DNA from: an uncultured Clostridia bacterium
GTDB taxonomy: Bacteria; Bacillota; Clostridia; Christensenellales; UBA1242
Length of the DNA: 64,000 nucleotides
Direction: 5' to 3'
Assembly (NCBI GenBank): GCA_947366545.1
Contig: CANBAL010000004.1
Location: 29,136 to 93,135 of the forward strand
In this document: one piece after another, positions 1-64,000 of the stretch
How positions within the stretch are numbered: position 1 is the stretch's first letter
How the letters are laid out: every line of letters begins with the position of its first letter
The notes under the pieces: generated by a model
The model's input: only the letters and a program-made list of their open reading frames with translations
Database searches by the model: none
What the model was told of the DNA's origin: nothing
Program-made: the position numbers and the translations under genes

Positions 1-117
1 AGACAGGGTGGGTGAGTGCAACAGAGCGATGAACCTTATATTTAAACTAGGTATTCCGCTTTCACAGGTGGTAAATATAGACAAATTACCAAAATTTCAT
101 CAAAAAAGAGGACAAAA

Positions 118-1086
118 TTGAGCTTTTCACGAGAATCTAAGTTGGAAATATTAGAATGTGAAATTGAAGGCGCAGACGAGAGCCTTGCCTTTTTGTCTGG
201 ACTTTTTCATGCATCGGGGCAGATAACCAAGAATGCAGAGGGACTGCGAGCAGACATTGTCACCGATATTAAAGAAATTTTTGATGTAACAAACAATATC
301 GCAAAAAGGCTTTATGGCGGGGAACTCAAAATTGAAATAAGCGACGACTATATTATAAATAAAACGGCTTATTACCGAATAATGTTTCCTTACTACGTAT
401 CTACCCGAGTGCTTCAAGATTGCGGACTTCTCCGTGTGGGGCAGGAGGGGCTTGAACTTATTTATAATATTGACCAAAATATCGTTGCTGACGAGGAAAC
501 AAAGCGAGCCTTTATTAAGGGAGCGTATGTAGGCTGCTCAACCTCAAGTATAAAATTTAGTGAACTTGGCTCACAAAACAACACTACTGGTTACCATATG
601 GAATTCGCATCGCACAACAAACTTTTCCTTGAAGATTTAAAAGACCTTTTAAGTCAATTTAACATTGCTGCCAAGTTGTTTGAAAGAAAAAGCATATTTG
701 TGCTTTATCTTAAAGATAGTGAAACCATAAAGGACTTGCTTGCCCTTGTGGGAGCGGGTGAAAGTGTAATGAACCTTGCAAACGAAATGGCAACGCGGGG
801 GTTACGCAATACAGTAAACAGGCAGGTAAACTGCATAAATGCAAACATCAACAAAACGGTGGAGGCAAGTCTTCGTCAAATAGAGGCCATCAAATATATT
901 GATAAGAAAATCGGGCTTGAAAGTTTGCCAGAGGACCTTCAAGATGTGGCGGTACTACGCCTTGCAAACCAACAGGAAAGTATGGAGGAACTTCTTGCCC
1001 TCTCGACTATAAAACTTACCAAAAGTGGACTAAACCACAGATTTAGAAGGCTTATAAAAATTGCCGATACCTTAAAAAAAGATTAA
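118..1086 (+). CDS. whiA: Sporulation/cell-division transcription regulator WhiA
   Basis: 322-aa ORF with a TTG start. It has the WhiA-like architecture: a degenerate LAGLIDADG-type middle region and a C-terminal HTH segment (LTKSGLNHRFRRL). Confidence 0.8.
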   Translation: MSFSRESKLEILECEIEGADESLAFLSGLFHASGQITKNAEGLRADIVTDIKEIFDVTNNIAKRLYGGELKIEISDDYIINKTAYYRIMFPYYVSTRVLQDCGLLRVGQEGLELIYNIDQNIVADEETKRAFIKGAYVGCSTSSIKFSELGSQNNTTGYHMEFASHNKLFLEDLKDLLSQFNIAAKLFERKSIFVLYLKDSETIKDLLALVGAGESVMNLANEMATRGLRNTVNRQVNCINANINKTVEASLRQIEAIKYIDKKIGLESLPEDLQDVAVLRLANQQESMEELLALSTIKLTKSGLNHRFRRLIKIADTLKKD

Positions 1087-1100
1087 CCTAAGGAGAAATA

Positions 1101-4100
1101 ATGAAAGAGTTCGTACATTTGCATGTTCATACAGAGTTCAGTCTACTAGATGGACTTGCCCGTATTAAACCACTTATTAAGAAAGTTAAAGAACGCGGTT
1201 GGAAAGCAATCGCTATCACTGACCACGGCAATATGTATGGAACTATGAGATTTTTTGAGGCCTGTGTAACCAGTGGCATTAAGCCAATACTTGGCGAGGA
1301 GTTTTATATTTGCCATGATATGCACTCTCGTTCCAACAAGGGGGATACGGGGCACCTTATTCTTCTTGCTAAAAATAATACTGGTTACAAAAACTTGTTA
1401 AAATTAAGTTCATTGGCTTTTATTGAGGGAATGTATTACAAACCTAGAATTGACTATAATTTACTGGAAAAATATAGTGAGGGAATAATCTGTCTTTCGG
1501 CCTGTCTTGCGGGGCATATTCCTCAAGCAATTTTAAGGCATGACTATGATGAGGCTGAGAAAAAAGCACTTTGGTTTAAGCGGGTGTTTGGCGATGACTT
1601 CTATCTTGAAATACAGGATCACGGATTGGCTGAGCAGAAAGAGGTGCTTGTAAAGCTTACCGAAATGTCCAAAAAACTTGGCATTAAACTGGTGGCGACA
1701 AACGATGTGCATTATCTTAACAAGGAGGATGCAGAGCTTCAAGACATCTTGATGTGCGTGCAAATGGGAAAAACAATAGATGACCCTGACAGAATGAAAT
1801 TTGAAACTCAGGAGTTTTACCTTAAAACTTATGAAGAGATGCTGGAAGCACTGCCAGGGTATGAAGAGGCACTTGACATTACCAACGAAATTGCTGACAA
1901 ATGTAATATCTCTATAAAAACAAAATCTTTGAGAGAAGCATTTGAAGCGGGAAATTCACTTGTACCAGAAGAAGACCGACTTGGTGCCACAGAAAACTTT
2001 ATTCCCGCCTATGTTCCAGATACGGGTGAAACCACTTTTGAATATCTTTCGCGTATGGCGTGGGAGGGGCTTTATCGTAATTACAAAGTGGTGCCCGATG
2101 AGTACAAAGAAAGACTTCAAATGGAGCTTGATGTCATAAATCGTTTAGGCTATGTTGAATACTTCCTTATTGTTTGGGATTATATCAATTTTGCAAGGCA
2201 AAACGATATTTCAGTAGGCCCTGGGCGTGGCTCGGGGGCGGGCAGTTTGGTGGCATATACCACTGGAATTACGCAGGTTGACCCTATGAAATATGACCTT
2301 TACTTTGACCGATTTATTAATCCTGAGCGTGTATCTATGCCCGACTTCGATGTTGACTTTTGTAGGGACAGGCGTGGCGAGGTTATTGATTATGCTAAGC
2401 GTCGTTATGGCGAAGACCATGTTTCTAACATTGTTACTTTTGGAAATATGCAAGCGAAAAATGCAATTCGAGATGTTGCGAGAGTGCTTCGATACCCTCT
2501 TGCGGAGGTTGACAAGATTACCAAAGAAATCCCTGCCAAGGCACCTAAAAAACCGCCAGTGCTGGGGGCATATTTTGGTACCACCGGTAAGGAAGAAGAT
2601 AAACAGTATATGATTCAAGAGCTTCGTCAAATGTATGACGAAGATGAAATGGTCAAAAAGATAGTAGACATGGCAATAAAACTTGAAGGCGTGCCAAGAA
2701 ATGTGTCTATGCATGCAGCGGGGGTGTTGATTGCACCAGAGCCAGTTGATACCTTCGTTCCTATGGCTAAAAGCGGGGAAGATATTGTAACGCAATTCGA
2801 TATGACAGAACTTGAACACCTTGGACTTCTTAAGATGGACTTCCTTGGACTTCAAACTTTGGATGATATTCACAAGGCAATACAATATGTTAAAGAAGAC
2901 CATAATGTTGTCATAGACTTCACACAGATGGATTATGATGACCCTGCGGTGTTTGAACTTATCAGTTCGGGCAATACGGAAGCTGTGTTCCAGCTTGAAA
3001 GTGGGGGGATGAAAGGCTTTATGAAAGAGCTGCAACCAACCTGCCTTGAAGATATTATTGCGGGAATTTCACTTTATCGACCTGGGCCTATGGACTTTAT
3101 ACCTAAGTTTATTAAAGGTAAGAAAGACCCTGAGCATGTGGAATATGAGGATCCTTGCCTTGAACCAATCCTAAGTACAACCTATGGATGTATTGTTTAT
3201 CAAGAGCAGGTTATGAAAATCTTCCAGGTGATGGGAGGGTTTAGTCTTGGTGGTGCGGACATTGTGCGCCGTATTATGAGTAAGAAAAAACCAGAGTTGT
3301 TGCCACCAGAAGAGGACAAATTTATTAATGGTTGGGTTGATCCTGAAGGTAAGAAGAATCCAATCTTAGGTGCGATTAAACTTGGACATGATAAGGATGT
3401 CGCAAAGAGAGTCTTCGATCAAATGGCTAAGTTTGCGGGCTATGCCTTCAATAAATCCCATGCTGCCGCTTATGCTTATGTCGCTTACCAAACGGGCTAC
3501 CTTAAAGCACACTATGAGGTTGAGTACTTAACCGCAGTGCTTAATACAAGAATTTCTAACGCAGATTTGGTGAAAAAATACACAAATTACGCTAGAAAAG
3601 AGGGCTTTGAAGTATATCCACCAGATATTAACCGCAGCCGTACAGAGTTTAGAGTGGAAAACGGAAACATCCGCTTTGGTATCGGTGCATTAAAGCATGT
3701 AGGCACGGGAGTGGTAGACGCAATCATCAAAGAGCGAGAAGAGAATGGTGAGTACAAGAGTTTTGAAGATTTTGTAGCCCGAAATGTTGGTATTGTCAAC
3801 AAACGACTTGTTGAGAGCTTGATTTTAAGCGGGACTTTTGATAGCTTTGGTTATACAAGAAGTCAATTAATGTCGGTCTATGAAGTGGTTATGGACCGTG
3901 CAAACCACGACAAGAAAAATAGGGCGACAGGGCAATTTTCAATGTTTGAAAGTTTTGAAGAGGTGGCCCAGACAGTGAACGCTGTTGAATATCCTAACAT
4001 AAAAGAGTTTAACAAGGAAACCATTCTTAAAAATGAGAAGGAGTATGTAGGAATTTATTTGTCAGGCCATCCACTCGATGACTATTTAAGCAAATATGAC

Positions 4101-4697
4101 GATTTCAACTTTACATCAGACATGATTGCTCAAGAAGACAGCGGTGACGAAATGATGGATGAAGAAAATCCAGAGGAAGTCAGCATGGAATTTGAGCAGG
4201 TGCATGACGGAGACAGAGTTGTTTGCGGTGGAGTTATAAACGCCATTAAAAAACTCCAAACCAAATCGGGAAGCATGGCTTTCGTTACGGTGGAAGATAT
4301 ATATGGCACATTCGATGTTATGTTATTTCCTAAACTTTACACAAAGTACAAGGAAATTATTGTCGAGGACAATCTAATCACTGTAAGAGGAAGGGTGTCA
4401 TTAAGACCTGGGAAATCGCCTTGTATTGTTGCCGAATCAATCACTCCTTGGGTGAAGGTGGAGGACGCTAAGGCAAGGGGAGTTAGAAAGGTTTACCTTC
4501 GTTTTGACACAAAAGACATTGATGTTTATGACAGGGTGAAAAAAATACTTTCCTCTTATCCTGGGGAGAGTGAGGTGATCTGTAAATGTACTTCCTCAAA
4601 CAAGGCCTTTGCTATTCACATTAATGTTGACATCAACAACTATCTTGAAAACGAACTTTGTGGTCTGCTTGGTGACCAAAATGTTATAATAAAATAA
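1101..4697 (+). CDS. dnaE: DNA polymerase III alpha subunit (DnaE type)
   Basis: 1198 aa with an RBS (AAGGAG) 7 nt upstream. It has the N-terminal PHP motif HLHVHTEFSLLDG, a polymerase core (GPGRGSGAGSLVAY, PDFDVDF) and a C-terminal OB region. Confidence 0.95.
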   Translation: MKEFVHLHVHTEFSLLDGLARIKPLIKKVKERGWKAIAITDHGNMYGTMRFFEACVTSGIKPILGEEFYICHDMHSRSNKGDTGHLILLAKNNTGYKNLLKLSSLAFIEGMYYKPRIDYNLLEKYSEGIICLSACLAGHIPQAILRHDYDEAEKKALWFKRVFGDDFYLEIQDHGLAEQKEVLVKLTEMSKKLGIKLVATNDVHYLNKEDAELQDILMCVQMGKTIDDPDRMKFETQEFYLKTYEEMLEALPGYEEALDITNEIADKCNISIKTKSLREAFEAGNSLVPEEDRLGATENFIPAYVPDTGETTFEYLSRMAWEGLYRNYKVVPDEYKERLQMELDVINRLGYVEYFLIVWDYINFARQNDISVGPGRGSGAGSLVAYTTGITQVDPMKYDLYFDRFINPERVSMPDFDVDFCRDRRGEVIDYAKRRYGEDHVSNIVTFGNMQAKNAIRDVARVLRYPLAEVDKITKEIPAKAPKKPPVLGAYFGTTGKEEDKQYMIQELRQMYDEDEMVKKIVDMAIKLEGVPRNVSMHAAGVLIAPEPVDTFVPMAKSGEDIVTQFDMTELEHLGLLKMDFLGLQTLDDIHKAIQYVKEDHNVVIDFTQMDYDDPAVFELISSGNTEAVFQLESGGMKGFMKELQPTCLEDIIAGISLYRPGPMDFIPKFIKGKKDPEHVEYEDPCLEPILSTTYGCIVYQEQVMKIFQVMGGFSLGGADIVRRIMSKKKPELLPPEEDKFINGWVDPEGKKNPILGAIKLGHDKDVAKRVFDQMAKFAGYAFNKSHAAAYAYVAYQTGYLKAHYEVEYLTAVLNTRISNADLVKKYTNYARKEGFEVYPPDINRSRTEFRVENGNIRFGIGALKHVGTGVVDAIIKEREENGEYKSFEDFVARNVGIVNKRLVESLILSGTFDSFGYTRSQLMSVYEVVMDRANHDKKNRATGQFSMFESFEEVAQTVNAVEYPNIKEFNKETILKNEKEYVGIYLSGHPLDDYLSKYDDFNFTSDMIAQEDSGDEMMDEENPEEVSMEFEQVHDGDRVVCGGVINAIKKLQTKSGSMAFVTVEDIYGTFDVMLFPKLYTKYKEIIVEDNLITVRGRVSLRPGKSPCIVAESITPWVKVEDAKARGVRKVYLRFDTKDIDVYDRVKKILSSYPGESEVICKCTSSNKAFAIHINVDINNYLENELCGLLGDQNVIIK

Positions 4698-4741
4698 TTG
4701 AAGATTAATATGCCAAAATGTAAATAATTTTGTTAATTTTC

Positions 4742-4770
4742 TTGACAAATATGGTCGGCTATGGTAAACT
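4742..4770 (+). promoter_or_regulatory. Sigma-A type promoter of the tRNA cluster
   Basis: TTGACA (4742-4747), a 17-nt spacer ending in TGg, then TAAACT (4765-4770). It sits about 18 nt upstream of the first tRNA. Confidence 0.5.
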
Positions 4771-4787
4771 TGCCATAGTCGATGCGT

Positions 4788-4861
4788 GCGGGTGTAGTTC
4801 AGTGGTAGAACACTAGCCTTCCAAGCTGGTTGCGAGGGTCCGATTCCCTTCACCCGCTCCA
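4788..4861 (+). tRNA. tRNA-Gly (anticodon TCC)
   Basis: Hand-folded cloverleaf. The acceptor pairs GCGGGTG with CACCCGC, the anticodon loop is CTTCCAA, the T-loop is present and CCA is encoded. Confidence 0.9.
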
Positions 4862-4864
4862 CGA

Positions 4865-4941
<77 letters not shown>

Positions 4942-4945
4942 ATAT

Positions 4946-5022
4946 GGTGGTCGTAGTTCAGTTGGTAGAACGCCAGATTGTGGCTCTGGAGGTCAAGAGT
5001 TCGATCCTCTTCGATCACCCCA
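4946..5022 (+). tRNA. tRNA-His (anticodon GTG) with encoded G-1
   Basis: The extra 5' G (4946) lies opposite discriminator C. The acceptor pairs GTGGTCG with CGATCAC, the anticodon loop is TTGTGGC and CCA is encoded. Confidence 0.9.
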
Positions 5023-5052
5023 TATTATTTTTAGCGTGGATTCCCATTGTGA

Positions 5053-5128
5053 TGGGGTGTCGCCAAGCGGTAAGGCATTGGACTCTGACTCCAACATTGC
5101 GTAGGTTCGAATCCTACCACCCCAGCCA
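5053..5128 (+). tRNA. tRNA-Gln (anticodon CTG)
   Basis: The acceptor pairs TGGGGTG with CACCCCA, the anticodon stem-loop is TTGGA-CTCTGAC-TCCAA and CCA is encoded. Confidence 0.9.
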
Positions 5129-5208
5129 AGCGAAAAACTGCGTTTGGGCGGGCTTACCTTTGGCAAGACACAACCTTGTAAAAATTCAATAATAGCACCT
5201 CAGCATAT

Positions 5209-5284
5209 GGCCTACTAGCTCAGTTGGTAGAGCACTTGACTTTTAATCAAGGGGTCCCGGGTTCGAGCCCCGGGTAGACCACCA
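5209..5284 (+). tRNA. tRNA-Lys (anticodon TTT)
   Basis: The D-arm is GCTCAGTTGGTAGAGC, the anticodon stem-loop is CTTGA-CTTTTAA-TCAAG and the T-arm is CCGGG-TTCGAGC-CCCGG. The acceptor GGCCTAC/GTAGACC carries a C3-A70 mismatch. Confidence 0.8.
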
Positions 5285-5359
5285 TGGGGTGTCGCCAAGC
5301 GGTAAGGCACAAGATTTTGATTCTTGCATGCGTAGGTTCAAATCCTGCCACCCCAGCCA
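5285..5359 (+). tRNA. tRNA-Gln (anticodon TTG)
   Basis: The acceptor and D-arm match the first tRNA-Gln. The anticodon stem-loop is CAAGA-TTTTGAT-TCTTG and CCA is encoded. It starts at the base right after the CCA of tRNA-Lys. Confidence 0.9.
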
Positions 5360-5365
5360 CATAAA

Positions 5366-5393
5366 AACGACGATGATTTTATCGTCTTTTTTA
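5366..5393 (+). terminator. Intrinsic terminator after the tRNA cluster
   Basis: Hairpin GACGAT (5369-5374) / ATCGTC (5381-5386) followed by a T-run (5387-5392). Confidence 0.6.
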
Positions 5394-5429
5394 TTTTGTT
5401 ATAAAAGAAATTTATTATATAATAAACGC

Positions 5430-5978
5430 ATGGAACTAACTTTTGAAGATTTTGTACAAATGGAAGAAATAGATAAACAGTACTTCCCTAAGGAAAATAT
5501 TGCACCAGCAAGGGAGTCATTTAAATGGTATTTGGCAGACCCTAATTCTTGTGTTGTGGTAAGAGATAGGGGAAAAGTTGTTGCTTATATAAATATACTT
5601 TCTCTTAAAAAAGATATTTATGACAAGGTGAAATACAACAAGATAAATGAAAGTCAAATTGTAATGGAAGATTTGGAACTTTCTAGTGAAAAATATTATA
5701 ATTATCTATATTTTCCTGTTATTGTGGTGGACAAAAAATATAGAAACTTAAAAACGCTTATGATATTGTTAGAGGCTACTAAAGAAAAAATAGGCCAAGT
5801 GCTAGAAAAGGGTTTTGAAATAAAAGAAGTGATGGTGGACTGCTCCACAAAAGAGGGAACAAAAATATCACAAAGAATTTTAAAATTTAAACCGTTTATG
5901 CCAACCTCGCATAATTCGGTTATACATATCTTAGATGGTAAAAGTTTTATAGAAAATTTGAAATTGGAGAAATTATAA
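5430..5978 (+). CDS. Hypothetical protein, possibly GNAT-fold acetyltransferase
   Basis: The listed ORF 5289-5978 begins inside tRNA-Gln and the terminator. The first ATG after the terminator is 5430 (MELTFEDF...). The segment VIVVDKKYRNLKTLMILLEA weakly resembles GNAT motif A but lacks its glycines. Confidence 0.5.
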   Translation: MELTFEDFVQMEEIDKQYFPKENIAPARESFKWYLADPNSCVVVRDRGKVVAYINILSLKKDIYDKVKYNKINESQIVMEDLELSSEKYYNYLYFPVIVVDKKYRNLKTLMILLEATKEKIGQVLEKGFEIKEVMVDCSTKEGTKISQRILKFKPFMPTSHNSVIHILDGKSFIENLKLEKL

Positions 5979-6894
5979 TGGATTTTAACAAAATATTAGA
6001 AAATAAGGAAAATACATTTAATTCAAAGGGCGAAAATGTGCATATTGACAGCCTTATGATTTATGACAACGGACAGCATTTTGAACATTTTTTTAAACCA
6101 GATGGTTTACACGAAATGAGAAGTATCAGCAAGCTTTTTATAGCCCTTGCTTACGGAATTGCCATAGATAGAGGGATGATTTCTCTTGATGAAAAGGTTT
6201 ATCCGCTTTTAAAAGATTTGGTGGACATTGCTACAAAGGGAAATCTTGAAAAGATAAAGGAGTGGAAGATTAAACATCTTTTAACTTATACTTGTGGCTA
6301 TGCAGAACAGATGTTTTCTGAAAAATTTATCAAAAATGTAAAAGACAACAATCATTTGAATTATGTTTTAAATTACCCTATAACTATGCGGGGGGGGAGA
6401 AGTATACTTACAATAATGCTGATATCTTTTTGCTTTCCGTATACTTTCAAGAAAAGTTTAATGAGAATATCAAAGACTTTATAGTTGGAGAAATCTTTAA
6501 ACCTTTAGGAATAGAGGAATATATTTGGGAAAATTATGGAAAATATTGTCCTGCTGGCACGGGACTATATATTTCACACCATGACCTCTTTAAGGTTGGA
6601 CTTTTAATTTTAAATAAGGGAAATTATGAAGGGCAACAATTAATTTCTAAAAAATATGTTGAAAAGATGTGCTCATGTAGACTAAAAACGCCTTACGCAG
6701 TTAAGCCAGCAAGAGTGTTGCCAAAGGAAGGCGTTGGTTATGTAATGCATATTTCACGAGATGGATACTCATTTAAAGATGGAACAAATGGGCAGTATTT
6801 AATTGTGAATTTCAAGAAAAAACAACTTATCACAATACTTGCAAGCGAAAGTGAAATGAGTTATGTGACCGAAATTTTAAGAGGCGAGATTTAA
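5978..6894 (+). pseudogene. Beta-lactamase-family serine hydrolase, interrupted by a frameshift in a G8 tract
   Basis: ORFs 5978-6484 and 6430-6894 are two halves of one protein. The SxxK motif (SISK) is in the first half. Just after the tract, in the second frame, come GEKYTYNNADIFLL (YxN motif). Adding one G to the run at 6390-6397 joins the frames. Confidence 0.75.
6390..6397 (+). repeat. G8 homopolymer tract inside the serine hydrolase gene
   Basis: The sequence reads directly as atgc-GGGGGGGG-agaag, and this is the frameshift point. Confidence 0.95.
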
Positions 6895-6910
6895 ATTTAT
6901 TGAAAAAACC

Positions 6911-6939
6911 TTTACTTTTTTAGAAAACAATGATAGAAT
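6911..6939 (+). promoter_or_regulatory. Sigma-A promoter (extended -10) of the S-box/metK unit
   Basis: TTTACT (6911-6916), a 17-nt spacer ending in TGa, then TAGAAT (6934-6939). The predicted start falls at the 5' edge of the riboswitch P1 helix. Confidence 0.5.
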
Positions 6940-6943
6940 ATAA

Positions 6944-7068
6944 CTATCCATAAAGAGTGTGCGAGGGACAGCCCCATTGACCACACAGCAACCTGTCAGG
7001 GTTTTCAAAAAATTTATTTTTAAATTTTGGGGAAGAGATAAGGTGCTAAAGGCTGAATGATGGGTGGA
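6944..7068 (+). promoter_or_regulatory. SAM (S-box, SAM-I-like) riboswitch aptamer
   Basis: The conserved core elements appear in order: AAAGAG, GAGGGAC, GCCCC, TTGA, GCAACC and GGTGCTAAA. P1 pairs ATCCAT (6946-6951) with ATGGGT (7060-7065). The element sits directly upstream of metK. Confidence 0.75.
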
Positions 7069-7085
7069 TTTGATTGCTAAATTTT

Positions 7086-7110
7086 ACCCATCGATTTCGA
7101 TGGGTTTTTC
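7086..7110 (+). terminator. Riboswitch-controlled intrinsic terminator
   Basis: Hairpin CCCATCG (7087-7093) / CGATGGG (7098-7104) followed by TTTTT. The 5' arm can instead pair with GATGGGT at 7059-7065, which is the P1 3' strand, forming an antiterminator. Confidence 0.75.
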
Positions 7111-7153
7111 TTTGCTCTCTTTATGGAAATTTATTTTTATAGGAGAGGAAAAA

Positions 7154-8239
7154 ATGAAAAAATTTATTACATGTGAGTCGGTGGGAATTGGGCACCCAGA
7201 TAAAACCTGCGACTATTTAGCAGACGCATTTTTGGATGAGGCGTTAAAGAGTGACCCACAAAGCCAAATGGCTGTGGAGTGTGCCATAAAAAATGACAAA
7301 CTTTTTATCTATGGTGAGGCCACAACTAAGGCAAAGATAGACTACGAAAAAATTGCCAGAGAGGTCTTAAAAGACATAGGCTATACAAACACTTTTAAGA
7401 TAATTAAAGAAATAAGTGAGCAAAGTCCTGATATTAGGCAGGCTGTGGTGAAGAGCAATTTATGTGCCAATGATCAAGGTATGGTGTACGGCTATGCCAC
7501 AAATGAAACGCCGGAGTTTATGCCGTTGCCACTTGTTATTGCACACAAGATTATGAGGAGATATGAGGATTTTCGCAAGGAAAGTGATAAGTTTTATGCA
7601 GATGCAAAATGTCAAGTGACGGCGGTGTATGAAGATGATAAACCTATAGAGATAGACACCGTACTTATAAGCGTATCACATAGTAGTGAGGTGAATTATG
7701 GCGATATTTTGCGAGAGATAAAAGAAAAGGTATTGAATGGCGCGCTTAGTGATTATAAAAATTTAATAACACAAAACACCAAGTATTTGATTAATCCAAG
7801 TGGAAAATTTACCATTTGGGGAAGTTTTGGTGACAGTGGTTGCGTAGGGCGTAAAATTGTTGTTGATACCTATGGCGGTGTAGGGCGTGTAGGCGGCGGA
7901 TGTTTCAGTTCTAAAAACGCGACAAAGGTGGACAGGTCTGGTGCTTATTACGCAAGATATGTTGCAAAAAATATAGTAGCACATGGCTTTTGTGACAGGT
8001 GTGAGGTGTGCATTTCTTATGCTATTGGACTAGAAAAGCCTATTGCAATTAATATTGAGTGTTTTGGCACAAACAAGGCTACACAGGAGACTATTCAAGA
8101 ATATGTAGACAAAAACTTTGATTTTACATTGGAGAATATGATAAGAGAACTAGATTTATTAAAGCCGATATACAAGGCGACTGCTTGCTATGGACATTTT
8201 GGCAGAAAAGAATTTAGTTGGGAGAGAATAAAAGATTAG
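7154..8239 (+). CDS. metK: S-adenosylmethionine synthetase
   Basis: The real start is the ATG at 7154, after the RBS AGGAGAGG. The listed 7064 start lies inside the riboswitch. Motifs include ESVGIGHPDK, GDSG and the GGGCFSSKNATKVDRSGAY loop. Confidence 0.9.
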   Translation: MKKFITCESVGIGHPDKTCDYLADAFLDEALKSDPQSQMAVECAIKNDKLFIYGEATTKAKIDYEKIAREVLKDIGYTNTFKIIKEISEQSPDIRQAVVKSNLCANDQGMVYGYATNETPEFMPLPLVIAHKIMRRYEDFRKESDKFYADAKCQVTAVYEDDKPIEIDTVLISVSHSSEVNYGDILREIKEKVLNGALSDYKNLITQNTKYLINPSGKFTIWGSFGDSGCVGRKIVVDTYGGVGRVGGGCFSSKNATKVDRSGAYYARYVAKNIVAHGFCDRCEVCISYAIGLEKPIAINIECFGTNKATQETIQEYVDKNFDFTLENMIRELDLLKPIYKATACYGHFGRKEFSWERIKD

Positions 8240-8344
8240 TGCGTAATATCAATAATTAAGGCCATAATTTTATAAATTTCTACTTTACATTTATGAATTT
8301 TTGTGATATAATTCGTTAGAAATTAAAAATTGAGGTGAAGTGTT

Positions 8345-8542
8345 ATGATGATTGAACCATCTATTGATGTACTTGTAAGCAAAACTGGCGGTAACAGATA
8401 TGTGCTTTGCAGCGTGGTTTCTAAGCGCGCAAAGGAAATTGAAAGCGTAAGAAGGCTTGAACTTGCTGACCAAGATAAAAAAGCAATCAGTATTGCTTGT
8501 GAAGAGATTGCTGAAGGTAAAGTAAAACCAAGTGCTTTTTAA
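8345..8542 (+). CDS. rpoZ: RNA polymerase omega subunit
   Basis: 65 aa. The N-terminus IEPSIDVLVSKTGGNRYVLCSVVSKRAKEI is typical of RpoZ. Confidence 0.8.
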   Translation: MMIEPSIDVLVSKTGGNRYVLCSVVSKRAKEIESVRRLELADQDKKAISIACEEIAEGKVKPSAF

Positions 8543-8611
8543 TGACAAAAGTAAAATAATGTGGTAAAATCTATTGTGTAAGCAATAGATTTTTTGTTTA
8601 AAGGAGGGAGG

Positions 8612-10786
8612 GTGTACGCTGAAGTAATCATTGACCAAGATGCCAAGGCACTTGATAAAGTGTTTGAATATATTGTACCAGATGATTTGCCTGCACGCGT
8701 AGGTATGCGTGCTATTGTGCCTTTTGGTGCGAGGTATATTCAAGGCTTTATTGTTGCCTTAAAAGAAAACTGCGATTATGATAAAAGCAAATTGCGTGCC
8801 ATTTCCTCTCTAGTTGAGGACTTTTCTGCAATAAAACCTGAAATGCTTTCACTTATGAAGTTTATGGCGGAAAAGTATCATTTGAAACTTGCTTCTATTT
8901 TAAGATTATTCTTGCCAAGTGAGATGAGGGAAGGCAAGGTTAAAGAACTTTTTATTACAAAGTATATTCTAAATAGTGAGGCTGATACTACATTATCAAA
9001 ATCAGCAAAAAAACAACAGGAAATTGTAGATTATTTAAAAGAAAATCTTTCTGCCACCTCAAGCGAACTTAGTGAAAAGTTTGGCGCGAGTGCGGTGAAA
9101 GCACTGGCTGAGAAAGGGATTATACTAAAACAAAAAGAGCAGATAAATCGCACCCCTTGGATTATGCAAGAGGGATTTAAAAAAGTGCAGTTAAATCCTA
9201 TGCAGCAAAATGCGGTGGACACTATACGCGAAAACAAAACCTATCTACTTCATGGTGTGACGGGCAGTGGTAAGACCGAGGTGTATATGCACCTTATTGA
9301 GAAAGAACTTTCGAAAGGCAAAAATGCGATTATGCTTGTGCCTGAAATTTCGTTGACACCTCAGATTATGGCAAACTTTAAGTCGCGATTTGGGGACAGC
9401 GTTGCACTTCTTCATAGCGGGCTTTCTGCGGGGGAACGCTTTGATGAATGGAAAAGGCTTTTTTCTGGGCAGGCACGCATTGCCATTGGTGCAAGGTCTG
9501 CAATTTTTGCTCCTCTTGAAAACTTAGGAATAATCATTATTGATGAAGAGCATGAGCAAAGTTATATTTCCGAGTCTAATCCAAGATACAACACACATGA
9601 TATTGCAACCTTTAGGGCAAAGTATAATGCTTGTCCATTACTTCTTGGCAGTGCTACGCCAAGTGTGGAGAGTTACGAAAAGGCGAAGAAGGGGGAGTAC
9701 ACTTTAATTGAACTTCCAGTGCGAGCCAACGGCAAAGATATGCCAAAGATACAAATTATTGATATGATAAATGAACTGCGGGCGGGAAACACAGGAATCT
9801 TCTCTTCGCAGCTTGTAAGTGACCTTGCAAAAGTGATTAACGACAAAAAGCAAGCTATGATTTTTATCAACAGGCGAGGATATGCCTCTTTTATGAGATG
9901 CCGTGAGTGTGGGTACATTGCAAAGTGTAGCGATTGCGATGTCAGCCTTGTATACCACAGGGAAGACAACCGCCTTAAATGCCATTATTGTGGCAAGCAG
10001 TTTAAGGTGCTTGACAAATGTCCACAGTGTGGCAGTGAGAATATTAAGCAGGGTGCGGTTGGCACAGAGAAGGTGGTGCAGGAACTTCGCAACATCTTTC
10101 CAAATGTGAAGGTCTTACGAATGGACAATGACACAACCTCCACCAAAAATGCACATCAAAAAATACTTAATGAATTTAAAAATACCCTTCCTGCTATCCT
10201 TGTGGGAACACAAATGATTGCAAAAGGGCATGATTTTGAAAATGTTGTGCTTGTGGGTATTGTGGATGCCGACCAAAGCCTATATCAAACGGACTACCGC
10301 AGCACCGAGAGAACCTTCCAACTTATCACGCAGGTTTCTGGGCGTGCGGGGAGAAGTCAAGATGAGGGAAAGGTTGTGCTTCAAACTTATGCACCAAGAC
10401 ATTATGTATACAAATTTGCATCCAACTATGATTACAAAGGTTTCTTTAAAAAAGAGGAGAATATACGCGAGGTTGCCTCTTTTCCACCTTTTTCTCGGAT
10501 TATACGCGTACTTTTTGCAGATACCGATGAAAATTATGTGCGAGACCTCTTGAAATTGTGTTATAATAATGCTATAAAATTAAAGGAAAAATATCCAAAT
10601 GAGATAATCTATATGGATGCCATGAAATCACCAATCAAGCGAATGCAAAACAAATTCCGCTATCAAATTCTTATGAGGGTAAGACTTGAGTATGCCGACG
10701 AAATAGAAAAAGATTTGTTTGAGATTGTGGACAAGGCGTCCAAAAACAGCGTATTTTTTGAGATTAATCCGCAAAATTTAAGTTAG
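8612..10786 (+). CDS. priA: Primosomal replication-restart helicase PriA
   Basis: Walker A GVTGSGKTEVY, a DEEH box, and the Cys4 zinc region CRECGYIAKCSDCDVSLVYHREDNRLKCHYCG...CPQCG. The likely start is the GTG at 8612, after the RBS AAGGAGGGAGG. The ORF track start is 8594. Confidence 0.9.
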   Translation: MYAEVIIDQDAKALDKVFEYIVPDDLPARVGMRAIVPFGARYIQGFIVALKENCDYDKSKLRAISSLVEDFSAIKPEMLSLMKFMAEKYHLKLASILRLFLPSEMREGKVKELFITKYILNSEADTTLSKSAKKQQEIVDYLKENLSATSSELSEKFGASAVKALAEKGIILKQKEQINRTPWIMQEGFKKVQLNPMQQNAVDTIRENKTYLLHGVTGSGKTEVYMHLIEKELSKGKNAIMLVPEISLTPQIMANFKSRFGDSVALLHSGLSAGERFDEWKRLFSGQARIAIGARSAIFAPLENLGIIIIDEEHEQSYISESNPRYNTHDIATFRAKYNACPLLLGSATPSVESYEKAKKGEYTLIELPVRANGKDMPKIQIIDMINELRAGNTGIFSSQLVSDLAKVINDKKQAMIFINRRGYASFMRCRECGYIAKCSDCDVSLVYHREDNRLKCHYCGKQFKVLDKCPQCGSENIKQGAVGTEKVVQELRNIFPNVKVLRMDNDTTSTKNAHQKILNEFKNTLPAILVGTQMIAKGHDFENVVLVGIVDADQSLYQTDYRSTERTFQLITQVSGRAGRSQDEGKVVLQTYAPRHYVYKFASNYDYKGFFKKEENIREVASFPPFSRIIRVLFADTDENYVRDLLKLCYNNAIKLKEKYPNEIIYMDAMKSPIKRMQNKFRYQILMRVRLEYADEIEKDLFEIVDKASKNSVFFEINPQNLS

Positions 10787-10795
10787 GAGAAAGGT

Positions 10796-11239
10796 ATGGC
10801 TATTAGAAAAGTAGTAGGAAAGGACGAGGAACTTATTAGAAAGAAAAGCAAGCCGGTTAGGGATTTTGATGAAAACCTTGACCAGCTACTCGATGATATG
10901 TGGGAGACCATGTATGCTTTTGACGGAATGGGACTTGCAGCGGTGCAGGTGGGAATCTTACGCCGTGCCTTTATTATTGATGTGAACGGAAAGAAAATGG
11001 AGTTTATTAATCCAGAGATTTATTATACCGAAGGCGAATGGGTGGAAGAAGAAGGCTGTCTTAGTGTAGGGAAGTTCCATGGCAAGGTGAAAAGACCATA
11101 CAAGATTAAAGTGAAGGCTGTGGACCGATATGGCGACCCTTTTAAACTTGAATGTGAAGGCTGGACGGCAAAGTGCATTTGTCATGAATGCGACCACCTT
11201 GACGGAATACTATTTACAGACAAATTGGAGAAGAAGTAA
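10796..11239 (+). CDS. def: Peptide deformylase
   Basis: 147 aa with motifs GLAAVQVG, EGCLSV and HECDHLDG. Confidence 0.95.
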   Translation: MAIRKVVGKDEELIRKKSKPVRDFDENLDQLLDDMWETMYAFDGMGLAAVQVGILRRAFIIDVNGKKMEFINPEIYYTEGEWVEEEGCLSVGKFHGKVKRPYKIKVKAVDRYGDPFKLECEGWTAKCICHECDHLDGILFTDKLEKK

Positions 11240-12153
11240 TGAAGATTTTGTTTTTAGGTACCCCTCATTTTTCTCGCCTTGTGCTTGAAAAACTTTGTGC
11301 TTCAAAGCATGAGGTGGTTGGGGTGATAACTCAGCCAGATAGACCTTCGGGACGAGGACATAAAATGGTGGCAAGCGAAGTGAAAGAATATGCCCTTTCA
11401 AACAACATACCTGTATATACCTTTGAGCGTGTGAATAGAAGTATGGACGAGGTGAGAAAGATTAATTACGACTACGCCCTTACTGCGTCCTTTGGGCAGA
11501 TACTTTCCTCAGAGTTTTTGGCAAACAGGCCATGTCTCAATGTTCACCCCTCACTTCTTCCAAAGTATCGCGGAGCGACACCTATTCAAACCGCACTTTT
11601 AAACGGGGACAAAGTGACTGGCGTTACCATTATGAAAATGGTGCGCGAGGTAGATGCGGGGGATATTCTGCTGCAAGAAAAATATGACATTTTGGATGAA
11701 GATACCACCGATACGCTTATGGAAAAGCTAGGTGTTATGGGCGGCGAAATGGCCGTGAAGGCTTTTGACCTAATTGAAAGCGGAAAGGCAAAATTTATTC
11801 CACAAGATGCTGAGCAAGCCACCTTTGTGAAGATGATTTCAAAAGAGGACGGCAAGATAGATTTTAACAAAAGTGCGAAAGAGATTGTAAATCAGTTTCG
11901 TGCCTATGGTAGCAAGCCAAGCGTATATTTTAATCTTGGCGAAGATGTGATAAAAGTGGGTGGAGTGAAGGATGCAAGCCTTGAGTTTAGTGGCAAGGCC
12001 GGAGAACTTATTTCCACAAAAAAGAGGCTTATCATTGGCTGCAAAAATGGAGCAGTGGAGATTTTATACGCTCAGGCACCTTCGGGGAAGATGTTAAAAG
12101 CACAAGACTTTTTAAATGGTTACCATTTTAAAGAGGGCGTAAATGCTGAGTGA
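11239..12153 (+). CDS. fmt: Methionyl-tRNA formyltransferase
   Basis: 304 aa with the Fmt N-terminal fold (ILFLGTP...VVGVITQPDRPSGRG, HPSLLPKYRG). It follows def, as in most bacteria. Confidence 0.9.
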   Translation: MKILFLGTPHFSRLVLEKLCASKHEVVGVITQPDRPSGRGHKMVASEVKEYALSNNIPVYTFERVNRSMDEVRKINYDYALTASFGQILSSEFLANRPCLNVHPSLLPKYRGATPIQTALLNGDKVTGVTIMKMVREVDAGDILLQEKYDILDEDTTDTLMEKLGVMGGEMAVKAFDLIESGKAKFIPQDAEQATFVKMISKEDGKIDFNKSAKEIVNQFRAYGSKPSVYFNLGEDVIKVGGVKDASLEFSGKAGELISTKKRLIIGCKNGAVEILYAQAPSGKMLKAQDFLNGYHFKEGVNAE

Positions 12154-13171
12154 TTTATCATTAGAAGAACTGAAAAATTATGTGAATGAAAAGGGGTTGC
12201 CTACTTTTAGAGGCAGTCAAATTTTTGATGCGATTTACAATGGAAAGGCAATTAATGAAATCACAAACCTGCCAAAGCCGTTATTAGAAGAAATTAGCGA
12301 GGAGTACCCTAAATACAAAATTGTAAAAAGATATGAAAGTAAGGACGGCACGAAAAAGTACATAATTGAGTTTTCTGACGGCGAAGTGGTGGAATGCGTG
12401 CTTATGAGTTACAAATATGGCAACACGATTTGTGTTTCCACCCAAGTGGGATGCCGAATGGGTTGTAAGTTTTGTGCCTCTGGACTGAACGGACTTAAAC
12501 GCAATCTATCAAGCGGTGAGATACTTGGACAGGTGCTGCTTGTAAACAAAGATTTGGGTGGCACAGTAAAAGAGCGTAAAATCACCAATATCGTGCTTAT
12601 GGGTAGCGGTGAGCCACTTGACAATTACGACAATGTCATAAAGTTTTTAAGGCTTGTGACAAGCGAAAATGGCTTAAACATAAGTGACCGCAATATCTCG
12701 CTTTCCACCTGCGGGCTTGTGCCAGAAATTTATCGGCTTGCTGACGAAGGGCTTAATATTACTTTAACTATCTCTCTGCACGCACCTAACGACGAGATTA
12801 GGCAAAGAACAATGCCTATTGCAAACAGATATTCTATCAAAGAAATTTTGGATGCTTGCCGAAACTACATAGACAAAACAAAAAGGCGGGTGGCAATCGA
12901 GTATACACTTATAAAGGGTGTAAATGATAGCAAAGTCTGTGCGGAAGAACTTATAAGACTTCTTAAAGGAATGCTATGCCATGTGAACATTATTCCACTT
13001 AATTATGTGAAAGAAAGGGGACTTACTGCTGCTACGCGTAAAGAGGCATATCAATTTGTTGGCCTCTTAGAAAAAGGCGGACTTTCTGCCACCGTGCGCC
13101 GTACCATGGGCGAAGATATTGCAGGCGCCTGCGGGCAACTGAGAAACTCCTACATGAGAGGTGAGGCATGA
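12143..13171 (+). CDS. rlmN: 23S rRNA/tRNA A2503-C2 methyltransferase RlmN (radical SAM)
   Basis: CxxxCxxC motif (CRMGCKFCASG), a C-terminal GxDIxAACGQL-like GEDIAGACGQL, and about 340 aa in length. Confidence 0.9.
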   Translation: MLSDLSLEELKNYVNEKGLPTFRGSQIFDAIYNGKAINEITNLPKPLLEEISEEYPKYKIVKRYESKDGTKKYIIEFSDGEVVECVLMSYKYGNTICVSTQVGCRMGCKFCASGLNGLKRNLSSGEILGQVLLVNKDLGGTVKERKITNIVLMGSGEPLDNYDNVIKFLRLVTSENGLNISDRNISLSTCGLVPEIYRLADEGLNITLTISLHAPNDEIRQRTMPIANRYSIKEILDACRNYIDKTKRRVAIEYTLIKGVNDSKVCAEELIRLLKGMLCHVNIIPLNYVKERGLTAATRKEAYQFVGLLEKGGLSATVRRTMGEDIAGACGQLRNSYMRGEA

Positions 13172-13998
13172 AGGGACTTGTAATAAAAAAGAATGCAGGG
13201 CTTTATGACATTGATACCGGAAAAGAGGTGATAACAATAAAAGCCTCTGGCAATGTAAAAAAACAGGGGCTATATGTAGGAGACAGGGTTGAGTTTGATG
13301 AGGTGATAACAAGCACGCTGGAGCGTAAAAATAAACTTATTCGTCCGCCGCTTGCCAATCTTGACAAACTATTTATCGTTGCGTCTCTTGTCCCAAAGCC
13401 AGATTTTGTTTTAATAGACAAACTTATTGTATACTCCTTAGTAAACGGGATTGAGCCTATTCTTGTTATTAACAAAACAGACATAATGGAGAAGGACTGC
13501 CAAGAAGAAATAAAAAACATATACAAAGACGCAGTAAAGGTGATTTTGGTATCTGCCGAAGAGGGAGAGGTTGAAGAGCTTAAAAATGAAATAAGTGGCA
13601 TCTCTGCCTTTGCGGGACAAAGTGCGGTGGGAAAAAGCTCACTAATCAACGCCTTACTTGGGAAGGAAAAGGCTGAAGTTGGCAGTTTATCAAAAAAGGT
13701 TGAGAGAGGAAAGCAGACCACAAGAATGACCTGTCTATACAAATGTAGTAGCGGGTATATTGCGGATACCGCAGGATTTTCACTGCTTGACGCCACACTT
13801 GTCCTTCCTATATCGCCGCAAGAGTTGGGGCGATATTATCCTGACTTTTTAAAATATTTGCAAAATTGCAAATTCCGCTCTTGTTTACATGAAATTTCTG
13901 GAAATTGTGGTATAATAGAAGGTGTAAACAAAGGCAAGATTAATAGAACAAGATATGAAAGTTATCTAAAAATACTAAGTGAATTAAAAGGAAAATAG
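13168..13998 (+). CDS. rsgA: Ribosome small-subunit-dependent GTPase A
   Basis: Circularly permuted GTPase (NKTD ... GQSAVGKSSLINAL) with a C-terminal zinc motif (CKFRSCLHEISGNCG). Confidence 0.9.
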   Translation: MKGLVIKKNAGLYDIDTGKEVITIKASGNVKKQGLYVGDRVEFDEVITSTLERKNKLIRPPLANLDKLFIVASLVPKPDFVLIDKLIVYSLVNGIEPILVINKTDIMEKDCQEEIKNIYKDAVKVILVSAEEGEVEELKNEISGISAFAGQSAVGKSSLINALLGKEKAEVGSLSKKVERGKQTTRMTCLYKCSSGYIADTAGFSLLDATLVLPISPQELGRYYPDFLKYLQNCKFRSCLHEISGNCGIIEGVNKGKINRTRYESYLKILSELKGK

Positions 13999-13999
13999 G

Positions 14000-14668
14000 A
14001 TGAAAAGAACTAATGTCTATATTTCGGTTTCTACCGACCCGATTGCAGATTATCAGGAAATAGTTGAGTATGCTAAGGAGCTTCAAGGGGAGGCGGACTT
14101 TATACACTGTGATGTTATGGACGGGCTGTTTGTGCCTAAAAAAACCTATGAGCAAACGGTGGTGGAAAGCATTAATCAAAACACACTTACTATGCTTGAT
14201 GTACACCTTATGGTGAAAGAGCCGATGGAACAACTTGAAGGATACATAAGGGCGGGGGCCAACATCTTGACTGTGCATTATGAGGCGTTTGAGGACAAAG
14301 AAGAACTTACAAAAGCACTTAAATATATTCAAAGCAGAGGTGTCCTTGCAGGACTGGCATTCAATCCAAGCACACCTTTTAATGATGTCAAGTTATTCTG
14401 TTATGATATAGATTTACTGCTTGTGATGAGTGTTGAGCCTGGTGCTAGCGGACAAAAAATGCTGCCTAACATAACTTCGCGAATTAAAAATATTGTCGCG
14501 TTTAGGCAGTCGAATGATTTAAATTTTAAAATTGAAGTGGATGGCGGCGTCAACGACGAGAACTCTCAATCACTTATTGATGCGGGGGCTGACATGCTTG
14601 TTAGCGGTAGTTATATTTTTAAGTCAAAGGACAGGTGTGCGGCTATAAAACTTTTGAAAAGGATTTAA
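14000..14668 (+). CDS. rpe: Ribulose-phosphate 3-epimerase
   Basis: 222 aa with motifs HCDVMDG, DVHLMV, MSVEPG and VDGG. Confidence 0.9.
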   Translation: MKRTNVYISVSTDPIADYQEIVEYAKELQGEADFIHCDVMDGLFVPKKTYEQTVVESINQNTLTMLDVHLMVKEPMEQLEGYIRAGANILTVHYEAFEDKEELTKALKYIQSRGVLAGLAFNPSTPFNDVKLFCYDIDLLLVMSVEPGASGQKMLPNITSRIKNIVAFRQSNDLNFKIEVDGGVNDENSQSLIDAGADMLVSGSYIFKSKDRCAAIKLLKRI

Positions 14669-14895
14669 AGAATGATGACATTGCCGCAAAGTACATCAAA
14701 ATAAGAAAATGTTTGGATGCATTGTGCCTTGCCATCGAGTTTTACTGTAAATACACTTGGATAGACATCTTTTATCACTCCGTTGATGGTGTCTATTTTT
14801 TTACGCCCTCTATTTATATTCATTTCAACGGTTGCACCTTTGAGCGCAGATATCTTTTGTTTGACCTCGTCAAGGCCTAGGGTTACCTTTCTCAT
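14665..14895 (-). CDS. veg: Veg family protein (DUF1021)
   Basis: 76 aa. The segment NRGRKKIDTINGVIKDVYPSVFTVKLD closely matches the B. subtilis Veg core (GGRRK...YPSVF). Its stop overlaps the rpe stop. Confidence 0.8.
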   Translation of the reverse strand: MRKVTLGLDEVKQKISALKGATVEMNINRGRKKIDTINGVIKDVYPSVFTVKLDGKAQCIQTFSYFDVLCGNVIIL

Positions 14896-15007
14896 ATAAT
14901 TCTCCTTGATAAAATATTGCCTTCTTAAAAATTTTTAAACATTTAAGTCATATTTGTCCCCCGTGGCGAGTATGATATACCGATATCGCAATGAGAGGGG
15001 GAATAAA

Positions 15008-16522
15008 ATGGCATTCGAATCAAACAATTTTAATGTGGTGAAGAAAACCAAGTTACCAAAGAGTGAACTTAGTGTTGAATGCAACATCGCTTGCCAAATG
15101 GCAAAAATCCTTACTGTTTCCACCGTGGCAACCGTGGTTAGCAGCGAGGTGCTTAGTGGCAGCATCAATTATGCAGGCAACATTGATGTGAGAATTGTCT
15201 ATATGACAGAGGACGGGGAGATTGGAAGTGTATCTTCAGCATGTCCTTTCACATCTAAATTTGAGGGCGACTATATTACAAGTGGGCAAAAAGCAATCAT
15301 AAGTGTAAAAGTGATTGATAGCCAGATAGAGAATGTTGGCACTGACAATGTGCGCCTTGTATGCAATGTTGAGCAGTCCGGCGTCCTTATTTCTAATCAA
15401 GAAATTCATTCTATTGCATCGAGCGATCCCGATGTTTGCACAAAAACCGAAGAAATAGAGGTGATTAGATTTGTTGGTGAGGCAACCGAAAGCAGCGAGA
15501 TAAAGAGTGAACTTCTTGTAAGAGAGCCTGTTAAAAAACTCATTCTAACAGAAAGCCAAGCACTTATAAAAGGTGTTGAAAGCGGAGTAAACTTTGTTTC
15601 AGTAACTGGAGAAGTGGTAACACGCTTACTTTATCTTACTGAAAATGACAAGTTCGAAACTGGTTATGTCTATGAAAGCTTTAAAGAAGAAATTGAACTT
15701 GAAGGTGCAACAAGGGACAGTCAAGTGGAGGCCTACGCTTTTGTGAAGTGTGACGGCACCAAGACTGAACTTGAAGAAAGCGATAAGGGGCTTAAAATTG
15801 CACTTACTATACCTGTTGTTTTTGCAGTTAAAGCCTATGAGAAAGCAAGCGTGACTGTGATAAAAGACTTATACAGTGTGAATAACGATATCAAGGTGTC
15901 AACAGAATCCTTTGATATGAGTGTAGTTTGCCCTATGGAACTCGTTGAAGGCAAAATTGACGGCTCACTCACACTTGACGAAGATAAGCCAAGGGTAGAC
16001 AAAATAATGTTTGTTGGCGGAAACAATGTTGTTGTAAGCAACAGCTATATTAAAGACGGCGAGATTGTTATTGAAGGAATTGCCTCTACAAGTGTAGTTT
16101 ATCTTAATGACGAGCTTGGGTCTTTCAACAGCGTGCAAATTGATGTGCCTTTTGTAATCACCGATAAGTTTAATTATGAAAATATTGAAGGTATTTTAAA
16201 TGTTGACGCGGTTGTATGCGATGTGGATGTTGTTGTGAAGAAGGGTAGAGAATTCTATTATGACGCCAAAGTGAAAGCGACCGTCAACTACTGTCATCCA
16301 GAGGTGTCGGGTGTTATTACAAACGCTGAAGCACTTGAAGCATATCCTGAAAAAGATTATGGCATGGAACTTATCTTTGCCCATCTTGGAGAGGATTCTT
16401 GGGACATTGCTAAGGCGGCTCACATTCGTGAAGAACAACTAATTTTACAAAATCCTGAAATTTTATTCCCTTTACAAGAAGATAAAAACCTTGTTCTGTT
16501 TTATCAAAAACAGGCAAATTAA
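15008..16522 (+). CDS. SPOCS/DUF3794-type repeat protein with a C-terminal LysM-like segment (SipL-like spore morphogenetic protein)
   Basis: The ATG at 15008 follows the RBS GAGAGGGGG. The body is repetitive and beta-rich (VxxSxxxGxIxxxGxI type). The C-terminus (LIFAHLGEDSWDIAKAAHIREEQLILQNPE) is LysM-like. Its position beside veg agrees with my recollection of clostridial sipL placement. Confidence 0.5.
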   Translation: MAFESNNFNVVKKTKLPKSELSVECNIACQMAKILTVSTVATVVSSEVLSGSINYAGNIDVRIVYMTEDGEIGSVSSACPFTSKFEGDYITSGQKAIISVKVIDSQIENVGTDNVRLVCNVEQSGVLISNQEIHSIASSDPDVCTKTEEIEVIRFVGEATESSEIKSELLVREPVKKLILTESQALIKGVESGVNFVSVTGEVVTRLLYLTENDKFETGYVYESFKEEIELEGATRDSQVEAYAFVKCDGTKTELEESDKGLKIALTIPVVFAVKAYEKASVTVIKDLYSVNNDIKVSTESFDMSVVCPMELVEGKIDGSLTLDEDKPRVDKIMFVGGNNVVVSNSYIKDGEIVIEGIASTSVVYLNDELGSFNSVQIDVPFVITDKFNYENIEGILNVDAVVCDVDVVVKKGREFYYDAKVKATVNYCHPEVSGVITNAEALEAYPEKDYGMELIFAHLGEDSWDIAKAAHIREEQLILQNPEILFPLQEDKNLVLFYQKQAN

Positions 16523-16525
16523 ATA

Positions 16526-16555
16526 AAAGCCGCACCTTAAGTGCGGCTTTTATTT
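16526..16555 (+). terminator. Intrinsic terminator
   Basis: Hairpin GCCGCAC (16529-16535) / GTGCGGC (16541-16547) followed by a T-run. Confidence 0.8.
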
Positions 16556-16584
16556 AAAAAAATACAAAAAATTGGAAAATACGC

Positions 16585-16612
16585 TTGACTCCCCCCCCCG
16601 TGGTGTTATTAT
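16585..16612 (+). promoter_or_regulatory. Sigma-A promoter whose spacer contains a C9 tract
   Basis: TTGACT (16585-16590), a 16-nt spacer made of C9 plus GTGGTGT (ending in TGt), then TATTAT (16607-16612). The RBS AAGGAG and the ATG at 16635 follow. Confidence 0.6.
16591..16599 (+). repeat. C9 homopolymer tract in a promoter spacer
   Basis: The sequence reads directly as ttgact-CCCCCCCCC-gtgg. Confidence 0.95.
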
Positions 16613-16634
16613 AAAAATATATAAGGAGATACCT

Positions 16635-17387
16635 ATGAAAATTAAAACCGCAAAAATATTAAGCGTATTTTTCTTCCTCATATTTGTTATCGCTCTTCCA
16701 CTTGTATGTACCTTTATTCCATACAGGGAGCCAGTACTTATTGAGGCGTCTTTTAATATAGCACCTGCTGAGGGGACAAGTGTGGTGGTGTATGGCGAAC
16801 TTTACAATCCTACAATCGTAACGATTGAAGATTTGGAAATTCAAATCAACTTTTATAATGAAAATGATGAGTTTATCACTACAAAAAAAGTTAATGTAAC
16901 TTTGAATGTTGGTGCTGGACAGACAAAAGAGTTTATTGAGACAATAAATGTTGGCACTGTACTTAATGAGCAGTGCCAGTATGGAGTAGGCGATATACTT
17001 TACACCTATACACAACTTTCTTGGTATCTATATTTCTGCATGGGCATTTGTGCTTACTTTATAACCTTCCTATTACTTGGAAAACAAAAATATTACTTTG
17101 AAGTGAATGGACAGAAGGTGGAGGTGTTTGCATCTTCTTACAAATTAGCCCTTATTGTTGACGGGGAGAAGGTGGCTGAAACTACTCAAAGAAAGGGCAT
17201 TATGCTGGACCTTGAATACAAACTTGGCGAAAGTGAAATTAAGGTGGAGTCTAGAAACCCTATAATCCTTCCTGGGCCAAAGGTGACAATCATGGTTGAC
17301 GGCAGCAAGCCTACAATCACAGATACTAAACAACATGGATTTATTAAGATAGAAAGCAAAAAGAAGGAAAATGAAGTCTTGCAGTAG
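16635..17387 (+). CDS. Hypothetical membrane protein
   Basis: The ATG at 16635 follows a good RBS. The listed 16572 start runs through the promoter. There is an N-terminal TM helix (ILSVFFFLIFVIALPLV), a second TM (WYLYFCMGICAYFITFLLLG), and beta-rich soluble segments. I recognise no family. Confidence 0.6.
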   Translation: MKIKTAKILSVFFFLIFVIALPLVCTFIPYREPVLIEASFNIAPAEGTSVVVYGELYNPTIVTIEDLEIQINFYNENDEFITTKKVNVTLNVGAGQTKEFIETINVGTVLNEQCQYGVGDILYTYTQLSWYLYFCMGICAYFITFLLLGKQKYYFEVNGQKVEVFASSYKLALIVDGEKVAETTQRKGIMLDLEYKLGESEIKVESRNPIILPGPKVTIMVDGSKPTITDTKQHGFIKIESKKKENEVLQ

Positions 17388-17470
17388 TGCAAGACTTTTT
17401 TTTCGCATAATTGACATTTTTTTCATGATACCTCTTAAATTTTGGTCAAAAAAAACTTTAAGAGGTTTTT

Positions 17471-18007
17471 ATGAAATACATAATATCAATTTTATCAGTT
17501 GTGGGAATAGCGGTGATTTTGCTTGTATGTGGGCTTTGTCCTTCTGGCGGGCAGGAAGTGGAATATCTACGAATACATATCCGTGCGAACTCAAATTCCG
17601 AGGTCGACCAAGCAGTAAAATACATTGTCAAAGATGCGGTGGTTGAAGCACTTATTCCTATTCTAAGTGATATCCACACCAAAGATGAGGCAGTGAAGGC
17701 TATGGAGAAAAACTTTGATTACATAGAAAGCGTAGCCAACGCAGTTTTAAAAGAGGAAGGCTTTGAATATACTGCCCATGCAAAAATTAATAATGAATAT
17801 TTCCCGCTGCGCACCTATGAGAATAAAAATGGTAGTCTGACCCTTAAAGAAGGCTATTATGACGCCCTCATTTTGGAACTTGGTAGTGGCAATGGCAACA
17901 ACTGGTGGTGTGTTGTTTATCCGGCATTTTGTTTTACCGAAACCAAAAATTTCGACAATATTGTGTATATTTCTAAAATTTGGGAAATACTTAAAAGTGT
18001 AACATAA
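17471..18007 (+). CDS. spoIIR: Stage II sporulation protein R
   Basis: Signal/TM N-terminus, then LRIHIRANSNSEVDQAVKYIVKDAV and NWWCVVYP. Both are SpoIIR hallmarks. Confidence 0.85.
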   Translation: MKYIISILSVVGIAVILLVCGLCPSGGQEVEYLRIHIRANSNSEVDQAVKYIVKDAVVEALIPILSDIHTKDEAVKAMEKNFDYIESVANAVLKEEGFEYTAHAKINNEYFPLRTYENKNGSLTLKEGYYDALILELGSGNGNNWWCVVYPAFCFTETKNFDNIVYISKIWEILKSVT

Positions 18008-18025
18008 ATTTTTTTGGAGGTAAAA

Positions 18026-18706
18026 ATGAAAAAAATACTAATGTTGACACTTTCGATGTTCTTCTGCTTATCGATTGGTTTGATTGCTGTTGGTTTTACA
18101 TATTTTAATAAGCCCACCCCTAGCAGTGACATCGTAGAGACACTAACGAAGGCACAAAATCGTACTGTGCAAACAAAACTTAAGAGATGGGGTTACTATA
18201 AAGGGGCTGTAGACGGCATTTATGGGGCACAAACGAAGGCGGCTGTAAAATTGTTTCAAAAGAAAAATGGTCTTACTGCTGACGGAATTGTTGGCCCTAA
18301 AACGGCTGCCGCACTGGGCATGAGCCTTGGCGGAAGCACTGGTAGCACTCAATCCTCAAGCGACCTTAACCTTCTTGCAAGGTGTGTGTACGCGGAGGCA
18401 AGAGGGGAGCCTTATGCTGGACAGGTTGCTGTTGCTGCGGTGGTGCTTAACCGTGTGAGAAGTGCATCCTTCCCTAACACAATATCAGGGGTTATTTATC
18501 AGCCTTGGGCCTTCACTTCTGTAAATGACGGGCAAATCAACTATACGCCAAACGACAGCGCGTATAAAGCTGCACAAGACGCACTTAATGGTTGGGATCC
18601 AAGTTATGGCTCACTATATTACTATAATGCAAGTACGGCGACAAGCAAATGGATTTATTCAAGAAAAACTGTGGTTACCATAGGTAAACATGTGTTTGCA
18701 ATATAG
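18026..18706 (+). CDS. sleB: Spore cortex-lytic enzyme SleB
   Basis: Signal/TM N-terminus, a PG_binding_1 repeat (VQTKLKRWGYYKGAVDGIYGAQTKAAVKLFQKKNGLTADGIVGPKT) and a Hydrolase_2 domain (ARCVYAEARGEPYAGQVAVAAVVLNRV). ypeB follows. The ATG at 18026 follows GGAGG. Confidence 0.85.
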   Translation: MKKILMLTLSMFFCLSIGLIAVGFTYFNKPTPSSDIVETLTKAQNRTVQTKLKRWGYYKGAVDGIYGAQTKAAVKLFQKKNGLTADGIVGPKTAAALGMSLGGSTGSTQSSSDLNLLARCVYAEARGEPYAGQVAVAAVVLNRVRSASFPNTISGVIYQPWAFTSVNDGQINYTPNDSAYKAAQDALNGWDPSYGSLYYYNASTATSKWIYSRKTVVTIGKHVFAI

Positions 18707-18715
18707 GAGGGCGTC

Positions 18716-20080
18716 ATGACAGAGAAAGAAACGAAAAAACAAAACAAAAAATATAAAGGTGCCGTGATAGGACTTTCCATTGCCACAGGGGTGCTTGCTA
18801 TGGGTACAATAGGTTTTGGTATAGCCTATGGCGTGGTGCAAAACGATGCAAATGAGTATGGCACTAGGCTTGAAAATATATATCAAAAAAACTTCTATGA
18901 CCTAGTTGACAGCGTGAATAACAGCGAAATCAAGTTATCAAAAATACTAAATTCATCAACATCTTCCTATCAAAAGAAACTTTTGACAGAGGTGTCACGA
19001 AACGCAACAGAGGCAGAGGTGAGTATTTCCTCGCTTCCACTTTCACAAGAAGATATCAATGAAAATGTGAGAATGGTGAATCAAATGTCTGGGTATACCT
19101 CCACCCTTGCAGACAAGCTTGCAAAAGGTGGAAGTTTGACGAGCGCGGAAAAGGATACTTTGCAAGACATTTATGACAACATTCTTTCGCTAAAATCACA
19201 ACTAAACAAGTTTGCAAGAAAGATACAGGGCGGATACAACATATTACATAACAGTATGGATATTGAATCTGGAGATTTCTCGACGCAAATGTCACAACTG
19301 CATGATGTGGACATTGAATATCCAACAATGATTTATGACGGGCCTTTCTCAGACTCTGTAACAAATGTTGCGATTAAAGGGCTTAAAGGTGACAGGGTGA
19401 CTAAGGAAAAAGCAAGTGAGGTTATTAACGCTAAATTTAAAAATGTGGTGAATCTTGATTATGAGGGTGAAACCAAGGGTAGATTTGATACCTTTAACTT
19501 TAGACTTAAAAACACCGACGAAGAAATGCTTTATGTGCAGGTATCACAGATAGGAGGACATATACTTACAGTAAGCGGTACTGGGAAAAGTGGAAACGGG
19601 TCGAGCTTACAGGAAGAAGATGCAGAAAAACTTGCTCTTGAATTTGCAAAGGCTAATGGAATTGAAAATCCAGAGGTTGTTTGGAAGGATACTATTGCGG
19701 CAGACGCATACTTTAATATCGCACCTATTCAAGGAGGGGTAGTGCTTTACCCAGACCTTGTGAAGGTGAAAATTGACCTTGATTCGGGTACGGTGGTAGG
19801 GTATGATGCAACAACATACTTTACAAACCATGTATCGCGCAGTTTAGGGGCCTTTAGTGTGAGTCTTGACACGGTAAGAGGCAAGGTGCCAAATCAATTA
19901 ACTATTGTGAGTGAAAGAAGGGTGCTTGCCCCACTTGATTATAACAGGGAGGTTCTTTGTTATGAATTTGAGTGTATTAATAGTGAAGATACCTATTACA
20001 TCTATGTCAATGCAAATACTGGCGATGAAGAAAATATCTTGAAAGTAATAAAAACAGATGATGGAAGTAAATTATTGTAA
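18716..20080 (+). CDS. ypeB: Germination protein YpeB
   Basis: 454 aa with an N-terminal TM and C-terminal PepSY-like repeats. It lies immediately downstream of sleB, the conserved sleB-ypeB operon arrangement. Confidence 0.8.
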   Translation: MTEKETKKQNKKYKGAVIGLSIATGVLAMGTIGFGIAYGVVQNDANEYGTRLENIYQKNFYDLVDSVNNSEIKLSKILNSSTSSYQKKLLTEVSRNATEAEVSISSLPLSQEDINENVRMVNQMSGYTSTLADKLAKGGSLTSAEKDTLQDIYDNILSLKSQLNKFARKIQGGYNILHNSMDIESGDFSTQMSQLHDVDIEYPTMIYDGPFSDSVTNVAIKGLKGDRVTKEKASEVINAKFKNVVNLDYEGETKGRFDTFNFRLKNTDEEMLYVQVSQIGGHILTVSGTGKSGNGSSLQEEDAEKLALEFAKANGIENPEVVWKDTIAADAYFNIAPIQGGVVLYPDLVKVKIDLDSGTVVGYDATTYFTNHVSRSLGAFSVSLDTVRGKVPNQLTIVSERRVLAPLDYNREVLCYEFECINSEDTYYIYVNANTGDEENILKVIKTDDGSKLL

Positions 20081-20084
20081 AACA

Positions 20085-20120
20085 AAAATCCACAGACAAT
20101 GAGTCTGTGGATTTTTTTTG
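20085..20120 (+). terminator. Intrinsic terminator
   Basis: Hairpin ATCCACAGAC (20088-20097) / GTCTGTGGAT (20103-20112) followed by T7. Confidence 0.85.
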
Positions 20121-20179
20121 TCACATAAAATTTAACACGAGGTGCCCGTGCCACTGCTTAAACAAAATTTTTGCAATTT

Positions 20180-20446
20180 TTATTCGGCTGCAAGTGTTTT
20201 GTTGTAAGCATCCAAAACAACAGATTTAATCATTTCTCTTGTTTCGGTATTGATAGGGTGAACAATGTCTTTATAATCGCCCTCTGGTGTCTTTCTTCTT
20301 GGCATTGAAATGAAGAGGCCATCCTGTCCACTTATTACCTTAATGTCATGTACTACAAAGCAGTCGTCAATAGTGATAGATGCCACTGCCTTTAATTTTG
20401 CATCGTCCTTTGTTACGAGTCTTACTCTTGTGTCTGTAATTTTCAA
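20180..20446 (-). CDS. spoVG: Septation/sporulation regulator SpoVG
   Basis: 88 aa. MKITDTRVRLV...LKAVASITIDDCFVVHDIKVI...GLFISMP is nearly the canonical SpoVG sequence. Confidence 0.95.
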   Translation of the reverse strand: MKITDTRVRLVTKDDAKLKAVASITIDDCFVVHDIKVISGQDGLFISMPRRKTPEGDYKDIVHPINTETREMIKSVVLDAYNKTLAAE

Positions 20447-20595
20447 ATGTCTTTACCGTCCTTTTTATTCGATTAGCCATGTAAGCCTATAAATATATTA
20501 CTCTTTTTTTATAAAAATTACAAATGATTTTTACTCTTTTTCATTTCTACCGTGATTTTAACAACACTTTTATGAGTTTATTCATAAAAATTAAT

Positions 20596-21321
20596 ATGGT
20601 GTTTGTATATAGCGGCGTAAAAATCCATTATTCCATTTTCGGAGATGCCGAGGGCTTTCCCTGTCTTCTTTTGCACGGTTGGGGAGGAAGTGGGAAGGTT
20701 TTTCAAGGACTAATCAAAAATTTTCCTTCTAGAAAGTTTATTACGGTGGACTTTCCACCCTTTGGGAAGAGTCAAAAAAGGATAAAAGACTGGAATATAT
20801 TCACATATGCAACTATGGTGATGAGTTTATGTGAACATTTGGGTATATCTAAATGCGATGTGCTTGGTCATTCTTTTGGCGGGCGTGTTGCAGTGCTTTT
20901 GTCTGCATTAAAGAAAGGTGTAGTCCGCTCTTGTGTCCTTGTGGACAGTGCGGGGCTTAAACCTAAACGCAGAATGGATTATTATTTCAGACTTTATAGA
21001 TACAAAATACTAAAAAAATTAGGATTTTATCTACCTGACGCAGGCTCGGAAGATTACAAAGTACTTTCCGAAGATATGAAGAAGATTTTTATTGCGGTAG
21101 TAAATCAATATTTAGATGAATATTGTCCTCTTATTACCGCTAAAACACTTATTATATTTGGCAAAAACGATAAAGAAACGCCGCTTTACATGGGAAAAAG
21201 ATTTCACAAACTTATTAAAAATTCCCGCTTTGTAGTGCTTGAAGATGCTGGGCATTACTCGTTTTTAGATAGTCCGCTTGTTTTTTACAAATATTTAGAA
21301 GAATTTTGGGAGGAAGTATGA
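20596..21321 (+). CDS. Alpha/beta hydrolase
   Basis: HGWGGSG oxyanion region, a GHSFGG nucleophile elbow and a C-terminal DAGH. The start is uncertain: 20596, 20572 or 20524. Confidence 0.7.
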   Translation: MVFVYSGVKIHYSIFGDAEGFPCLLLHGWGGSGKVFQGLIKNFPSRKFITVDFPPFGKSQKRIKDWNIFTYATMVMSLCEHLGISKCDVLGHSFGGRVAVLLSALKKGVVRSCVLVDSAGLKPKRRMDYYFRLYRYKILKKLGFYLPDAGSEDYKVLSEDMKKIFIAVVNQYLDEYCPLITAKTLIIFGKNDKETPLYMGKRFHKLIKNSRFVVLEDAGHYSFLDSPLVFYKYLEEFWEEV

Positions 21322-22736
21322 GTTTTTTATACGGCTTTTTGATGCTTATAGTATTGATGTTATGGGCATATGTCTATATGAAAACCTATCAACTTGAAGG
21401 GTATAAAATAGGCAAGTTCTTTGATAAAGCCCTATCTTTTAGCCTTGCATATGGAAAGAAAAACAAACTTGTTTTTACCAAACGAATGTGGCGGTACATT
21501 ATCACCTATATCATTTTCACATATGCACTTATGGTGATAAATTGTCAGTTTACACCGCATTGGGCATTAATTATCTTCAATTTTCTTATATATTTTCTAT
21601 TGACGCCACTTTTTATGGTGGTGGTGCATTTTATAATACTTCCTATTGAGAAATTAATTAAAAAATATTATATGGGTAAAGCGGCACGAAAACTGGCGAC
21701 CAAATCTTGCAAACGCATTGGTATTACGGGAAGTTACGGGAAAACATCAACCAAAAACATTTTGGCGGCAATACTTGGAAAGGAATACAAAGTCTGCGTC
21801 ACTCCGGCAAGTTACAACACTGAAATGGGCATTTGCAAGACAATACTCGAAAAACTGGATGATGAAGATATTTTTATCGCGGAAATGGGGGCGAGAAAGG
21901 AAGGCGATATAAAAATTCTTACCGAGTTTGTCCGCCCACAGTATGCCATACTTACCACGGTGGGACCTCAACATCTTGAAAGTTTTAAATCCCTTGAAAA
22001 TATAGAAGAAACAAAATATGAACTTTTAAGATTTATGGACAGAGAGGGAAGTGCAGTCATAAATGGCGACAGCCAAAGCAATCTTAAATTATACAAAAAG
22101 TGCAAGGTATCAAAATTTTTGACTTGTGTGGAAGGCTCTTATGCATGGGCGAAAGATATAAAAATGGGGAAAGAAGGAAGCACTTTCACCCTAATGATTG
22201 AAGGGCAGGAAGTGGCACTCAAAACTCGTCTTCTTGGGAAGTGTAATATCGACAACATTGTCACTGCGGCTGCCCTTGCCTATATTATGGGGATCACATT
22301 GAAAGATATAAAAGATGCGGTCTTCCGTCTTGAGCCAACTCCGCACAGGTTGGAACTTATAAAGAATGGAAGTGTAAGCATTATTGATGACTCATACAAT
22401 TCAAACCTTACTGGTGCGTTAGAAGCGCTTAAAGTGCTGGAAAACTTTGAGGGGAGAAAAATTGTCATTACTCCTGGGTTTGTAGAAATGGGGGATAAGC
22501 AAAGCGAGTTGAATTTTAGATTGGGGGCAGAGATAGCCGACATAGCGGACTATGTGATTGTGATGAATGAGACAAACAAGAACGCTATACTTTCTGGACT
22601 TATATCGCATAACTTTAAGAAGGAGAGGGTTTTCTTTGCAAATGATCGAGACAAACAAAAAGACTATATCTCGCGCCTAACCACAGAGGGTTGCGTAATC
22701 TTATTTGAAAACGATTTGCCAGATAATTTTAGTTAA
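21318..22736 (+). CDS. murF: UDP-MurNAc-tripeptide--D-Ala-D-Ala ligase (MurF) with a hydrophobic N-terminal extension
   Basis: Mur ligase P-loop ITGSYGKTSTK and a C-terminal IDDSYNSN. The position, before ddl and murE, fits MurF. About the first 115 residues form 3-4 predicted TM helices. Confidence 0.75.
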   Translation: MSFLYGFLMLIVLMLWAYVYMKTYQLEGYKIGKFFDKALSFSLAYGKKNKLVFTKRMWRYIITYIIFTYALMVINCQFTPHWALIIFNFLIYFLLTPLFMVVVHFIILPIEKLIKKYYMGKAARKLATKSCKRIGITGSYGKTSTKNILAAILGKEYKVCVTPASYNTEMGICKTILEKLDDEDIFIAEMGARKEGDIKILTEFVRPQYAILTTVGPQHLESFKSLENIEETKYELLRFMDREGSAVINGDSQSNLKLYKKCKVSKFLTCVEGSYAWAKDIKMGKEGSTFTLMIEGQEVALKTRLLGKCNIDNIVTAAALAYIMGITLKDIKDAVFRLEPTPHRLELIKNGSVSIIDDSYNSNLTGALEALKVLENFEGRKIVITPGFVEMGDKQSELNFRLGAEIADIADYVIVMNETNKNAILSGLISHNFKKERVFFANDRDKQKDYISRLTTEGCVILFENDLPDNFS

Positions 22737-22747
22737 AGGAGAAAAGA

Positions 22748-23869
22748 ATGAAAGATGTTTTAGCGGTGATTTTTGGTGGGAAAAGTGTTGAGCATGATAT
22801 TTCCATCATTACAGCAATGCAGGTGCTTAAAAATTTAAGCCCAAGTTACAACACTCTTCCAGTGTACATACACCCTGACGGAAAATGGTATATTGCAGAT
22901 AACCTTGATAGGGCGGAAACCTTTTTAAATTTTGAGAAAAATGTTGTTAAGAAAAAACAGGTGACGCCAGTGCTTGGTAAACCCTACCTTGTAGTTGAAA
23001 GCGGGGGTAAATACAAGAAGCACATAAAGGTGGATTGTGCTCTTTTATGCACGCATGGAAGAAATGGGGAAGACGGAACCTTACAAGGAGTGCTGGACCT
23101 TTGCTTTATACCTTACACCTCTTGCTCAACCTTATCAAGTGCGATATGTATGGATAAGGCGATTGCAAAAAGGATTATGCGTTCATACAAGATTGCCACC
23201 CCTAAGTTTGTGGATTTTTATGCAAGCGAATATAAGAAAAACAAATTCCAAATTTTAAGCAAGGTAAACAAGGATCTTTCCTTTCCACTTATCGTAAAAC
23301 CTGCGTCACTTGGCAGCAGTGTAGGTATTAGCATATGTGAAGATATTGACGCATTGTCATCACACATAGAGAACGCCATTGTATATGACGGGAAAGTAAT
23401 AATTGAAGAGTTTATTTCTGGTGCAAAAGAATACTGCGTTGCTGTCACAAAGATAAATGGAAATTATCTTGCCTCAAATGTTCAAGAGGTGCATAAGGGA
23501 GATATTTACACTTTTGAGGACAAATATTTAAATAAAAAGGAGAATTTAATTGCAAATATCGCCCCTGCCTTTGAAAATAAACTAAAAAAACTTGCAAAAT
23601 TTGTTTATAGGGCGCTTGAGTGTGACGGCATTGTAAGAATAGATTTTTTATCAAGTGAGGATGACAAGATATTTGTTAATGAACTTAATACCATTCCCGG
23701 TAGTCTTGCGTTCAACCTCTTTGATAGTCCATTTAGAGATTTGTTAGACATAATAATTTTAGAGGCCAAGGACAAATTCGAGGAAAGACAGAAGGAAGTG
23801 TATAAGTTTAATAGCAGGGCTATTGAAAGTTATGTGAAAATAATGAAACAAAATAAATATGCAAAATAA
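22748..23869 (+). CDS. ddl: D-alanine--D-alanine ligase
   Basis: FGGKSVEHDISI N-terminus, ATP-grasp segments (KPASLGSSVGI, ELNTIPG). Confidence 0.9.
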   Translation: MKDVLAVIFGGKSVEHDISIITAMQVLKNLSPSYNTLPVYIHPDGKWYIADNLDRAETFLNFEKNVVKKKQVTPVLGKPYLVVESGGKYKKHIKVDCALLCTHGRNGEDGTLQGVLDLCFIPYTSCSTLSSAICMDKAIAKRIMRSYKIATPKFVDFYASEYKKNKFQILSKVNKDLSFPLIVKPASLGSSVGISICEDIDALSSHIENAIVYDGKVIIEEFISGAKEYCVAVTKINGNYLASNVQEVHKGDIYTFEDKYLNKKENLIANIAPAFENKLKKLAKFVYRALECDGIVRIDFLSSEDDKIFVNELNTIPGSLAFNLFDSPFRDLLDIIILEAKDKFEERQKEVYKFNSRAIESYVKIMKQNKYAK

Positions 23870-23990
23870 TGTATAAATATACGGACGGCATAAATTGTCC
23901 TACTTTGTCTATTTTGCAATATTTTTGCAAGCATGGTTGCATTTGAAGATTTGGTTACTACACTAATAATAAAATCAAAGGGGAGGAGGA

Positions 23991-25460
23991 ATGAAATTAT
24001 ACAAACTTTTAGAAGGGGTTAAGGCGTGGAGCAGTGTCACAAATGAAGATATAGAAATTACAGGCATTAGTATTGACAGTCGCACTTGTAAAAAGGGAGA
24101 TATTTTTATTGCTCTTAATGGTGTGAAAAATAGGGGAGATGACTATATTTCGCAGGCCATTGCAAACGGGGCAAAAGCGATAGTGTCGCAGAATACCTCT
24201 GATAGAGACGGCGAGATTATTGTGCAGGATGCACGGGAGGCCTATGCCCTTATTTGTAAAAACTTTTATGACAGAGCCTGCGACAAATTGAAGATAATAG
24301 GTGTGACGGGAACGAATGGTAAAACCACCACTGCCACCTTGATTGCAGATATTTTGAAGGGGTGCAAGAAAAATGTTGGACTTATCGGTACGCTGGGAGT
24401 AAGTTATGACGATAACGCCTACGATACTGGGTTTACTACTCCCGACCCGCATATTTTACACAAGTGCTTTAAAGAAATGTTAGATGACGGGGTTGAATAT
24501 GTGGTTATGGAGGCCTCTGCACACGCCATTGCACTTAAAAAGTTAAGCGGTATTAAATTTGAAATAGGGGTGCTGACAAACATTACACAGGACCACTTAG
24601 ACTTTTTCAAAGATATGGACAGATATGCATATACTAAACTTTCCTTCTTTAACAAAGACAATATGAAATGTGGGCTTATCAATAGTGACGATGAAAGGGC
24701 AAGGCGACTTTTAGATACGGCGAACCTACCTATCATAAGTTATGGACTTGATAATCCTAGCGACATTTTTGCAATCAATATTGATAGCAGTTTTGATGGC
24801 ACAAGTTTTGTTTGCAACTGTCTTGACAACATTGTGCCTATAAAGACAAATCTAGTAGGGAGATATAATGTTTCAAATGCTTTGGCGGCGATTGGTGTTT
24901 GCAATGCTATTGGTGTGAACATTAATCAGATTGCATTTAATTTGCGGTATATCAGTCCTGTGGAGGGAAGATTTAATATAATCAAACACAAAAATTTTAA
25001 TATTGTTGTCGACTATGCACACACTAGTGACGGGATTGAAAACATACTCAAATCGGCAAAGCCACTTACAAAAGGACGGCTGATTGCACTTTTTGGTTGT
25101 GGTGGAGACAGAGATAAATTAAAGAGACCTATTATGGGCAGGGTGGCAAGTGAAATTGCAGATAAACTTTGGCTTACAAGCGATAATCCGCGAAGTGAGG
25201 AGCCGCTTGGCATCATAAAAGAAATAGAAAAGGGTGTACCTAGCAAGATGGATTATGAGGTTTGCGAAAACAGAGCGCTTGCCATTGAAAAGGCTCTTGA
25301 TGATTGTAAAGAGGGCGATACCCTTGTAATCCTTGGAAAAGGTGCAGAAAAATATCAAGAAATTAAAGGTGAAAAAGTGCCATACAATGACTTTGACGAG
25401 GTATATAAATACTTTAGAAAACATATTACTTTAAAAAGGAGTAATGACGAAAGTGAGTGA
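23991..25460 (+). CDS. murE: UDP-MurNAc-L-Ala-D-Glu--2,6-diaminopimelate ligase
   Basis: GVTGTNGKTTT P-loop and a DNPR motif (LTSDNPRSEEP), which is associated with meso-DAP specificity. Confidence 0.9.
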   Translation: MKLYKLLEGVKAWSSVTNEDIEITGISIDSRTCKKGDIFIALNGVKNRGDDYISQAIANGAKAIVSQNTSDRDGEIIVQDAREAYALICKNFYDRACDKLKIIGVTGTNGKTTTATLIADILKGCKKNVGLIGTLGVSYDDNAYDTGFTTPDPHILHKCFKEMLDDGVEYVVMEASAHAIALKKLSGIKFEIGVLTNITQDHLDFFKDMDRYAYTKLSFFNKDNMKCGLINSDDERARRLLDTANLPIISYGLDNPSDIFAINIDSSFDGTSFVCNCLDNIVPIKTNLVGRYNVSNALAAIGVCNAIGVNINQIAFNLRYISPVEGRFNIIKHKNFNIVVDYAHTSDGIENILKSAKPLTKGRLIALFGCGGDRDKLKRPIMGRVASEIADKLWLTSDNPRSEEPLGIIKEIEKGVPSKMDYEVCENRALAIEKALDDCKEGDTLVILGKGAEKYQEIKGEKVPYNDFDEVYKYFRKHITLKRSNDESE

Positions 25461-26430
25461 TATTTTAAGGTATATTTTAGTTTGCATTACAGGTCTGGGG
25501 GTAGGAGTGCTGGTGGCATTTCCTATCCTATCACTCTGCCGAAAATTAAAATTTTCGCAGACCATACTTCATTATGTGGACAAGCATGCAGGCAAAAGCG
25601 GCACTCCAACAATGGGTGGGTTGATTTTTATCTCCGCGACCATTATAGCCACCTTGTTCTTTATTAAAGGACAAGCCTTTTGGGCGGTGCTTTCCTTGGT
25701 GATTATGCTTGCTTATGGGATGCTTGGCTTTCTTGATGATTTTATCAAAATTAAGTTTCATCAAAACGAGGGGCTTAAACCTTATCAAAAGATTATCGGG
25801 CAGGTGGGTATCTCACTTGTAGTGGCGTTATATGTGTATTTTAATGTGGGCGGACAGTTAGACCTATTTGGTTTAACGCTGAATTTAGGCGTCTTTATCA
25901 TTCCTTTCGTTATGATATTCTTTGTTGCAGTCACAAACAGCGTCAATCTTTTGGACGGCCTTGACGGGCTTGCAAGCGGTGTGAGTGGTATGTACATCTT
26001 CTTCTTTGGTTTGATTCTTGCCATAATTGGTGGACAAGCCTTTTCAAATATGGCGGTGGCATGTTTTGCCATGGTGGGAGCGCTGCTTGCTTACATTTGT
26101 TTTAATGGCTTTCCTGCAAAGATTTTTATGGGGGACACAGGCTCGCTTGCACTGGGTGGGTTTATCGCCTCGCTTGCCGTTTTCTCGGGACTGGAATTAA
26201 TCCTGCCTATAATCGGACTACTTTATGTCCTTACAGCGTTAAGCGACATTTTGCAAGTGGCACACTACAAACGCACCCACAAAAGAATTTTTAAAATGGC
26301 ACCCCTTCATCACCATTTTGAGCAGATGGGTGTGCATGAAAACCGCATTGTCACAATATATATAGTTATAACCTTTGTGCTTGGTCTTGCCAGCATGATG
26401 GGATACTTATTTGTGACAGGGGTTATATGA
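25444..26430 (+). CDS. mraY: Phospho-N-acetylmuramoyl-pentapeptide transferase
   Basis: Polytopic membrane protein with GTPTMGG, NLLDGLDGLA and MGDTGSLALG motifs. Confidence 0.95.
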   Translation: MTKVSDILRYILVCITGLGVGVLVAFPILSLCRKLKFSQTILHYVDKHAGKSGTPTMGGLIFISATIIATLFFIKGQAFWAVLSLVIMLAYGMLGFLDDFIKIKFHQNEGLKPYQKIIGQVGISLVVALYVYFNVGGQLDLFGLTLNLGVFIIPFVMIFFVAVTNSVNLLDGLDGLASGVSGMYIFFFGLILAIIGGQAFSNMAVACFAMVGALLAYICFNGFPAKIFMGDTGSLALGGFIASLAVFSGLELILPIIGLLYVLTALSDILQVAHYKRTHKRIFKMAPLHHHFEQMGVHENRIVTIYIVITFVLGLASMMGYLFVTGVI

Positions 26431-27716
26431 AAGGTTTAGAAGGAAAACGAGTTTTAGTTTATGGAATGGGGACAAGCGGGCAGGCGGCTTGTAAACTCTT
26501 ACATGATAAAGGTGCCTGCGTAAGTTTCTATGATGACGAAGAGAGATTTTCTGGGTTCTTCTCCTGTGAAAAAAATCCAACCTCTAAAAACTACGATTTG
26601 GTGGTGGTAAGTCCGGGGATTAAGGTGATTGGAAATGAGATAATCTCTCATTTTTTATTGAATAAAACCTTAGTTATCAGCGAACTTGACCTTGGGTTTC
26701 AGTTTTGTAAGGGCAAGATTGTGGGTATTACTGGGACCAATGGTAAAACAACCACCACCGCACTTGTTGGGGAGATTTTAAAAGAGGCGGGGATTAAAAC
26801 CTTTGTCTGTGGGAATATAGGGCTGCCTATTTCTTCCATTGCATTGGAGACAAGCAAGGATAGTGTAGTTGTGTGCGAGGTGAGTAATTTTCAACTTGAA
26901 CTTAGCCAAAAATTTTCAGCAGACATTTCAGTGCTATTAAATCTTGCCCCCGACCATATCGACAGACATGGAAGTTATGAAGAGTACAAGCGGGTCAAAA
27001 AGAAGATTATCAACAAAAACACTTTAATTTTAAATTTGGATGATGATGAAGTCAAGGGAGTAAGAATAAGTAAAAAGAATATATATTTTTCACTTAGACC
27101 CCTTAAAAAAGGAATTTATTTGAAAAATAATGCGATTTTCTATAATCGCACGCGAATTATTCCGCTTAGTGAGATTTCTCTCGTTGGAGATAAAAACCTT
27201 TTAAACATTATGGCGGCGGTGGGCGTGGCTATGCGGCTTAAGGTAAAACCAAAGGTGATACGTTCGGCAATTTCCAAGTTTCAGCCACCTAAACATAGAT
27301 TGCAAAGCCTAGGGAAACTTGCAAGCGGGGCGCTTGTGATTGATGATAGTAAGGCGACAAATATTTCCTCTGTGGAAATGGCTCTTGAAAGTTTGCAGGG
27401 GCGAGAAATCTTACTTTTAATGGGCGGACAAAACAAAAATTGTGATTTTGAGCCGTTTTTTGCAAAGGGATATTCTCTATCAAAACTTATCTGCTTTGGG
27501 CAGGCGGGGAAGTATTTAGCCTCCTGCGCAAAAAGGCATGGGTACAATCCAGAAGTATTTACCACGATGAAGGAGGCGGCAATATTTGCGAGATGTGAGG
27601 CTGGAATGGGGCAAATTGTTCTCTTATCGCCAGCCTGTGCAAGTTTTGATGAGTTTGCTTCCTATGCAGTACGCGGCGAGGTCTTTAAGGAGGTTATCTT
27701 TGAAGAGGAAATTTGA
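26427..27716 (+). CDS. murD: UDP-MurNAc-L-alanine--D-glutamate ligase
   Basis: N-terminal Rossmann-like GMGTSG and the Mur ligase P-loop GITGTNGKTTT. It sits between mraY and the SEDS gene. Confidence 0.9.
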   Translation: MKGLEGKRVLVYGMGTSGQAACKLLHDKGACVSFYDDEERFSGFFSCEKNPTSKNYDLVVVSPGIKVIGNEIISHFLLNKTLVISELDLGFQFCKGKIVGITGTNGKTTTTALVGEILKEAGIKTFVCGNIGLPISSIALETSKDSVVVCEVSNFQLELSQKFSADISVLLNLAPDHIDRHGSYEEYKRVKKKIINKNTLILNLDDDEVKGVRISKKNIYFSLRPLKKGIYLKNNAIFYNRTRIIPLSEISLVGDKNLLNIMAAVGVAMRLKVKPKVIRSAISKFQPPKHRLQSLGKLASGALVIDDSKATNISSVEMALESLQGREILLLMGGQNKNCDFEPFFAKGYSLSKLICFGQAGKYLASCAKRHGYNPEVFTTMKEAAIFARCEAGMGQIVLLSPACASFDEFASYAVRGEVFKEVIFEEEI

Positions 27717-28857
27717 CAAACATACCTTTTTAGTTGTCCTTCTTGTACTCATGCTGGTGACCTTTGGTTGCATCATGGTTTACAGCGCAAGTTTTTATTC
27801 CGCCGAGTACCATTATGGCAACAAATATTTCTTTCTATTTAAACAACTTTTAGGGGTGGTTTTAGGAGTGGCGGCACTTATCTTTTTTGCCTTCTTTGAT
27901 TATCATCTTCTAAAAAAATACAAGTGGTGGATTTACGCGATTACTATGGCTTTACTTGCACTTGTTTTTGTCCCTCACATAGGTGTGGAAAGTTACGGTG
28001 CCAAACGCTGGGTGTCAATACTGGGATTTTCTGTGCAGCCTTCAGAAATTGCTAAATTTGCACTTGTTATCTTTGCGGCGAGCCACCTCTCCGACAACCA
28101 TGAAAAAGCAAAAACTTTGAAGGGGTTGTTCCCTGTGCTATGTGTGGCAGGGTCTATCTGCGTCATGGTGATTTTGGAGCCAAGTATGTCTGTCACCATG
28201 TGTATTGCGTTTGTCACACTCTTTATGCTTATCATTGGCGGTATGAGTAAGAAACACACCCTAATGTTTTCGGTGCCAGCGGCGGCGTTTGTGCCACTTC
28301 TTATTGTACTCGAGCCGTATAGACTTAAAAGGCTTATGGCATTTCTCGACCCTTGGGCATCGCCGCAGGGGGAAGGCTTTCAACTTATTCAATCACTTTA
28401 TTCACTTGGCTCGGGCGGCTGGTTTGGAGTGGGAATTTTTAATTCACGACAAAAGTTTTTATTTCTGCCTTTTGCGGAAAGCGACTTCATTCTTTCCATA
28501 ATCGGGGAAGAGGTGGGCTTTATTGGTACAGTGCTTCTTATGTGTGTATTTTTGGCGCTCGTGTTATCTCTCGCAAAAATTGCACTTAATGCCAAGGATA
28601 GGTTTGGTGCGATGCTTGTAAGTGGGGTGGCATTTGTAATAGGGGTGCAGACGCTACTCAATATTGCGGTGGTGACAGGCAGTATTCCGCCAACAGGCTT
28701 GCCACTTCCATTCATTTCAAGTGGCGGAACAAGTGTTATGGCGTTTATGGCGGCGATTGGTATGTGTATAAATGTTTGGCGTCAGCGCAATAAAGAGCCT
28801 TCAAAGGGATTATTAAAACTGCCTTTCAATTTAAGAAAAACAAGGGGGAAAGCATAG
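27700..28857 (+). CDS. spoVE: SEDS-family peptidoglycan polymerase (FtsW/SpoVE)
   Basis: Polytopic protein with GAKRW, QPSE and PLPFISSGGTS motifs. The likely start is the TTG at 27700, after AAGGAGG. The listed 27586 start overlaps murD by 130 nt. The spoVE assignment rests on cluster position only. Confidence 0.8.
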   Translation: MKRKFDKHTFLVVLLVLMLVTFGCIMVYSASFYSAEYHYGNKYFFLFKQLLGVVLGVAALIFFAFFDYHLLKKYKWWIYAITMALLALVFVPHIGVESYGAKRWVSILGFSVQPSEIAKFALVIFAASHLSDNHEKAKTLKGLFPVLCVAGSICVMVILEPSMSVTMCIAFVTLFMLIIGGMSKKHTLMFSVPAAAFVPLLIVLEPYRLKRLMAFLDPWASPQGEGFQLIQSLYSLGSGGWFGVGIFNSRQKFLFLPFAESDFILSIIGEEVGFIGTVLLMCVFLALVLSLAKIALNAKDRFGAMLVSGVAFVIGVQTLLNIAVVTGSIPPTGLPLPFISSGGTSVMAFMAAIGMCINVWRQRNKEPSKGLLKLPFNLRKTRGKA

Positions 28858-28921
28858 CCAGGCTATGCTTTTTTAAACAAATATTCACTTTTTTCATACA
28901 TATATATGTATAGGAGTGCAT

Positions 28922-30181
28922 ATGCAAAGATTTTACATAAAAAGCGGGAATAGTTTAAAAGGTGCGTTAACGGTGGACACTGCCAAAAATGCCTTGCTAC
29001 CGATTTTGGCTGCCTCAATTATGGTGGAGGGTGAGGTAACCATTTTGAAGGCAACAAGATACTCCGACATAGATGCTATGTGTGATATTTTATCTTATTT
29101 AGGGGCGGTAATAAAGTGGCAGGAGGACACCCTTATTATTGACGGGAGCGGAATTAATGGGAGTGATATCACCCTAAGTCAATCGAGTAAACTTCGGGCC
29201 TCTATCTTTGCACTAGGACCCCTTCTTGCAAGGCAAAAGATTGCCAAGGTGGCTTATCCTGGGGGCTGTGACATCGGGGTGCGTCCAATAGATATACATA
29301 TAAGTGGACTTAAAGCTATGGGGGCACACATCATTGAAAAAAATGGCTTTATTTATGCGAATGGCAAGAACATGAAAGGCGGAGATATTGCACTCAGTTT
29401 TCCTAGTGTGGGAGCCACGGAAAATCTTATGATGGCTGCCGTGCTTACCAAGGGAAAAACAAGGCTATTTAATGTGGCAAAAGAGCCGGAGATTGTTGAC
29501 TTGCAAGCATTCCTTAACAGTTGCGGCGCAAAAATATCTGGTGCGGGGAGTGACTGCATTACTATTGAAGGCGTGAAAAGGCTAAACAAAAAAGTAACTT
29601 ACCAAGCCATTTCTGACAGAATTATTACGGGAACACATTTACTTGCGTGTGCCATGTGTGGAGGAAAAATAACTTTAAATAATGTAAATCCCTCTCATAA
29701 TGACGCTTTAATTTCTTATCTTCGTAAATCTGCTTGCCAGCTTGATATAAAAAATGATAAAATAACTATGAAATCACAGGGACGACTTAAAAGTTTTGGT
29801 GAGGTGGAAACCGCGACCTATCCTGGAGTACCTACCGATTTGCAGGCACAGATTATGGCCTTACAGTGCATAAGTGAGGGGTCTTGCATGATAGTGGAAA
29901 ACTTATTTGAGTCAAGATTTAAGCATGTGCCAGAACTTATTAAACTTGGCGGCGACATTAGGTGCAAAAACAACATTTGCTTTATCAGTGGGAAGGAAAA
30001 ACTCTATGGTGCCACTGTTTTGGCTAAGGACCTTAGAGGTGGCGCAGGGTTGGTGCTTGCGGGACTGGTGGCTGACGGTTACACCACGGTTGAGGGTATA
30101 GGCTATATAGACAGAGGCTATTATAAACTAGAAAATCAGTTAAGGCTGTTAGGTGCCGATATTACAAGGGAGGAGTTTTGA
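28922..30181 (+). CDS. murA: UDP-N-acetylglucosamine 1-carboxyvinyltransferase
   Basis: N-terminus ...GALTVDTAKNALLPILAAS, active-site Cys loop YPGGCDIGVRPID, about 420 aa. Confidence 0.9.
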   Translation: MQRFYIKSGNSLKGALTVDTAKNALLPILAASIMVEGEVTILKATRYSDIDAMCDILSYLGAVIKWQEDTLIIDGSGINGSDITLSQSSKLRASIFALGPLLARQKIAKVAYPGGCDIGVRPIDIHISGLKAMGAHIIEKNGFIYANGKNMKGGDIALSFPSVGATENLMMAAVLTKGKTRLFNVAKEPEIVDLQAFLNSCGAKISGAGSDCITIEGVKRLNKKVTYQAISDRIITGTHLLACAMCGGKITLNNVNPSHNDALISYLRKSACQLDIKNDKITMKSQGRLKSFGEVETATYPGVPTDLQAQIMALQCISEGSCMIVENLFESRFKHVPELIKLGGDIRCKNNICFISGKEKLYGATVLAKDLRGGAGLVLAGLVADGYTTVEGIGYIDRGYYKLENQLRLLGADITREEF

Positions 30182-31053
30182 AGAAAAAGCTAGTGATAAT
30201 TTTATCTGCATTAGGCGGTGTGGTGGCAGTTTTCGTTATTCTTTGTTTCACCCTCTTTTCCTTGAAAACAGTGGAGGTGGATTTCCGAACAAGCACCGCT
30301 GTTTTGACTGGACAAGCACAAGAAATAGTGGAAAGCGGTGAGTTTGGCTATGGCGGCAGCGTGCTTTTTATGGGCAAAAAAAATCCTACTGCAAAAATAG
30401 AAAAATCTTTTCCTTATATCAAAGTAATAAATATTGAAACGGTGTTTCCTTCAAAATATGTCATCCATGTAAGTGAAAGGCAGCAGGTTTATGCGCTTGA
30501 ACTTAATGAAAAAGTTTATATTTGCGATGAAGATTTTAAAGTGCTTGAGGTTAAAGAAGGTAGATATGAGGACCTTGAGACAAAGCCTATTTTATTTAAG
30601 GGACTTAGGGTAAATAATTCAAATGCTGTTGCTGGTGAGTTTTTGGATGTAGAAAACAAAGTGGATGTCTATTCCGCATTTGTGAAAAACAACAGGTTGT
30701 TACATGAACAAATGTCCATAATTGAAAGTATTGAGACGGGAGTTATGAAAAATGACATTAATGTTCAGGAGCAATATCTTGCCATAAAGACTTATAGCGG
30801 CCAGACTTTTATACTTAAAAACGCAGTGGACAGGCTGGAATACAAAGTTATGCATATGCTTAGGGTGTATTCACAGATTTATTCACTTATTGGCAGCGCA
30901 ATAGATAGGGATGACCTCGCCGAGGGAGATAATGTTTGGACAAAGGAAAAACTTGACAGTGCTAGGGTGGAAATAAGGAGTTTCTATTTGCCAGAGGGAC
31001 ATGAGGAAAGTGATATGAGAATAGACATATATCCACAAAATATGGACAATTAA
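30178..31053 (+). CDS. ftsQ: Cell division protein FtsQ/DivIB
   Basis: TTG start after GGGAGGAG. It is bitopic (LVIILSALGGVVAVFVILCFTLF) with a POTRA-like region, and sits directly before ftsA-ftsZ. Confidence 0.7.
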   Translation: MKKKLVIILSALGGVVAVFVILCFTLFSLKTVEVDFRTSTAVLTGQAQEIVESGEFGYGGSVLFMGKKNPTAKIEKSFPYIKVINIETVFPSKYVIHVSERQQVYALELNEKVYICDEDFKVLEVKEGRYEDLETKPILFKGLRVNNSNAVAGEFLDVENKVDVYSAFVKNNRLLHEQMSIIESIETGVMKNDINVQEQYLAIKTYSGQTFILKNAVDRLEYKVMHMLRVYSQIYSLIGSAIDRDDLAEGDNVWTKEKLDSARVEIRSFYLPEGHEESDMRIDIYPQNMDN

Positions 31054-31105
31054 TTTGACAAACAGATAAAAAATCACTAAACTTAGTATATAAAGGGGCA
31101 AATAT

Positions 31106-32227
31106 ATGACAAAAGATTATGTTTTGGTACTTGATATTGGTTCATCAAAACTCCGTGTTATGCGTGCCGGCGAGGGGGTAAACAACACCTTCACCCTTAA
31201 AGGTTATGCAGAAAGCGAATATGACGGCTATTATGAAGGTCGATTTTTAAATCCCGATGCGATAGGTGACTGCATACGGGGGCTTTTAAATGAATTGGAT
31301 ATCGAAGCAAGCAAAAATGATAGTAAGATATATATTGGCGTGCCAAGTGAGTTCTCTTCCGTGGTTTGCACAACAGCGACTTATAACCTTGGAGAGAGAC
31401 GAAAGGTAAGAAAAAGCGATATTGACAACCTTTTCTATACCGCTGGCGAAAAAGCCAAGAGTGAGAATGTTGAGATAGTGAGTGTTAATCCGATTTCATA
31501 TAAACTTGACGAAGGACGGCTGTCAAATAATCCTATTGGGGAGCAGGCGACAAGTATTCTTGCAGAATTATCAATCATTTACAGCGTAAAAGGGTTTATC
31601 GACCTTTTCAACAGAATTGTTGCAAGTTTAGGGTTTGAAAGTGTGGAGTATATTTCAGAGCCTCTTGCAGAAGGGCTGTTTGTAGTAAGCAAGGAAGAAC
31701 GCGAAAACCTTAACATGGTGATTAATGTGGGCGACCTTACAACAAATGTTTCCTTTATAAAAGGAGAGGGACTTGCCTCACTTGCTTCCTTCTCTATAGG
31801 CGGGGGACACATTACAAATGACTTATCAGAGGCCTTTGACTTATCACTTGCAGAGGCAGACAGGTTGAAAAAGCAGATTATTCTTTCCTTAAAAGGCAAA
31901 AATAACGACTTTTATGAACTTATGACCGACAATGGTAGGGTGATTAAGATACCACTTAACACCGCAAACGATATTGTGGCGTCAAGGATAGAAATCATTG
32001 CCAGTGCGGTAAGCCAGTGTGTACAACTATTCTCGTCGCAGTTTATTTCCTATCTGCCAGTATTCTTGACAGGGGCGGGAATAAGCCTTATCAAAGGCGG
32101 AAGAGATTATCTTGCAAAGTGCCTTGGCCGCAATGTTTCCTATGGTGTGCCACCACTTCCAAGCAAAGATAAACCTCAAAATGCCTCTATTTACTCATTA
32201 GTTGCCTCTGCACTTGGCAAGGTTTAA
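31106..32227 (+). CDS. ftsA: Cell division protein FtsA (short form)
   Basis: Actin-fold phosphate-1 motif VLDIGSSKLRV. The position upstream of ftsZ fits. At 373 aa it is shorter than typical FtsA. Confidence 0.75.
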   Translation: MTKDYVLVLDIGSSKLRVMRAGEGVNNTFTLKGYAESEYDGYYEGRFLNPDAIGDCIRGLLNELDIEASKNDSKIYIGVPSEFSSVVCTTATYNLGERRKVRKSDIDNLFYTAGEKAKSENVEIVSVNPISYKLDEGRLSNNPIGEQATSILAELSIIYSVKGFIDLFNRIVASLGFESVEYISEPLAEGLFVVSKEERENLNMVINVGDLTTNVSFIKGEGLASLASFSIGGGHITNDLSEAFDLSLAEADRLKKQIILSLKGKNNDFYELMTDNGRVIKIPLNTANDIVASRIEIIASAVSQCVQLFSSQFISYLPVFLTGAGISLIKGGRDYLAKCLGRNVSYGVPPLPSKDKPQNASIYSLVASALGKV

Positions 32228-32352
32228 TGAGTAAATATAAATAAAAATGAAAAAATATACATAAAAATTGAAAATTATACAGCGATTTATTTGCAAAAAA
32301 TGAAACAATGTATTAAAATATAGTTAAATAAAAGGGACAAGGAGCAAAATTT

Positions 32353-33534
32353 ATGGAAAATATGAACACTTCAGTCGCAAAAATCAAGGTCGTTGGCGTT
32401 GGTGGCGCTGGGAATAATGCTATCAATCGTATGATTGATGCAGGTGTTAGTTCTGCTGAGTTCGTGGCAGTAAACACCGACAAACAAACCTTACTTGTAA
32501 GCAAGGCGGAAACAAGACTTCAAATCGGTGAGAGACTTACTGGTGGCCTTGGTGCAGGAGCAAATCCTGAAATTGGACAAAAAGCTGCAGAGGAGAGCAA
32601 ATCTTCTATTACTGAAATGCTTAAAGGTACAAACCTTGTTTTCATTACTGCTGGACTTGGTGGCGGCTCTGGTTCTGGTGCGGCACCAGTTATTGCGCAG
32701 ATTTCAAAAGAACTTGGAATTCTTACCATTGCGGTGGTAACTAAACCTTTCGGGTTTGAAGGACCTGTTAGAGCAAAAAATGCTGACAAGGCGCTTGAAA
32801 ACCTTAGAAAATATGTGGATGCCCTTGTGGTTATTCCTAACGAGAAGTTACTCCAAATTGTTCCTAAAAAGACTCCTATTACTGAATCATTCAGATTCGC
32901 TGACGATGTACTTAGACAAGGCGTACAAGGTATTAGTGATCTTATCGTATTCCCTGGACTTATTAACCTCGACTTTGCCGATGTGACAACCATTATGAAA
33001 AACAAGGGACTTGCACATATGGGCATTGGTTATGGTCAAGGAGAGAACAAAGCACTTGACGCTGTTAAACAAGCTGTGGCAAGTCCACTTCTTGAAACTA
33101 CCATTGAAGGTGCTACTGGCCTTCTTATCAACATCAAGGGCGGAAATGACCTTACTCAAGATGATATGAGCGAGGCCGCTGCACTTGTAAGAGAGGTGGT
33201 TGACGAAAACTGCAACATCATTCTTGGTACAAGCATTGATGAAAACATGCATGATGAAGTTGAAATCACATTGATTGCCACTGGTTTTCCTCTTAGCGAA
33301 GAGGCAAAAGAGAACTCTACAGTTGCTGGTGCGAGAAGCATTGGCAATATGGGAGAAAAGAAAGAGCCTTCTCCTTCAGCAAGAAGCATTTTCAGTGGAT
33401 ATGCACAACAAGCAAAAATGGAAGAAAAACCAGAAGTGTCTGTAACACCTAATAACAGCATGGGCTCATCTAGAGTTGAAGTTGATTCTACCGTTCCACC
33501 TTGGATTGAAAAACTTAGAAAAAACAAGAAGTAA
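32353..33534 (+). CDS. ftsZ: Cell division GTPase FtsZ
   Basis: GVGGAGNNAINRM, the tubulin signature GLGGGSGSGAAP and a C-terminal conserved peptide (PPWIEKLRK). Confidence 0.97.
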   Translation: MENMNTSVAKIKVVGVGGAGNNAINRMIDAGVSSAEFVAVNTDKQTLLVSKAETRLQIGERLTGGLGAGANPEIGQKAAEESKSSITEMLKGTNLVFITAGLGGGSGSGAAPVIAQISKELGILTIAVVTKPFGFEGPVRAKNADKALENLRKYVDALVVIPNEKLLQIVPKKTPITESFRFADDVLRQGVQGISDLIVFPGLINLDFADVTTIMKNKGLAHMGIGYGQGENKALDAVKQAVASPLLETTIEGATGLLINIKGGNDLTQDDMSEAAALVREVVDENCNIILGTSIDENMHDEVEITLIATGFPLSEEAKENSTVAGARSIGNMGEKKEPSPSARSIFSGYAQQAKMEEKPEVSVTPNNSMGSSRVEVDSTVPPWIEKLRKNKK

Positions 33535-33565
33535 TTAATAGTTTTTAACTTAAAAGTAAAGTGTA

Positions 33566-33600
33566 AAATCTGGAAGAAAAATTCTTCCAGATTTTTTTCA
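33566..33600 (+). terminator. Intrinsic terminator after ftsZ
   Basis: Hairpin ATCTGGAAG (33568-33576) / CTTCCAGAT (33584-33592) followed by a T-run. Confidence 0.8.
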
Positions 33601-33693
33601 TGTTTGCAATATTCGCGGAAAAGTGCCACTCTAGGGCATATTTCTTCTTTAAGTTAAACCTTTTATTTTATAAAATATATTAAAGAGGCTTAG

Positions 33694-34503
33694 ATGGAAA
33701 TTATTATCGAATTGTCGTTTTGTATTAATTTCATAATAAACGCTTTTATAATCCGATTGACTGGCCTTTTTCTCAAAGAAAGGGCAAGGCTATGGTGGCT
33801 TGGTGCCATTATAGGGGCGGTGATTGCCTTAATCTTGCCACTATTTCATTTAAGTGCAATTTTTACCATACTTATTGAGCTGTTTCTTGCAAGCCTTCTT
33901 GTTGCAATATCCTTCTCCTTTAAGAAGTTTAAAAGGTTTTTGATTATACTTGCTTCATTTATTGGGATCACTTTTATTTTTGGTGGGGGATGTTACGCAT
34001 TTAAAGAGGCTTTTGGACAGATTTCACTTTTATGTGTGCTGCTTGTTGCAAGCATAATCGACATAGTTGCAACTATGGTGCTGAAATGGAGAAACAAGAC
34101 AAGAATAATTGACACATTTTCCTACTCCGTGAAATTTAAACTTGGGGAAAAAGAGGTCGAAGAGGAAGGGTATCTTGATAGCGGAAACATGCTTTATGAC
34201 CCTATTACAAAAAAACCTATTATTCTTATTACTTATGAGGTATTTTCCAAGTTTTACCAAGATATTAATTATTTGAGTGCTTTTTTAAAAAATGTTGATG
34301 TAAACAAACTTCGCAATGGCCACTACATAAAAATAAACTCTATCGCAAGTGGCACCAACATTTTAGTCTTTACGGTGGACAGGCTTGAGGTGAGAAAAGA
34401 GGATAAGGTAAAAAGCTATGATAATGTGGCAATCGGACTTTCTTTTTCGGGTTTTGAAAAAGGGTGTGGCAGACAGGTGCTTCTTCATAGCGAACTTATA
34501 TAG
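33694..34503 (+). CDS. spoIIGA: Sigma-E processing peptidase SpoIIGA
   Basis: Five N-terminal TM helices and an aspartic protease motif LDSGN (GYLDSGNMLYDPITKKPI). It sits immediately upstream of sigE. Confidence 0.85.
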   Translation: MEIIIELSFCINFIINAFIIRLTGLFLKERARLWWLGAIIGAVIALILPLFHLSAIFTILIELFLASLLVAISFSFKKFKRFLIILASFIGITFIFGGGCYAFKEAFGQISLLCVLLVASIIDIVATMVLKWRNKTRIIDTFSYSVKFKLGEKEVEEEGYLDSGNMLYDPITKKPIILITYEVFSKFYQDINYLSAFLKNVDVNKLRNGHYIKINSIASGTNILVFTVDRLEVRKEDKVKSYDNVAIGLSFSGFEKGCGRQVLLHSELI

Positions 34504-34512
34504 GAGGGGGAC

Positions 34513-35235
34513 ATGAAACTATTATTTAAAATAAAATTATTCTTTTACAATTTGACACACAAAAAAGGCTTTTTTAATGTCAAAAACATTGTTTGCTTTA
34601 TTGCGAATGAGCCTTTGCCTCAGCCGTTGCCGGCGGAAGAAGAGGAAAGGCTTTTGATTGCAAAGGAGTACGGCGATAACGACGCCTATGAAAAGCTTAT
34701 ACAACACAATTTGAGGCTTGTTGTGTATATTGCAAAAAAGTTTGATAGCTCGGGTATGGAAACCGAGGACCTTTTCTCGATAGGTTCGGTAGGGCTTATC
34801 AAGGCAATAAAAACCTTTAAACTTGATAAAAACATTCGTCTTGCTACTTATGCTTCACGATGTATAGAAAACGAAATTCTTATGCAACTTCGAAAATTTA
34901 ACAAGATTAAAAGTACGATTAGTCTTGAAAAACCTCTTCACACCGACAATGAGGGGAACGAACTTTGCCTTGAAGATATCCTGCCTGCTGACGGTGATGT
35001 GCTTGACAAGGAGGTAAATCAATCCGCCGATAAAAAGATAATTTACGACATTCTTTCTAAGTTAAATTTGCGAGAACAGGAAATAATCATTTTAAGATAT
35101 GGTCTTGCTGGTGAGGACGAGCTTACACAGAAAGAAGTGGCAGACAAACTTAGAATTAGCCAAAGTTACATTTCTCGTCTTGAGAAAAAGATTTTAAAAG
35201 AAATGCGTAAAGAATACGATAAGCAGATGCTATAA
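34513..35235 (+). CDS. sigE: Sporulation sigma factor E (pro-sigma-E)
   Basis: Pro-sequence followed by PLPQPLPAEEEERLL...HNLRLVVYIAKKF. Region 4.2 has ISQSYISRLEKKIL. Confidence 0.9.
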   Translation: MKLLFKIKLFFYNLTHKKGFFNVKNIVCFIANEPLPQPLPAEEEERLLIAKEYGDNDAYEKLIQHNLRLVVYIAKKFDSSGMETEDLFSIGSVGLIKAIKTFKLDKNIRLATYASRCIENEILMQLRKFNKIKSTISLEKPLHTDNEGNELCLEDILPADGDVLDKEVNQSADKKIIYDILSKLNLREQEIIILRYGLAGEDELTQKEVADKLRISQSYISRLEKKILKEMRKEYDKQML

Positions 35236-35341
35236 AAAATTCATATAAATTTGCCGAAAAAGCACCTTCTTTGCAATTTTTTGTCACCCGTGTATTATTT
35301 CCTCCTTAGTGATAAACAATATATTCGCTTAAGGAGGTTTT

Positions 35342-36115
35342 ATGGCTTCACGAGTCTTTATTGCGGGGGTTGATACTTCTAGTCTGCCTAAAATAAGCAG
35401 CAGCGATATGCTTGAACTGATGAAAAAAGTAAAAAGTGGGGATGAATACGCCCGTGAATGTTTTGTTGTCGCAAACCTTAGGCTTGTACTTTCTGTAGTG
35501 CATAGATTTGGCGCCAAAGGCGACAAGGCGGATGACATGTTTCAGGTTGGCTGTGTTGGTCTTATGAAAGCGATAGATAATTTTGATGAGTCGCTAAATG
35601 TTAAATTTTCGACTTACGCTGTGCCTATGATTATAGGCGAGATAAGACGATTTTTGCGGGATAATAATTCTGTAAGGGTATCGCGTAGTTTACGCGATGT
35701 TGCGTATAGGGCGCTTCAAGCCAAGGATGAACTGGCAAAGGTGAGTGTTGAGGAGCCTAGTATTGACGAAATTGCAAAACTTATTGATGTGCCTTCAAAG
35801 ACCGTCACATTTGCACTTGATGCGATAAGCGATACGGTGTCTTTAAATGAGCCTATCTATACTGACGGCACAGACACTATTCACCTTCTTGACCAAATTG
35901 CCGATGTTAAGCAAAGCGATGATGCACTTCATGAAAAGATTTCAATAAACGATGCAATAAAAACTCTTTCAGGAAGGGAAAAAGAAATTCTTTTAATGAG
36001 GTACTATATTGGCAAAACGCAAATGGAAGTGAGTGAGGAAATTGGTATTAGTCAGGCACAGGTTTCCCGCCTTGAAAAGAATGCTTTGAAGTCAATAAAG
36101 GAGTTTTTAACTTAA
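35342..36115 (+). CDS. sigG: Sporulation sigma factor G
   Basis: NLRLVLSVVHRF, and region 4.2 has ISQAQVSRLEKNAL. It is located after sigE, as in other endospore formers. Confidence 0.85.
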   Translation: MASRVFIAGVDTSSLPKISSSDMLELMKKVKSGDEYARECFVVANLRLVLSVVHRFGAKGDKADDMFQVGCVGLMKAIDNFDESLNVKFSTYAVPMIIGEIRRFLRDNNSVRVSRSLRDVAYRALQAKDELAKVSVEEPSIDEIAKLIDVPSKTVTFALDAISDTVSLNEPIYTDGTDTIHLLDQIADVKQSDDALHEKISINDAIKTLSGREKEILLMRYYIGKTQMEVSEEIGISQAQVSRLEKNALKSIKEFLT

Positions 36116-36154
36116 TTTGTAATTTTTTATAGGGAATGGACATATCATTTAAAT

Positions 36155-36451
36155 GTGGAATGTTCATTTTTAGAGTTAAGATGCAAAGAAGTTGTTAATG
36201 TTGTGGACGGGAGAAAACTTGGACATATGGTGGATATGGTTATCGACCTTATGTCGGCAAGGGTGCTTGGCATTGTTGTGCCAGACGGCAAATCTTTTTG
36301 GAATGTTTTTAAATCCTCCTCACAACTTTTTATTCCCTTTAATTGCATTGTAAAGATTGGTGAGGATGCAATACTTGTAGAACTTCGCGGCTCGGCGCCG
36401 CCAGCAAATCCGTATATACTCGCTCAAAGCGAAGATAAAAAAGATAAATAA
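36155..36451 (+). CDS. ylmC: YlmC/YmxH-family sporulation protein (PRC barrel)
   Basis: The segment ELRCKEVVNVVDGRKLGHMVDMVIDL...ARVLGIVVP matches the YlmC/YmxH pattern. It uses a GTG start. Confidence 0.7.
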   Translation: MECSFLELRCKEVVNVVDGRKLGHMVDMVIDLMSARVLGIVVPDGKSFWNVFKSSSQLFIPFNCIVKIGEDAILVELRGSAPPANPYILAQSEDKKDK

Positions 36452-36475
36452 AAAAGGTGCCATTTGGCATCTTTT

Positions 36476-37516
36476 TTATTCTGATTCGGTTTTGTTTTCC
36501 TTTTCCATGGCTTTAATTTCTTCAAGCACTTTGGTCATTAAAATTATTTCAGGTGAGTTTGGTATAAGGTCATATTCAATGCCTTGTTCAATGGCGAGTG
36601 TGCGCCTTTTTTCAAGGAATAATTGATGTTTACAGAATAAAACATTTTTAAGCATTGGTTTGTCGTACTGTGAAATTGCCTCCCTGATGCTTAATTCTGG
36701 GTTTTTCCTAATCTCCTCCAATGTTTTATCATAAGGGGACTGTAAAGTTTCTAGTTCGTTGAGAACAATATCAAGTTTAGTTATATTTTCCTCCATGGTT
36801 TTGCTTTGTTTTACCAGTTTTGTGTACTCAGGAGTTTTGTTTTCTTCTGGGTGAATATCTGCCCGAAATTCCACATATGGATCTGTATTTAAAACTTTTT
36901 CAATTTGTTCGGCACCTAGGTTATTTAAAATTTTATCAATTCTTTGTTTTTGTAAGGTCAGTTGATTACGCATTTTGGTAAGTTTTAATTTGATAAAATC
37001 AAGGTTTCCGCCCTTTGCCACATATTCTTCGCAGGCATTTTTTAACAATTGTCTGTTATCTTCCCATTCCTTTTCGCATGGAAGATAAGCACCTATGAAC
37101 ATTTGTAACATGAAGGTTGGGTTGAATCTGTTTTCAACTTCATACCAACTATCTGCGATATTTTGAGGCTTTTTCCTTGGGTACAAAGATTCTGGACCTT
37201 CTGCATTACGCACAAAAATTTCTCCATCGAAAATTATTGTTTCTATGTCTTCAAAGTCATTGACTGTTGTCGCTTTCCAGCACTTTGAGAACGCTTTTTT
37301 AGGAGAATATGTACGAGGATTGAAAGCATATGGATTATCCATAATACGCCAATTATATTCCATTAAGAGGCTTAATGATTTAACAAAGTCTGATTGTAAA
37401 TACAATGAACTTTCTGGAATGCTGGATTCGTCAGTCCAGATATCTGTATCAAGTTCAGAGTTAAATTCTTTATTTGCACTTTCAACATCTTCAGGATAAA
37501 ATGTGTAATATTTCAT
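36476..37516 (-). CDS. Hypothetical protein (346 aa), no recognisable domain
   Basis: The ATG at 37516 follows the RBS AAGGAGAAAAG. The listed 37573 start runs through the promoter. The N-terminal half is Trp/Tyr-rich, the C-terminal half looks like coiled coil and the tail is acidic. Confidence 0.7.
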   Translation of the reverse strand: MKYYTFYPEDVESANKEFNSELDTDIWTDESSIPESSLYLQSDFVKSLSLLMEYNWRIMDNPYAFNPRTYSPKKAFSKCWKATTVNDFEDIETIIFDGEIFVRNAEGPESLYPRKKPQNIADSWYEVENRFNPTFMLQMFIGAYLPCEKEWEDNRQLLKNACEEYVAKGGNLDFIKLKLTKMRNQLTLQKQRIDKILNNLGAEQIEKVLNTDPYVEFRADIHPEENKTPEYTKLVKQSKTMEENITKLDIVLNELETLQSPYDKTLEEIRKNPELSIREAISQYDKPMLKNVLFCKHQLFLEKRRTLAIEQGIEYDLIPNSPEIILMTKVLEEIKAMEKENKTESE

Positions 37517-37535
37517 TTCTTTTCTCCTTACAATT

Positions 37536-37563
37536 ATTATATCACATTTTGGCGAAAAGTCAA
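37536..37563 (-). promoter_or_regulatory. Sigma-A promoter (extended -10) of the 346-aa orphan
   Basis: The minus strand reads TTGACT, a 16-nt spacer ending in TGa, then TATAAT. Confidence 0.6.
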
Positions 37564-37601
37564 TATTAGGCATAAAAAAAGAGTGGTTTTAAAGCACTCT
37601 T

Positions 37602-38045
37602 TTACATTTCTTCTAACAGTTTCTTGAAACTTGTGATGTCCTTAAACTGGCGATATACAGACGCAAACCTTACATATGCCACCTCATCAAGGTCTTTAAG
37701 TGCGTTCATAACCATTTCGCCTATCTCACTTGACCTGACCTCTTGTTTTAATCCGTTTTGAAGGTTCTTTTCAATTTCCATAGCCACGGATTCAATTTGG
37801 CTTAGTGATACAGGGCGTTTTTCACAAGCCTTAATCATACCATTGAGTATTTTTGCTCTATCAAAAGGCTGTCTTGAGCCGTCTGTTTTTACCACGAGTA
37901 TAGGGGTGGTTTCCACTGTCTCATAGGTGGTGAAACGCCTTCCGCAATGTAGGCACTCCCTTCTTCTTCTGATTGAATTTGTTTCCTCTGTGCTTCGGCT
38001 GTCAAGCACCTTACTTTCTTCACAACCACAATATATACATTTCAT
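37602..38045 (-). CDS. nrdR: Transcriptional repressor NrdR
   Basis: [18 protein letters not shown]...[17 protein letters not shown] zinc ribbon plus an ATP-cone. Confidence 0.95.
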
Positions 38046-38149
38046 TTGCCTTCTCCTTCATTGGAATTATAGCATATTTAGTGTTTTAGTCCAACTATTT
38101 TTACCATATTTTGTCATGATTTTCCTGCCTTGTCCATAAATTACTCTAT

Positions 38150-38377
38150 ATGAAATCGCTGGTGGAATGCAAATTTAATAGGTCGTTTATCTTGGCGGGC
38201 TTTGACAAGTCCCTTTCCTTTAAAGTTAAAAGGCGATTATGTGAACTTGGTTTTACCGCGGGGCAGGAGGTAAGGCTGGTGCGAAAATCTTTGCTTGGCA
38301 AGGCCTATTTGGTGGAGTTACGGGGGTATACCCTTTCTCTTCGTAATGACATTGTAAAGGCGGTGCTTGTAAAATGA
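38150..38377 (+). CDS. feoA: Ferrous iron transport protein A
   Basis: 75 aa with a FeoA SH3-like pattern (LCELGFTAGQEVRLVRK...VELRGYTLSLR). It overlaps the feoB start. Confidence 0.8.
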   Translation: MKSLVECKFNRSFILAGFDKSLSFKVKRRLCELGFTAGQEVRLVRKSLLGKAYLVELRGYTLSLRNDIVKAVLVK

Positions 38378-40476
38378 TAAAGGTAAATTTAGTTGGCAAT
38401 CCGAACACTGGCAAAACAACGCTATACAATTCTCTTACTCATGCACATGAGCGGGTGGGGAACTGGCATGGTGTTACGGTGGAAGAGAAAAAGCAAAGTT
38501 ACACATTTGAAGGAAAGGAAATTGAAATTTGTGACCTTCCCGGGATTTATTCACTCACAAGTCTTAGTTATGAGGAAGGTGTGGCGATAGACGCGATTTT
38601 AAAAGAGCCAGAAAAACCGATAATCAATATTTGTGATGCCAGCAATTTGGAGAGGAACTTATATTTAACCCTTTCACTTATGGAACTTGGTGCAAACATT
38701 ATTTTGGCGGTAAACCAAATAGAAAAGGTGCCAGCCTATAAAATTGATTGTAAAAAACTTTCTGATATTTTAGGGATTGTGGTGGTGCCTATTGATGCCG
38801 AAAAGAAGATTGGGCTAGACAAACTTAACCAAGAGATTTTGTCTTACAAAGGGCATATTAAATATAACCTGCCTTACCTAAACAAATTGCATCTTGAAAA
38901 TGTTAATCTGCCTAAGATGGAAAATGAAAATTTTTACAAGGTTAAACTTCTTGAAGGTGATGAAAAAATATTAAAACAACTTAATCTTGAAAAAAACATC
39001 GCAAGCGAAAGAGTGGAAGAAGTGGCAGATGCACGGTACGACTTTATCGGGCAGGTAATGAAATTATGCACAACCAAAAGCGTGAAAGTGTATGGACGAA
39101 GCAAACTTGACAAATTCATCATGAACAGATTTCTTGCCCTTCCTATCTTTTTGTGTTTAATGGCGGGGGTGTTTTATCTAACCTTCTTTTCAATAGGGGC
39201 GTGGCTTAGCGATGGACTTGTTTATTTACTGGACAATTTTATTGGTAAGCCCCTTATAAACATATTTACAAGCCAGTTTGGAGCGACCTCGCCGCTTACC
39301 GGACTTATTGAGGTGGCGGTGGTAGGCGGCGCTGGTTCAGTGCTTGGCTTTTTGCCGCAGGTGGCACTTTTATTTCTATTCCTTTCACTACTTGAAGAAA
39401 GCGGGTATATGTCCCGTGTTGCTTTTGCGATAGAGGATATTTTGGGCAAGGTAGGCCTTTCTGGGAAAAGTGTATACACCCTTTTAATGGGTTTTGGTTG
39501 CTCCACCACCGCGGTGCTGACCGCAAGAAATATGGAGGACAAAAACTCAAAAATAAAGACAGGACTTTTGACACCTTACATGAGTTGCAGTGCAAAATTT
39601 CCTATTTATGCAGTGCTGGGTGGGGCGTTTTTTGGTGCGAACAACATTTTTGTCATAATGGGACTTTATCTACTGGGCGTGGTGGTGGCCGTAAGCCTTA
39701 GTTATATTTTTGAAAAGACTGTACTGAAAAGTAAGGAGCAATCTTTTATCTTGGAATTTCCGCCATACCACTCCATGAGCATGAAAAAGGTGTTGTTTGT
39801 GTTATGGGAAAACATGAGACTTTTCTTAATCCGTGTTGGCTCGCTTATCATATGCATGAATGTGATTGTATGGATTTTATCTAACTTTTCCTTTACTTTT
39901 GCATATATACCACGCGAGGGTGGAGTGAGCATTTTGGAAAGTATAGGAAGGGTGCTATCGCCTATATTTATTCCGCTTGGCTTTGGCAGTTGGGGTGCGA
40001 CCACCGCACTGATTGCGGGGCTTGTTGCGAAAGAGGTGATAGTCTCCTCCATTGCCATGCTTAACGGCGTTAGTGACGCGTCAAATGAAGTGATTGGAGA
40101 TAGTTTGAAAAATTCTTCCTCTGCGGTATTTTTCGCCTCGGGGAGTAATGTGATTTCCTACCTTGTATTTTCTCTTTTATATTTTCCTTGTCTTGCCACC
40201 ACTTCTGTGCTTAGCAAAGAAATAGGCAGAAAGTGGACATTTTTAGGGATTTTAATCCAGTTTGCAGTTGCGTATTTTGTTACATTTATCGTCTTTAATA
40301 TTGCCCATCTTATTGAGCTTTGGGGAATACTTAAAGTATTACTTTGTTTAATCGTCTTGATAATTGTTTTGGTAAGTATCATTTTTATTATAAGAAAACT
40401 CAAAAAGCGTAAAACCTGTGCTTTATGCCCGCATTGTGACAAGAAATGTAAAATAAAAAAGAGAACAAATAAGTAA
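38374..40476 (+). CDS. feoB: Ferrous iron transporter FeoB
   Basis: N-terminal G-domain GNPNTGKTTLYN with DLPG, followed by a polytopic gate domain. The C-terminal tail carries CALCPHCDKKC. Confidence 0.92.
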   Translation: MIKVNLVGNPNTGKTTLYNSLTHAHERVGNWHGVTVEEKKQSYTFEGKEIEICDLPGIYSLTSLSYEEGVAIDAILKEPEKPIINICDASNLERNLYLTLSLMELGANIILAVNQIEKVPAYKIDCKKLSDILGIVVVPIDAEKKIGLDKLNQEILSYKGHIKYNLPYLNKLHLENVNLPKMENENFYKVKLLEGDEKILKQLNLEKNIASERVEEVADARYDFIGQVMKLCTTKSVKVYGRSKLDKFIMNRFLALPIFLCLMAGVFYLTFFSIGAWLSDGLVYLLDNFIGKPLINIFTSQFGATSPLTGLIEVAVVGGAGSVLGFLPQVALLFLFLSLLEESGYMSRVAFAIEDILGKVGLSGKSVYTLLMGFGCSTTAVLTARNMEDKNSKIKTGLLTPYMSCSAKFPIYAVLGGAFFGANNIFVIMGLYLLGVVVAVSLSYIFEKTVLKSKEQSFILEFPPYHSMSMKKVLFVLWENMRLFLIRVGSLIICMNVIVWILSNFSFTFAYIPREGGVSILESIGRVLSPIFIPLGFGSWGATTALIAGLVAKEVIVSSIAMLNGVSDASNEVIGDSLKNSSSAVFFASGSNVISYLVFSLLYFPCLATTSVLSKEIGRKWTFLGILIQFAVAYFVTFIVFNIAHLIELWGILKVLLCLIVLIIVLVSIIFIIRKLKKRKTCALCPHCDKKCKIKKRTNK

Positions 40477-40526
40477 TTTAATTGCCTTAAAACTGCAAAT
40501 GTGCTATCCTTCTTTTAAGGAGAGTT

Positions 40527-41843
40527 ATGCATAAACCTGTTGTTGCCATAGTTGGCAGGCCTAATGTAGGTAAAAGCACATTTTTTAATAAAATCTGCGG
40601 ACAAAGAATAAGTATTGTTGACGATACGCCAGGGGTTACCCGTGACAGAATTTATGCTGAGGCGAATTGGTGTGGCCATGATTTTATGCTTATCGATACC
40701 GGTGGACTAGACTCAAAAAGCGGGGATGTTTTTCAAAAAGAAATAAAAAAGCAAGCTATGGAAGCAATTTCCGCCAGCGATGTAATTGTGTTTATGGTGG
40801 ACGGCAAAAGTGGTGTGACCACCACTGATGAGGAGGTGGCATCCCTTCTTCAGCGTGCAAAAGCACCAGTAGTGCTTGTTGTAAACAAACTGGACAGATT
40901 TGAAATTGAAAATACCTATGACTTTTATTCTCTTGGCCTTGGTGAGCCGATGCCACTTTCTTGTTCACAAAGCAAGGGAATAGGTGACATACTTGACGCC
41001 ATTGTAAACCATTTTCCAAAGAGTTATGAAAAAAGCAGTGAGGCGGCAGCGCCAAAAATTGCCATAGTAGGCAGGCCTAATGTCGGCAAAAGTTCGATAG
41101 TAAACAGGCTGCTTGGAGAAGAACGGGTTGTTGTAAGTGATGTTGAAGGCACCACGCGTGACGCTGTGCTTGTGCCATTTAATTACAATAAAAAAGAATA
41201 TGCACTTGTGGACACCGCAGGACTAAGGCGAAAACGCGGAGTGGAAAACGAATCTATTGAGGGGTACTCTGTCCTTCGTACTCTTTCAGCGATAGAAGAC
41301 GCCGATGTTGTTATGGCGGTGGTAGACGGCAGTGAAGAAAGACTTTCCGAGCAAGATGTTCGCATAATTGGTATGGTGCATGAAAACGGCAAGCCAAGCG
41401 TCATTGTAGTAAACAAATGGGACAAAAAAAGCAGGAATAAAGACGAATATATTAAGATGCTTAATGAAGACCTTAAATTTATGGATTATTACATTTGCAT
41501 ATTTGTTTCCGCGCTTACTGGTAGTGGACTTGGGCAGATAATGGAAAAGGTGGAACTCGCATACTCAAATTCTCAAAAGCGAATTACCACTGGACTTCTT
41601 AATGACATTCTACATGATGCAATACTTAATTTTGAGCCACCAGCACACTCTGGTCGCAAGGCAAAAATTCAATATATTACCGAGGCGTCTGTTGCTCCAC
41701 CTACCTTTGTCCTCTTTGTCAATGATGCAAAGTTAATTAATTTTTCATATATAAGGTATCTTGAAAACAGGTTCCGCGAAAAGGTGGATTTCAGTGGTAC
41801 GCCTATTAAATTCATTGTAAAGGGTAGGGAGGAAGGAAAATGA
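40527..41843 (+). CDS. der: Ribosome-associated GTPase Der/EngA
   Basis: Two tandem GTPase domains (GRPNVGKST twice, DTGG/DTAG, NKLD/NKWD) and a C-terminal KH-like domain. Confidence 0.95.
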   Translation: MHKPVVAIVGRPNVGKSTFFNKICGQRISIVDDTPGVTRDRIYAEANWCGHDFMLIDTGGLDSKSGDVFQKEIKKQAMEAISASDVIVFMVDGKSGVTTTDEEVASLLQRAKAPVVLVVNKLDRFEIENTYDFYSLGLGEPMPLSCSQSKGIGDILDAIVNHFPKSYEKSSEAAAPKIAIVGRPNVGKSSIVNRLLGEERVVVSDVEGTTRDAVLVPFNYNKKEYALVDTAGLRRKRGVENESIEGYSVLRTLSAIEDADVVMAVVDGSEERLSEQDVRIIGMVHENGKPSVIVVNKWDKKSRNKDEYIKMLNEDLKFMDYYICIFVSALTGSGLGQIMEKVELAYSNSQKRITTGLLNDILHDAILNFEPPAHSGRKAKIQYITEASVAPPTFVLFVNDAKLINFSYIRYLENRFREKVDFSGTPIKFIVKGREEGK

Positions 41844-42583
41844 TAAATGTTTTAATTTTTACCGCCATTGCCATTGTTTCCTACCTTATTGGAAATATAA
41901 ATATGGCCAAGATTATTGCTTGGCGCAGGCGCAAGAAGGACATCACCGAACTTGGAAGCGGAAATCCCGGCACTATGAATATGCTGCGAAACTTCGGGTT
42001 TTGGATAGCCTTTGGCACCATGCTTTTGGAGTTTTTCAAAACTGGGCTTTGCTGTATTGTAAGTGGAATTATAATGCGTGAACAAGGGCTTTACCATTTT
42101 GCTTACTATTTTGCGGGTGCTTTTGTGGTGATAGGTTCGGTATATCCTATCGGTACAAAGGGTGGCAAAGGCCTTGCTTGTCTTGCGGGCATGTTTATGT
42201 GCAGTCCACTTTGGTATGTGGGAATTGGACTTTTTGTGCTTGGTTTTATCCTCCTTTTGATAGTGGATTACGCTTTTGTTCCAACCACTTTATTTTGCGT
42301 ACTGATGTCGGTTGCACTTACCATATATTTTTCAATAAAGCAGGTCACATACTTTTGGGCAATCATTGTAATAATATGGCTGCTGCTTGCACTTATTTTG
42401 TATAATCATCGGGGTAATTTCCGGAGGCTTTTCCGCAAAGAAGAAAAGAAACTTGGCTTTGCCAAAATGATTAAAAAAATGTTCAAAAAACAGCGTGGCG
42501 TTGACGAGATAAGTGAGGACAGTGTGGAAAGTGAGCCTGAGAAGGAAATTATAATTGAGGACGAAGAGGACAATCAAAATTAA
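41840..42583 (+). CDS. plsY: Acyl-phosphate glycerol-3-phosphate acyltransferase PlsY, with a charged C-terminal extension
   Basis: GSGNPGTMN motif and a multi-TM core. It follows der, as in many Firmicutes. About 45 extra Lys-rich then acidic residues sit at the C-terminus. Confidence 0.8.
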   Translation: MINVLIFTAIAIVSYLIGNINMAKIIAWRRRKKDITELGSGNPGTMNMLRNFGFWIAFGTMLLEFFKTGLCCIVSGIIMREQGLYHFAYYFAGAFVVIGSVYPIGTKGGKGLACLAGMFMCSPLWYVGIGLFVLGFILLLIVDYAFVPTTLFCVLMSVALTIYFSIKQVTYFWAIIVIIWLLLALILYNHRGNFRRLFRKEEKKLGFAKMIKKMFKKQRGVDEISEDSVESEPEKEIIIEDEEDNQN

Positions 42584-42653
42584 AGAAAATATTGAAAATA
42601 AAGAATAAAGATAGCACCTCCAACATACATTACTGTATCTTGGAGGTATATTT

Positions 42654-44129
42654 ATGGAAAAATATGAAATCTATGATGATATAAAATCCCGAACAAACGG
42701 CGATATATACATTGGAGTGGTGGGACCTGTACGCGTTGGCAAATCCACATTCATCACACAATTTATGCAAAAGCTTGTTGTTCCAAATATCACAGAGAAA
42801 AACACAAAAGACCGTACTATTGATGAACTTCCTCAGTCGGCTGACGGAAAAACAATTATGACAACACAACCACACTTTGTGCCAAACGAGGCAGTAAAGA
42901 TTAAGGTTGCAGGTGCCGACATGAAGGTGAGAATGATAGACTGTGTTGGCTATCTTGTTAGCGGCGTTATGGGGCATACTGAGGATGATAAACCAAGGCT
43001 TGTTAAAACCCCTTGGACCGAGAAGGAAATGCCTTTTGAAGAGGCTGCTGAACTTGGCACTAAAAAGGTGATAGAGGATCATTCTACCATTGGACTTGTG
43101 GTAACCACAGACGGAAGTGTTACTGATATTCCAAGAGCCAACTATATTGAAGCGGAAGAGAAGGTGGTGGCTGAAATGAAAGCCACAGGAAAACCTTTTG
43201 TTATGGTGCTTAATTGCAAAAATCCTTCTTCGCAAGACAGCAAACGCCTTGCCACATCTCTCAGCGAAAAATACGATGTGCCAGTAGTTGCAGTCAATGC
43301 CCTTGAACTTAAAGAGGGGGATGTTGACAAAGTATTTGAAAAACTACTTGGTGAATTCCCTGTTAAAGCAATTCGTGTTAAAATGCCAGAGTGGCTTAGA
43401 GCATTATCTTATGATGATGAAATTATCACTGAGATTGCAAATGAAGTGAAACGCCTTGGCTCTCAAATCACTAAACTTAGCCAAATGGATAAAAATCAAC
43501 TTGCTTTCACTGAAAGCGAAGCTTTTGACCCTATCACATTCTCAAGTATCGAACTTGGTGAAGGTGTGGTTAAATTTAATGTTATCCCTAAGGAAGATTT
43601 ATTTTATAGAGTGCTTAGTCATGAATGTGGCTATAACATTAAGGATGATTATGAGCTTGTAAACTATATCAAAGAACTTGCTATTGCAAAACTTGAATAT
43701 GATAAACTTAAATATGCGCTTGATGAGGTTAAACAAACAGGTTACGGCATTGTTGAGCCACGCAAAGAGGAATTTACCCTTAGCGAGCCAGAAATTATTA
43801 AGCAGGGTGGCCGCTACGGCGTAAAACTTAAGGCAAGCGCGCCAAGCCTTCACATTATGCGTGTTGATGTGGACAGCGAGGTGACACCTCTTGTTGGTAC
43901 TGAAGAGCAAAGCCAAGAATTTGCAAAAAGCCTTGCTGAGCAGTTTGAAACAAACCCAGATGAGATTTGGGAAACAAATATTCTTGGGAAAAGTTTGTAT
44001 AGCCTAGTTGGCGACAATATAAACTCTAAGATTGTTATGATGCCAGCAGAGGCACAACGCAAAATGCGTAAAACCCTTGGCCGTATCTTAAACGAAGGCA
44101 AAGGCGGAGTAATTTGCATACTCCTTTAG
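42654..44129 (+). CDS. spoIVA: Stage IV sporulation protein A (coat basement-layer ATPase)
   Basis: 491 aa. The N-terminus DIKSRTNGDIYIGVVGPVRVGKSTFI (Walker A) and the overall length are characteristic of SpoIVA. Confidence 0.92.
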   Translation: MEKYEIYDDIKSRTNGDIYIGVVGPVRVGKSTFITQFMQKLVVPNITEKNTKDRTIDELPQSADGKTIMTTQPHFVPNEAVKIKVAGADMKVRMIDCVGYLVSGVMGHTEDDKPRLVKTPWTEKEMPFEEAAELGTKKVIEDHSTIGLVVTTDGSVTDIPRANYIEAEEKVVAEMKATGKPFVMVLNCKNPSSQDSKRLATSLSEKYDVPVVAVNALELKEGDVDKVFEKLLGEFPVKAIRVKMPEWLRALSYDDEIITEIANEVKRLGSQITKLSQMDKNQLAFTESEAFDPITFSSIELGEGVVKFNVIPKEDLFYRVLSHECGYNIKDDYELVNYIKELAIAKLEYDKLKYALDEVKQTGYGIVEPRKEEFTLSEPEIIKQGGRYGVKLKASAPSLHIMRVDVDSEVTPLVGTEEQSQEFAKSLAEQFETNPDEIWETNILGKSLYSLVGDNINSKIVMMPAEAQRKMRKTLGRILNEGKGGVICILL

Positions 44130-44145
44130 GACAGACACCACTCGG

Positions 44146-44188
44146 AAAAATACATTTTAAGTTGTTCCAACATAAAATGTATTTTTTA
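44146..44188. terminator. Bidirectional intrinsic terminator after spoIVA
   Basis: Long hairpin TACATTTTA (44151-44159) / TAAAATGTA (44173-44181) with an inner GTTG/CAAC pairing. It is flanked by an A-run on the 5' side and a T-run on the 3' side. Confidence 0.75.
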
Positions 44189-44335
44189 CGCGGACACGCC
44201 ATGTCTTACATGGCTAACCGCTACCCTCGCGGTTTCTCCACTTAGTCCTCTTCCATAAGTTGTGTCCTTTGGACTACGCGGGCAAAATGATACATTTTGC
44301 TTTTCCGCTTTCCTTTCGGAAAGTCCGCCAGTCCG
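44189..44335. ncRNA. Candidate structured RNA of unknown class (GC-rich intergenic island)
   Basis: About 147 nt at roughly 52% G+C by hand count, between very AT-rich flanks. Perfect hairpins are GCCATG/CATGGC (44198-44214), ACCGC/GCGGT (44217-44233), GCAAAATG/CATTTTGC (44282-44300) and CTTTCC/GGAAAG (44308-44323). There is also long-range pairing of GGACAC (44192-44197) with GTGTCC (44262-44267). The strand is undetermined. Confidence 0.35.
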
Positions 44336-44364
44336 ATTAAAAAAAGATTTTTATGGGTTAATTG

Positions 44365-44396
44365 AAAAAAAAGACGCAAGAAAATGCGTCTTTTTT
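44365..44396. terminator. Bidirectional intrinsic terminator
   Basis: A8, then GACGCA (44373-44378) / TGCGTC (44385-44390), then T6. It overlaps the stop of the 129-aa minus-strand gene. Confidence 0.8.
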
Positions 44397-44784
44397 ATTC
44401 GCTTTCGTCATCATTTTCATATTGGAAAATATCTGGCGATAAAATGTGGTCTTTTTGGTATTGGTTTTTAAGTTTTTCAATTACGCCCATTTTTAATTGA
44501 ACGAAAGCATATCTGATGCCACATTCTTTATCTTCTTCGGTCGGTTCAATAAGTGTGCCAAGTTTATAAACTTCTATGTTAAATGGGGAGCTTCTTCGTT
44601 CTAGCATTTTACCTTTAAAGTAAGATTTTTCAACATTTACATCATATATTTTGATTTTATAAGTTTCTGGACCATATAACTTGATGCATTTTGCAATTTC
44701 ATTGATATCACGGGATGATACCTCAGTTATTCTTTCACTGACACCAAATTCTGCAATTTCTTCTTCTACAAAGTGTTTAATCAT
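44395..44784 (-). CDS. Hypothetical protein (129 aa)
   Basis: The RBS AAGGAGA lies 7 nt upstream of the ATG. It is the second gene of a two-gene operon. It has an acidic tail (YENDDESE) and no domain I recognise. Confidence 0.7.
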   Translation of the reverse strand: MIKHFVEEEIAEFGVSERITEVSSRDINEIAKCIKLYGPETYKIKIYDVNVEKSYFKGKMLERRSSPFNIEVYKLGTLIEPTEEDKECGIRYAFVQLKMGVIEKLKNQYQKDHILSPDIFQYENDDESE

Positions 44785-44814
44785 AAGATTGTCTCCTTTT
44801 TCTATTCGCGGGTT

Positions 44815-45735
44815 TTAGCCTTGGTCTTGCTGCGCCCTCTTTTCATTGTTCCTTATAAGTTGCATTATTGCACCATATTCTTCGTCCATCTCAACATTTC
44901 GCTCATCATTTTGTGCTTTGATAACAGAATATCTTTTTCTTAGTTCTAGTTCTACCTTTAGTTTGAGTGGGTCAAAGGTTTTAAGGTGATCTTCCTCCAT
45001 CTTTTTTAATTTGGCGTATTCGTCGAGTTTATTTTGTGCTATTTTGTCTGCTACAAATAAATTTTGAGAAGAGTATCTTCTTGCTAGGACTGTTTCTAAG
45101 ACTAGGTTATCATAGTCGGTTTGATTTTGGTCAAGGATTTCTTGTTTCCTTTCGATTTCTTTAATTAAGTCCTTGCCAAGTGTATCGGCAGGGTGTTGTT
45201 TCAAAGTTTGTAGCAGTGGACTTTTTAAATATTCAAGTTTAATTTTATGTGAAAATCGGCTTACACCTTTTGGTGGCATTGCCATATAGAAAATTGCGTT
45301 GACATCCTCTTTATATTTAAGTTGCTCGGCTGGTGCTACTCTTTCGGCTTGTTCCTTTGAAGATACATGTTGCCAAAGCAGTGCCTCAGGATGATATACG
45401 CTGCCAATGATTCCGCGTTTTCTATAATCTGCCTCGGTGACTGTTATAGCCTCGCCAGGCTGTCTTGATTTATACAAAAATTCACTTAAAGGCATATAAT
45501 TACCCACAAGCCATTTTTCAGTGTGCATTTTTCCGCTCTGCCAAAGTATTTTTCCATTATTATCGTACTCGGTAATACGGTCAAAAAACTCAAGTGCCAA
45601 CACCTTTTTATGTGGCACAATAACGCTCCACCAGTTCCTTTCATTTACTTGTGTCGCGCCAAATTCTTGTCTAGTTTTTTCACCATTTATGTAGTTTCTT
45701 TCATAAAAACTAACAAAATGTTCAAGTTTTTTCAT
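44815..45735 (-). CDS. Hypothetical protein (306 aa)
   Basis: The RBS AGAGGGA lies upstream of the ATG at 45735. The N-terminal half is Trp-rich and globular, and the C-terminal half is charged and coiled-coil-like. I recognise no domain. Confidence 0.7.
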   Translation of the reverse strand: MKKLEHFVSFYERNYINGEKTRQEFGATQVNERNWWSVIVPHKKVLALEFFDRITEYDNNGKILWQSGKMHTEKWLVGNYMPLSEFLYKSRQPGEAITVTEADYRKRGIIGSVYHPEALLWQHVSSKEQAERVAPAEQLKYKEDVNAIFYMAMPPKGVSRFSHKIKLEYLKSPLLQTLKQHPADTLGKDLIKEIERKQEILDQNQTDYDNLVLETVLARRYSSQNLFVADKIAQNKLDEYAKLKKMEEDHLKTFDPLKLKVELELRKRYSVIKAQNDERNVEMDEEYGAIMQLIRNNEKRAQQDQG

Positions 45736-45771
45736 TAATAATCCCTCTTTTATTACTATGAATATGCTGCC

Positions 45772-45800
45772 ATTATACTATGGTCTAACTGTGTTGTCAA
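45772..45800 (-). promoter_or_regulatory. Consensus sigma-A promoter of the 306-aa/129-aa operon
   Basis: The minus strand reads TTGACA, a 17-nt spacer (acacagttagaccatag), then TATAAT. Both hexamers are perfect. Confidence 0.7.
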
Positions 45801-45866
45801 TAGGCAATTTTTATTTTTTACTAAAAAAAAGCAACACTTTTTGACCTATTTGCATAGATATATAGT

Positions 45867-45965
45867 ATGGAAAAAGAGAAAAAATTTAGAATAATTTGCA
45901 TCAAAGCCCCAAAATGGCTGGGCTTCTTTTTAAGAAAATTGCAAAAGGGCGAAAAAAAAGACTGA
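45867..45965 (+). CDS. spoVM: SpoVM-like small sporulation peptide (32 aa), absent from the ORF track
   Basis: The hand translation is MEKEKKFRIICIKAPKWLGFFLRKLQKGEKKD. It aligns with B. subtilis SpoVM (MKFYTIKLPKFLGGIVRAMLGSFRKD) at KF, IK-PK-LG, R and the terminal KD. It is adjacent to rpmB, as in B. subtilis. No clear SD is present. Confidence 0.55.
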   Translation: MEKEKKFRIICIKAPKWLGFFLRKLQKGEKKD

Positions 45966-45995
45966 CATAAAGCCAGTCTTTACATAATAAAGATT

Positions 45996-46178
45996 TTACG
46001 CCTTCTTTGCTTTTTTGATGCATCGTGTACAAGCCTTAACCTTCTTTGGTTTGCCGTCTACCTCAATAGTGGTCTCTTGAAGGTTTACTTCATAAGTTCT
46101 ATTCATCTTCTTATTTGAGAATGATACTTGATGTCCTGTTCCGCGACCTCGTCCGCATACTTCACATACTCTGCTCAT
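45996..46178 (-). CDS. rpmB: 50S ribosomal protein L28
   Basis: MSRVCEVCGRGRGTGHQVSFSNKKMNRTYEVNLQ is canonical L28. The ATG at 46178 follows the RBS GGAGGAAAG. The listed 46205 start adds 9 spurious residues. Confidence 0.92.
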   Translation of the reverse strand: MSRVCEVCGRGRGTGHQVSFSNKKMNRTYEVNLQETTIEVDGKPKKVKACTRCIKKAKKA

Positions 46179-46373
46179 AACTTTCCTCCGAAATTTCTTT
46201 TGCATTTTACTATACCATCTTTTTAGCCAAATTGCAACTCTTTTTTCACTAAATTTTTAAGAAATGTAAATTATGGCAAAATATTTTTAGAAAAACTTAC
46301 TTTTTGTTTGTAATTTCTTCTCTTTTATAGTATAGTATATAAAGCGAAGAATCTCTTTTAGGGGGAATGGAAT

Positions 46374-46724
46374 TTGACAGTCGATACTAATAACTATTAT
46401 GGCAATATTTCAATTAGCGACAATTCAATTAGAATTGTTGCAGGTTATGCTGCACTAGATTGTTATGGCGTGGTAGATCTTGTCTCCCGCTCTCTGAAAG
46501 ATAGTGCTCGTGAATTATTTAAAAAAGAGTCTTATTCCAAAGGGATTAAGATAAGTCATATTGACAACAGAATTTTCATTGATGTTTACTGTATTTTAAA
46601 ATACGGTGTGTCTATCAGTGCCGTTGCGGAGTCCCTTCGTGGCACAGTGAAATACAGCGTAGAAAACTTCACCGGTATGCTTGTTGATGCTGTCAATGTT
46701 CATGTTGTCGGAGTTAGGGTTTAG
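46374..46724 (+). CDS. Asp23/Gls24-family alkaline shock protein (YloU-like)
   Basis: The 116 aa include ISDNSIRIVAGYAALDCYGVVDL, typical of Asp23. It precedes the DAK2 protein, as in yloU-yloV. Confidence 0.8.
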   Translation: MTVDTNNYYGNISISDNSIRIVAGYAALDCYGVVDLVSRSLKDSARELFKKESYSKGIKISHIDNRIFIDVYCILKYGVSISAVAESLRGTVKYSVENFTGMLVDAVNVHVVGVRV

Positions 46725-46738
46725 GAGAAGGATGAATT

Positions 46739-48373
46739 ATGATTAAGAAGATAGACGGAGCGACCTTCCGTAAGATGATAATTGCTGGGGCTGGCCTCTT
46801 AGAGCAAAATAAAAAGTATGTGGACTCACTTAATGTTTTCCCTGTACCAGATGGCGACACTGGTACCAATATGTTTTTGACTATGAAGTCTGCTGTAAAC
46901 GAACTTGGCAAGTGTATCAACAACAATGTCAAGGAACTTTCTGATGCTTTTGCCAAGGGGGCACTTAAAGGTGCGAGAGGAAACAGCGGTGTTATCACTT
47001 CACAAATCTTTAAAGGTTTTTGTACTGAAATAGGTAAAGCCACCGATATTACCACTAAGACCTTTGCTAAGGCTATGCAAGAGGGGGCAAATATTGCCTA
47101 TAAAGCGGTGACTAAACCTAAGGAAGGCACCATTCTTACCGTAATTCGAGTTATGGCAGAAAACGCTGTGAATGTGGCAAAGAAATGCGATGACTTTGAG
47201 GTGTTTTTAAAGAGTGTGCTTGACACTGGTGAGGAAATCCTTAAACAGACCCCTGAAATGCTGCCAGTACTCAAGAAAGCTGGCGTGGTTGATGCGGGCG
47301 GACGCGGCATTCTTATCATTTTCACAGGATTTTACAAACTCATTATGGGTGAGGAGGACTTTGAATTCTCTTTTGAAGATGAGCAAAAGCCTCAAACAGT
47401 AGACGATGTCATTGCTGATATCACTAACCTTGGTGATATTCAATTTGGCTATTGCACTGAATACATGATTATTCACATGAACAAGAAGACAACTGAGGCC
47501 GATATTGACAAGCTTCGTGAAAAGCTTATGCAAATTGGTGATAGCGTAATTTGTATCGGTGACCTCAACCTTGTTAAGGTGCATGTTCACTCTAACGAGC
47601 CAAACAAGGCGATAGGTTATGCTTTGGAACTTGGCGAAATTTACAATATCAAGATTGAAAATATGAGAGAGCAAAACCGCGAAATCAAGAAAAAAGCCAG
47701 CGTACAAGAGCCTACTAAGGAAATTGGTATGGTTGCGGTGGCACCGGGTGACGGACTTTCTGCAATATTTAAAGACCTTGGCGTTGACGAAATTATTGTT
47801 GGCGGACAAACCATGAACCCTAGTGCTGAGGATATTGCAGCGGCTGCTGACAAAGTGCCTGCAAGAAACGTCATTGTATTCCCTAACAATAAGAATATCG
47901 TGCTTGCTGCACAACAAGCAAATGACCTTACAAATAAAAACCTTGTGATTATTCCAACTAGAAGTGTGCCAGAAGGCATTTCTGGTTCAATAGCCTTTAA
48001 CCCAGACGCGAGTGTGGAAGAAAATACTGAGGCTATGAACGAGGCGATTAAGAGCGTTAAATCAGCGTCAGTAACCTATGCTGTAAGAGATACACATGTT
48101 GATGGTTTTGATCTTAGAGTGGGAGAGATTATTGGACTTGACGACAAGGCAATCCTTGCGAAAGGAAAACTTGTGGCGGACACAACAGAAGCGCTTATCG
48201 CAAAACTTATGACTGACGAGACTATGACGGTTACACTTTTCTATGGAGAGGACATTCGTGAGGAAGAAGCGAACGCTCTGACTGAAAAACTTGCTGAAAA
48301 ATACCCAGATTGTGAGGTTTCTTGTGCCTATGGTGGTCAGCCGGTTTACTATTACTTAGTTTCACTTGAATAA
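46739..48373 (+). CDS. DAK2 domain fusion protein YloV
   Basis: DAK2 motif PVPDGDTGTNM near the N-terminus, a C-terminal DegV-like half, 544 aa. Confidence 0.85.
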   Translation: MIKKIDGATFRKMIIAGAGLLEQNKKYVDSLNVFPVPDGDTGTNMFLTMKSAVNELGKCINNNVKELSDAFAKGALKGARGNSGVITSQIFKGFCTEIGKATDITTKTFAKAMQEGANIAYKAVTKPKEGTILTVIRVMAENAVNVAKKCDDFEVFLKSVLDTGEEILKQTPEMLPVLKKAGVVDAGGRGILIIFTGFYKLIMGEEDFEFSFEDEQKPQTVDDVIADITNLGDIQFGYCTEYMIIHMNKKTTEADIDKLREKLMQIGDSVICIGDLNLVKVHVHSNEPNKAIGYALELGEIYNIKIENMREQNREIKKKASVQEPTKEIGMVAVAPGDGLSAIFKDLGVDEIIVGGQTMNPSAEDIAAAADKVPARNVIVFPNNKNIVLAAQQANDLTNKNLVIIPTRSVPEGISGSIAFNPDASVEENTEAMNEAIKSVKSASVTYAVRDTHVDGFDLRVGEIIGLDDKAILAKGKLVADTTEALIAKLMTDETMTVTLFYGEDIREEEANALTEKLAEKYPDCEVSCAYGGQPVYYYLVSLE

Positions 48374-48382
48374 AAGTTATGC

Positions 48383-48410
48383 TTGACATAACTTTTTTTT
48401 ATGATACAAT
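48383..48410 (+). promoter_or_regulatory. Sigma-A promoter (extended -10) embedded in the yloV terminator
   Basis: TTGACA (48383-48388), a 16-nt spacer ending in TGa, then TACAAT (48405-48410). The -35 lies in the loop of the hairpin AAGTTATG/CATAACTT. Confidence 0.55.
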
Positions 48411-48426
48411 ATTAGCGGAGTAAGAT

Positions 48427-49029
48427 ATGGAAGCAAAAATGACCACAAAGGAAATATTGAATAAAGCAGAAAACTTAAAGCTGAGATTTGCCCGTATGAA
48501 GAAAGAGGACAAAAATAGAGGGGCTTATAGTGACGATATCTTTTCAAAGTTTGAAGCAAATTCAAAATTTAATATTAATGAAAGAAAAATGGCAGAGTAT
48601 TACAGACTTTTAAGACAAGAGGTGAGAACAAAGGTAGGCAAAAGAGAGAAGTATGAAAAGCAGTGCCTTGAATTTCTTAGAAACTTTAAACTCACCCGCG
48701 AACTTGATATGCCTATCAGCGGTGACGACCTTTTAAAATTTGTTAATCTTGAAAGTGATATTGATAAGTTGCATGAAGAGGCATACGCTTTAATAAAAAT
48801 TTCAAGATATGTGTCATATATTTTTATGTATACACGTTTAAAAGACTCAGCAGCACTGCAAAAAGATATCAAAATGAGTTATGAGGTTTTGGAAGAACTT
48901 GAGGATATTTCGCCAGAAAAACCATATTCTTGGAGACATCAAAAGATACTTGGCGGGATTTTTAACAAAAAATGCGAAGAAATTACCTCAATTTGGAAAA
49001 AATATGATAAAGATGATGAGTGGAATTAA
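48427..49029 (+). CDS. Hypothetical protein (200 aa)
   Basis: Charged and probably helical, with no recognisable motif. The start is 48427 or 48439. Confidence 0.6.
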   Translation: MEAKMTTKEILNKAENLKLRFARMKKEDKNRGAYSDDIFSKFEANSKFNINERKMAEYYRLLRQEVRTKVGKREKYEKQCLEFLRNFKLTRELDMPISGDDLLKFVNLESDIDKLHEEAYALIKISRYVSYIFMYTRLKDSAALQKDIKMSYEVLEELEDISPEKPYSWRHQKILGGIFNKKCEEITSIWKKYDKDDEWN

Positions 49030-49083
49030 AGATATTGAGTGGAATCAATATCTTTTTTTATTTAAAAATGGTAGAATAATTTT

Positions 49084-49860
49084 ATGGAAAGATTAGATAT
49101 AGCACTTGTAAAACTTGGCTACTTTTCATCACGAGAAAAGGCGCAGGAATGTATAAAAAAAGGCGAGATTTATGTGAATGGCAAGGCAGTAAAAAAGCCT
49201 TCCTTTTTAGTGAGTGAAGGGGACAAGGTTGAGAACAACTGCAAGGAGGAGTATGTATCACGCGGGGCATACAAATTAAAAGGTGCGGATGAAAAGTTTA
49301 AACTTGATTTTGTGGACAAAGTGGTGCTTGATATAGGTGCAAGTACGGGTGGTTTTACTCAGTACGCACTTTTAAAGGGTGCCAAAAAGGTGTACAGTGT
49401 GGATGTAGGGCGAGGGGAACTTAGCCCTGTTTTGCAAGTAGACGGGCGTGTAACTAACATTGAAGGGCAGGATTTTAGAACGCTGGACAAGAACATATGC
49501 CCAGATGTAAACATGATAATAGGAGATGTTTCCTTCATTTCACTTAAACATATCTTTCCTAAAATCGTGGAAATGTATGGGGAGAAAATCGAAGTTGTGA
49601 TGTTGTTTAAGCCACAATTCGAATGTGGAAAAGAGGCGGCAAAAAAGTACAAAGGGGTTGTGCTTGACAAAAAACTTCATATTAAACTGCTTGAGGACTT
49701 TTTAGTGTATCTCACCACCTTTGGCTTTAAGGTGTGTGGGCTTACTGTATCTTCAATTCGCGGAAAAGAGGGAAACATTGAATACCTATTTCATCTTAAC
49801 GGAGCAAACTGCCAAGAAATAAATATTGAAAAGATTGTAAATACTGCGTTTGGCAAATAA
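49084..49860 (+). CDS. tlyA: TlyA-family rRNA 2'-O-methyltransferase
   Basis: N-terminal S4 domain (RLDIALVKLGYFSSREKAQECIKKGEIYVNG) plus an FtsJ-type SAM site LDIGASTGGFT. Confidence 0.88.
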   Translation: MERLDIALVKLGYFSSREKAQECIKKGEIYVNGKAVKKPSFLVSEGDKVENNCKEEYVSRGAYKLKGADEKFKLDFVDKVVLDIGASTGGFTQYALLKGAKKVYSVDVGRGELSPVLQVDGRVTNIEGQDFRTLDKNICPDVNMIIGDVSFISLKHIFPKIVEMYGEKIEVVMLFKPQFECGKEAAKKYKGVVLDKKLHIKLLEDFLVYLTTFGFKVCGLTVSSIRGKEGNIEYLFHLNGANCQEINIEKIVNTAFGK

Positions 49861-49894
49861 AAAAACGGACTAAATTGTCCGCTTTTTATTTTAT

Positions 49895-50545
49895 TTAAAA
49901 TCTTCCTGCTGTTGGATAGAGTGGTAAGTCCTGTAAACCTTGGCAAACATCGTTGTCTGGCGCTGCTTGGCAAGGTGGAACTACTGGATAACCATAGGAT
50001 GGGATGAGTAAGTCTACCACCGCGGTGACTTTAATCATAATTTGAATGCAAGCAGTAACTGTGAATGTATTATCAGCAGTGTACGAGCCGATATTGCTTG
50101 AAAGCAGTGCGGTTGCTGTAATATTCACAGGTGTAGATGCGGGTTGTGGTACGAAAAGTACTACGCGTTTTTGTACTGTCACAGAACTTGATGCAGTGCC
50201 AAGCACTCCGTTTGCATCTCTATAAGTAACTGTTACTGGAATTGTAATCGTCATGCTAACATTTGCAAAGTTAGGTGAAGAATCAATTCGGTCTACTACA
50301 AGGTCGCTGACAACGGCTGGTGAGCCAGTAGTATTGACTGCTGATACAAATGTAAGTGGGAAAGCGGGATTTTCTGGATTGTATCCTGTTACAGGAAGTA
50401 TCACACCAGTTTCAGTGGTTTGGCTTACGCAGGCGTCAAACACTTTTGTAGTTTCAATCATAACTTTTTCACAGATACCATTAAGTGGATTGCCCACGAT
50501 AGGTCCTGGTCGGTTAGGATTTGTATTGTTTATAAAAAACGACAT
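49895..50545 (-). CDS. Hypothetical beta-rich Thr/Val/Ser-rich protein, candidate spore coat/exosporium/appendage component
   Basis: The 216 aa follow a strong RBS (GGAGG) and have no signal peptide. Cys residues are confined to the termini (C25, C39, C176, and CQAAPDNDVC near the C-terminus). A sigma-K-like promoter lies upstream. The functional call is inference only. Confidence 0.6.
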   Translation of the reverse strand: MSFFINNTNPNRPGPIVGNPLNGICEKVMIETTKVFDACVSQTTETGVILPVTGYNPENPAFPLTFVSAVNTTGSPAVVSDLVVDRIDSSPNFANVSMTITIPVTVTYRDANGVLGTASSSVTVQKRVVLFVPQPASTPVNITATALLSSNIGSYTADNTFTVTACIQIMIKVTAVVDLLIPSYGYPVVPPCQAAPDNDVCQGLQDLPLYPTAGRF

Positions 50546-50623
50546 TTATTAACCTCCTTTAGTTTATGCTTAAACTTTTTCTTGGATAGGGCATCCATAG
50601 ATAGCAGAGTTTTGCATACACTT

Positions 50624-50653
50624 TAAAATATGCGGAAAGAGGTGTAATTTGTG
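50624..50653 (-). promoter_or_regulatory. Mother-cell (sigma-K/sigma-E-like) promoter candidate
   Basis: The minus strand reads CACA, 17 nt, then CATATTTTA. This matches the sigma-K pattern of AC, 16-17 nt, CATAnnnTA. Confidence 0.4.
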
Positions 50654-50718
50654 CATAAAAGGTTATTTTATTTGCAAAAAACTCGCAAAGTGTGATAAAC
50701 TTTAAAAGCGAGGAAATT

Positions 50719-51814
50719 ATGATTTTAGATAATATTAAAGAAAAACTGAATACAAATAAAGAAGACTTAGCCTTCTTAAAGGAGTGTCTTTGACCCGACT
50801 GGGCTTGAAGGAAAATTAAAAGAATTAAAGGTAAAGCAGTCGCAAGAAGATTTTTATGCTGACCAAAAACTTGTGCTTAAAGTTGGTAAAGAGATTAAAG
50901 AGGTGGAGCGTAAACTTAACCTATTGAAAGACCTTGAAGGACAGCTTAATGACTGCTACGCGCTTATTGAAATGATAGAGGAAAGTGGCGAAGAGGAACT
51001 TGGCAAGGAACTTGAAGAGATGACAGCGAAACTCTCACAAGAACTAGCAAATGCCAAGATTGACACGCTACTTAGTGGAAAATATGACGGCTATGACGCC
51101 ATAATCACCATACATGCTGGCGCGGGTGGTACTGAGGCTCAGGACTGGGCGGATATGCTTTATCGTATGTACTGTATGTATTGCGACAAACAGGGTTTCA
51201 AGCGAAAGGTGTTGGATGCCCTTGACGGTGACGAGGCAGGTTTAAAGGTGGTGACTTTTGAAGTGAGTGGCACAAATGCATATGGCTATTTAAAAGCAGA
51301 GAAGGGTGTGCATCGTTTGGTGCGAATTTCGCCTTTTGATTCAAACGCACGCCGACACACAAGTTTTGCAAGCGTGGAGGTAATGCCAAAAATTGAGGAG
51401 GCTCCTGACATTGAGATAAGGGCGGAGGACCTTAAAATTGACACCTATCGTGCATCTGGTGCGGGCGGACAGCACATTAATAAAACTGATAGTGCGGTGC
51501 GTATTACCCACATTCCAACGGGGATTGTGGTTGCATGCCAGACAGAGCGAAGTCAGGTGCAAAACAAGGAAACTGCAATGAGTATGCTTTATTCTCGTCT
51601 TGTAGAAAAACAAGAAAGTGAAGAGGCTGAAAAACTTGCTTCAATCCGCGGAGAGATTAAAAAAATCGAATGGGGAAGCCAAATCCGCAGTTATGTCTTT
51701 TGTCCTTACACGCTGGTTAAAGACCATAGAACGGGATATGAGGACAGTAATATTCAAAGCGTCATGGACGGAAATATTCAAGAATTTATAAACGATTATC
51801 TAAAAAAGGCGTAA
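50719..51814 (+). CDS. prfB: Peptide chain release factor 2, requiring a programmed +1 frameshift
   Basis: Frame 0 runs from 50719 to 50790 (MILDNIKEKLNTNKEDLAFLKECL) and ends at the TGA at 50791-50793 within AAGGAG-TGT-CTT-TGA-C. The +1 frame runs from 50792 to 51814 and carries the SPF (RISPFDS) and GGQ (GAGGQHINK) motifs. Confidence 0.92.
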
Positions 51815-51837
51815 AAAACACTAAAATCGAGGCAAAT

Positions 51838-52923
51838 ATGAACTATTTTGAAAGAATGAAAGAAAAATATGATAAATTAAAGGACAAAAAAGATGTCCTT
51901 ATTCTTTCCGTGGAATCCTCATGTGACGAAACAAGTGTGGCGGTGGTTAAGAATGGCCGAATAGTGCTTTCAAACATTATTGCCACCCAAATAGAAATTC
52001 ACAGACGCTTTGGCGGAGTGGTGCCAGAGGTGGCATCAAGAAATCATATCACTGCAATATCAAATATTTTTGACGAGGCATTGAGAGCGGCAAACATCAC
52101 AAAAGATGACATTGACGCGGTGGCAGTCACCTATGGTGCGGGGCTGGTTGGAGCCTTGCTTGTAGGAGTGAACTTTGCCAAGAGCCTTGCTTACGCTTTG
52201 GATGTACCGCTTATTGCGGTAAGCCATGTGCATGGGCATATTGCTGCAAATTATATTTCACATGAAAGCCTTACTCCGCCATTCCTTTGCCTTATGGTAA
52301 GTGGTGGACATACTGCAATACTTGAAATTAAAGACTACAACGAATTTAAACTTCTTGGCACCACTGTGGATGACGCGGTTGGTGAGGCCTTTGACAAGGT
52401 TGCAAGGGTTTTGGGACTGCCTTATCCTGGGGGACCAGAGATAGATAAACTTGCAAAAGTAGGTGAAAATAAATATAAATTTGTGGTATCAAACAGCATG
52501 AAAGACACCTTTAATTTTTCATTTAGCGGAATAAAAACGGCGGTAGTGAATTTTGTGCATAATAAAACTCAAAAGGGTGAAGAAATAAACAAGGCAGATG
52601 TTGCGCGCTCCTTTGAAGAGTATGTGACGGAGGAACTTACTACCAAGGCGGTGAAGGCGTGCAGGTATGTAGGAAGCAAAAAGCTTGTTGTTGCTGGCGG
52701 GGTTGGTGCAAATGCCAAACTTAAGGAAAAATTGTCAAACGCTTGTGAGGCGGGAGGAGTTGCTTTCTATGCCCCAGTATTACGCTACTGCACCGATAAT
52801 GCGGCAATGATAGGCTCCGCCGCCTATTATATGATGAAAAGCGGGCTTGGACTTAGTGATTTGACCCTTACTGGTAAGCCAAATGTAGAACTTGGGAGGG
52901 TGTATGAAACAAAAAATAACTGA
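51838..52923 (+). CDS. tsaD: tRNA N6-adenosine threonylcarbamoyltransferase TsaD
   Basis: ILSVESSCDETSVAVV, the metal-binding HVHGHI, and GGVGAN near the C-terminus. Confidence 0.92.
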   Translation: MNYFERMKEKYDKLKDKKDVLILSVESSCDETSVAVVKNGRIVLSNIIATQIEIHRRFGGVVPEVASRNHITAISNIFDEALRAANITKDDIDAVAVTYGAGLVGALLVGVNFAKSLAYALDVPLIAVSHVHGHIAANYISHESLTPPFLCLMVSGGHTAILEIKDYNEFKLLGTTVDDAVGEAFDKVARVLGLPYPGGPEIDKLAKVGENKYKFVVSNSMKDTFNFSFSGIKTAVVNFVHNKTQKGEEINKADVARSFEEYVTEELTTKAVKACRYVGSKKLVVAGGVGANAKLKEKLSNACEAGGVAFYAPVLRYCTDNAAMIGSAAYYMMKSGLGLSDLTLTGKPNVELGRVYETKNN

Positions 52924-53644
52924 GTTCTTTAAAAGTTTTACGCTATTTGAATTAATATTTTTGCCCGTTTCTTTAATAGCAGTGCTTACAGTTTCTATAG
53001 TTTTTAAATGTGATGCACTTTCTATTGTGTATTCAGTTGTGGGGATTATGGCCACCTTCTTCCTTTCAAAAGGAGTGTTTTTTGCGCCACTTTGCCTTAT
53101 TGTCATGTATGGGCTTTATGTCGCACAGTCATATTTGCAAAGTTTATATGGTGAGGCATTTTTGTATCTAGTTCTACTAATACCTCTTCAAATTTATACT
53201 TTTGTAAATTGGGTTATTAAACAAAAACAGGGAAGAAACTCAAATGTTCTTGTGATGCGTGACCTCAAATGGCGAGAGTGGACTTGCCTTGCAGTCGGAA
53301 CGGTGGCAATAGGTGTGGCAAGTTATTTTGCGCTTAGGGCATTAAATACAAACTATTTAATTCTAAGTGCTATATCTTTTGCAGGTGCATGCCTTGCAAA
53401 TTATCTGACGATGAGAGGAAGTATTTATCAATTTGTTGTCTACCTTATCAATGATATTGTCCTTATTATATTATGGCTTATGCCGGTGTTTGAAGGTTTG
53501 CCTGCGGGGACTGACTTTGTGCCTATGGCTGTAGCCTTTGCCGCATATATCGCAAACAATATTTATGGACTTGTAAACTGGTATAAAATAAGAAAAAACA
53601 AAAAATCGGAGGAAGAAAATGGAACTACTAGCGCCAGCAGGTAA
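52904..53644 (+). CDS. pnuC: PnuC-family nicotinamide riboside transporter (probable)
   Basis: Seven to eight TM helices and Trp-containing motifs (FVNWVIKQK, GLVNWYKIRK) resembling PnuC. The ATG at 52904 follows GGGAGG. Confidence 0.5.
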   Translation: MKQKITEFFKSFTLFELIFLPVSLIAVLTVSIVFKCDALSIVYSVVGIMATFFLSKGVFFAPLCLIVMYGLYVAQSYLQSLYGEAFLYLVLLIPLQIYTFVNWVIKQKQGRNSNVLVMRDLKWREWTCLAVGTVAIGVASYFALRALNTNYLILSAISFAGACLANYLTMRGSIYQFVVYLINDIVLIILWLMPVFEGLPAGTDFVPMAVAFAAYIANNIYGLVNWYKIRKNKKSEEENGTTSASR

Positions 53645-54815
53645 TTTTGAAAAACTTATAACGGCGATACATTTTGGTGCAGATGCTGTATATTTCAGTG
53701 GCAAGAGATTTGGCTTGCGTGCTTTTGCGGGCAATTTTGAAGACGATGAAATTATAAAGGCCATGGAGTATCTTCACGAGCGTGGCAAGAAGGGCTACAT
53801 CACTTTAAATATTGTGGCAAATGATGAAGATTTTGTAGGCCTTGATGATTATCTTGACCTACTTGTTAGGGCAGAAGTTGACGGGGTTATAGTCAGCGAC
53901 CTTGGGGTGGTGAAATTCATTCGTGACCACGCACCTGGGCTCAATGTACATGTGTCCACACAAGCAAATGTAAACAACTACTACTCGGCGAAGGTGTTTA
54001 CTGATATGGGGGCAACCCGTATAGTGCTTGCAAGGGAACTTAGTTTAAAACAAATTAAAGCCCTGCATGAAAAACTTGGCGATAAAATCGAGCTTGAAGC
54101 ATTTGTACATGGTGCAATGTGTATTTCCTATTCTGGGCGATGTCTGCTTTCTAATTATCTTACGGGAAGGGAAAGTAACCATGGTGCTTGCGTGCAGGCT
54201 TGTCGCTGGAAATACTATATTCGTGAAGAAAGCCGAGATGACGAATATCCTATCGAAGAGGACAGCCGCGGTACCTACATATTAAATTCAAAAGATATGA
54301 ATATGATTTCACACCTTAAAGAAATGGAAGATGCTGGGGTGAAAAGCCTTAAAATAGAAGGAAGGATGAAATCGGCTTACTATGTTGCCACCGTGGTGAA
54401 TGCCTATCGTATGGCACTTGACAGTCCTAATTATAAGGTGAGTGAAGAGCTTGCTGCCGAACTTGAAAAGGCAAGCCATAGACGCTACTCCACAGGTTTC
54501 TATCTTGGTGGAAAGGACACGGAATTCTTAGAGGATAGTATGCCAGTACAAACACATGAGTTTGTAGCTACCGTGGTTGGCAAAGATGATGATGGCGTGG
54601 TGCTTGAAATGCGCAACCGTTTTGTTGAAGGGGAGGAACTTGAAATTTTATCTCCAAATAAAGAGATATTCAACAAAAAAATTCGTATGCAAAATATGAC
54701 AGATGAAAAAGGCGAGTCTATCACTGATGTGAAAGGGGTACAACAGCGAGTGCACTACAAAACAAACCTTCCATTTGAGGTGGGGGATATACTTAGAAGA
54801 GCGATTGGCTCTTGA
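53619..54815 (+). CDS. Peptidase U32 family protein
   Basis: The N-terminus MELLAPAGNFEKLITAIHFGADAVYFSG and the Cys-containing segment ESNHGACVQACRWKY are typical of U32/RlhA-like proteins. Confidence 0.8.
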   Translation: MELLAPAGNFEKLITAIHFGADAVYFSGKRFGLRAFAGNFEDDEIIKAMEYLHERGKKGYITLNIVANDEDFVGLDDYLDLLVRAEVDGVIVSDLGVVKFIRDHAPGLNVHVSTQANVNNYYSAKVFTDMGATRIVLARELSLKQIKALHEKLGDKIELEAFVHGAMCISYSGRCLLSNYLTGRESNHGACVQACRWKYYIREESRDDEYPIEEDSRGTYILNSKDMNMISHLKEMEDAGVKSLKIEGRMKSAYYVATVVNAYRMALDSPNYKVSEELAAELEKASHRRYSTGFYLGGKDTEFLEDSMPVQTHEFVATVVGKDDDGVVLEMRNRFVEGEELEILSPNKEIFNKKIRMQNMTDEKGESITDVKGVQQRVHYKTNLPFEVGDILRRAIGS

Positions 54816-54841
54816 CTTGTACTTAATCTTATGATATAATA
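54813..54841 (+). promoter_or_regulatory. Sigma-A promoter (extended -10) of the 158-aa orphan
   Basis: TTGACT (54813-54818, overlapping the U32 stop codon), a 17-nt spacer ending in TGa, then TATAAT (54836-54841). Confidence 0.6.
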
Positions 54842-54856
54842 CAAATATAGGAGGAA

Positions 54857-55333
54857 ATGATTATGGAACTTACGGATAACAAGAAAGGGCAAAGCGTTGA
54901 AGAATTTATTAATAAAGCTATTAAGTATGATTATTCAGCAGATGCAATTATTAGTAGGCTAGTAAATATAGATGTCAGCGAGGTAATTGAAGGAAGCGAA
55001 AGCATGAAAAAACTTTCAAAGTTTGTGCTTGATAAAATAGAAGATATTGCAATTACCAATCGTTTAGGAGGTAATTTGTCAGACATACTACTTAGTTTAA
55101 CACATGTAGCAAAAAGTTATGAACTTCTTGCAAAGTATGAGGACGCTATATTGTCAATGAGAATGGGATATGCTCTTGAACAACCTCGCTCTGATTCAAA
55201 TGAATTATGTAAAGAGTATAGAGATAAAATGTGTGCCAGTGTTATTAACGTAATAGATGCAGTGCGAAAGGAAGAGGGGCTACTTGAAATGGTAACTGAA
55301 AAGCCTCAAACAAGTGAGGACGAGCAAGATTAA
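54857..55333 (+). CDS. Hypothetical protein (158 aa)
   Basis: RBS AGGAGG. The start is 54857 or 54863. It looks helical with an acidic C-terminus, and I recognise no domain. Confidence 0.6.
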   Translation: MIMELTDNKKGQSVEEFINKAIKYDYSADAIISRLVNIDVSEVIEGSESMKKLSKFVLDKIEDIAITNRLGGNLSDILLSLTHVAKSYELLAKYEDAILSMRMGYALEQPRSDSNELCKEYRDKMCASVINVIDAVRKEEGLLEMVTEKPQTSEDEQD

Positions 55334-55384
55334 AATTTAACAACAAAAAATTTCAAAAAAATTTAAAATAGTTGGCAAAATTTG

Positions 55385-55413
55385 TTGACTATTTTTTTGT
55401 AATTGCATATACT
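55385..55413 (+). promoter_or_regulatory. Sigma-A promoter of the hrcA-grpE-dnaK-dnaJ operon
   Basis: TTGACT (55385-55390), a 17-nt spacer, then TATACT (55408-55413). It sits immediately upstream of CIRCE. Confidence 0.7.
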
Positions 55414-55417
55414 ATTG

Positions 55418-55444
55418 CTAGCACTTAGGTTGCAAGAGTGCTAA
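55418..55444 (+). promoter_or_regulatory. CIRCE operator (HrcA binding site)
   Basis: cTAGCACTt, 9 nt (aggttgcaa), GAGTGCTAA. The consensus is TTAGCACTC-N9-GAGTGCTAA. Confidence 0.9.
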
Positions 55445-55502
55445 AAAGTCGAAAAATAGATTCACTCCGCGTTGGTCGGAATGACAGAAGAGAGGGTGAG
55501 AA

Positions 55503-56507
55503 ATGGTAATTACAGAGCGTAAAAAGCAGATATTATGCATGGCAGTCGAGGAATATATCAAAGACTGCGCACCTATCACAAGTGGTGGGATTAAAGATAA
55601 AGGGCTTGACTGTTCAACTGCGACACTGCGAAATGAACTGAACGCACTTGAGGCTATGGGCTTTTTAAAACAACTGCATACCTCTGGGGGCAGGGTGCCA
55701 ACCGTGCAAGGATATCGCTTTTATGTAGAAAACCTTTTGAGTGGGATTAAAGCCACTGATAAGGAACTGGAAAGCGTGAGAGAACTTATCTCATCACGAA
55801 CAAACAGCCTAAATGAAATCATTTCTGGTATCGCAAAGATAGTAAGTCACGCAACGAATTATCCTACCGTGGTTATGATGGATGGAATGGAAAACCTTAT
55901 TTTAAGTGAATTTAAGATTATTCCACTACTTGAAAACAAACTTATGGTGCTTATCGGTACAATGGCTGGCTATATCACAAACACCCTTGATATATCTGCC
56001 ACTGGGCAGGAGTGCCAAGATGCCTCAAACTACTTAACCAAAAACTTTAAGGGTGCCACCATTGGCTATATGCTTGACAACATGCCATATCTTCAAGAAG
56101 GAATGAGCGGGGAAATCAAGGCTTTTCAAAACATTGTCGATTCCCTAATTGGTGGACTTAAGAAAATTAACAGCCAAAAACTTTTAGGGGTATCGCGTGA
56201 GGGTAGTGTGAAACTGCTGGAAGATGGCAAAAGTGTTGAGGAGGCCAAAAAAGTCCTTTCCATGCTTGATGACAAGGAAAAACTTGAAAAATCACTGGAG
56301 CTTAGTGGTAAAGGTGAAATTGAGGTTTCGCTTGCTGAGGAAGAGGAAGGCAAGGAATGTTCGGTGGTTAAAGCACCTATCTTAGTCCAAGGGCGGCAAC
56401 TGGCATCCATTGGAGTGATTGGACCTCAGAGAATGGACTACTCGGGAATAGCATCAGCACTTAAAGTCGTGATAGACGAACTTAGAGAAATAAAAGGGGA
56501 TGATTAA
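55503..56507 (+). CDS. hrcA: Heat-inducible transcription repressor HrcA
   Basis: N-terminal winged helix (TERKKQILCMAVEEYIKDCAPITSGGI...STATLRNELNALEAMGFL). It is the first gene after CIRCE. Confidence 0.92.
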   Translation: MVITERKKQILCMAVEEYIKDCAPITSGGIKDKGLDCSTATLRNELNALEAMGFLKQLHTSGGRVPTVQGYRFYVENLLSGIKATDKELESVRELISSRTNSLNEIISGIAKIVSHATNYPTVVMMDGMENLILSEFKIIPLLENKLMVLIGTMAGYITNTLDISATGQECQDASNYLTKNFKGATIGYMLDNMPYLQEGMSGEIKAFQNIVDSLIGGLKKINSQKLLGVSREGSVKLLEDGKSVEEAKKVLSMLDDKEKLEKSLELSGKGEIEVSLAEEEEGKECSVVKAPILVQGRQLASIGVIGPQRMDYSGIASALKVVIDELREIKGDD

Positions 56508-57098
56508 GTGTCAAAGAATGAAGAATTAGAAAAAGAATGTAACTGCACAGAAGATTGCCACTGCGGGAAACATTGCGAATGTGATAGTGAAAACAAATGT
56601 AGTGACAACTGTCAGTGCGGTTGCGATTGCGAGGAAGAATGCGAATGCGGTGAAAATTGCGAATGCGCTTGCGAAGAGGAAAAAGACAAATATCTCCTCC
56701 TTGCCCAGCAGGTTCAAGCAGATTTTGATAACTTCCGTCGCCGGTCCCGTGAGGAAATAGAGCGGGCGAGAACCAGCGGACAGGTGTCGGTGATAGAGGC
56801 GTTTCTGCCCTGCCTTGATACCTTTAAAGAGGCGAAAAAGTTAATCACCGACGAAAGCGTACTTCAAGGCGTTGAGATGATTGAAAATAAAATTCTTTCA
56901 GCCTTAAAAGAACTTGGAGTGGAAAAAATTGAAAGTGTTGGGCAGGTTTACAGCCCACATCTCCACAACGCAATAGCGGTTATGAGAGATGAAAGCAAAG
57001 AAAATGATATCATCTTGGAAGAATTCCAAGCAGGATATAAATACAAAGACAAAGTAATAAGATATGCGAAAGTCATAGTCAATAAAAAGGAGGGTTAA
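56508..57098 (+). CDS. grpE: Nucleotide exchange factor GrpE with a Cys-rich N-terminal extension
   Basis: The GrpE core ([13 protein letters not shown] ... [13 protein letters not shown]) is preceded by residues 11-55, which contain 16 Cys in CxC/CxxxC spacing. It uses a GTG start after AAAGGGGA. There is no in-frame ATG, GTG or TTG between this start and the core. Confidence 0.9.
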
Positions 57099-57102
57099 AA
57101 TT

Positions 57103-58929
57103 ATGAGTAAAATTATTGGAATTGACTTAGGAACAACAAATTCATGTGTGGCAGTGATGGAAGGTGGCAAACCAACCGTTATTGCAAATGCAGAGGGAGA
57201 CAGAACAACTCCATCTGTTGTCGCTTACACCAAAGAGGGTGAGAGACTTGTCGGCAAGGTTGCAAAAAGACAGGCAATCGTAAACGCTGACAATACAATT
57301 CAGTCTATCAAAAGAGAGATGGGCACAAACTACAAAGCAAAGCTTAATGGCAAGGAATATTCTCCACAAGAGATTTCTGCTATGGTGCTTGGAAAACTTA
57401 AGGCTGATGCAGAAAGTTATCTTGGTGGCAGTGTAACACAAGCGGTTATCACAGTACCAGCCTACTTTAATGACAGCCAGCGTCAAGCAACCAAGGATGC
57501 CGGCAAGATTGCTGGGCTTGAAGTGCTTAGAATTATCAACGAGCCAACCGCAGCCGCTCTTGCTTATGGACTTGACAAGGGGGAGAACTCAAACCAAAAG
57601 ATTTTAGTTTATGACCTTGGTGGTGGTACATTTGATGTATCTATTCTTGAAATCGGTGACGGCGTGTTTGAAGTACTTTCTACAAATGGTAACACTCGTC
57701 TTGGCGGAGATGACTTTGATAACAGAATTATCGACCTTCTTGTAGAAGAATTTAAGAAGACAAACAACATTGATCTTTCAAGCGATCGTCTTGCAATGCA
57801 AAGACTTAAAGAAGCAGCAGAAAAAGCAAAGATTGACCTTTCTGCAACTCCAAAAACTACAATCTCTCTTCCATTCATTTCAGCGGATGCAACAGGCCCT
57901 AAACATATGGAATATGAGCTTACTCGTGCAAAATTTGATGCAATCACAGAGGATCTTGTTAAGGAAACTATCGACTGCACAGTAAGAGCGCTTAAAGATG
58001 CTGGACTTAACAAAGGACAAATTGACAAGGTTGTACTTGTTGGTGGCTCTACTCGTATCCCAGCAGTATTTGAGGCCGTTAAAAACTTTACTGGCAAGGA
58101 TCCATACAAAGGTATAAACCCAGATGAATGTGTTGCTGTTGGTGCCGCAATTCAAGCCGGCGTACTTGGCGGAGAGGTTAAGGATGTTCTTCTTCTTGAT
58201 GTAACTCCACTTTCTCTTGGGATTGAAACCCTTGGCGGAGTGTTTACAAAACTTATTGAAAGAAACACTACAATTCCTACAAAGAAATCACAAGTGTTCT
58301 CAACCGCAGTAGATAATCAACCTGGCGTTGACATTCATGTCCTTCAAGGTGAGCGTGAATTTGCTGCTCAAAACAAGACACTTGGCAGATTCCAACTTAC
58401 AGACATTCCACCTGCACCAAGAGGAGTACCTCAAATTGAAGTTACTTTTGATATTGATGCAAATGGTATTGTTAATGTTTCAGCAAAAGATTTAGGCACT
58501 AATAAAGAGCAGAAGATTACAATCACAGCATCTTCAAACCTTAAAGATGAAGATATTGAAAAGGCAATCAAAGAGGCAGAGGAACACGCTGAGGAAGATA
58601 AGAAGCGTAAAGAGTTTGTTGAAACCAAAAATCAAGCCGACAATATGGTTTACAGTATTGAAAAAATGCTTAAAGAAAATGGCGACAAACTATCTGCCGA
58701 TGACAAGAAGAAACTTGAAGAAGCAGTAGAAAAAGCAAAGAAAGACTTTGAAAGCACTGACCTTGATACAGTTAAGAAAGGCCTTGAAGAACTTACAAAT
58801 GTATCAAACGAAGTATTCACAAAGATGTATCAAGCCGCAGGTGCTGGTGCTAATGGAGCAGGTGCAGCTGGCGGTAACAACGGCGGAAACGATGGCAACC
58901 CAGAAGTTGTAGTGGATGATAACAAATAA
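57103..58929 (+). CDS. dnaK: Molecular chaperone DnaK (Hsp70)
   Basis: [26 protein letters not shown] and [10 protein letters not shown], 608 aa. Confidence 0.98.
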
Positions 58930-58930
58930 A

Positions 58931-59400
58931 ATGAAAACATTAATTATCGTTGATATGCAAAAGGGCTTTATTAATAAAAATAATGAATTTTTAGTAAAAA
59001 ATATCGAAAATTTATTAAAAAATCATAAATTTGATAGAGTTTTTGCAACAAAGTTTGTAAACAACTTAGATAGTCAATATGTAAAATTATTAAATTTTGA
59101 TAGAATGTGTGATGCAAAGTCACAAGAATTTGCTGTGACTTTGCCCGATACTGCGGTGATTTTGGAGAAAACCTCTTATGCCCTGCCAACTGAATTTGTG
59201 GGGGGGGAACAAAGGAGGTTTTCCTCTGTGGCACTGATTATGACGCCTGTGTGCTAGCCATTGCATATCAATTATTTGATAAGGGTATTCAGCCCCGTAT
59301 AATTATGGACTGCACAGGTAGTGCATCAAATAATCCACTTGATAAAAATGAGTTTAAAAAACTTTGCCGAAGAAATTTTGGCGAAAAATCGATAGTATAA
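58931..59400 (+). pseudogene. Isochorismatase/cysteine hydrolase family gene, frameshifted in a G8 tract
   Basis: The N-terminus MKTLIIVDMQKGF is the typical beta1-DxQ pattern. After the tract, the other frame reads TKEVFLCGTDYDACVLAIAYQLFDKGIQPRIIMDCTGS (catalytic Cys motif) and ends at the TAA at 59398-59400. One extra G restores a single ORF. The alternative start is 58916. Confidence 0.75.
59200..59207 (+). repeat. G8 homopolymer tract inside the isochorismatase-family gene
   Basis: The sequence reads directly as tttgt-GGGGGGGG-aacaaagg. Confidence 0.95.
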
Positions 59401-59408
59401 GGACAATT

Positions 59409-60533
59409 ATGGCAAACAAAGACTATTATTCAATTTTAGGTGTTGAAAAGACGGCGGGGGAGGACGAAATTAAGTCCGCCTATCGTCGCATGGCAAAAAA
59501 ATATCACCCTGATTTAAATAAAACTCCTGAGGCGGCTGAAAAGTTTAAGGAAGTCAACGAGGCTTACTCAGTGCTTAGCGACCCTCAAAAGAAGGCTAAT
59601 TATGATCAGTTTGGCTCAGCCGATGGCCCACAATTCAGTGGTGGTCAAGGCGGGGCTGGCTTTGGCGACTTCTTTGGTGGTGGCGGTGGTTTTGGTGATT
59701 TCTTTAGTGACATCTTTTCTGCCTTTGGTGGCGGAGCAAGAGGAGCGCGCGCAACTCAGCGTGGGCAAGATATAAATGCATCAATGAATCTTTCCTTTGA
59801 AGAGGCTTGCTTTGGCTGTGAGAAGAATATCACTGTAGGACGAATTGAAACTTGCAATGCTTGTTCTGGCACAGGTGCAAGAAATGGAAAAGATTATTCC
59901 GTTTGCCCAGACTGTCATGGTAGTGGCAGAGTACGCTTCCAGCAAAACACCATGATGGGCACTATTGTGCGTGAGGGCGAATGTCCTAAATGTGGTGGCA
60001 GCGGTAAAATTATCCGTGAAAAATGCAGTGTATGTAATGGTAAAGGCTATCAAAGAGTCAACAAGACAATTAAAGTTAAAGTACCAGCAGGTATTGATGA
60101 TGACCAAACACTTCGTATGCGTGGCGAAGGAAATGCTCCAATGGGCGAGGGAACAAATGGTGACCTTAATATACGCATAAAGGTGGAGAAACACAAGTTG
60201 CTTGTAAGAAAGGGCAGTGATATCTGTCTTGACCTATATCTTCCATTTACAACCACTTTGCTCGGCGGTAAGGTGGAAATCCCAACACTTGACGGGGATT
60301 ACACATTAAATATTCCGGAGCTTACTGCAAGTGGCACTGTGATGAGGATTAAAAATAAGGGTGTAAAGATACTTAATCGTGAGTCGCGAGGTGATATGCT
60401 TGTGACAATCAAAGCGGAAGTGCCAAAAAGTCTTGATAAACAGACTAAGGCAAAGATAGAAGACCTTGCATCATGTTTTAATACCAGTTCCTATGCAAAA
60501 TATGATAAATTTTTAAAAAATAAGAAAAAATAG
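59409..60533 (+). CDS. dnaJ: Molecular chaperone DnaJ
   Basis: The ATG at 59409 opens [12 protein letters not shown]. It has a J-domain HPD, a Gly/Phe region and four CxxCxGxG zinc motifs. The listed 59364 start lies within the upstream pseudogene. Confidence 0.95.
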
Positions 60534-60536
60534 TGA

Positions 60537-60998
60537 CTATTCATCACTATTTTTTTGATTTTTAAGGATTTTTAGGGTTGATTTATCTATATTTTCATTA
60601 AGTTTATTAATTGAATTATAAATTTGTGCGCGACTAAGAACCTTTGCAATTGCATTTAAATAAAGGAAAACTGTAGCAATTGTAGTGCTTACTCCAATCA
60701 TTAATAAAATTATTGATGTTATGGCAATTGGACATGCTAATTGAGGTGTCTCTGCATAAGAAATCGCTGTACCTATAAGACAGGAGACGGCGAAAACAAA
60801 AATAAATGCTATTATTAGAATGCTAATTATAAATATAATTCTCAATCTACGAAGAGAATTGACATCATTTGTTTCTAGATTATAATCTGAGTTTTGCGTT
60901 ATTTCAGTTTCATATTCTTTTGTTGAAATAGTTGAAATTATGCAAGTAATAATAGTACACAATAAAGAAAGAAGAAAAAATATATAAAAATTATTCAT
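60537..60998 (-). CDS. Hypothetical small membrane protein (153 aa)
   Basis: Three predicted TM helices and an RBS AAGGAG. It is driven by the C9-containing promoter. I recognise no family. Confidence 0.6.
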   Translation of the reverse strand: MNNFYIFFLLSLLCTIITCIISTISTKEYETEITQNSDYNLETNDVNSLRRLRIIFIISILIIAFIFVFAVSCLIGTAISYAETPQLACPIAITSIILLMIGVSTTIATVFLYLNAIAKVLSRAQIYNSINKLNENIDKSTLKILKNQKNSDE

Positions 60999-61018
60999 TC
61001 ATAATCTCCTTGCCTTTA

Positions 61019-61045
61019 ATTATACTCGGGGGGGGGAGTTGTCAA
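61019..61045 (-). promoter_or_regulatory. Sigma-A promoter whose spacer contains a C9 tract (minus strand)
   Basis: The minus strand reads TTGACA, then act-CCCCCCCCC-gag, then TATAAT. Both hexamers are perfect but the spacer is only 15 nt. Confidence 0.6.
61028..61036 (-). repeat. C9 (G9 on the plus strand) homopolymer tract in a promoter spacer
   Basis: The plus strand reads directly as tatactc-GGGGGGGGG-agttgtcaa. Confidence 0.95.
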
Positions 61046-61071
61046 GTATTTTTCGAAAATAGTAGAAAAAG

Positions 61072-61100
61072 TTGATGAATCTTTTATTATGTGATAAAAT
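61072..61100 (+). promoter_or_regulatory. Sigma-A promoter (extended -10) of rnhB, probably giving a leaderless mRNA
   Basis: TTGATG (61072-61077), a 17-nt spacer ending in TGa, then TAAAAT (61095-61100). The rnhB ATG begins 7 nt after the -10, and no SD is present. Confidence 0.5.
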
Positions 61101-61106
61101 TTTAAT

Positions 61107-61688
61107 ATGTTAGATTACGAAAAAAAATACAAAGGCAAAGTTATTGCTGGAATTGATGAGGCAGGGAGAGGCCCACTTGCGGGGCCGGTGGTTTGTGCTT
61201 GCGCCGTTATGCCAATGGACAATATAATCGAGGGGGTTAATGACAGCAAAAAACTTTCCGCTAAAAAACGGGAAGAGTTATATGACAAAATAAAAAAAGT
61301 GGCAATAAGTTACTCCATTGTGGAGGTAGACGAGAAAACCATTGACAAGATAAACATTTTGCAGGCGACAAAACTTGGTATGAAAAAAGCACTTGAAACT
61401 TTGAGTGTGAAGCCAGACATCGTGCTTATTGATGCCGTCAAAATTGATTGCCGTGTGCCACAAGAAAACATAATAAAAGGGGATGCATTATCTTATAATA
61501 TTGCTGCGGCCTCCATTCTCGCGAAAGTGTATCGAGATAGGATGATGGTGGAACTTGACAAAAAGTATCCTCAATATGGGTTTGCAAAACATAAGGGCTA
61601 CGGAACAAAGGCACATATTGAAGCACTTAAAAAATACGGTAAATGTGAACTGCACAGAGATACATTTATCAAAAAGTTTGTGAAATAA
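61107..61688 (+). CDS. rnhB: Ribonuclease HII
   Basis: GIDEAGRGPLAGPVV catalytic motif, DSKKLS, 193 aa. Confidence 0.92.
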   Translation: MLDYEKKYKGKVIAGIDEAGRGPLAGPVVCACAVMPMDNIIEGVNDSKKLSAKKREELYDKIKKVAISYSIVEVDEKTIDKINILQATKLGMKKALETLSVKPDIVLIDAVKIDCRVPQENIIKGDALSYNIAAASILAKVYRDRMMVELDKKYPQYGFAKHKGYGTKAHIEALKKYGKCELHRDTFIKKFVK

Positions 61689-61706
61689 AAATAACGGCAG
61701 ATGCCG

Positions 61707-62381
61707 TTATTTTTTATATTTTCTGTTTACTTCAATTTCACTTATTTCTATATTTTTTGGTACCTGCAATGTAAACAACATTACTTTAGCCATATCTTCT
61801 GGGTCTATCCACGCATTTGGATCGGCTATTTTTTCACCATTATATTTTTCGTTAAATTTGGTGTTCATTCCGCCCGCGTTGAATTGAATTACACGACAAG
61901 GTGTCTTTTTAAGTTCCGCACCAATATTGAGACTTGTTCCTCTTATCGCCCATTTGGAGGTCGTGTAACCGACTTGATTGAGTGGGCCAGATTTTAGACC
62001 TACGGTGGAGCCGACATTGATTATATCAGCCTCGTTGGCTTTGATGAGGTCAAATAATTTACTAATAAGGTACATTGGGGCGATACTATTAACTTTCATA
62101 ACTCTTTCAAGTTCATAGTAGGGAGTGTTGTTGGTGGGTTGAATACATGGCACACCAGCACAGTTTATTAGGGCGTCAAATTTGCTGTATTTTTCTGCTA
62201 TAATTTCGCACGCCTTATTCATAGATTTTTCATTTAATAAATCACATTTAATAAATTCGCAAGGGTAATCGGGTTTTGTTCTGCAAAGGGCTATGACCTC
62301 AAATCCCCCCCCCGCATTGCAGAGTTTGCCGAAGGCCTTGCCAAGGCCATCACTGGCACCAGTTAAAATAATTCTTTTCAT
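61707..62381 (-). CDS. Short-chain dehydrogenase/reductase (SDR)
   Basis: The ATG at 62381 follows AAGGAGAAAAAG. It has the TGASDGLG cofactor motif, NAG and a YTTSK catalytic motif. It contains an in-frame G9 tract that encodes GGG. Confidence 0.8.
   Translation of the reverse strand: MKRIILTGASDGLGKAFGKLCNAGGGFEVIALCRTKPDYPCEFIKCDLLNEKSMNKACEIIAEKYSKFDALINCAGVPCIQPTNNTPYYELERVMKVNSIAPMYLISKLFDLIKANEADIINVGSTVGLKSGPLNQVGYTTSKWAIRGTSLNIGAELKKTPCRVIQFNAGGMNTKFNEKYNGEKIADPNAWIDPEDMAKVMLFTLQVPKNIEISEIEVNRKYKK
62305..62313 (-). repeat. G9 (C9 on the plus strand) homopolymer tract in-frame within the SDR gene
   Basis: The minus strand reads aat gcg ggg ggg gga ttt (NAGGGF), about 23 codons from the start. 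Confidence 0.95.
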
Positions 62382-62481
62382 ACTTTTTCTCCTTAATCTA
62401 ATAATAACAAAATTGCGGTTAGAATGCAAATTATTTGGTTATTAACTTTGCAATTTGACGGAAAAGTTATATACTTAGTTT

Positions 62482-63180
62482 ATGAAAAGATTTTTTGGAA
62501 GGCGAGAAGGCGAAAATATTATTTTTGACGGGAGTGAACTTGTACATATCTCCCGCGTTTTGCGTATGAAAGAGGGGGACAGGGTTATTGCCTCACTTAA
62601 TGACGAAAACGACTATACCTGCGTTTTGACGGAGATTTCTAAAACGCGTGCGGTGGGTAAAATAGAAAAAATTGAGAAATGCGAGGCTACGCCAAAGAAG
62701 AACATTGTCCTATTTCAAGCCATGCCAAAGAGGGAATATTTTGAAACCATAGTGACTAAGTCTGTGGAACTTGGTGCAAGCGAAGTTGTGCCTTTTATTT
62801 CAGAATATAGTGTTAATCATGACTATAAAAGTGACAGAATTTCTCAAATTGTTTTGACGGCATGTAAACAATGTGAAAGATCCAAACTTATTGAAATTAG
62901 TCCAGTACTGAGTTTTAAGGAAATGCTAGAGCGTTTAGCAAGTTTTGATGCGGTTATATTCGCATATGAGAAAGCGAACTCGCCGCTTGATACACGCCTT
63001 TTGGAGGACAAGGAAAGAATAGCTGTCGTAGTTGGGTGCGAAGGTGGCTTTACAAAAAAAGAGGCTGAAGAGATTATCGCCCGAGGAGGAGAAGCAATAA
63101 GCCTTGGCAGTCGGATTTTGCGTTGTGATACCGCCACTCTTGCCACACTTGCAGTAGTAAATATTTTAAGCAAAAATTAA
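62482..63180 (+). CDS. rsmE: 16S rRNA m3U1498 methyltransferase RsmE
   Basis: 232 aa with a PUA-like N-terminus, a SPOUT C-terminus (VVVGCEGGFTKKE) and LGSRILRCDTA. Confidence 0.85.
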   Translation: MKRFFGRREGENIIFDGSELVHISRVLRMKEGDRVIASLNDENDYTCVLTEISKTRAVGKIEKIEKCEATPKKNIVLFQAMPKREYFETIVTKSVELGASEVVPFISEYSVNHDYKSDRISQIVLTACKQCERSKLIEISPVLSFKEMLERLASFDAVIFAYEKANSPLDTRLLEDKERIAVVVGCEGGFTKKEAEEIIARGGEAISLGSRILRCDTATLATLAVVNILSKN

Positions 63181-63189
63181 GGAGCACCT

Positions 63190-64000
63190 ATGAAAATTGT
63201 GATTATGACCTTAGGTTGTAAGGTCAACAAATACGAAAGCGATTCCATCAAGCATTATCTTAAACTTAAAGGCTTTGAGGTGAGTGACAAATTAGAATAT
63301 GCTGATGTTTATATTATCAACACCTGTGCTGTTACGGCTGAGGCTGAGAAAAAGTCACGTCAGATGATTGCAAGGTGCAAAAAATTTAATAAAAACGCCA
63401 AATTTTTTGTTTGTGGATGTGCAAGCCAGAATAATCCAGAACAATTTTTAGCAAAAGGTGTGGAGTATGTGAGCGGGGTTGCCGCTAAAATTAAAATCAC
63501 CGATTATGTAGAAAGGATGAGGGAAAAAGCGAAGGGCAACCTTGTTTCACCGCTTCCACTGGAGTATGAGGATGATATGCATGCGGAACAAGATCGGATG
63601 CGTGCTTATATAAAAATACAAGACGGGTGCAACAACTTTTGCTCTTATTGTCTTATACCTTACCTTAGGGGAAGGTCACGCTCGCGAGATATTATAAGCA
63701 TTATAAAAGAGGTAGGCTCACTTTCCGAGGATATAAAAGAGGTGGTGCTTACTGGCATAAATGTAACAGATTATAAGATTGATGGGAAGCCTTCACTGCT
63801 TACACTCCTTGAACAACTTGATAGTTTCGGCAAAAGGCTTCGACTTTCCTCTATGGAAGAAAGCCTTGTAGGTGAGGAGTTTGTTGAAGGCCTTAAAAAA
63901 CTGAAAAACTTTTGTCCTCATTTTCATCTTTCCCTTCAAAGTGGAAGTGAAAGTGTACTTAAACGGATGAATAGAAAGTATACGCCTACTCAGTTTTTGC
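63190..64000 (+). CDS. mtaB: tRNA methylthiotransferase MtaB (MiaB-like), 3' end truncated by the window
   Basis: This open-ended ORF is not in the track. The hand translation begins MKIVIMTLGCKVNKYESDSI (UPF0004 domain), followed by the radical-SAM motif DGCNNFCSYCLIP. It follows rsmE, as in B. subtilis yqeU-yqeV. Confidence 0.85.
   Translation, partial: MKIVIMTLGCKVNKYESDSIKHYLKLKGFEVSDKLEYADVYIINTCAVTAEAEKKSRQMIARCKKFNKNAKFFVCGCASQNNPEQFLAKGVEYVSGVAAKIKITDYVERMREKAKGNLVSPLPLEYEDDMHAEQDRMRAYIKIQDGCNNFCSYCLIPYLRGRSRSRDIISIIKEVGSLSEDIKEVVLTGINVTDYKIDGKPSLLTLLEQLDSFGKRLRLSSMEESLVGEEFVEGLKKLKNFCPHFHLSLQSGSESVLKRMNRKYTPTQFL

Follow-up and report, generated by a model that had tools for sequence, protein, structure and literature searches.

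Length-variable G/C homopolymer tracts in genes and promoters of an uncultured Clostridia lineage: a probable set of slipped-strand contingency loci

Phase variation at multiple simple sequence repeat (SSR) loci has been documented almost entirely in host-adapted pathogens, among them Campylobacter, Helicobacter, Neisseria, Haemophilus and Mycoplasma. For Clostridia, a review of phase variation discusses only recombinase-driven inversions (PMC11868660). The DNA analysed here, a 64-kb stretch from an uncultured, spore-forming Clostridia lineage (hereafter the window), has a GC content of 39% and carries five G/C homopolymers of 8–9 nt, three inside genes and two inside promoters. Why does an AT-rich genome keep such tracts at these positions?

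Here, we determine how far the tracts depart from chance, compare their sites and lengths with those in related genomes, and weigh the explanations for them. We consider it likely that the five tracts are slipped-strand contingency loci that together make up one multi-locus set; a high and reversible switching rate, an effect on expression and an adaptive value are parts of this reading that we infer.

A full count of G/C runs in the window returned the following tracts:

T1 tract, 6390-6397, plus strand: G8 within a serine-hydrolase gene, OFF state
T2 tract, 16591-16599, plus strand: C9 in a promoter spacer, directly abutting the -35 hexamer
T3 tract, 59200-59207, plus strand: G8 within an isochorismatase-family gene, OFF state
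T4 tract, 61028-61036, minus strand: C9 on the sense strand of its gene (G9 on the plus strand), in a promoter spacer
T5 tract, 62305-62313, minus strand: G9 on the sense strand of a short-chain dehydrogenase/reductase (SDR) gene (C9 on the plus strand), in frame, ON state

No other G/C run in the window exceeds 6 nt, and the positions and lengths agree with those that a preliminary description had listed by eye. The remaining spectrum consists of 43 runs of 5 nt, one of 6 nt and none of 7 nt, against two of 8 nt and three of 9 nt. A Bernoulli model at the window's base composition predicts 0.36 runs of at least 8 nt where five are observed (Poisson probability of at least five, ~4e-5), which bears out the earlier remark that the tracts are unexpected for this composition. 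Extrapolation from the window's own short-run spectrum lowers the expectation to ~0.0005, because one of the 44 shorter runs of at least 5 nt reaches 6 nt (2.3%), compared with ~26% for shorter G runs. The run statistics rule out a chance origin of the five tracts, and G/C runs of 6–7 nt are strongly avoided elsewhere in the genome. Although GGG makes up 21% of glycine codons, the three coding tracts (T1, T3 and T5) are all runs of GGG codons.

The coding tracts lie in the following genes:

T1 gene, 5978-6894, plus strand: beta-lactamase-fold serine hydrolase (PF00144, E = 1.5e-14), 305 aa if repaired
T3 gene, 58931-59400, plus strand: isochorismatase-family protein (PF00857, E = 8e-13), 156 aa if repaired
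T5 gene, 61707-62381, minus strand: short-chain dehydrogenase/reductase (PF00106, E = 1.9e-27), 224 aa

In T1, the G8 is read as CGG GGG GGG AGA and the frame ends at a stop at 6484. One extra G gives RGGEKYTYNN and a frame open through 6894, in which no stop interrupts the ~166 codons that follow the shift. The repaired protein aligns end to end with homologues of 303–314 aa at up to 68% identity, and in this alignment the tract corresponds to a variable loop immediately before a conserved GEKYxYNN motif. The preliminary description had proposed that G8 to G9 repairs both broken genes and that the other three tracts are already 9 nt long; both points held, the single change restoring the 305-aa PF00144 and the 156-aa PF00857 proteins. 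It had also placed each tract at a position critical for expression, with the SDR tract in frame near the 5' end of its gene. The assignments to reading frames and promoters stand, as does the SDR tract (gcg ggg ggg gga, encoding AGGG, codons 22–25 of 224), but the tracts of the broken genes lie at 45% and 59% of gene length.

The other two tracts occupy promoter spacers, again as first described, each ahead of a membrane-protein gene:

T2 promoter, 16585-16612, plus strand: TTGACT, C9 followed by GTGGTGT (16-nt spacer with a TG extended -10), TATTAT
T2 gene, 16635-17387, plus strand: 250-aa membrane protein with an FxLYD domain
T4 promoter, 61019-61045, minus strand: TTGACA, ACT, C9 and GAG (15-nt spacer), TATAAT
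T4 gene, 60537-60998, minus strand: 153-aa predicted membrane protein

A promoter scan recovered the T2 promoter with 10 of 12 hexamer matches plus the TG. The T4 promoter, which matches at 12 of 12 positions, was read directly from the sequence; it is missing from the scanner's list because the scanner requires a spacer of 16–18 nt. The FxLYD assignment rests on NF038353 (24.5 bits against a cutoff of 23), and domain searches gave no reliable family match for the T4 protein. All five tracts are longer than composition predicts, as SSR contingency loci are, and a change of one unit alters the frame of three open reading frames (ORFs) or the spacer of two core promoters.

Comparison with related genomes had been named beforehand as a check, and it favours phase variation. 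The T3 and T4 tracts are conserved in three species, A (the species of the window), B and C, and T2 is conserved in A and B. Two sister species carry counterparts of three of the five tracts at matching sites, with differing lengths and otherwise conserved flanks, at nucleotide identities between species of only 82–87% for dnaJ and sipL. Lengths also vary among strains of species B (94–97% nucleotide identity in dnaJ, 99.3% in sipL), with G9 versus G6 at T3, C9 versus C10 at T4 and C8 versus CCCTCC at T2.

T3 is the one gene for which both ON and OFF alleles were seen. The G8 of the window breaks the gene, and it is intact in all three relatives, with G9 in L094 (species C) and G9 and G6 in L093 and L081 (both species B). 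The L093 and L081 proteins are identical save for one glycine, and L094 carries exactly the predicted G9 allele, an intact 156-aa gene with 91% amino acid identity to the repaired window gene. On the 3' side of the tract, the window and a relative differ at nine synonymous versus four non-synonymous codons, indicating that the out-of-frame part still looks coding and under purifying selection. T1 is known only in the OFF state and T5 only in the ON state, each from a single observation, with no orthologue among the relatives reached.

The promoter tracts vary in spacer length. The orthologous T2 promoter of L096 reads TTGACT-C8-AGTATGA-TATAAT with a 15-nt spacer, whereas in L095, 99.3% identical to L096 in sipL, the tract is an interrupted CCCTCC and the spacer is 13 nt. 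The -10/tract/-35 core of T4 is kept in L081 and L082, and the four T4 lengths are C9, C9, C9 and C10. The C10, in L082, produces a 16-nt spacer, while L081 and L082 are otherwise identical over ~175 nt around the tract.

Beyond the clade such tracts are absent from what was surveyed: no G/C run of at least 8 nt turned up in 569 kb from other Clostridia with a GC content below 45%, nor in 135 kb of the sister RNase HII lineage. By contrast, 103 kb of the window's own clade hold six, all at T2, T3 or T4 sites, although these regions were chosen for their orthology to tract-bearing regions, a selection that biases the comparison of densities inside the clade. Tract lengths in the window and its relatives come from consensus assemblies. 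The relatives' contigs are low-coverage metagenome assemblies (4–9x, from SPAdes contig names), so a lone one-base difference (C9 versus C10, for example) may be erroneous. In one JGI contig of the clade the rnhB gene is split, which suggests some error in that dataset.

Could the tracts be real but stable, with their length differences, above all the G8 in both broken genes, arising from sequencing or assembly miscalls of true 9-mers? The same added G repairs both genes while the other three tracts are 9 nt, the relatives' coverage is low and the split rnhB hints at some error in one dataset; a one-off read-level error may lie behind either G8. A systematic under-call, the alternative raised in the preliminary description, is a poor fit, since three tracts were called at 9 nt in the same assembly and, among the relatives, tracts of 6, 8 and 10 nt occur and some differences exceed one base (G6 versus G9, C8 versus CCCTCC). 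The independent Logan assembly, made by a second pipeline, likewise yields truncated products for T1 and T3 and a full-length one for T5, matching the 8/8/9 coding states of the window, and no other broken gene was found in the 64 kb despite 23 A/T runs of 7–8 nt inside ORFs. Miscalls would also not account for why the tracts exist, are conserved and lie where they do, and we judge this explanation quite unlikely.

Alternatively, the tracts could be mutational hot spots without a switching role, in dispensable accessory genes that are decaying to pseudogenes and in promoters where the runs are neutral. Every tract-bearing gene is accessory and often missing from relatives, two of the three coding tracts are OFF, the target functions are atypical of contingency genes, and in one strain T2 has decayed to CCCTCC, leaving a spacer of 13 nt. 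Neutral runs should decay, however, and these persist at matching positions in different species, in a genome that otherwise strongly avoids G/C runs of 6–7 nt; both intergenic runs, moreover, fall precisely within core promoters. The synonymous excess in T3 and the stop-free codons in T1 further imply that the inactivations are very recent or reversible. We judge the hot-spot explanation unlikely. Very improbable is a third possibility, that the G8 alleles are recoded into full-length protein by -1 ribosomal frameshifting on G GGG GGG or by RNA polymerase slippage. The zero frame of T1 does contain an X XXY YYZ-type heptamer at which a -1 slip would yield exactly RGGEKY, in the conserved frame, but the G9 and G6 orthologues need no recoding, the promoter tracts and length polymorphism are left unexplained, and at most a leaky OFF state would result.

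Slipped-strand contingency, the phase-variation explanation of the preliminary description, is supported by the conserved sites, the varying lengths and the repaired G9 allele of T3 in a relative. Under this model, G/C runs of 8–10 nt would gain or lose a base during replication far more often than ordinary sequence. In the hydrolase, isochorismatase-family and SDR genes, G9 or G6 would be ON and G8 or G10 OFF, leaving T1 and T3 OFF and T5 ON in this genome. The promoter tracts would alter the -35/-10 spacing of near-consensus sigma-A promoters of stand-alone small membrane-protein genes, the T2 spacer being 16 nt at C9 and 15 nt at C8, and that of T4 15 nt at C9 and 16 nt at C10; a canonical 17 nt would take C11. 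Such changes would be expected to grade or switch transcription of the two genes. Natural spacer variants exist at both T2 (16, 15 and 13 nt) and T4 (15 and 16 nt), where the hexamers are defined as consensus matches; that no observed variant reaches 17 nt is a point against the model.

A close parallel is with the poly-G/C loci of Campylobacter jejuni and Helicobacter, which share G/C homopolymers of ~8–13 nt in a low-GC genome, a bimodal run spectrum, tracts mostly in ORFs with some intergenic, frameshift ON/OFF switching with 9 nt commonly the ON state, strain-variable lengths, and phase-variable genes that are part core and part accessory. Those bacteria belong to a Gram-negative phylum, one that lacks MutS/MutL-type repair, whereas the host of the window is a spore-forming Clostridia lineage. 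Their targets are glycan-modifying or flagellar; the tracts of the window instead lie in or ahead of genes for a serine hydrolase, an isochorismatase-family protein, an SDR and two small membrane proteins. That the targets are not classic phase-variable functions (surface glycan modification, adhesins, restriction-modification), and that two of the enzymes look cytoplasmic, counts against the contingency reading.

T2 and T4 have the anatomy of Neisseria meningitidis porA (poly-G), opc and fetA (poly-C) and of the Bordetella fim poly-C promoters, in which a homopolymer between -35 and -10 sets the spacer and thereby the level of transcription. In T2 and T4 the C run is on the sense strand, the spacers are 13, 15 or 16 nt and never the optimal 17, the genes encode small inner-membrane-type proteins of a Gram-positive organism, and the resemblance is one of sequence. 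The poly-A promoter spacer of Mycoplasma hyorhinis vlp is a Mollicutes precedent for homopolymer slippage controlling transcription, and the A8/A9 tract of Bacillus subtilis swrA (cited in PMC2831843) a Firmicutes one for reading-frame slippage in an endospore former. Both are A/T runs, and swrA is a single locus; here the tracts are several and of G/C, and the AT-rich genome around them avoids G/C runs. Within the class Clostridia, phase variation of Clostridioides difficile (cwpV, flgB, cmrRST, pdcB/pdcC) proceeds through recombinase-flipped invertible DNA segments (PMC11868660), that is, by inversion rather than the tract slippage proposed here. Invertible promoters of the C. difficile or Bacteroides type were considered and set aside: no such inverted repeats flank the tracts (T2 has only the sipL terminator hairpin, T4 one weak pair of 15 nt, 80% complementary), and no recombinase gene is among the annotated window genes.

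In the literature searched we found no earlier report of a multi-locus G/C slipped-strand contingency set in Clostridia, in agreement with the earlier statement that tract-based phase variation is not known to have been characterised in clostridial spore formers. Conserved, length-polymorphic G/C tracts in this uncultured clade would place the phenomenon in a setting that is new both phylogenetically and ecologically, and the five tracts are concrete loci for read-level study. In metagenome-assembled genomes of this clade, tract "pseudogenes" should neither be scored as gene loss nor "polished" away. More tentatively, the genus may carry a genome-wide, high-density G/C-tract phasome built partly from small self-contained modules, an extension that we regard as possible but doubtful. 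If it were true, about one tract per 13–20 kb would put the number of loci in a genome in the region of 100, at a density several times that in Campylobacter; the modules, each a tract promoter, a membrane-protein gene and a terminator, would be gained and lost between core genes; and no multi-locus SSR phase-variation system would have been described before in a commensal endospore former.

All five targets are accessory: they form inserts of one or two genes that separate core genes and that some relatives have and others lack. In this the tract set resembles the variable phasome of bacteria adapted to a host; such presence and absence matches known phasomes (PMC11868660). The T2 gene, with a promoter and a terminator to itself, is a stand-alone unit that has been inserted in the interval from sipL to spoIIR; its species B orthologue encodes 245 aa, and the whole module is missing from species C. 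The T4 gene is transcribed divergently from rnhB. In relatives the same promoter precedes a 144-aa gene, and no homology was detected between the product of that gene and the 153-aa T4 protein. T3 is embedded in the operon hrcA-grpE-dnaK-[T3]-dnaJ (dnaK stop at 58929, dnaJ start at 59409), and T5 occupies a variable rnhB-rsmE slot that holds other genes in relatives. The T1 gene, whose start overlaps the stop of a 182-aa gene at 5430-5978, lies in a variable slot between a tRNA cluster and the SAM riboswitch/metK, where relatives carry a different, 161-aa gene.

A complete count of G/C runs in the window, whose GC content is 39.1%, returned 43 runs of 5 nt, a single run of 6 nt (3003-3008, within dnaE), none of 7 nt, two of 8 nt and three of 9 nt. 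The five long runs, which the preliminary description had located by eye, proved exact to the nucleotide, and are referred to here as T1 to T5:

T1: 6390-6397, G8, in a gene for a beta-lactamase-fold serine hydrolase (PF00144; 5978-6894), codons 138-140
T2: 16591-16599, C9, adjoining the -35 hexamer of the promoter TTGACT-16 nt-TGtTATTAT
T3: 59200-59207, G8, in an isochorismatase-family gene (PF00857; 58931-59400) between dnaK and dnaJ, codons 91-93
T4: 61028-61036, G9 on the plus strand and C9 on the minus strand, within the promoter TTGACA-ACT-C9-GAG-TATAAT
T5: 62305-62313, C9 on the plus strand and G9 on the sense strand, in an SDR gene of 224 aa (61707-62381, minus strand)

By analytic estimate, a Bernoulli model predicts 0.36 runs of at least 8 nt in the window, and five or more would occur with a Poisson probability of about 4e-5. 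Extrapolation of the window's own spectrum, in which a G run gains one more base with a probability of about 0.21-0.27 up to 5 nt but of 0.024 beyond, is stricter and predicts about 0.0005. We therefore distinguish two populations: ordinary runs, which go no further than 5-6 nt, and a distinct class of 8-9 nt. Across the whole window, G/C runs of intermediate length (6-7 nt) are strongly depleted and appear to be selected against or unstable in this genome; no other microsatellite-type repeats were found in the window.

As a composition control we used 80 other Clostridia loci around dnaJ (1.15 Mb), drawn from a DnaJ scan of genome contigs in which the best relative among the matches listed was only 66% identical. 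This set contained one run of at least 8 nt, and none in its 569 kb below 45% GC; none occurred in 135 kb of a sister RNase HII lineage. The clade's 103 kb held six such runs, every one at T2, T3 or T4, in regions (about 100 kb) picked for orthology and with the genome itself sampled in its 64-kb window.

The three coding tracts share a common anatomy: G lies on the sense strand and is read as GGG codons in each, although GGG accounts for only 21% of glycine codons in the window. As sequenced, the T1 frame stops at 6484, and one additional G yields a 305-aa protein that aligns end to end with homologues of 303-314 aa at up to 68% identity, placing the tract in a variable loop directly N-terminal to a conserved GEKYxYNN motif. 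The T3 gene is restored to 156 aa at G9, and the G9 of T5 is in frame, encoding AGGG at codons 22-25. In NCBIfam the repaired T1 protein comes closest to 3-succinylated cholic acid synthase (NF045925, E 2e-23). We rejected this assignment at 82 bits against an 800-bit cutoff and did not use it for function; the similarity may point to a role in acyl transfer instead of one as a beta-lactamase. No gene associated with T1-T5 matched a defence system in PADLOC.

The two remaining tracts lie in promoter spacers. A gene whose start codon follows the T2 promoter by 23 nt encodes a membrane protein of 250 aa with an FxLYD domain. The T4 promoter, with two perfect hexamers and a 15-nt spacer, lies 5' of a gene for a 153-aa predicted membrane protein divergent from rnhB; it went unlisted by the consensus scanner only because the scanner demands a spacer of 16-18 nt.

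No exact match was obtained for the window's own DnaJ or for the 240-aa SDR form of the Logan assembly. Relatives were found by cluster look-ups and homology searches, the window's strain being present once in the protein collection, and dnaJ and sipL nucleotide identities divided the clade into three species. The window represents species A and shares 82-87% identity with the others; species B comprises ERZ13632111 (contigs L081, L095), SRR35209590 (L082) and JGI 3300006217 (L092, L093, L096), mutually 94-99% identical; species C comprises ERZ14235889 and ERZ14235892 (L094, L097, L098). The relatives' assemblies are of low coverage.

Tract states in the three species
T2 promoter: A, C9; B, C8 (L096) and CCCTCC (L095); C, entire module absent
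T3: A, G8, broken; B, G9 (L093), G6 (L081) and a pyrophosphatase gene instead (L082); C, G9 (L094)
T4 promoter: A, C9; B, C9 (L081), C10 (L082) and module absent (L093); C, C9 (L094)

The preliminary description had counted absence from relatives as an argument against a dedicated set of loci. The tracts are not absent, since three of the five (T2, T3 and T4) keep their position and differ in length. These natural variants sit in closely matched sequence. The two T2 alleles of species B have identical flanks and sipL genes 99.3% identical, the T3 proteins of L093 and L081 differ by one glycine only, and the T4 regions of L081 and L082 are identical over about 175 nt apart from tract length. 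In species C, T3 of L094 has the window's flanks and lies in an unbroken gene whose 156-aa product shares 91% identity with the repaired protein of the window. Between species, the T4 promoter core, consisting of -35, C tract and -10, is kept (window 60537-61045; L081 9431-9920); downstream of it come genes of 153 aa (window) and 144 aa (relatives), both for predicted membrane proteins, with no homology detectable between them (BLASTP E 0.037). Among the relatives reached, no copy of the T1 or T5 gene was found.

The 194-aa RNase HII homologues (P0034, P0010, P0013) were set aside as comparators, being a non-syntenic, tract-free sister lineage, and an isochorismatase-alignment scan of metagenome contigs gave, among the matches listed, only homologues of at most 44% identity. 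In L093, the core gene rnhB is split into ORFs of 66 and 122 aa (2807-3387). The split is a genuine disruption or an error of that dataset's sequencing, and it bears on the trust placed in the L093 tract lengths.

The preliminary description had offered two explanations, phase variation or systematic under-calling of true 9-mers, and we consider the former, slipped-strand contingency loci, probable. Under-calling would account for both G8 states, but three tracts of the same contig were called at 9 nt, and tract lengths of 6, 8 and 10 nt occur in relatives, with two of the species B differences exceeding one base. Moreover, the independent Logan assembly also contains the truncated forms of T1 (168 and 154 aa, exact matches) and T3 (113 aa as called), together with T5 in its in-frame form, and T1 and T3 are the only broken genes in the 64 kb despite 23 A/T runs of 7-8 nt inside ORFs. 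Stochastic read-level error may affect one G8 site. Decay into old pseudogenes is ruled out by the synonymous excess in T3, where the window and L094 differ 3' of the frameshift by nine synonymous and four non-synonymous codon changes in 63 codons, and by about 166 codons without a stop in the correct frame of T1. We also rejected an inverton explanation, as the tract promoters lack inverton features. A weak inverted repeat (61003-61017 / 61131-61145; 15 nt, 80% complementary, 113 nt apart) flanking the T4 promoter and rnhB start was judged to be chance.

Slipped-strand mispairing at hypermutable G/C runs is the best-supported mechanism; the anatomy and the natural variants are observed, and the switching rate, reversibility and effect on expression are inferred. 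Switching would be translational in the coding tracts, ON at G9 or G6 and OFF at G8 or G10, and transcriptional in the promoters, where tract length would set the -35/-10 spacing. For T2 the spacer shrinks from 16 nt (C9) to 15 nt (C8) and 13 nt (degenerate allele); for T4 it is 15 nt with C9 and 16 nt with C10. In the T3 ON state the stop codon lies 8 nt 5' of the dnaJ start, whereas OFF termination occurs about 150 nt upstream, so the OFF state may lower dnaJ expression as well. The OFF state could also be leaky, because G GGG GGG is formally a slippery heptamer.

The tracts combine the type of the Campylobacter/Helicobacter poly-G/C contingency loci with that of the Neisseria porA/opc promoter-spacer tracts. 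They are unlike the Firmicutes-side precedents, B. subtilis swrA and Mycoplasma vlp, which are A/T runs. Phase variation known in Clostridia acts by DNA inversion (PMC11868660), the features of which are absent from the window tracts. The literature searched, which covered subscription journals incompletely, yielded no description of phase variation by G/C tracts in Clostridia.

The window is core chromosome, containing whiA, dnaE, six tRNAs, a SAM riboswitch with metK, priA, def, fmt, a mur/fts cell-division cluster, spoIIGA-sigE-sigG, spoIVA, prfB, hrcA-grpE-dnaK-dnaJ, rnhB and rsmE, a gene content that bears out the earlier assumption of a spore-forming Clostridia host. Each tract lies within a small accessory insert separating core genes, and the corresponding slots in relatives hold other genes or are empty. 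In an outgroup whose DnaJ is 66% identical, dnaK is followed directly by dnaJ and the tract modules are lacking.

The T1 slot (4788-7066), bracketed by the six-tRNA cluster (4788-5356) and the metK SAM riboswitch (6945-7066), holds a 182-aa gene without known function and the hydrolase gene; species B has an unrelated 161-aa membrane-protein gene there (L092 1-1140; L095 1295-1780), and the T1 gene is missing from the nearest MetK relative (86%). In the heat-shock operon, insertions vary between dnaK and dnaJ (window 58931-59400; L081 6800-8281; L082 1828-2187): the isochorismatase gene alone in the window, isochorismatase and DUF4932 genes in species B and C, the pyrophosphatase gene in L082, and nothing in outgroup L001. 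Between rnhB and rsmE, the window has the SDR gene (61701-62429) and species B (L081 10614-12448) has 181-aa, 108-aa, 188-aa and HTH regulator genes, the 188-aa product giving a faint ribonuclease (barnase-like) match. A classical programmed +1 frameshift site (AGGAG..CTT TGA C, 50775-50800) precedes the prfB (RF2) ORF at 50873-51814, the short first frame beginning at about 50720.

Follow-up and report, generated by a model that had tools for sequence, protein, structure and literature searches.

A C9 tract in a promoter spacer as a probable phase-variable switch of an FxLYD-domain membrane protein gene in uncultured gut Clostridia

A run of nine cytosines (C9) that separates the -35 and -10 boxes of a sigma-A-type promoter is probably a slipped-strand, promoter-spacer phase-variable locus. 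This reading is supported by the bimodal lengths of the G/C runs around it, by the recurrence of the same promoter architecture in other genomes and by one-base G differences between orthologous coding tracts. The locus lies in a 64-kb stretch of DNA, the whole of which was analysed and is hereafter called the window, from a lineage of uncultured, spore-forming, low-GC gut Clostridia. The nearest genomes are metagenome-assembled genomes (MAGs) labelled as uncultured Firmicutes, Christensenella sp., Eubacteriales or Clostridia, and they come from the gut of mouse, rabbit, ruminants and humans.

Under the proposed mechanism, the C9 run would act as a slippage-prone simple-sequence repeat (SSR) inside a sigma-A-type spacer (TTGACT, 16 nt, TGn-TATTAT). 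Gain or loss of a C at replication would reset the -35/-10 spacing to 15 nt with C8, 16 nt with C9 and 17 nt with C10, and this shift would step transcription down or up in a manner that is heritable yet reversible. The gene switched in this way would be monocistronic and encode an FxLYD-domain, two-pass membrane protein. The locus itself would be one of a lineage-wide set of G/C tracts of 8-10 nt (a phasome) in low-GC gut Clostridia, with two kinds of site: non-template C runs between the -35 and -10 boxes, preferentially 5' of lipoproteins and small membrane proteins, and sense-strand G runs in coding regions, which would give ON/OFF frames. From the comparisons presented below, we infer that the tract in the FxLYD promoter mutates at a high rate and that expression of the gene follows its length.

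Control of transcription by homopolymers in the promoter spacer is textbook knowledge for a few pathogens, namely Neisseria, Treponema, Mycoplasma and Bordetella. In spore-forming commensals, DNA inversions have until now been the main explanation given for phase variation. A search of the full-text literature found no report of repeat-mediated phase variation in uncultured gut Clostridia or in Mucispirillum, an absence that does not amount to proof. The mechanism is of a known kind; the host group and the stereotyped C9 module, with its default spacing of 15-16 nt, appear to be new, and the use of the module in Mucispirillum appears to be convergent.

Promoter anatomy and genomic context

The promoter is found within a 112-nt intergenic region, and the ATG is at position 16635 (Table 1). 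The original prediction had described a sigma-A-type promoter here, and all of its parts (TTGACT, C9, GTGGTGT, TATTAT and the ATG) are present where they had been placed. The C9 run directly abuts the -35 box, GTGGTGT fills the rest of the spacer (16600-16606), and the coordinates bear out the claim that the tract sets a spacer of 16 nt. The predicted AAGGAG ribosome-binding site (RBS) followed by the ATG was likewise recovered. At the level of sequence, the locus thus has the defining arrangement of the porA and tp0126 systems, a tract that lies between the -35 and -10 boxes and sets their spacing. In a promoter scan of 5 kb, the C9 site was among four 10-of-12 matches and was the sole one of the four with a TG. 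The A/T-rich stretch upstream of the -35 box may be an UP-element-like region, and related C9 promoters share such an A/T-rich context upstream.

Table 1. Features of the C9 promoter and its gene, and further G/C tracts in the window
Feature	Position	Strand	Basis or remarks
Predicted hairpin terminator of the upstream SipL-like sporulation gene (14954-16522)	16519..16557	+	17-bp stem, -23.6 kcal/mol, z -8.2
A/T-rich stretch 5' of the -35 box	16560..16584	+	Read from sequence
-35 hexamer TTGACT, 5/6 match to TTGACA	16585..16590	+	Sequence; kept in closest relative
C9 homopolymer (C on the non-template strand) that opens the 16-nt spacer; proposed slippage-prone switch	16591..16599	+	
Extended -10: TG (16604-16605), one base, TATTAT (16607-16612)	16604..16612	+	
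Predicted transcription start region, 7-9 nt past the -10 box	16619..16621	+	Placed by standard sigma-70-type promoter geometry
RBS AAGGAG, 6 nt 5' of the ATG	16623..16628	+	
CDS, 250 aa: TM1, predicted extracytoplasmic FxLYD/Ig-like beta-sandwich, TM2, C-terminal beta domain	16635..17387	+	
Predicted intrinsic terminator of the FxLYD gene, stem and T-run	17367..17404	+	-20.1 kcal/mol, z -5.9
G8 on the sense strand of a beta-lactamase-family gene (5978-6894) split into two frames	6390..6397	+	
G8 on the sense strand of an isochorismatase-family gene between dnaK and dnaJ, -1 frameshift	59200..59207	+	
Sister promoter TTGACA-ACT-C9-GAG-TATAAT, 15-nt spacer (tract 61028-61036)	61019..61045	-	Sequence
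G9 on the sense strand near the 5' end of an SDR oxidoreductase gene (~62381-61707), encoding GGG, in frame	62305..62313	-	

Strong predicted terminators on both flanks indicate that the FxLYD gene forms a monocistronic unit, which is predicted to be insulated from read-through. No significant structure was predicted in its 5' UTR (z 0.0). A search of the locus against Rfam gave no match above the gathering thresholds, and the sub-threshold matches reflect the hairpin of the upstream terminator alone.

The product and its family

The gene had been predicted to encode a small membrane protein with two transmembrane (TM) helices. Both helices stand, and the length is corrected from 251 to 250 aa. 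No family had been recognised for the product; profile searches now reveal an FxLYD domain and place the protein in a small conserved family. Residues 48-100 match the NCBIfam model NF038353 with 24.5 bits against a curated cut-off of 23 (E 1.8e-5), and a search against Pfam returned no match. It took an exhaustive HMM search to reveal the family; this recovered 19 full-length remote homologues, and the family as a whole comprises about 20 clusters. The alignment shows that some members add a C-terminal zinc ribbon or a SHOCT tail, which suggests that the C-terminus is cytoplasmic. The name of NF038353 proteins denotes a domain of unknown function, whereas far fewer proteins make up the family that combines two TM helices with a second beta domain at the C-terminus.

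The AlphaFold2 (AF2) model reached a pLDDT of 87 with the 19-sequence alignment, compared with 50 when two sequences were used, and it has the beta-sandwich between both TM helices. A Foldseek search of this model against the PDB returned nothing beyond generic Ig-like beta-sandwiches, with E above 1e-3, and offered no functional lead. Taken together, the domain and the predicted topology are those of an envelope protein.

The promoter in relatives of the gene

A word-indexed search of 5.8 billion proteins found a sole homologue, the closest one, with 65% protein identity. Its gene is syntenic, lying between a sipL-like gene and spoIIR. The promoter of this relative keeps the TTGACT and the 38-nt distance from the -35 box to the RBS and continues as CCCTCC-AGTATGA-TATAAT, such that the homopolymer is absent and CCCTCC stands in its place. 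This region can be read in two ways, which fit equally well. If CCCTCC is a simple 3-nt contraction, a 13-nt spacer leads to a perfect TGaTATAAT; if the two promoters are aligned ungapped, with the 38 nt kept, a non-repetitive 16-nt spacer leads to AATAAT. Two distant members of the family have ordinary AT-rich spacers of 17 nt without a tract. The CCCTCC of the closest relative and the AT-rich spacers of the distant members point to the C9 as a lineage-specific acquisition at the FxLYD gene, one that would reproduce a usable spacing.

JGI metagenome contigs were searched for further instances. An exact-pattern scan for the same promoter with tract lengths of 5-15 gave no matches in these contigs, and a profile-based search found no relatives of the FxLYD product in them. 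Exact-protein look-up of the product, Veg, SpoVG, SpoIIR and RNase HII retrieved no contigs of the same strain.

G/C run lengths in the window and its relatives

The window has a G+C content of 39%, and its C/G runs number 143 at length 4, 43 at length 5 and a single one at length 6; none has length 7, and two of length 8 and three of length 9 follow. C runs of nine or more are expected 0.005 times per window from base composition and 0.009 times under a first-order Markov model, and a chance origin of the C9 is excluded. The run is longer than composition predicts, and its length is within the range in which slippage can occur (about 8 nt or more). A and T runs do not go beyond 8 in the window, despite its 61% A+T.

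The same distribution was recovered beyond the window. In 1.2 Mb around rnhB from 80 relatives, C/G runs of lengths 4 to 9 occurred 1379, 219, 17, 1, 3 and 8 times, and none was longer than 9. In 1.9 Mb of low-GC loci, the non-seed tracts (i.e., apart from those that served to find the loci) include 36 of length 6, three of length 7, 12 of length 8, 18 of length 9 and one of length 10. G/C run lengths are bimodal in the window and in its relatives, with a mode of 9 and a deficit at 6-7. The five tracts of 8-9 nt in 64 kb have the abundance and the mode of about 9 that characterize a phasome. There is also a strand bias among the non-seed tracts: about 11 of the promoter tracts have C on the non-template strand versus one with G, and every coding tract has G on the sense strand.

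Other tracts in the window and their changes between relatives

A second C9 promoter in the window, on the opposite strand, precedes an RBS and a gene (60537-60998, minus strand) whose product is a multi-TM protein of 153 aa. This sister module with its C9 is also present in the two closest relatives (loci L003 and L069), where the small membrane protein behind it has no homology to the protein of the window. Tracts of this type tend to be preceded by T and followed by G.

The two G8 tracts of the window interrupt coding frames. Conceptual restoration of G9 at 6390-6397 yields an ORF of 305 aa in the beta-lactamase-family gene and raises its Pfam match (PF00144) from 34 to 54 bits, now spanning the tract. 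The same replacement at 59200-59207 yields an ORF of 156 aa in the isochorismatase-family gene, and its match to PF00857 rises from 17.5 to 49.3 bits, again spanning the tract. Beyond both G8 tracts, the frames are intact and code for the remainder of the respective Pfam domain.

Comparisons with relatives reveal the corresponding differences in natural sequences. The isochorismatase-like gene, frameshifted with G8 in the window, is in frame with G9 in L069 and with G6 in L003. A sigma-like gene is in frame with G9 in locus L005 and frameshifted with G8 in L011. The promoter of an ABC permease has C9 in L190 and C11 in L122, and glycosyltransferase genes of relatives contain in-frame G8 or G9 tracts. 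Thus, the beta-lactamase-like, isochorismatase-like and L005/L011 genes each display the behaviour typical of a phasome, in that a one-base change switches an intact frame ON or OFF. The G8 frameshifts could in principle be homopolymer consensus errors of metagenome assembly. No mutS- or mutL-sized gene is evident in the 64-kb window, a fraction of the genome that is uninformative on mismatch repair.

C9 promoters across species

We scanned the GTDB species representatives, one genome per species, with the pattern TTGAC-N1-4-C9-G-N2-7-TATNAT, which yielded at least 118 loci. By our own estimate, about 26 would be expected by chance under uniform composition and about three if the whole collection had 35% G+C. 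Among the matches listed, 79 promoters are in low-GC loci, mostly from gut Clostridia MAGs; Mucispirillum/Deferribacterales and one Treponema are also carriers, and several genomes have 2-4 C9 promoters each. The sites have a promoter-like context, with a perfect TTGACA and TATAAT and, after a short leader, a strong RBS ahead of an ATG. Among the matches listed, the module is stereotyped as TTGACA-ANT-C9-GNN-TATAAT, and identical 27-mers are found 5' of unrelated genes. A mobile promoter cassette was considered and rejected, since conservation between non-orthologous loci ends with the 27-nt module and does not extend into the flanks. An unrelated promoter (TTGACC-TT-C9-GCATGA-TATACT, in locus L017) drives a lipoprotein. 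In all seven orthologous promoter clusters across species, the tract is exactly C9, as found by a scan that could detect only tracts of nine or more.

The spacers of the C9 promoters are short. Among the matches listed, 32 are 15 nt long, 29 are 16 nt and six are 17 nt, although the pattern admitted these three lengths equally. As a control, a scan was run in which the boxes were unchanged and C5 could be followed by any 5-13 nt. Of the 88 tract-less promoters that it recovered, 52 have the canonical spacer of 17 nt, where the distribution peaks, 16 have one of 16 nt and 10 one of 18 nt, whereas its pure C tracts (four C8, 23 C9 and two C10) give spacers of 14-16 nt and never 17. The C9 module is thus 1-2 nt short of the 17-nt optimum of tract-less promoters. 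With tract spacers at 15-16 nt and the tract-less peak at 17 nt, a single base would therefore shift these promoters across a steep flank of the spacing dependence. The genes behind tract promoters are enriched in N-terminal hydrophobic segments (41% versus 19%, p 2e-5) and in lipoboxes (18% versus 3.7%, p 3e-6).

Alternative explanations

The constancy of the tract raises the question of whether it is a fixed cis-element, whose length is constrained in a special class of promoters, for instance as the site of a poly(C)/poly(G)-binding regulator or as a structural spacer. Such an element would account for the stereotyped module and its identical 27-mers before unrelated genes, for the biased flanks (T before and G after the tract) and for the excess of promoter tracts with C rather than G on the non-template strand; yet tracts of the same length class lie inside coding regions, where there is no promoter factor and where one-base differences have consequences for the frame. 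It would also account for the narrow range of 8-10 nt, but a mode of 9 is a known signature of hypermutable G/C tracts (PMC3401435, PMC7864442). The presence of C9 in all seven orthologous clusters fits a length-constrained element as well; however, in the polyG/C tracts of C. jejuni, whose mode is likewise 9, most mutations of G8 are insertions and most of G11 are deletions (PMC3401435), so that consensus assemblies would almost always report 9. Given such a mutational equilibrium, consensus calling and a scan limited to nine or more, C9 in every cluster is what would be expected. A fixed element is also difficult to reconcile with the absence of the tract from the promoters of the closest relative and of the distant family members, and we regard it as unlikely.

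It is similarly improbable that the tract slips without consequence, as a by-product of a lineage-wide mutational tendency, while TGn-TATTAT drives transcription largely without the -35 box. The TGn does precede the -10 box and may free the promoter partly from the -35 box, thereby damping the effect of spacer length, and for the closest relative a perfect TGaTATAAT at a mere 13 nt from its TTGACT seems to suffice. In the window, however, the -10 box is imperfect (TATTAT) and a near-consensus -35 box stands at a usable 16 nt. Across the clade, the tracts are placed exactly between perfect hexamers, where one base matters, and their enrichment before envelope genes argues for selection on the switch. 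The precise placement between promoter hexamers also speaks against the homopolymer, or its exact length, being a sequencing or assembly error or a random run. The DNA probably comes from a metagenome assembly, errors are common in homopolymers and the two G8 frameshifts could be miscalls; but runs of this kind are expected only 0.005-0.009 times per window, comparably long A/T runs are lacking at 61% A+T, and identical tracts recur at orthologous sites in independent assemblies. That these assemblies come from several assemblers and projects argues against an artefact, which we consider very improbable.

Implications and comparison with known systems

Slipped-strand variation of the promoter spacer, which we prefer for the FxLYD gene, can be extended to the C9 promoters as a whole. 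Tentatively, we propose a possible C9 promoter module that spans phyla: hundreds of sigma-A promoters close to consensus, with boxes held 15-16 nt apart by C9, would serve as stochastic switches, low by default, for genes of lipoproteins and small membrane proteins and, along with sense-strand G8-9 tracts, would make up a large SSR phasome. The carriers of the module in this proposal are Christensenellales-like Clostridia, Mucispirillum/Deferribacterales and some Treponema, and the genes with G8-9 tracts include those of glycosyltransferases, hydrolases and a sigma-like factor. Should the tracts prove hypermutable, the phasome of these abundant commensals would be sizeable and driven by repeats, with envelope proteins, glycosyltransferases and a sigma-like factor among its targets. 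This would bear on how gut commensals resist phages and are recognised by the immune system, and on their heterogeneity at the strain level. Annotation is also affected, since real genes with G8/G9 tracts will have the appearance of pseudogenes in MAGs. The wider pattern is testable directly on existing metagenomic reads by counting tract lengths.

Several known systems share a homopolymer in the promoter region. In Mycoplasma hyorhinis, a promoter poly-A tract switches the vlp surface lipoproteins ON and OFF, and in Bordetella pertussis, a poly-C tract between the BvgA site and the -10 box does the same for the fim-encoded fimbriae; these differ from the present locus in the base, the position of the tract or the dependence on an activator. 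The poly-C of N. meningitidis opc overlaps the -35 box instead of filling the spacer and is a looser parallel. A closer one is porA, where a G/C homopolymer between the -35 and -10 boxes also sets the spacer and the target is also an envelope protein. There, the tract is poly-G, whereas here C is on the non-template strand and abuts the -35 box, and the assembled state has 16 nt. In N. meningitidis porA, transcription decreases step by step once the spacing is shorter than 17 nt, as summarised in PMC7864442. The C. jejuni phasome resembles the present one in its genome-wide G/C tracts with a mode of 9, the scarcity of intermediate lengths and the ON/OFF coding tracts, which affect surface-modification genes and others; it differs in that most of its tracts are intragenic, whereas here a large share lies in promoter spacers as a stereotyped module.

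In T. pallidum, promoter poly-G tracts range from 7 to 11 within isolates and are mostly 9, and the tract of tp0126 lies between the -35 and -10 boxes, with optimal transcription at 17-nt spacing (PMC7864442). The likeness to tp0126 and the tpr family consists in a promoter homopolymer with a mode of 9. The host here belongs to another phylum, and in contrast to the Neisseria host of porA it is of the Gram-positive type, a spore-forming gut Clostridia member. The GTDB scan also found, ahead of a lipoprotein gene in a Treponema MAG (L086), the promoter TTGACA-GTA-C9-GTGG-TATTAT, which has the same design as that of the FxLYD gene.

Recurrence of the C9 promoter module

GTDB scans covering one genome per species (loci L083-L293) revealed that, among the matches listed, a stereotyped promoter module, TTGACA-ANT-C9-GNN-TATAAT, recurs in MAGs of low-GC gut Clostridia and in Mucispirillum/Deferribacterales, with one further instance in a Treponema MAG. 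Among these listed matches, identical 27-mers are found upstream of unrelated genes, and the spacers of the module measure 15-16 nt, as against a peak at 17 nt in tract-less promoters with the same boxes. Outside the main clade, a sugar-ABC-permease promoter of Lachnospiraceae MAGs (~48% GC; L122/L190), TTGACA-Cn-GATAAAT-TATCAT, has a C11 tract in L122 but C9 in the second species, L190, which, judged from the sequences, is an orthologous difference in tract length.

The window itself contains a second promoter with a C9 spacer tract, placed between dnaJ and rnhB (Table). Both this promoter and its C9 tract are conserved in two relatives (L003 9897-9905; L069 7254-7262). The small membrane protein that it drives has 153 aa in the window and 144 aa in both L003 and L069, with no homology between the two versions, a pattern that would fit replacement of the gene under a conserved switch.

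Table. Long G/C tracts of the window additional to that of the FxLYD gene promoter
Feature	Tract or element	Gene	Strand	Basis
Promoter with a C9 spacer tract, TTGACA-ACT-C9-GAG-TATAAT, 15-nt spacer	61019-61045		minus	sequence
G8 tract frameshifting a beta-lactamase-family (serine hydrolase) gene	6390-6397	5978-6894	+	sequence
G8 tract frameshifting an isochorismatase-family gene, between dnaK and dnaJ	59200-59207	~58931-59401	+	sequence
G9 tract (sense strand) in a short-chain dehydrogenase (SDR) gene	62305-62313	~62381-61707	minus	sequence

Tracts within coding regions

A conceptual G9 in place of G8 restores a 305-aa ORF in the beta-lactamase-family gene, and the PF00144 match then spans the tract. 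The isochorismatase-family gene of the window retains an intact frame downstream of its G8, and its counterparts are in frame with G9 in L069 and with G6 in L003. In the SDR gene, a candidate ON-state contingency gene, the G9 lies ~23 codons in, codes for Gly-Gly-Gly and is in frame in the window's assembly. Among the relatives, a sigma-70-like gene whose product is extended by a long C-terminal segment, and which could be a phase-variable regulator, has an in-frame G9 in L005 (16091-16099) and a frameshifted G8 in L011 (13638-13645). In-frame G8 or G9 tracts also occur in their genes for family-2 glycosyltransferases (L013 7233-7240, L018 14981-14988 and L016 3873-3881), classical targets in surface-glycan phase variation.

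Across the window and loci L003-L293, promoter tracts place C on the non-template strand by ~11 to 1 (counted on tracts other than the scan seeds), and the base directly 3' of the C run is usually G. Coding tracts have G on the sense strand in all cases, thereby yielding Gly rather than Pro codons.

Gene neighborhood and other features

The FxLYD gene lies in a conserved sporulation and cell-envelope region (13168-20446: rsgA, rpe, veg, sipL-like, the FxLYD gene, spoIIR, sleB-like, ypeB and spoVG, followed by mur/ddl), across which the closest relative, L002, is syntenic with the window. Elsewhere, six tRNA genes (Gly-tcc, Arg-tct, His-gtg, Gln-ctg, Lys-ttt and Gln-ttg) are clustered at 4788-5359; the ORFs mechanically called across this stretch are spurious.

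Follow-up and report, generated by a model that had tools for sequence, protein, structure and literature searches.

The GrpE co-chaperone encoded in the window, by which we mean the whole 64-kb stretch of DNA that was analysed, carries a cysteine-rich N-terminal extension of 16 Cys in 45 residues (residues 11-55). This extension had been claimed in the original prediction and proved to be real; the interpretation offered with it is supported in part. Judging from the codon substitutions described below, the tail is translated and under purifying selection. Metal binding is its most likely property on the grounds of sequence and analogy, and it is modestly probable that such a portable metal-thiolate tail lets a stress-induced co-chaperone buffer or store metal in the cytosol, in the manner of Helicobacter pylori HspA. 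Few co-chaperones have been studied as much as GrpE, yet a clear role for its N-terminal tail, that of a DnaK pseudo-substrate, is a recent finding (PMC12915176). Our literature search found no description of a Cys-rich, metallothionein-like GrpE tail, and in a 2025 review of GrpE-like factors the words 'metal' and 'zinc' were both absent.

The grpE gene and its operon

The source organism of the window is a rodent-gut Clostridia bacterium. The features of the region are collected in Table 1.

Table 1 Features of the grpE region of the window (positions count from the first nucleotide of the window).
Feature	Position	Strand	Remarks
CIRCE-like operator CTAGCACTT-N9-GAGTGCTAA	55418..55444	+	upstream of hrcA; 1 match, 2 mismatches
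hrcA	55503..56507	+	334 aa; Pfam HrcA E = 7.7e-30
Shine-Dalgarno-like AAAGGGG	56493-56499	+	8 nt 5' of the grpE GTG; read from sequence
grpE	56508-57098	+	196 aa; GTG start; stop included; ORF list and Pfam
Leader, residues 1-10	56508..56537	+	short, acidic/basic; sole aliphatic residue L7
Cys-rich module, residues 11-55	56538..56672	+	16 Cys; holds the family core motif
Tandem repeat, 18 nt (6 codons)	56622..56667	+	period 18, 2.6 copies; within the Cys-rich module
Residues 56-61 (EEEKDK)	56673..56690	+	acidic beginning of the long helix
Canonical GrpE domain, residues 55-193	56670..57086	+	Pfam, AlphaFold2, 4ANI_A match
dnaK	57103..58929	+	608 aa; starts 4 nt past grpE
dnaJ	59409..60533	+	ATG 59409 the likelier start; longest ORF begins at TTG 59364

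The identity of the protein as GrpE was borne out by profile, fold and operon context. Pfam GrpE (PF01025) matched residues 55-193 only (E = 1.9e-34, 119 bits, cutoff 25.8), and the best NCBIfam GrpE model gave E = 4e-36 and 124.5 bits, under its equivalog cutoff of 137. AlphaFold2 placed a long helix at residues 55-112, a helix at 116-135 and a beta domain at 138-192, with a pLDDT of about 90. Solved GrpEs were matched by sequence (4ANI_A, E = 3e-27; 3A6M; 1DKG). Furthermore, G121, which is invariant across 31 relatives, aligns to position 122 of 1DKG, and G122 of E. coli GrpE is a conserved Gly needed for DnaK binding (PMC12915176). The nucleotide-exchange domain is unchanged and would presumably work as usual.

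The window GrpE is the cell's ordinary, HrcA/CIRCE-controlled GrpE. The operon hrcA-grpE-dnaK-dnaJ with its CIRCE element is a housekeeping context, the gene order is kept in relatives, and the window DnaK is 91% identical to that of L001. For the CIRCE-like operator, 0.03 matches were expected by chance against one seen; since it lies 5' of hrcA, the operon is presumably under HrcA and its genes are heat-shock genes. The stop codon of hrcA (TAA, 56505-56507) abuts the grpE GTG at 56508 with no gap, and this GTG is identical in the window, L082, L083 and L084 (4/4 genes). That no internal start could skip the Cys-rich segment, as was originally argued, was upheld: ATG, GTG, TTG, CTG, ATT and ATC are all absent in frame before codon 84 (ATA), the earliest start-like codon after the GTG, which lies beyond the FDNFRRR motif and inside the conserved helix. 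Downstream initiation of grpE was rejected on this ground. In three gut RNA runs, the matches were confined to the conserved start of dnaK and the upstream region of hrcA and came from related organisms.

Composition and selection of the tail

Successive cysteines of the module are spaced by 2,4,2,4,2,6,4,2,2,2,4,2,4,2,2 residues. Non-overlapping CxC matches number seven, and residues 1-61 are free of F, W and Y; Leu occurs once in the tail and His twice. The GrpE helix was predicted to follow immediately on the Cys segment; the helix is indeed there (KDKYLLL), but Glu 56-58 intervene after the last Cys. In the long ORFs of the window, Cys accounts for 1.7% of residues. The binomial chance of at least 16 Cys in 45 residues is 2.8e-17, and the runner-up 45-aa stretch among all window ORFs holds 8 Cys. 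Proteome-wide Cys richness was rejected within the 64 kb at this background of 1.7%; no other Cys-rich protein was found in the window, nor any metal-homeostasis gene beside the operon.

AlphaFold2 gave the tail a pLDDT of 38-51 and no secondary structure, and the tail is predicted to be disordered without metal. On the window's own tail no Pfam metallothionein model reached its threshold, Metallothio_5 scoring 8 bits (E = 4.2, cutoff 25). The tail alone matched no PDB sequence, hence no solved metallothionein homologue. An exhaustive HMMER search with the tail alone returned a single irrelevant match, the eukaryotic low-complexity protein P0121, and a word-indexed protein search with the tail alone returned no candidate, composition filters defeating such searches.

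For the three closest pairs, pN/pS in the tail was 0.014/0.174, 0.022/0.462 and 0.020/0.355. All of the ungapped Cys columns (15/15) were invariant, despite TGT/TGC synonymous changes in 6 of them. L082 differs from the window by a 6-aa in-frame indel in the tail, and a rat-gut run contained an in-frame strain variant of +42 nt at 56611/56618. As far as these sequences tell, the 18-nt repeat is the unit that is gained or lost in frame, and tail length changes in this way. An antisense ORF at 56526-56717 (63 aa) is very hydrophobic; it was rejected as a gene, being the mirror of TGC and GAA codons (GCA, from TGC, gives Ala and TTC, from GAA, gives Phe), and synonymous-site variation is present in the sense frame opposite it.

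Distribution among GrpEs and other proteins

Conservation in relatives, by which the original prediction was to be judged, was strongly positive. Among 235 related GrpEs scored, 234 have 4-35 Cys in the tail, often plus His (up to 33). A Cys-rich tail was found in 119 of the best 120 homologues, and the further homologues scored all had at least 4 Cys (115/115), 73 of them with at least 8 His. Tail length ranges from 28 to more than 130 aa, and the GTDB locus L026 has a 257-aa tail with 39 Cys. Overall, the family tails consist of 30% Cys, 29% Asp+Glu and 1% hydrophobic residues; Cys-to-Cys spacings are chiefly 2 and 4, and the leader before the first Cys has a median length of 13 aa. A core motif, C.C.{3,5}[KR]C...C.C, is present in 81/118 tails. 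There is also a sub-clade with long runs of His. Of the His-rich variants, L008 has 14 Cys and 28 His and L026 has 17 His besides its cysteines, including HHNHHHHHNHHH; P0122-P0133 are His-rich variants as well.

The tailed GrpEs form one clade, whose GrpE domains diverge to about 50% identity, and tail-less members are scattered within it. The tail is absent in the close relatives L002, L003, L010 and P0090, all inside the clade, which suggests that it may be dispensable for the core chaperone function. Labelled carriers are all MAGs of uncultured gut Clostridia, taxonomy being taken from GTDB titles and two NCBI names, Clostridia bacterium and Candidatus Caccovivens. Ordinary GrpE tails, from other phyla and from Bacillus/Paenibacillus, have 0-1 Cys, in agreement with the original prediction that they are not Cys-rich; three exceptions with 2-5 Cys were due to over-extended ORF calls. 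Such tails recur, however, in a second GrpE lineage: among the matches listed, at least nine GrpEs only 28-32% identical to that of the window bear them, and those with enough flanking DNA adjoin hrcA and/or dnaK. The presence of tails in two distant lineages may mean independent acquisition. The usual GrpE tail has given way to metallothionein-like or His-rich sequence in a large, uncultured section of the gut Clostridia and in another lineage distant from it.

Because composition filters defeat tail-only homology searches, other carriers were sought by one scan with a degenerate DNA pattern, and all counts from it refer to the matches listed. Among these, the CxCG[D/E]xC repeat was found on SlyD-like FKBPs (L132, L150), CusF (L100), Thioredoxin_3, ferredoxin and stand-alone proteins of 55-59 aa. 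One distant GrpE tail, that of L093, scores above the Pfam Metallothio_2 whole-protein cutoff (26 bits vs 23). By its sequence, the repeat is a portable tail across many protein families, and it may help to annotate metal-handling proteins in metagenomes.

Possible functions of the tail

Comparison gives metal binding good, though indirect, support, through the His-run sub-clade and the occurrence of the CxCG[D/E]xC repeat on SlyD-like FKBPs and CusF. In the mechanism that we favour, the usual acidic, disordered tail with its small hydrophobic patch would have been replaced by CxC/CxxxC repeats of the unit CxCG[D/E]x. An anaerobe's cytoplasm is reduced, and there the thiolates of each chain, together with His, Asp and Glu, would hold several soft metal ions. 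At metallothionein Cys:metal ratios, 16 Cys would suffice for about 5 divalent ions in each chain, or for a larger number of Cu(I), and a GrpE dimer would hold twice that load. As GrpE is abundant and is induced by the proteotoxic stress that metals cause, the tail would constitute a buffer that rises with the stress. Since the tail is nearly devoid of hydrophobic residues, it lacks the E. coli-type DnaK-binding motif and hence would not simply be a modified pseudo-substrate tail; its function in the DnaK substrate cleft is probably weakened, or contingent on the metal or redox state of the tail. A precise switch accords less well than a buffer or store with the variable length, the variable Cys number and the occasional natural loss of the tail. 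Its near-universal retention and the conserved core motif, on the other hand, suggest that the role may be more specific than that of a generic sponge.

Among known systems, HspA is likewise an essential heat-shock co-chaperone bearing a low-complexity Cys/His tail at one terminus; HspA can perform its chaperone function without this tail, whose composition resembles that of the His-rich GrpE variants (L008, P0122-P0133). It differs in being an Hsp60 co-chaperonin (GroES) rather than an Hsp70 exchange factor; its tail of about 27 aa is C-terminal and His-dominated, whereas the GrpE tail is N-terminal and has 16 Cys and 2 His in the window; and the HspA extension is regarded as a peculiarity of H. 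pylori, whereas the GrpE tail is borne by hundreds of species-level clusters. If the latter binds metal, GrpE would, to our knowledge, be only the second known case, HspA being the first, in which the co-chaperone of a major chaperone system also stores metal, and its store would be far more widespread; it would also offer a simple handle on the metal and oxidative-stress biology of gut anaerobes not yet in culture. In vitro the HspA tail binds Ni; it acts as a site of storage and sequestration, and its deletion leaves the cells viable, lowers their Ni content and raises their Ni sensitivity (PMC3856676).

SlyD, an FKBP-type prolyl isomerase and chaperone, is, like the tailed GrpE, a folding helper with a disordered tail; that of SlyD is used in metal handling, and the metagenomic SlyD-like L132 and L150 bear the identical CxCG[D/E]xC repeat. 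The SlyD tail, made of His, Cys and acidic residues, sits on another host domain and at the other (C-terminal) end of the protein, and has a described partner, HypB. SlyD itself binds Ni (PMC3856676). Metallothioneins (Metallothio_2, Metallothio_5; SmtA/BmtA) share about 30% Cys, CxC motifs, no aromatics and predicted disorder with the tail; they are, however, small free proteins, whereas the tail is fused to the 140-aa enzyme-like domain of a 196-aa GrpE and is far more acidic than classical metallothioneins.

A different reading, put forward in the original prediction and in our view rather unlikely, is that the tail switches the Hsp70 cycle in response to metal or redox state. With its place at the coiled-coil tip of GrpE, beside the substrate-binding domain of DnaK, the tail would alter nucleotide or substrate release by GrpE upon metal loading or loss, or upon disulfide formation by oxygen or an oxidant, so that in a strict anaerobe DnaK retains its clients when oxidants or metals cause stress. 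In the regulatory version, the tail in gut anaerobes would be metal-loaded, empty or in a disulfide form, depending on oxygen, oxidants or thiophilic metals; that a Cys/His tail in this way gates DnaK nucleotide exchange or substrate release, coupling the Hsp70 cycle to the metal/redox state, is unlikely in our estimation. Independent acquisition in the two GrpE lineages would point to a selected link between DnaK and metal/redox homeostasis, beyond a convenient site for a metal sponge. The position argues for the switch: ordinary GrpE tails act on the substrate-binding domain of DnaK, which they adjoin in the complex, and that of E. coli (residues 1-33) enters the DnaK cleft via the hydrophobic 17-IIM-19 (PMC12915176). 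The latter tail has the same position as that of the window and is likewise disordered and Glu-rich; ordinary tails, however, have 2-3 hydrophobic residues between acidic ones, as against one Leu and 16 Cys here. The hydrophobic motif is lost from the Cys-rich tails (fraction 3.9% vs 14.3%), which indicates a changed function, the core motif is kept in most of them, and carriers with environmental or organism labels all come from gut samples. Relatives of GrpE are known redox sensors, yeast Mge1 via Met oxidation (PMC3596242) and vertebrate GrpEL2 via a Cys disulfide (PMC12987570), and M. tuberculosis Ruc is a Cys-containing, redox-regulated chaperone (PMC7448276). These proteins and Hsp33 adjust their chaperone activity to oxidative stress through the chemistry of Cys or Met residues, yet such switches rely on 1-4 fixed residues, whereas the GrpE tails have 4-35 Cys (39 in L026) in a repeat of variable length, runs of His in some cases, and close relatives without any tail. 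An Hsp33-type centre of four fixed Cys and one Zn was not found, the Cys positions shifting with repeat number, and the same repeat adorns unrelated proteins among the matches listed.

Other thiol chemistry, namely an Fe-S site, a sulfane sulfur or polysulfide carrier, or a sacrificial thiol buffer in cells without glutathione, is improbable. It would suit the very high thiol density, the like tails on ferredoxin and thioredoxin-like proteins among the matches listed, and the habitat of gut Clostridia, presumably anaerobes amid sulfide; but the CxC/CxxxC spacing is unlike the usual CxxCxxC pattern of Fe-S clusters, and metal ions are indicated by the existence of variants rich in His and by the presence of SlyD and CusF among the carriers. 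Quite improbable is a functionless, neutral low-complexity expansion, in which an 18-nt repeat prone to slippage became longer within a disordered tail that tolerates such growth. Although the tandem repeat, the repeat-unit indels between strains, the highly variable length and the four tail-less relatives are all as such an expansion would have them, the Cys columns, invariant despite synonymous changes, argue against it, and so does pN/pS, which for the three closest pairs is far under 1; further counter-arguments are the retention of the tail in 234/235 GrpEs across diverged domains, its recurrence in the second lineage and its tightly constrained composition. It is scarcely credible that the tail is missing from the mature protein through downstream initiation or N-terminal cleavage. 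The gut RNA runs examined do not reach the tail region and so leave room for this; nevertheless, no start-like codon precedes codon 84, the GTG and the stop of hrcA are coupled, with a Shine-Dalgarno-like sequence upstream, and an untranslated tail would have no reason to keep its amino acids across more than 230 orthologues.

We also considered a SCIFF-like precursor of a radical-SAM-modified peptide, which has many Cys in about 45 residues. This candidate was dropped, since every relative has the segment joined in frame to GrpE and no maturase gene lies in the operon.

Operon context and the GrpE protein

The plus strand of the window carried a classical heat-shock operon. The GTG start codon of grpE abutted the hrcA stop codon, and an AAAGGGG sequence was located 8 nt upstream of the GTG. 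The original prediction had described a metallothionein-like segment at residues 11-55 of GrpE, and on re-reading, these 45 residues with 16 Cys were matched exactly. Its claim that the segment could not be skipped also held, since the first 83 codons contained no in-frame ATG, GTG, TTG, CTG, ATT, or ATC, and codon 84 is already within the conserved helix. The Cys-to-Cys spacings in the segment were 2,4,2,4,2,6,4,2,2,2,4,2,4,2,2. Cys accounted for 1.7% of the residues across the long ORFs of the window, none of the other window ORFs exceeded 8 Cys per 45 residues, and the binomial probability of the 16-Cys segment was 2.8e-17. The Pfam GrpE match was limited to residues 55-193 (E = 1.9e-34); the best solved relative was Geobacillus kaustophilus GrpE (4ANI, E = 3e-27), and the Gly matching G122 of E. 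coli was kept. From these comparisons, the nucleotide-exchange domain is predicted to be intact. No metal gene adjoining the operon was found within the window.

Features of the window, with nucleotide positions
Feature	Position	Strand	Remarks
Six-tRNA gene cluster	4788-5356		Rfam scan
SAM riboswitch	6945-7066		Rfam scan
CIRCE-like operator	55418-55444	+	2 mismatches to consensus; 0.03 expected by chance
hrcA	55503-56507	+	
grpE	56508-57098	+	GTG start
Antisense ORF	56526-56717	-	63 aa, very hydrophobic, opposite the Cys codons; judged a TGC/GAA codon-repeat by-product, no gene
18-nt repeat	56622-56667		Tandem Repeats Finder
dnaK	57103-58929	+	
Isochorismatase-family gene	58931-59397		Between dnaK and dnaJ; frameshift near 59200-59218
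dnaJ	ends 60533	+	After the damaged isochorismatase-family gene

When the isochorismatase homologue of the metagenome locus L084 was aligned with the window, its residues 1-96 matched one frame and residues 91-156 another; either the window gene has decayed to a pseudogene or the assembly contains an error here. A DUF4932 gene followed the isochorismatase gene in L084 and in another locus, L085, and was missing from the window. The longest dnaJ ORF began at TTG 59364, overlapping the end of the isochorismatase frame; ATG 59409, from which the protein begins as J-domains usually do, is the more probable start codon.

Conservation and spread of the Cys-rich tail

The original prediction had raised the question of whether the extension is conserved in GrpE of related Clostridia. 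Indeed, 119 of the 120 best homologues of the window GrpE (50-95% identity) had a Cys-rich N-terminus, and the scored tails of these 120 had a median of 16 Cys (range 0-31) and a median length of 72 aa. A second search, seeded with L008, a relative rich in His, added 116 GrpE clusters; all 115 that were scorable had at least 4 Cys, and 73 had at least 8 His. When both searches were pooled, 234 of 235 tails were Cys-rich. When each GTDB species was represented by a single genome, tails of at least 4 Cys were confined to the MAG labels uncultured Clostridia, Clostridiales, Firmicutes, or 'Catabacter' (Christensenella in NCBI taxonomy). Bacillus and Paenibacillus (Bacillota), Actinomycetota, Acidobacteriota, and others had 0-1 tail Cys, in agreement with the earlier statement that canonical GrpE N-termini are not Cys-rich; the exceptions (L048, L063, and L066, 2-5 Cys) were ORF calls extended far upstream.

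In a rough neighbour-joining distance tree of the GrpE domain (~125 residues), every Cys-rich member fell into one clade, with low Cys counts at its base (L011, L012, L014, and L016), heavy Cys loads in the crown, and one His-rich sub-clade. Tail-less members (L002, L003, L010, L022, L038, and the protein cluster P0090) were scattered. On a long basal branch was L026, whose GrpE (L026:2061-3203) had the largest tail among those seen, 257 aa with 39 Cys and 17 His, containing ACNSDCDCGCVD-like units plus HHNHHHHHNHHH. The window sequence was present in rat and mouse gut metagenomes.

Codons were compared with three close relatives from metagenome assemblies, L082, L083, and L084 (GrpE identity to the window 95%, 83%, and 77%, respectively), in each of which grpE lay behind hrcA and started with GTG at the same place as in the window. 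The tail pN/pS values of the three closest pairs were 0.014/0.174, 0.022/0.462, and 0.020/0.355, a constraint equal to that of the GrpE domain. The comparison with L084 gave no computable ratio, as its synonymous sites were saturated (pS ~1.0, pN ~0.17). All 15 ungapped Cys columns were invariant, six of them with synonymous TGT/TGC change. The window and L082 differed by one clean 6-aa unit, DNCTCG. Furthermore, a near-identical contig from the rat-gut DNA run X1 had 48 nt in place of 6 nt at 56611/56618 (net +42 nt, in frame), a strain-level length polymorphism inside the Cys-rich module, and clusters at 90% identity mixed GrpE lengths (e.g. 201/206 aa, 262-268 aa). Taken together, the shared GTG, low pN/pS, invariant Cys, and in-frame indels indicate that the tail is coding and under purifying selection, with its length changing by whole codons.

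Composition and possible roles of the tail

Across the family, the Cys-rich core consisted of Cys (30%), Glu plus Asp (29%), Gly (8%), Lys and Asn (7% each), His (6%), hydrophobic residues (1%), and Pro (0.1%). CxC was the commonest spacing (895 cases), followed by CxxxC (511), usually filled with G-[E/D]-[N/E/D], and CxxxxxC (150). A longer motif, C.C.{3,5}[KR]C...C.C, occurred in 81 of 118 tails, including that of the window. The additions in L008 (HEHKHKHHHDHECHCHKHDH) and L026 (HHNHHHHHNHHH) read as unmistakable metal-binding sequence. In an AlphaFold2 model made with 31 relatives, residues 1-54 showed pLDDT of 38-51 and no secondary structure, and the GrpE domain reached ~90; the low-pLDDT tail would fit a metal-dependent fold modelled without metal, yet does not support one.

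Full-text literature searches found no description of a GrpE with a Cys-rich, metallothionein-like, or His/Cys-rich tail, a search on cysteine-rich tails of bacterial chaperones found none, and the words 'metal' and 'zinc' were absent from a 2025 review of GrpE-like factors. The few database names encountered said no more than 'nucleotide exchange factor GrpE' or 'molecular chaperone GrpE'. By sequence, we class the window protein as a canonical GrpE with a putative metal-binding tail of the HspA/SlyD/metallothionein sort.

In 2026, the disordered tail of E. coli GrpE was reported to enter the DnaK substrate cleft via 17-IIM-19, and ordinary bacterial GrpE tails to have many Glu plus two or three hydrophobic residues (PMC12915176). 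The hydrophobic fraction was 3.9% in 234 Cys-rich tails versus 14.3% in 65 ordinary ones, and at least two consecutive hydrophobic residues were found in 46 (20%) versus 36 (55%), or in 31 (13%) versus 29 (45%) when the last 8 aa were excluded; the window tail had a single Leu. With so few hydrophobic residues, the pseudo-substrate function of the Cys-rich tails is probably weakened or altered.

We lean, with some reserve, towards a tail that would bind metal via thiolates, whereby a housekeeping, stress-induced co-chaperone would also buffer or store metal in the cytosol. The nearest parallel is Helicobacter pylori HspA, a GroES whose His/Cys tail binds Ni in vitro; loss of that tail is tolerated, but the cells then contain less Ni and are more sensitive to it (PMC3856676). 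The alternative that matters, proposed in the original prediction, is that the tail switches the DnaK cycle in response to metal or redox state. The GrpE tail lies beside the DnaK substrate-binding domain, part of it is a conserved motif, and the GrpE relatives Mge1 (PMC3596242) and GrpEL2 (PMC12987570) are redox-sensitive. Tails that vary in repeat number, drift toward His, and are sometimes lost altogether look more like a trait of capacity than like a precise switch. We consider a switch rather unlikely; the store and switch readings are mutually compatible. Low pN/pS and the invariant Cys columns across close relatives leave a neutral repeat expansion poorly supported and improbable. Poorer still are the prospects of an untranslated tail, given the lack of start-like codons before the conserved helix.

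The repeat on other proteins

When only the tail served as query, neither profile nor word searches gave usable matches. Hence, metagenome contigs were scanned once for a DNA pattern encoding CxCG[D/E]xCxCG[D/E]xC, whose frequency we estimate at ~1 in 2e12 positions, and at least 120 loci were obtained. Among the matches listed, 10 of 123 motif-holding ORFs were GrpE N-termini, and one of these ten (L148) belonged to the clade of the window. The other nine (L091, L093, L127, L129, L159, L184, L188, L189, and L205) belonged to a second GrpE group with only 28-32% identity to the window GrpE, and the four checked (L093, L127, L129, and L159) had Pfam GrpE E-values of 1e-45 to 1e-49. The tails of the nine had 10-19 Cys and led into a coiled coil of full length, and an hrcA and/or dnaK match adjoined eight of the nine, with none beside L205, on a short contig. 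GrpE thus appears to be a recurrent host of the CxCG[D/E]xC repeat among the matches listed.

The same matches included, by Pfam, two SlyD-like FKBP isomerases (L132 and L150), a CusF copper-binding protein (L100), a Thioredoxin_3 protein (L092), a single-cluster ferredoxin (L194), a histidyl-tRNA synthetase (L135), an HxlR regulator (L170), an FMN_bind protein (L103), and an AraC/GyrI regulator (L139). On these Pfam-confirmed non-GrpE carriers the repeat formed an N- or C-terminal tail. Its occurrence on many unrelated families shows it to be a portable tail, and metal-binding tails or metal sites are familiar features of some of its hosts. By ORF reading, L104, L158, and L182 had stand-alone proteins of 55-59 aa made of the same repeat, each with 16-17 Cys; these are candidate free bacterial metallothioneins.

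Follow-up and report, generated by a model that had tools for sequence, protein, structure and literature searches.

The window, by which we mean the whole 64-kb stretch of DNA that was analysed, is a piece of core chromosome (39% GC) of a spore-forming Clostridia bacterium. Its genes include dnaE, metK, priA, sipL, spoIIR, a mur/fts cluster, sigE/sigG, hrcA-grpE-dnaK-dnaJ, rnhB and rsmE, and almost all of them lie on the plus strand. Between dnaJ (59409-60533, plus strand; an open reading frame identified by synteny with a related contig, L168) and rnhB (61107-61688, plus strand; RNase HII, Pfam PF01351, E = 1.6e-45), the two conserved flanks of the locus, lies a minus-strand gene (60537-60998), convergent with dnaJ and divergent from rnhB, which encodes an orphan membrane protein of 153 residues with three long helices. 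Upstream of this gene the minus strand, read directly, gives cgaaaaatac-TTGACA-act-CCCCCCCCC-gag-TATAAT-taaaggc-AAGGAG-attatga-ATG. The -35 hexamer TTGACA (61040-61045, minus strand) and the -10 hexamer TATAAT (61019-61024, minus strand) are both perfect, lie 15 nt apart and enclose a homopolymer of exactly nine C (61028-61036, minus strand; G9 on the plus strand), the putative slippage-prone element; in all this the original prediction is borne out. It had also placed an AAGGAG and an ATG downstream, and both are present; the Shine-Dalgarno sequence occupies 61006-61011 (minus strand), but the first ATG (61002-61000) opens a mini-ORF of 3 codons only (ATG AAT GAA TAA), and the 153-aa ORF starts from the second (60998), 7 nt beyond the Shine-Dalgarno sequence. 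Other plausible sigma-A promoters in the window have spacers of 16-17 nt, so that the 15-nt spacer of the C9 promoter appears suboptimal, as had been proposed. A known structured RNA was considered as an alternative content of the promoter region and excluded, an Rfam scan of this promoter (61045) and of the second tract promoter at 16585 having returned no match.

The divergent gene has a promoter of its own. The rnhB promoter, TTGATG-17-TGaTAAAAT (61072-61100, plus strand), lies 36 nt away, is separate from the tract promoter and excludes the tract; the same layout recurs in L168 and in L165, a relative without the intervening gene. Since the promoter ends only 6 nt 5' of the rnhB ATG, the rnhB mRNA is probably leaderless.

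The intervening segment holds no ORF other than the cargo gene and comprises promoter, Shine-Dalgarno sequence, ATG, ORF and hairpin. The 153-aa protein matched only itself among 5.8 billion proteins, and against a further set of 1.84 billion it gave one marginal, repeat-like match over 48 residues. Nothing significant was found for it in Pfam, NCBIfam, PADLOC or PHROGs, nor any defence or phage family. Its AF2 model (pLDDT 71) consists of helices at residues 2-35, 41-83 and 85-152, and a fold search of the PDB with that model found no match.

A comparable promoter on the plus strand at 16585, which the original prediction had set beside the first (TTGACT, C9, then G), was confirmed by direct reading. 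This sister promoter, TTGACT-C9-gtggtgt-TATTAT (16585-16612, plus strand; tract at 16591-16599), has a 16-nt spacer and a TGn extended -10; it is preceded by ggaaaatacgc and followed by AAGGAG and by an ATG at 16635. The gene that starts there (16635-17387, plus strand) encodes a protein of 250 residues that has two membrane helices and an FxLYD domain (NCBIfam NF038353, 24.5 bits, barely over its cutoff), in the order N-terminal membrane helix, FxLYD, second membrane helix and, with low confidence, a beta-rich C-terminal part; its AF2 model (pLDDT 50) was too poor for a fold search. A terminator follows at 17373-17398, and the relatives recovered for the sipL-spoIIR region (L171-L191) all lack the entire unit (16523-17470). 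The 153-aa and 250-aa proteins, three helices against two membrane helices plus FxLYD, are unrelated to each other; the small multi-TM protein proposed as their common description is a loose likeness only. Nor does the proposed AAAATAC motif upstream of both -35 hexamers hold as a specific element: the orthologous promoter in relatives, which reads AAATTTAC, lacks it, and the two upstream sequences are best seen as a generic A-rich stretch 5' of the -35. A shuffle test of the AAAATAC pattern gave 2 observed against 0.11 expected, a circular comparison because the pattern was derived from the same two sites.

The closest public relatives are uncultured gut metagenome-assembled genomes labelled Firmicutes, Christensenella sp. 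or Clostridia, with RnhB identities of at most 87%. Exact-protein look-ups of the 153-aa protein and of RnhB gave no match, and a metagenome scan yielded no RnhB closer than 80% identity to that of the window. Among 80 species-representative loci, a tract upstream of rnhB occurs in only the two closest, L168 (the locus L001 with longer flanks) and L067. Their promoter, TTGACA-aat-C9-gac-TATAAT, likewise has a 15-nt spacer and precedes a gene for a 144-aa membrane protein with three helices, which is intact in four genomes; BLASTP detected no similarity between this protein and the 153-aa protein. The promoter core is nevertheless the best-conserved 30-nt segment (87%) between the two cassettes, against about 50% identity in their coding parts, and the -35 hexamer is kept in L168, L067, L192 and L169. 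Three further loci with RnhB 84-86% identical to that of the window (P0010, P0011, P0014) were set aside as same-site comparators, having another synteny and no tract. Another homologue (P0005; RnhB 85% identical to the window's and 97% to that of L168) marks an empty site.

In L165-L167, with an RnhB 97% identical to that of L168, the whole promoter-plus-gene unit is missing, and the junction shows AAAATAACG microhomology at two similar hairpins. The dnaJ/rnhB site thus exists in three states: with the window-type cassette, with the L168-type cassette, or empty. Moreover, L168, L067 and L192 share a 655-bp block at 99.2-100% identity. It extends from the final 48 nt of dnaJ through the cassette to nucleotide 25 of rnhB; on either side, dnaJ and rnhB are only 84-88% identical, and the breakpoints fall inside both genes. 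The cassette has therefore been exchanged recently between these diverged lineages, through recombination in the flanking genes. Comparison shows the unit of promoter, gene and terminator to be a small self-contained cassette, present or absent among close strains. The strain- or lineage-specific nature of both promoter-plus-gene units had gone unremarked in the original prediction.

Tract length could be compared across a few genomes of related lineages, all outside the species of the window. At the orthologous promoter, L168, L067 and L192 have C9 and L169 has C10, in which the spacer is 16 nt and the tract lies mid-contig; this last assembly comes from another sample than L168, is 98.4% identical to it and carries the same RnhB protein. 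The cassette promoter therefore has C9 in 4 of 5 assemblies, with the qualification that L168, L067 and L192, which share the nearly identical and recently transferred block, count as one observation. A second case is provided by a third tract promoter, found in the relatives recovered with sipL-spoIIR and absent from the window. It has the form TTGACG-t-G9-TAAACT, in full ACGCTTGACG-t-G9-atttgc-TAAACT, with a 16-nt spacer, and stands before a gene for a 727-aa signal-peptide protein without family, between ypeB and spoVG; seven of the eight contigs have G9 and the remaining one, L188, has G10. The case carries less certainty, because nearer to the 727-aa gene there is another promoter-like site, free of any tract. 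Thus the tract-length variants that had been anticipated do exist, repeat number differing between strains at the cassette promoter (C9/C10) and at the ypeB/spoVG promoter (G9/G10) in this small sample. When strains about 99% identical are compared, almost every indel is a change of one unit in a homopolymer, and A/T runs of 7-8 in intergenic regions and terminators show such changes about as frequently as the G/C9 tracts; the comparison thus shows polymorphism of the G/C9 tracts but gives no sign of hypermutability. The variants of one unit could in principle be assembly errors. Contig ends near tracts (L182 and L184 end 11 nt past G9, L170 starts 60 nt from C9) were considered as a sign of within-sample heterogeneity and rejected, their positions not fitting a tract-length branch in a k-mer graph.

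The design extends beyond these relatives. In L123, a Firmicute of 25% GC, TTGACT-a-G12-actatgt-TATAAT precedes a gene for a type IV prepilin-like protein. A viral scan recovered two related, diverged Microviridae genomes with TTGACA-ata-C9-(agg or ggta)-TATAAT, upstream of a small basic protein and of structural genes; its matches (n = 3) are by rough estimate near chance for the collection. Two flank-anchored scans for relatives of these microviruses with other tract lengths returned the original contigs only. Perfect hexamers at 15-nt spacing are found in three promoters, those of the window, of the L168-type cassette and of L195. Across the promoters the tract sits 0, 1 or 3 nt after the -35, and on the sense strand it is either poly-C or poly-G.

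The recurrence of the promoter design had been taken to argue against chance, and the numbers agree: the pattern TTGAC-N0-4 followed by at least seven C has two occurrences in the window where 0.02 would be expected, 0 of 100 shuffles reached that count, and further copies lie in the L168-type cassette and in other relatives. The same holds for G/C runs in general. C runs number 21 at length 4, 2 at length 5 and 2 at length 9, and G runs 122 at length 4, 41 at length 5, 1 at length 6, 2 at length 8 and 1 at length 9. This spectrum is bimodal, with five runs of 8-9 nt and none of 7; A and T runs fall off smoothly. Runs of at least 8 reach 78 per Mb in the window (64 kb only); relatives matched for GC content, 748 kb in all, have 5.3 per Mb. 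The excess is about 15-fold (5 observed, 0.34 expected at the relatives' rate; Poisson P of about 3e-5). The tract pattern is not due to chance.

Three of the five tracts are coding, and were missed in the original prediction. A G8 tract (6390-6397, plus strand) splits a beta-lactamase-family gene (5978-6894); G9 at that position would restore a single 305-aa frame, and the repaired protein matches PF00144 with 54 bits across the tract. Another G8 tract (59200-59207, plus strand) frameshifts an isochorismatase-family gene (58916-59400) between dnaK and dnaJ. Here the addition of one G raises the Pfam score from 17.5 to 49.1 bits, with a match that spans the junction; the tract is G8 and frameshifted in the window, G9 and in frame in L067, and G6 in L168. 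The last, a G9 tract on the minus strand (62305-62313; C9 on the plus strand), encodes Gly-Gly-Gly in frame within an SDR oxidoreductase gene (61707-62429). The coding tracts thus occur in both in-frame (9) and out-of-frame (8) lengths. All five tracts lie in or before accessory or variable genes, and none in the approximately 50 core genes. With regard to surface or host-interaction genes, the two promoter tracts stand before genes for membrane proteins, and the other three fall in genes for enzymes of cytoplasmic type; in relatives, a signal-peptide protein and a prepilin-like protein follow such tracts. Altogether, the genome carries at least five G/C8-9 tracts, two in cassette promoters and three in accessory enzyme genes, which look like a multi-locus contingency system.

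How might the C9 run act? We favour, with a probability of about 0.55, a reading in which it is a simple sequence repeat (SSR) contingency element in the spacer of a sigma-A-type promoter, that is, a slippage-prone expression switch. With C9 the hexamers, 15 nt apart, would support little transcription, if any. During replication, slipped-strand mispairing would add or remove one C; C10 and C11 would give spacers of 16 and 17 nt and a stepwise higher transcription of the 153-aa protein gene, and a clonal population would always hold low and high expressers. The assignment of C9 to the low state, and of C10 and C11 to higher ones, follows from the 16-17-nt spacers of the other promoters in the window. 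Use by sigma-A, an expression level that depends on spacer length, frequent and reversible switching and a resulting phenotype are all parts of the model that we infer.

The observation that the tract so often measures exactly nine can also be read otherwise, as a fixed spacer element: a static, selected C9 that gives constitutive low output of a potentially toxic membrane protein, or serves as the site of a host factor on short-spacer promoters, the rare +1 variants being neutral or errors. We consider this unlikely, though several observations suit it. Nine is the length in the window and the L168-type cassette, in all but one of the eight copies of the third promoter and in a pair of microvirus promoters, whose conserved C9 leaves room for a fixed functional spacer; perfect hexamers at 15 nt recur in the window, the L168-type cassette and L195; and the tract is no more polymorphic between strains than A/T runs of 7-8. 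Yet the offset from the -35 (0, 1 or 3 nt) and the strand (C or G) vary, and the total spacer is 15 or 16 nt while the tract stays at nine. Coding tracts of 8-9 nt, in which 8 breaks and 9 restores the frame, would be left unexplained by a promoter-binding factor, and a modal length of nine is predicted by slippage dynamics alone (PMC3401435). The occurrence on either strand at offsets of 0-3 nt, the same lengths in coding regions (8 out of frame, 9 in frame) and a modal length of nine as in Campylobacter jejuni speak for a mutational device rather than for a sequence-specific site.

The association of every tract with accessory or variable genes, together with the horizontal movement of the cassettes, would suit yet another explanation, in which the G/C9 runs are neutral scars of cassette creation or import (donor signatures or junction artefacts) that hitch-hike without regulatory meaning. 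This appears improbable to us, since the recombination breakpoints lie in dnaJ and rnhB, away from the tract, and tract and hexamers form the most conserved part of two diverged cassettes; in addition, neutral 9-nt G/C runs should decay by interruption at 39% GC, whereas runs of 7 are missing from the window and those of 6 nearly so, and promoters of at least three non-homologous contexts have the tract in their spacer. Finally, hexamers and ORF might be fortuitous, with no expression at all. That the cargo is an orphan without homologues would fit, as would a perfect TTGACA-16-TATAAT on the antisense strand of the ORF; such an accident is nevertheless hard to credit, given the completeness of the unit from promoter to hairpin and a positional counterpart in relatives that has the same layout and an ORF intact in four genomes. 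On balance, the mechanism is of a known kind, and the C9 feature is probably a phase-variable or tunable promoter.

Repeats in promoter spacers have precedents, of which the opc and porA promoters of Neisseria come closest. In Neisseria meningitidis, a poly-C tract between -35 and -10 reportedly sets the expression of opc, and a poly-G tract in the same position is said to do so for porA. Like these, the promoters described here combine a G/C homopolymer in a sigma-70-type spacer with a membrane-protein gene downstream, and the tracts share a length range of about 9-14. The Neisseria genes, in contrast, belong to a Gram-negative pathogen, encode characterised outer-membrane proteins and depend on tract length by experimental proof, whereas the promoter here is that of an uncultured, spore-forming gut Clostridia, predicted from sequence, with an orphan as cargo and the short 15-nt spacer as its predominant state. 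The divergent hifA/hifB promoter of Haemophilus influenzae reportedly carries TA repeats, and the vlp promoters of Mycoplasma hyorhinis contain poly-A. Both share with our case the repeat in the -35/-10 spacer, and hif also the divergent gene pair; unlike in hif, the tract here affects the cassette promoter only, and rnhB keeps its own promoter in cassette-free strains. For the Neisseria promoters PMC5084427 cites Sarkari et al. 1994 and van der Ende et al. 1995, and for hif van Ham et al. 1993. Campylobacter jejuni, which is not known to have MutS/MutL-type mismatch repair, resembles the window in its many G/C tracts, their modal length of nine, coding frameshifts and accessory functions. In that species the modal length is put down to a mutational pattern, G8 changing mostly by insertion and G11 mostly by deletion (PMC3401435), and a genome has on average about 29 G/C tracts (PMC4965091). 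The density in the window (5 per 64 kb) exceeds that average. Campylobacter jejuni tracts are mostly intragenic and in surface-glycan genes, whereas here two of five lie in promoter spacers and the coding ones fall in hydrolase and oxidoreductase genes.

As to the cassettes, phage morons are units with their own promoter and terminator, a feature that the dnaJ/rnhB cassette shares. The minimal mobile elements of Neisseria are whole-gene cassettes between conserved genes that move by homologous recombination in the flanks, as presented in a passage of PMC3082526 that cites Snyder et al. 2007. The present units are similar in having no mobility genes, in the alternation of different cassettes or an empty site by strain and in recombination through the flanks; minimal mobile elements are not, however, defined by phase-variable promoters. 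The cassettes here measure approximately 0.55-0.95 kb and sit inside the housekeeping clusters dnaK-dnaJ-rnhB and sipL-spoIIR. Literature searches found no SSR-type promoter switch described for Christensenellales or related gut Clostridia. The host group, the tract density and the link with tiny exchangeable cassettes go undescribed in the literature searched.

A wider picture can be proposed tentatively, and we think it somewhat doubtful: a clade of uncultured, spore-forming gut Clostridia (Christensenellales-like) may possess a dense G/C9 contingency system of about 80 tracts per Mb, carried in part on tiny promoter-gene-terminator cassettes between housekeeping genes that vary by strain and are swapped across species-level lineages, with the same design in gut microviruses. 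If so, a commensal anaerobe would have a genome with SSR phase variation at multiple loci, and its promoter module would be both portable and switchable. The rapid divergence of the cargo, its presence or absence among strains and its horizontal exchange fit diversifying pressure, and the orphan proteins are perhaps exposed to it from phage, bacteriocins or the host. Should the tracts switch, uncultured commensals would hedge their bets with orphan membrane or surface proteins and some accessory enzymes, with consequences for how strains persist in the gut, for pressure from phage and for immune recognition there, and the pattern TTGAC, 0-4 nt, G/C run of at least 8 could serve as a search rule for metagenomes. 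The dnaJ/rnhB locus itself illustrates that accessory units of very small size can pass between lineages with about 15% divergence and occupy exactly the same place in the core genome.

Among the relatives with a promoter-plus-gene cassette between dnaJ and rnhB, a 655-bp block (L168:9370-10025), comprising the dnaJ end, the small gene, the C9 promoter, and the rnhB start, is 99.2-100% identical to the loci of two further relatives, L067 and L192, in the lineage comparison. The flanking dnaJ and rnhB, in contrast, are merely 84-88% identical among these three lineages, and sharp breakpoints bound the block. Together, the block identity and the breakpoints indicate a recent horizontal exchange of the cassette via recombination in its flanks. 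The site can also be empty: the relatives L165 (1-272), L166, and L167, which share 97% RnhB identity with L168, lack the entire promoter-plus-gene cassette (L168:9418-9950). At their junction, two terminator-like hairpins resemble each other and show AAAATAACG microhomology. The dnaK-dnaJ interval is a variable site too: the window has an isochorismatase-family gene there (58916-59400), L168 has this gene together with a DUF4932 gene (6800-8281), and the cassette-bearing relative L169 has a pyrophosphatase gene (1828-2187). The rnhB-rsmE interval likewise varies, with an SDR gene in the window; L168 has four small genes there, among them one ribonuclease-like and one HTH gene.

A third tract promoter, ACGCTTGACG-t-G9-atttgc-TAAACT, was found in other relatives (L171:14439-14466; also L172, L173, L175, L176, L182, and L184), with a G10 version in L188 (12834-12862). 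It stands before a gene for a 727-aa signal-peptide protein without family, and both form a unit inserted in the ypeB/spoVG interval, which the window does not carry. Its upstream ACGCTTGAC part matches window 16581-16589, at the sister C9 promoter. The Logan contigs L182 and L184, from separate runs, each terminate exactly 11 nt past the G9 tract, which is not where a simple branch on tract length in the assembly graph would put the end; these ends may derive from downstream structural variation.

On a 25% GC Firmicute contig (L123:16989-17021), TTGACT-a-G12-actatgt-TATAAT, with a 20-nt spacer, lies upstream of a 532-aa type IV prepilin-like protein gene and has the look of a classical phase-variable promoter for a surface protein. 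In two related Microviridae genomes, the minus strand has TTGACA-ata-C9-ggta-TATAAT (L194:3699-3726) and TTGACA-ata-C9-agg-TATAAT (L195:36-62), a design matching the bacterial cassettes, between the replication gene on one side and the small basic protein and structural genes on the other; flank-anchored scans found no microvirus relatives with other tract lengths.

Within the 153-aa gene of the window, a perfect TTGACA-16-TATAAT (60859-60886, plus strand) is directed antisense at the tract and rnhB; the L168-type cassette lacks it. An antisense promoter, a read-through promoter, and a chance occurrence are all possible readings, perfect promoters being expected by chance at about 0.1 per window (rough estimate). 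On the minus strand, a 3-codon mini-ORF (ATG AAT GAA TAA; 61002-60991), its ATG just 3 nt from the Shine-Dalgarno sequence, overlaps, in another frame, the true start codon of the 153-aa gene. rnhB itself lacks a Shine-Dalgarno sequence, and its ATG comes 6 nt after the end of a TGnTAAAAT extended -10 (window 61072-61107, plus strand; L168 about 9960-10001). Cassette-bearing and cassette-free relatives alike keep this layout, which suggests that the rnhB mRNA is leaderless.

Two coding G8 tracts of the window, at 6390-6397 and 59200-59207, frameshift a beta-lactamase-family gene and an isochorismatase-family gene, respectively, and one additional G at either restores a full-length protein; the two genes could be in a phase-OFF state or be pseudogenes, or the tract lengths could be assembly errors at homopolymers. 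GrpE (window 56508-57098; L168:4344-4964) is extended at its N-terminus by about 60 residues, a Cys/Glu/His-rich, metallothionein-like stretch (CxC and CxxC repeats) that L168 retains. Six clustered tRNA genes (4788-5356) lie immediately upstream of accessory genes (5289-6894), and a SAM riboswitch (6945-7066) precedes metK.
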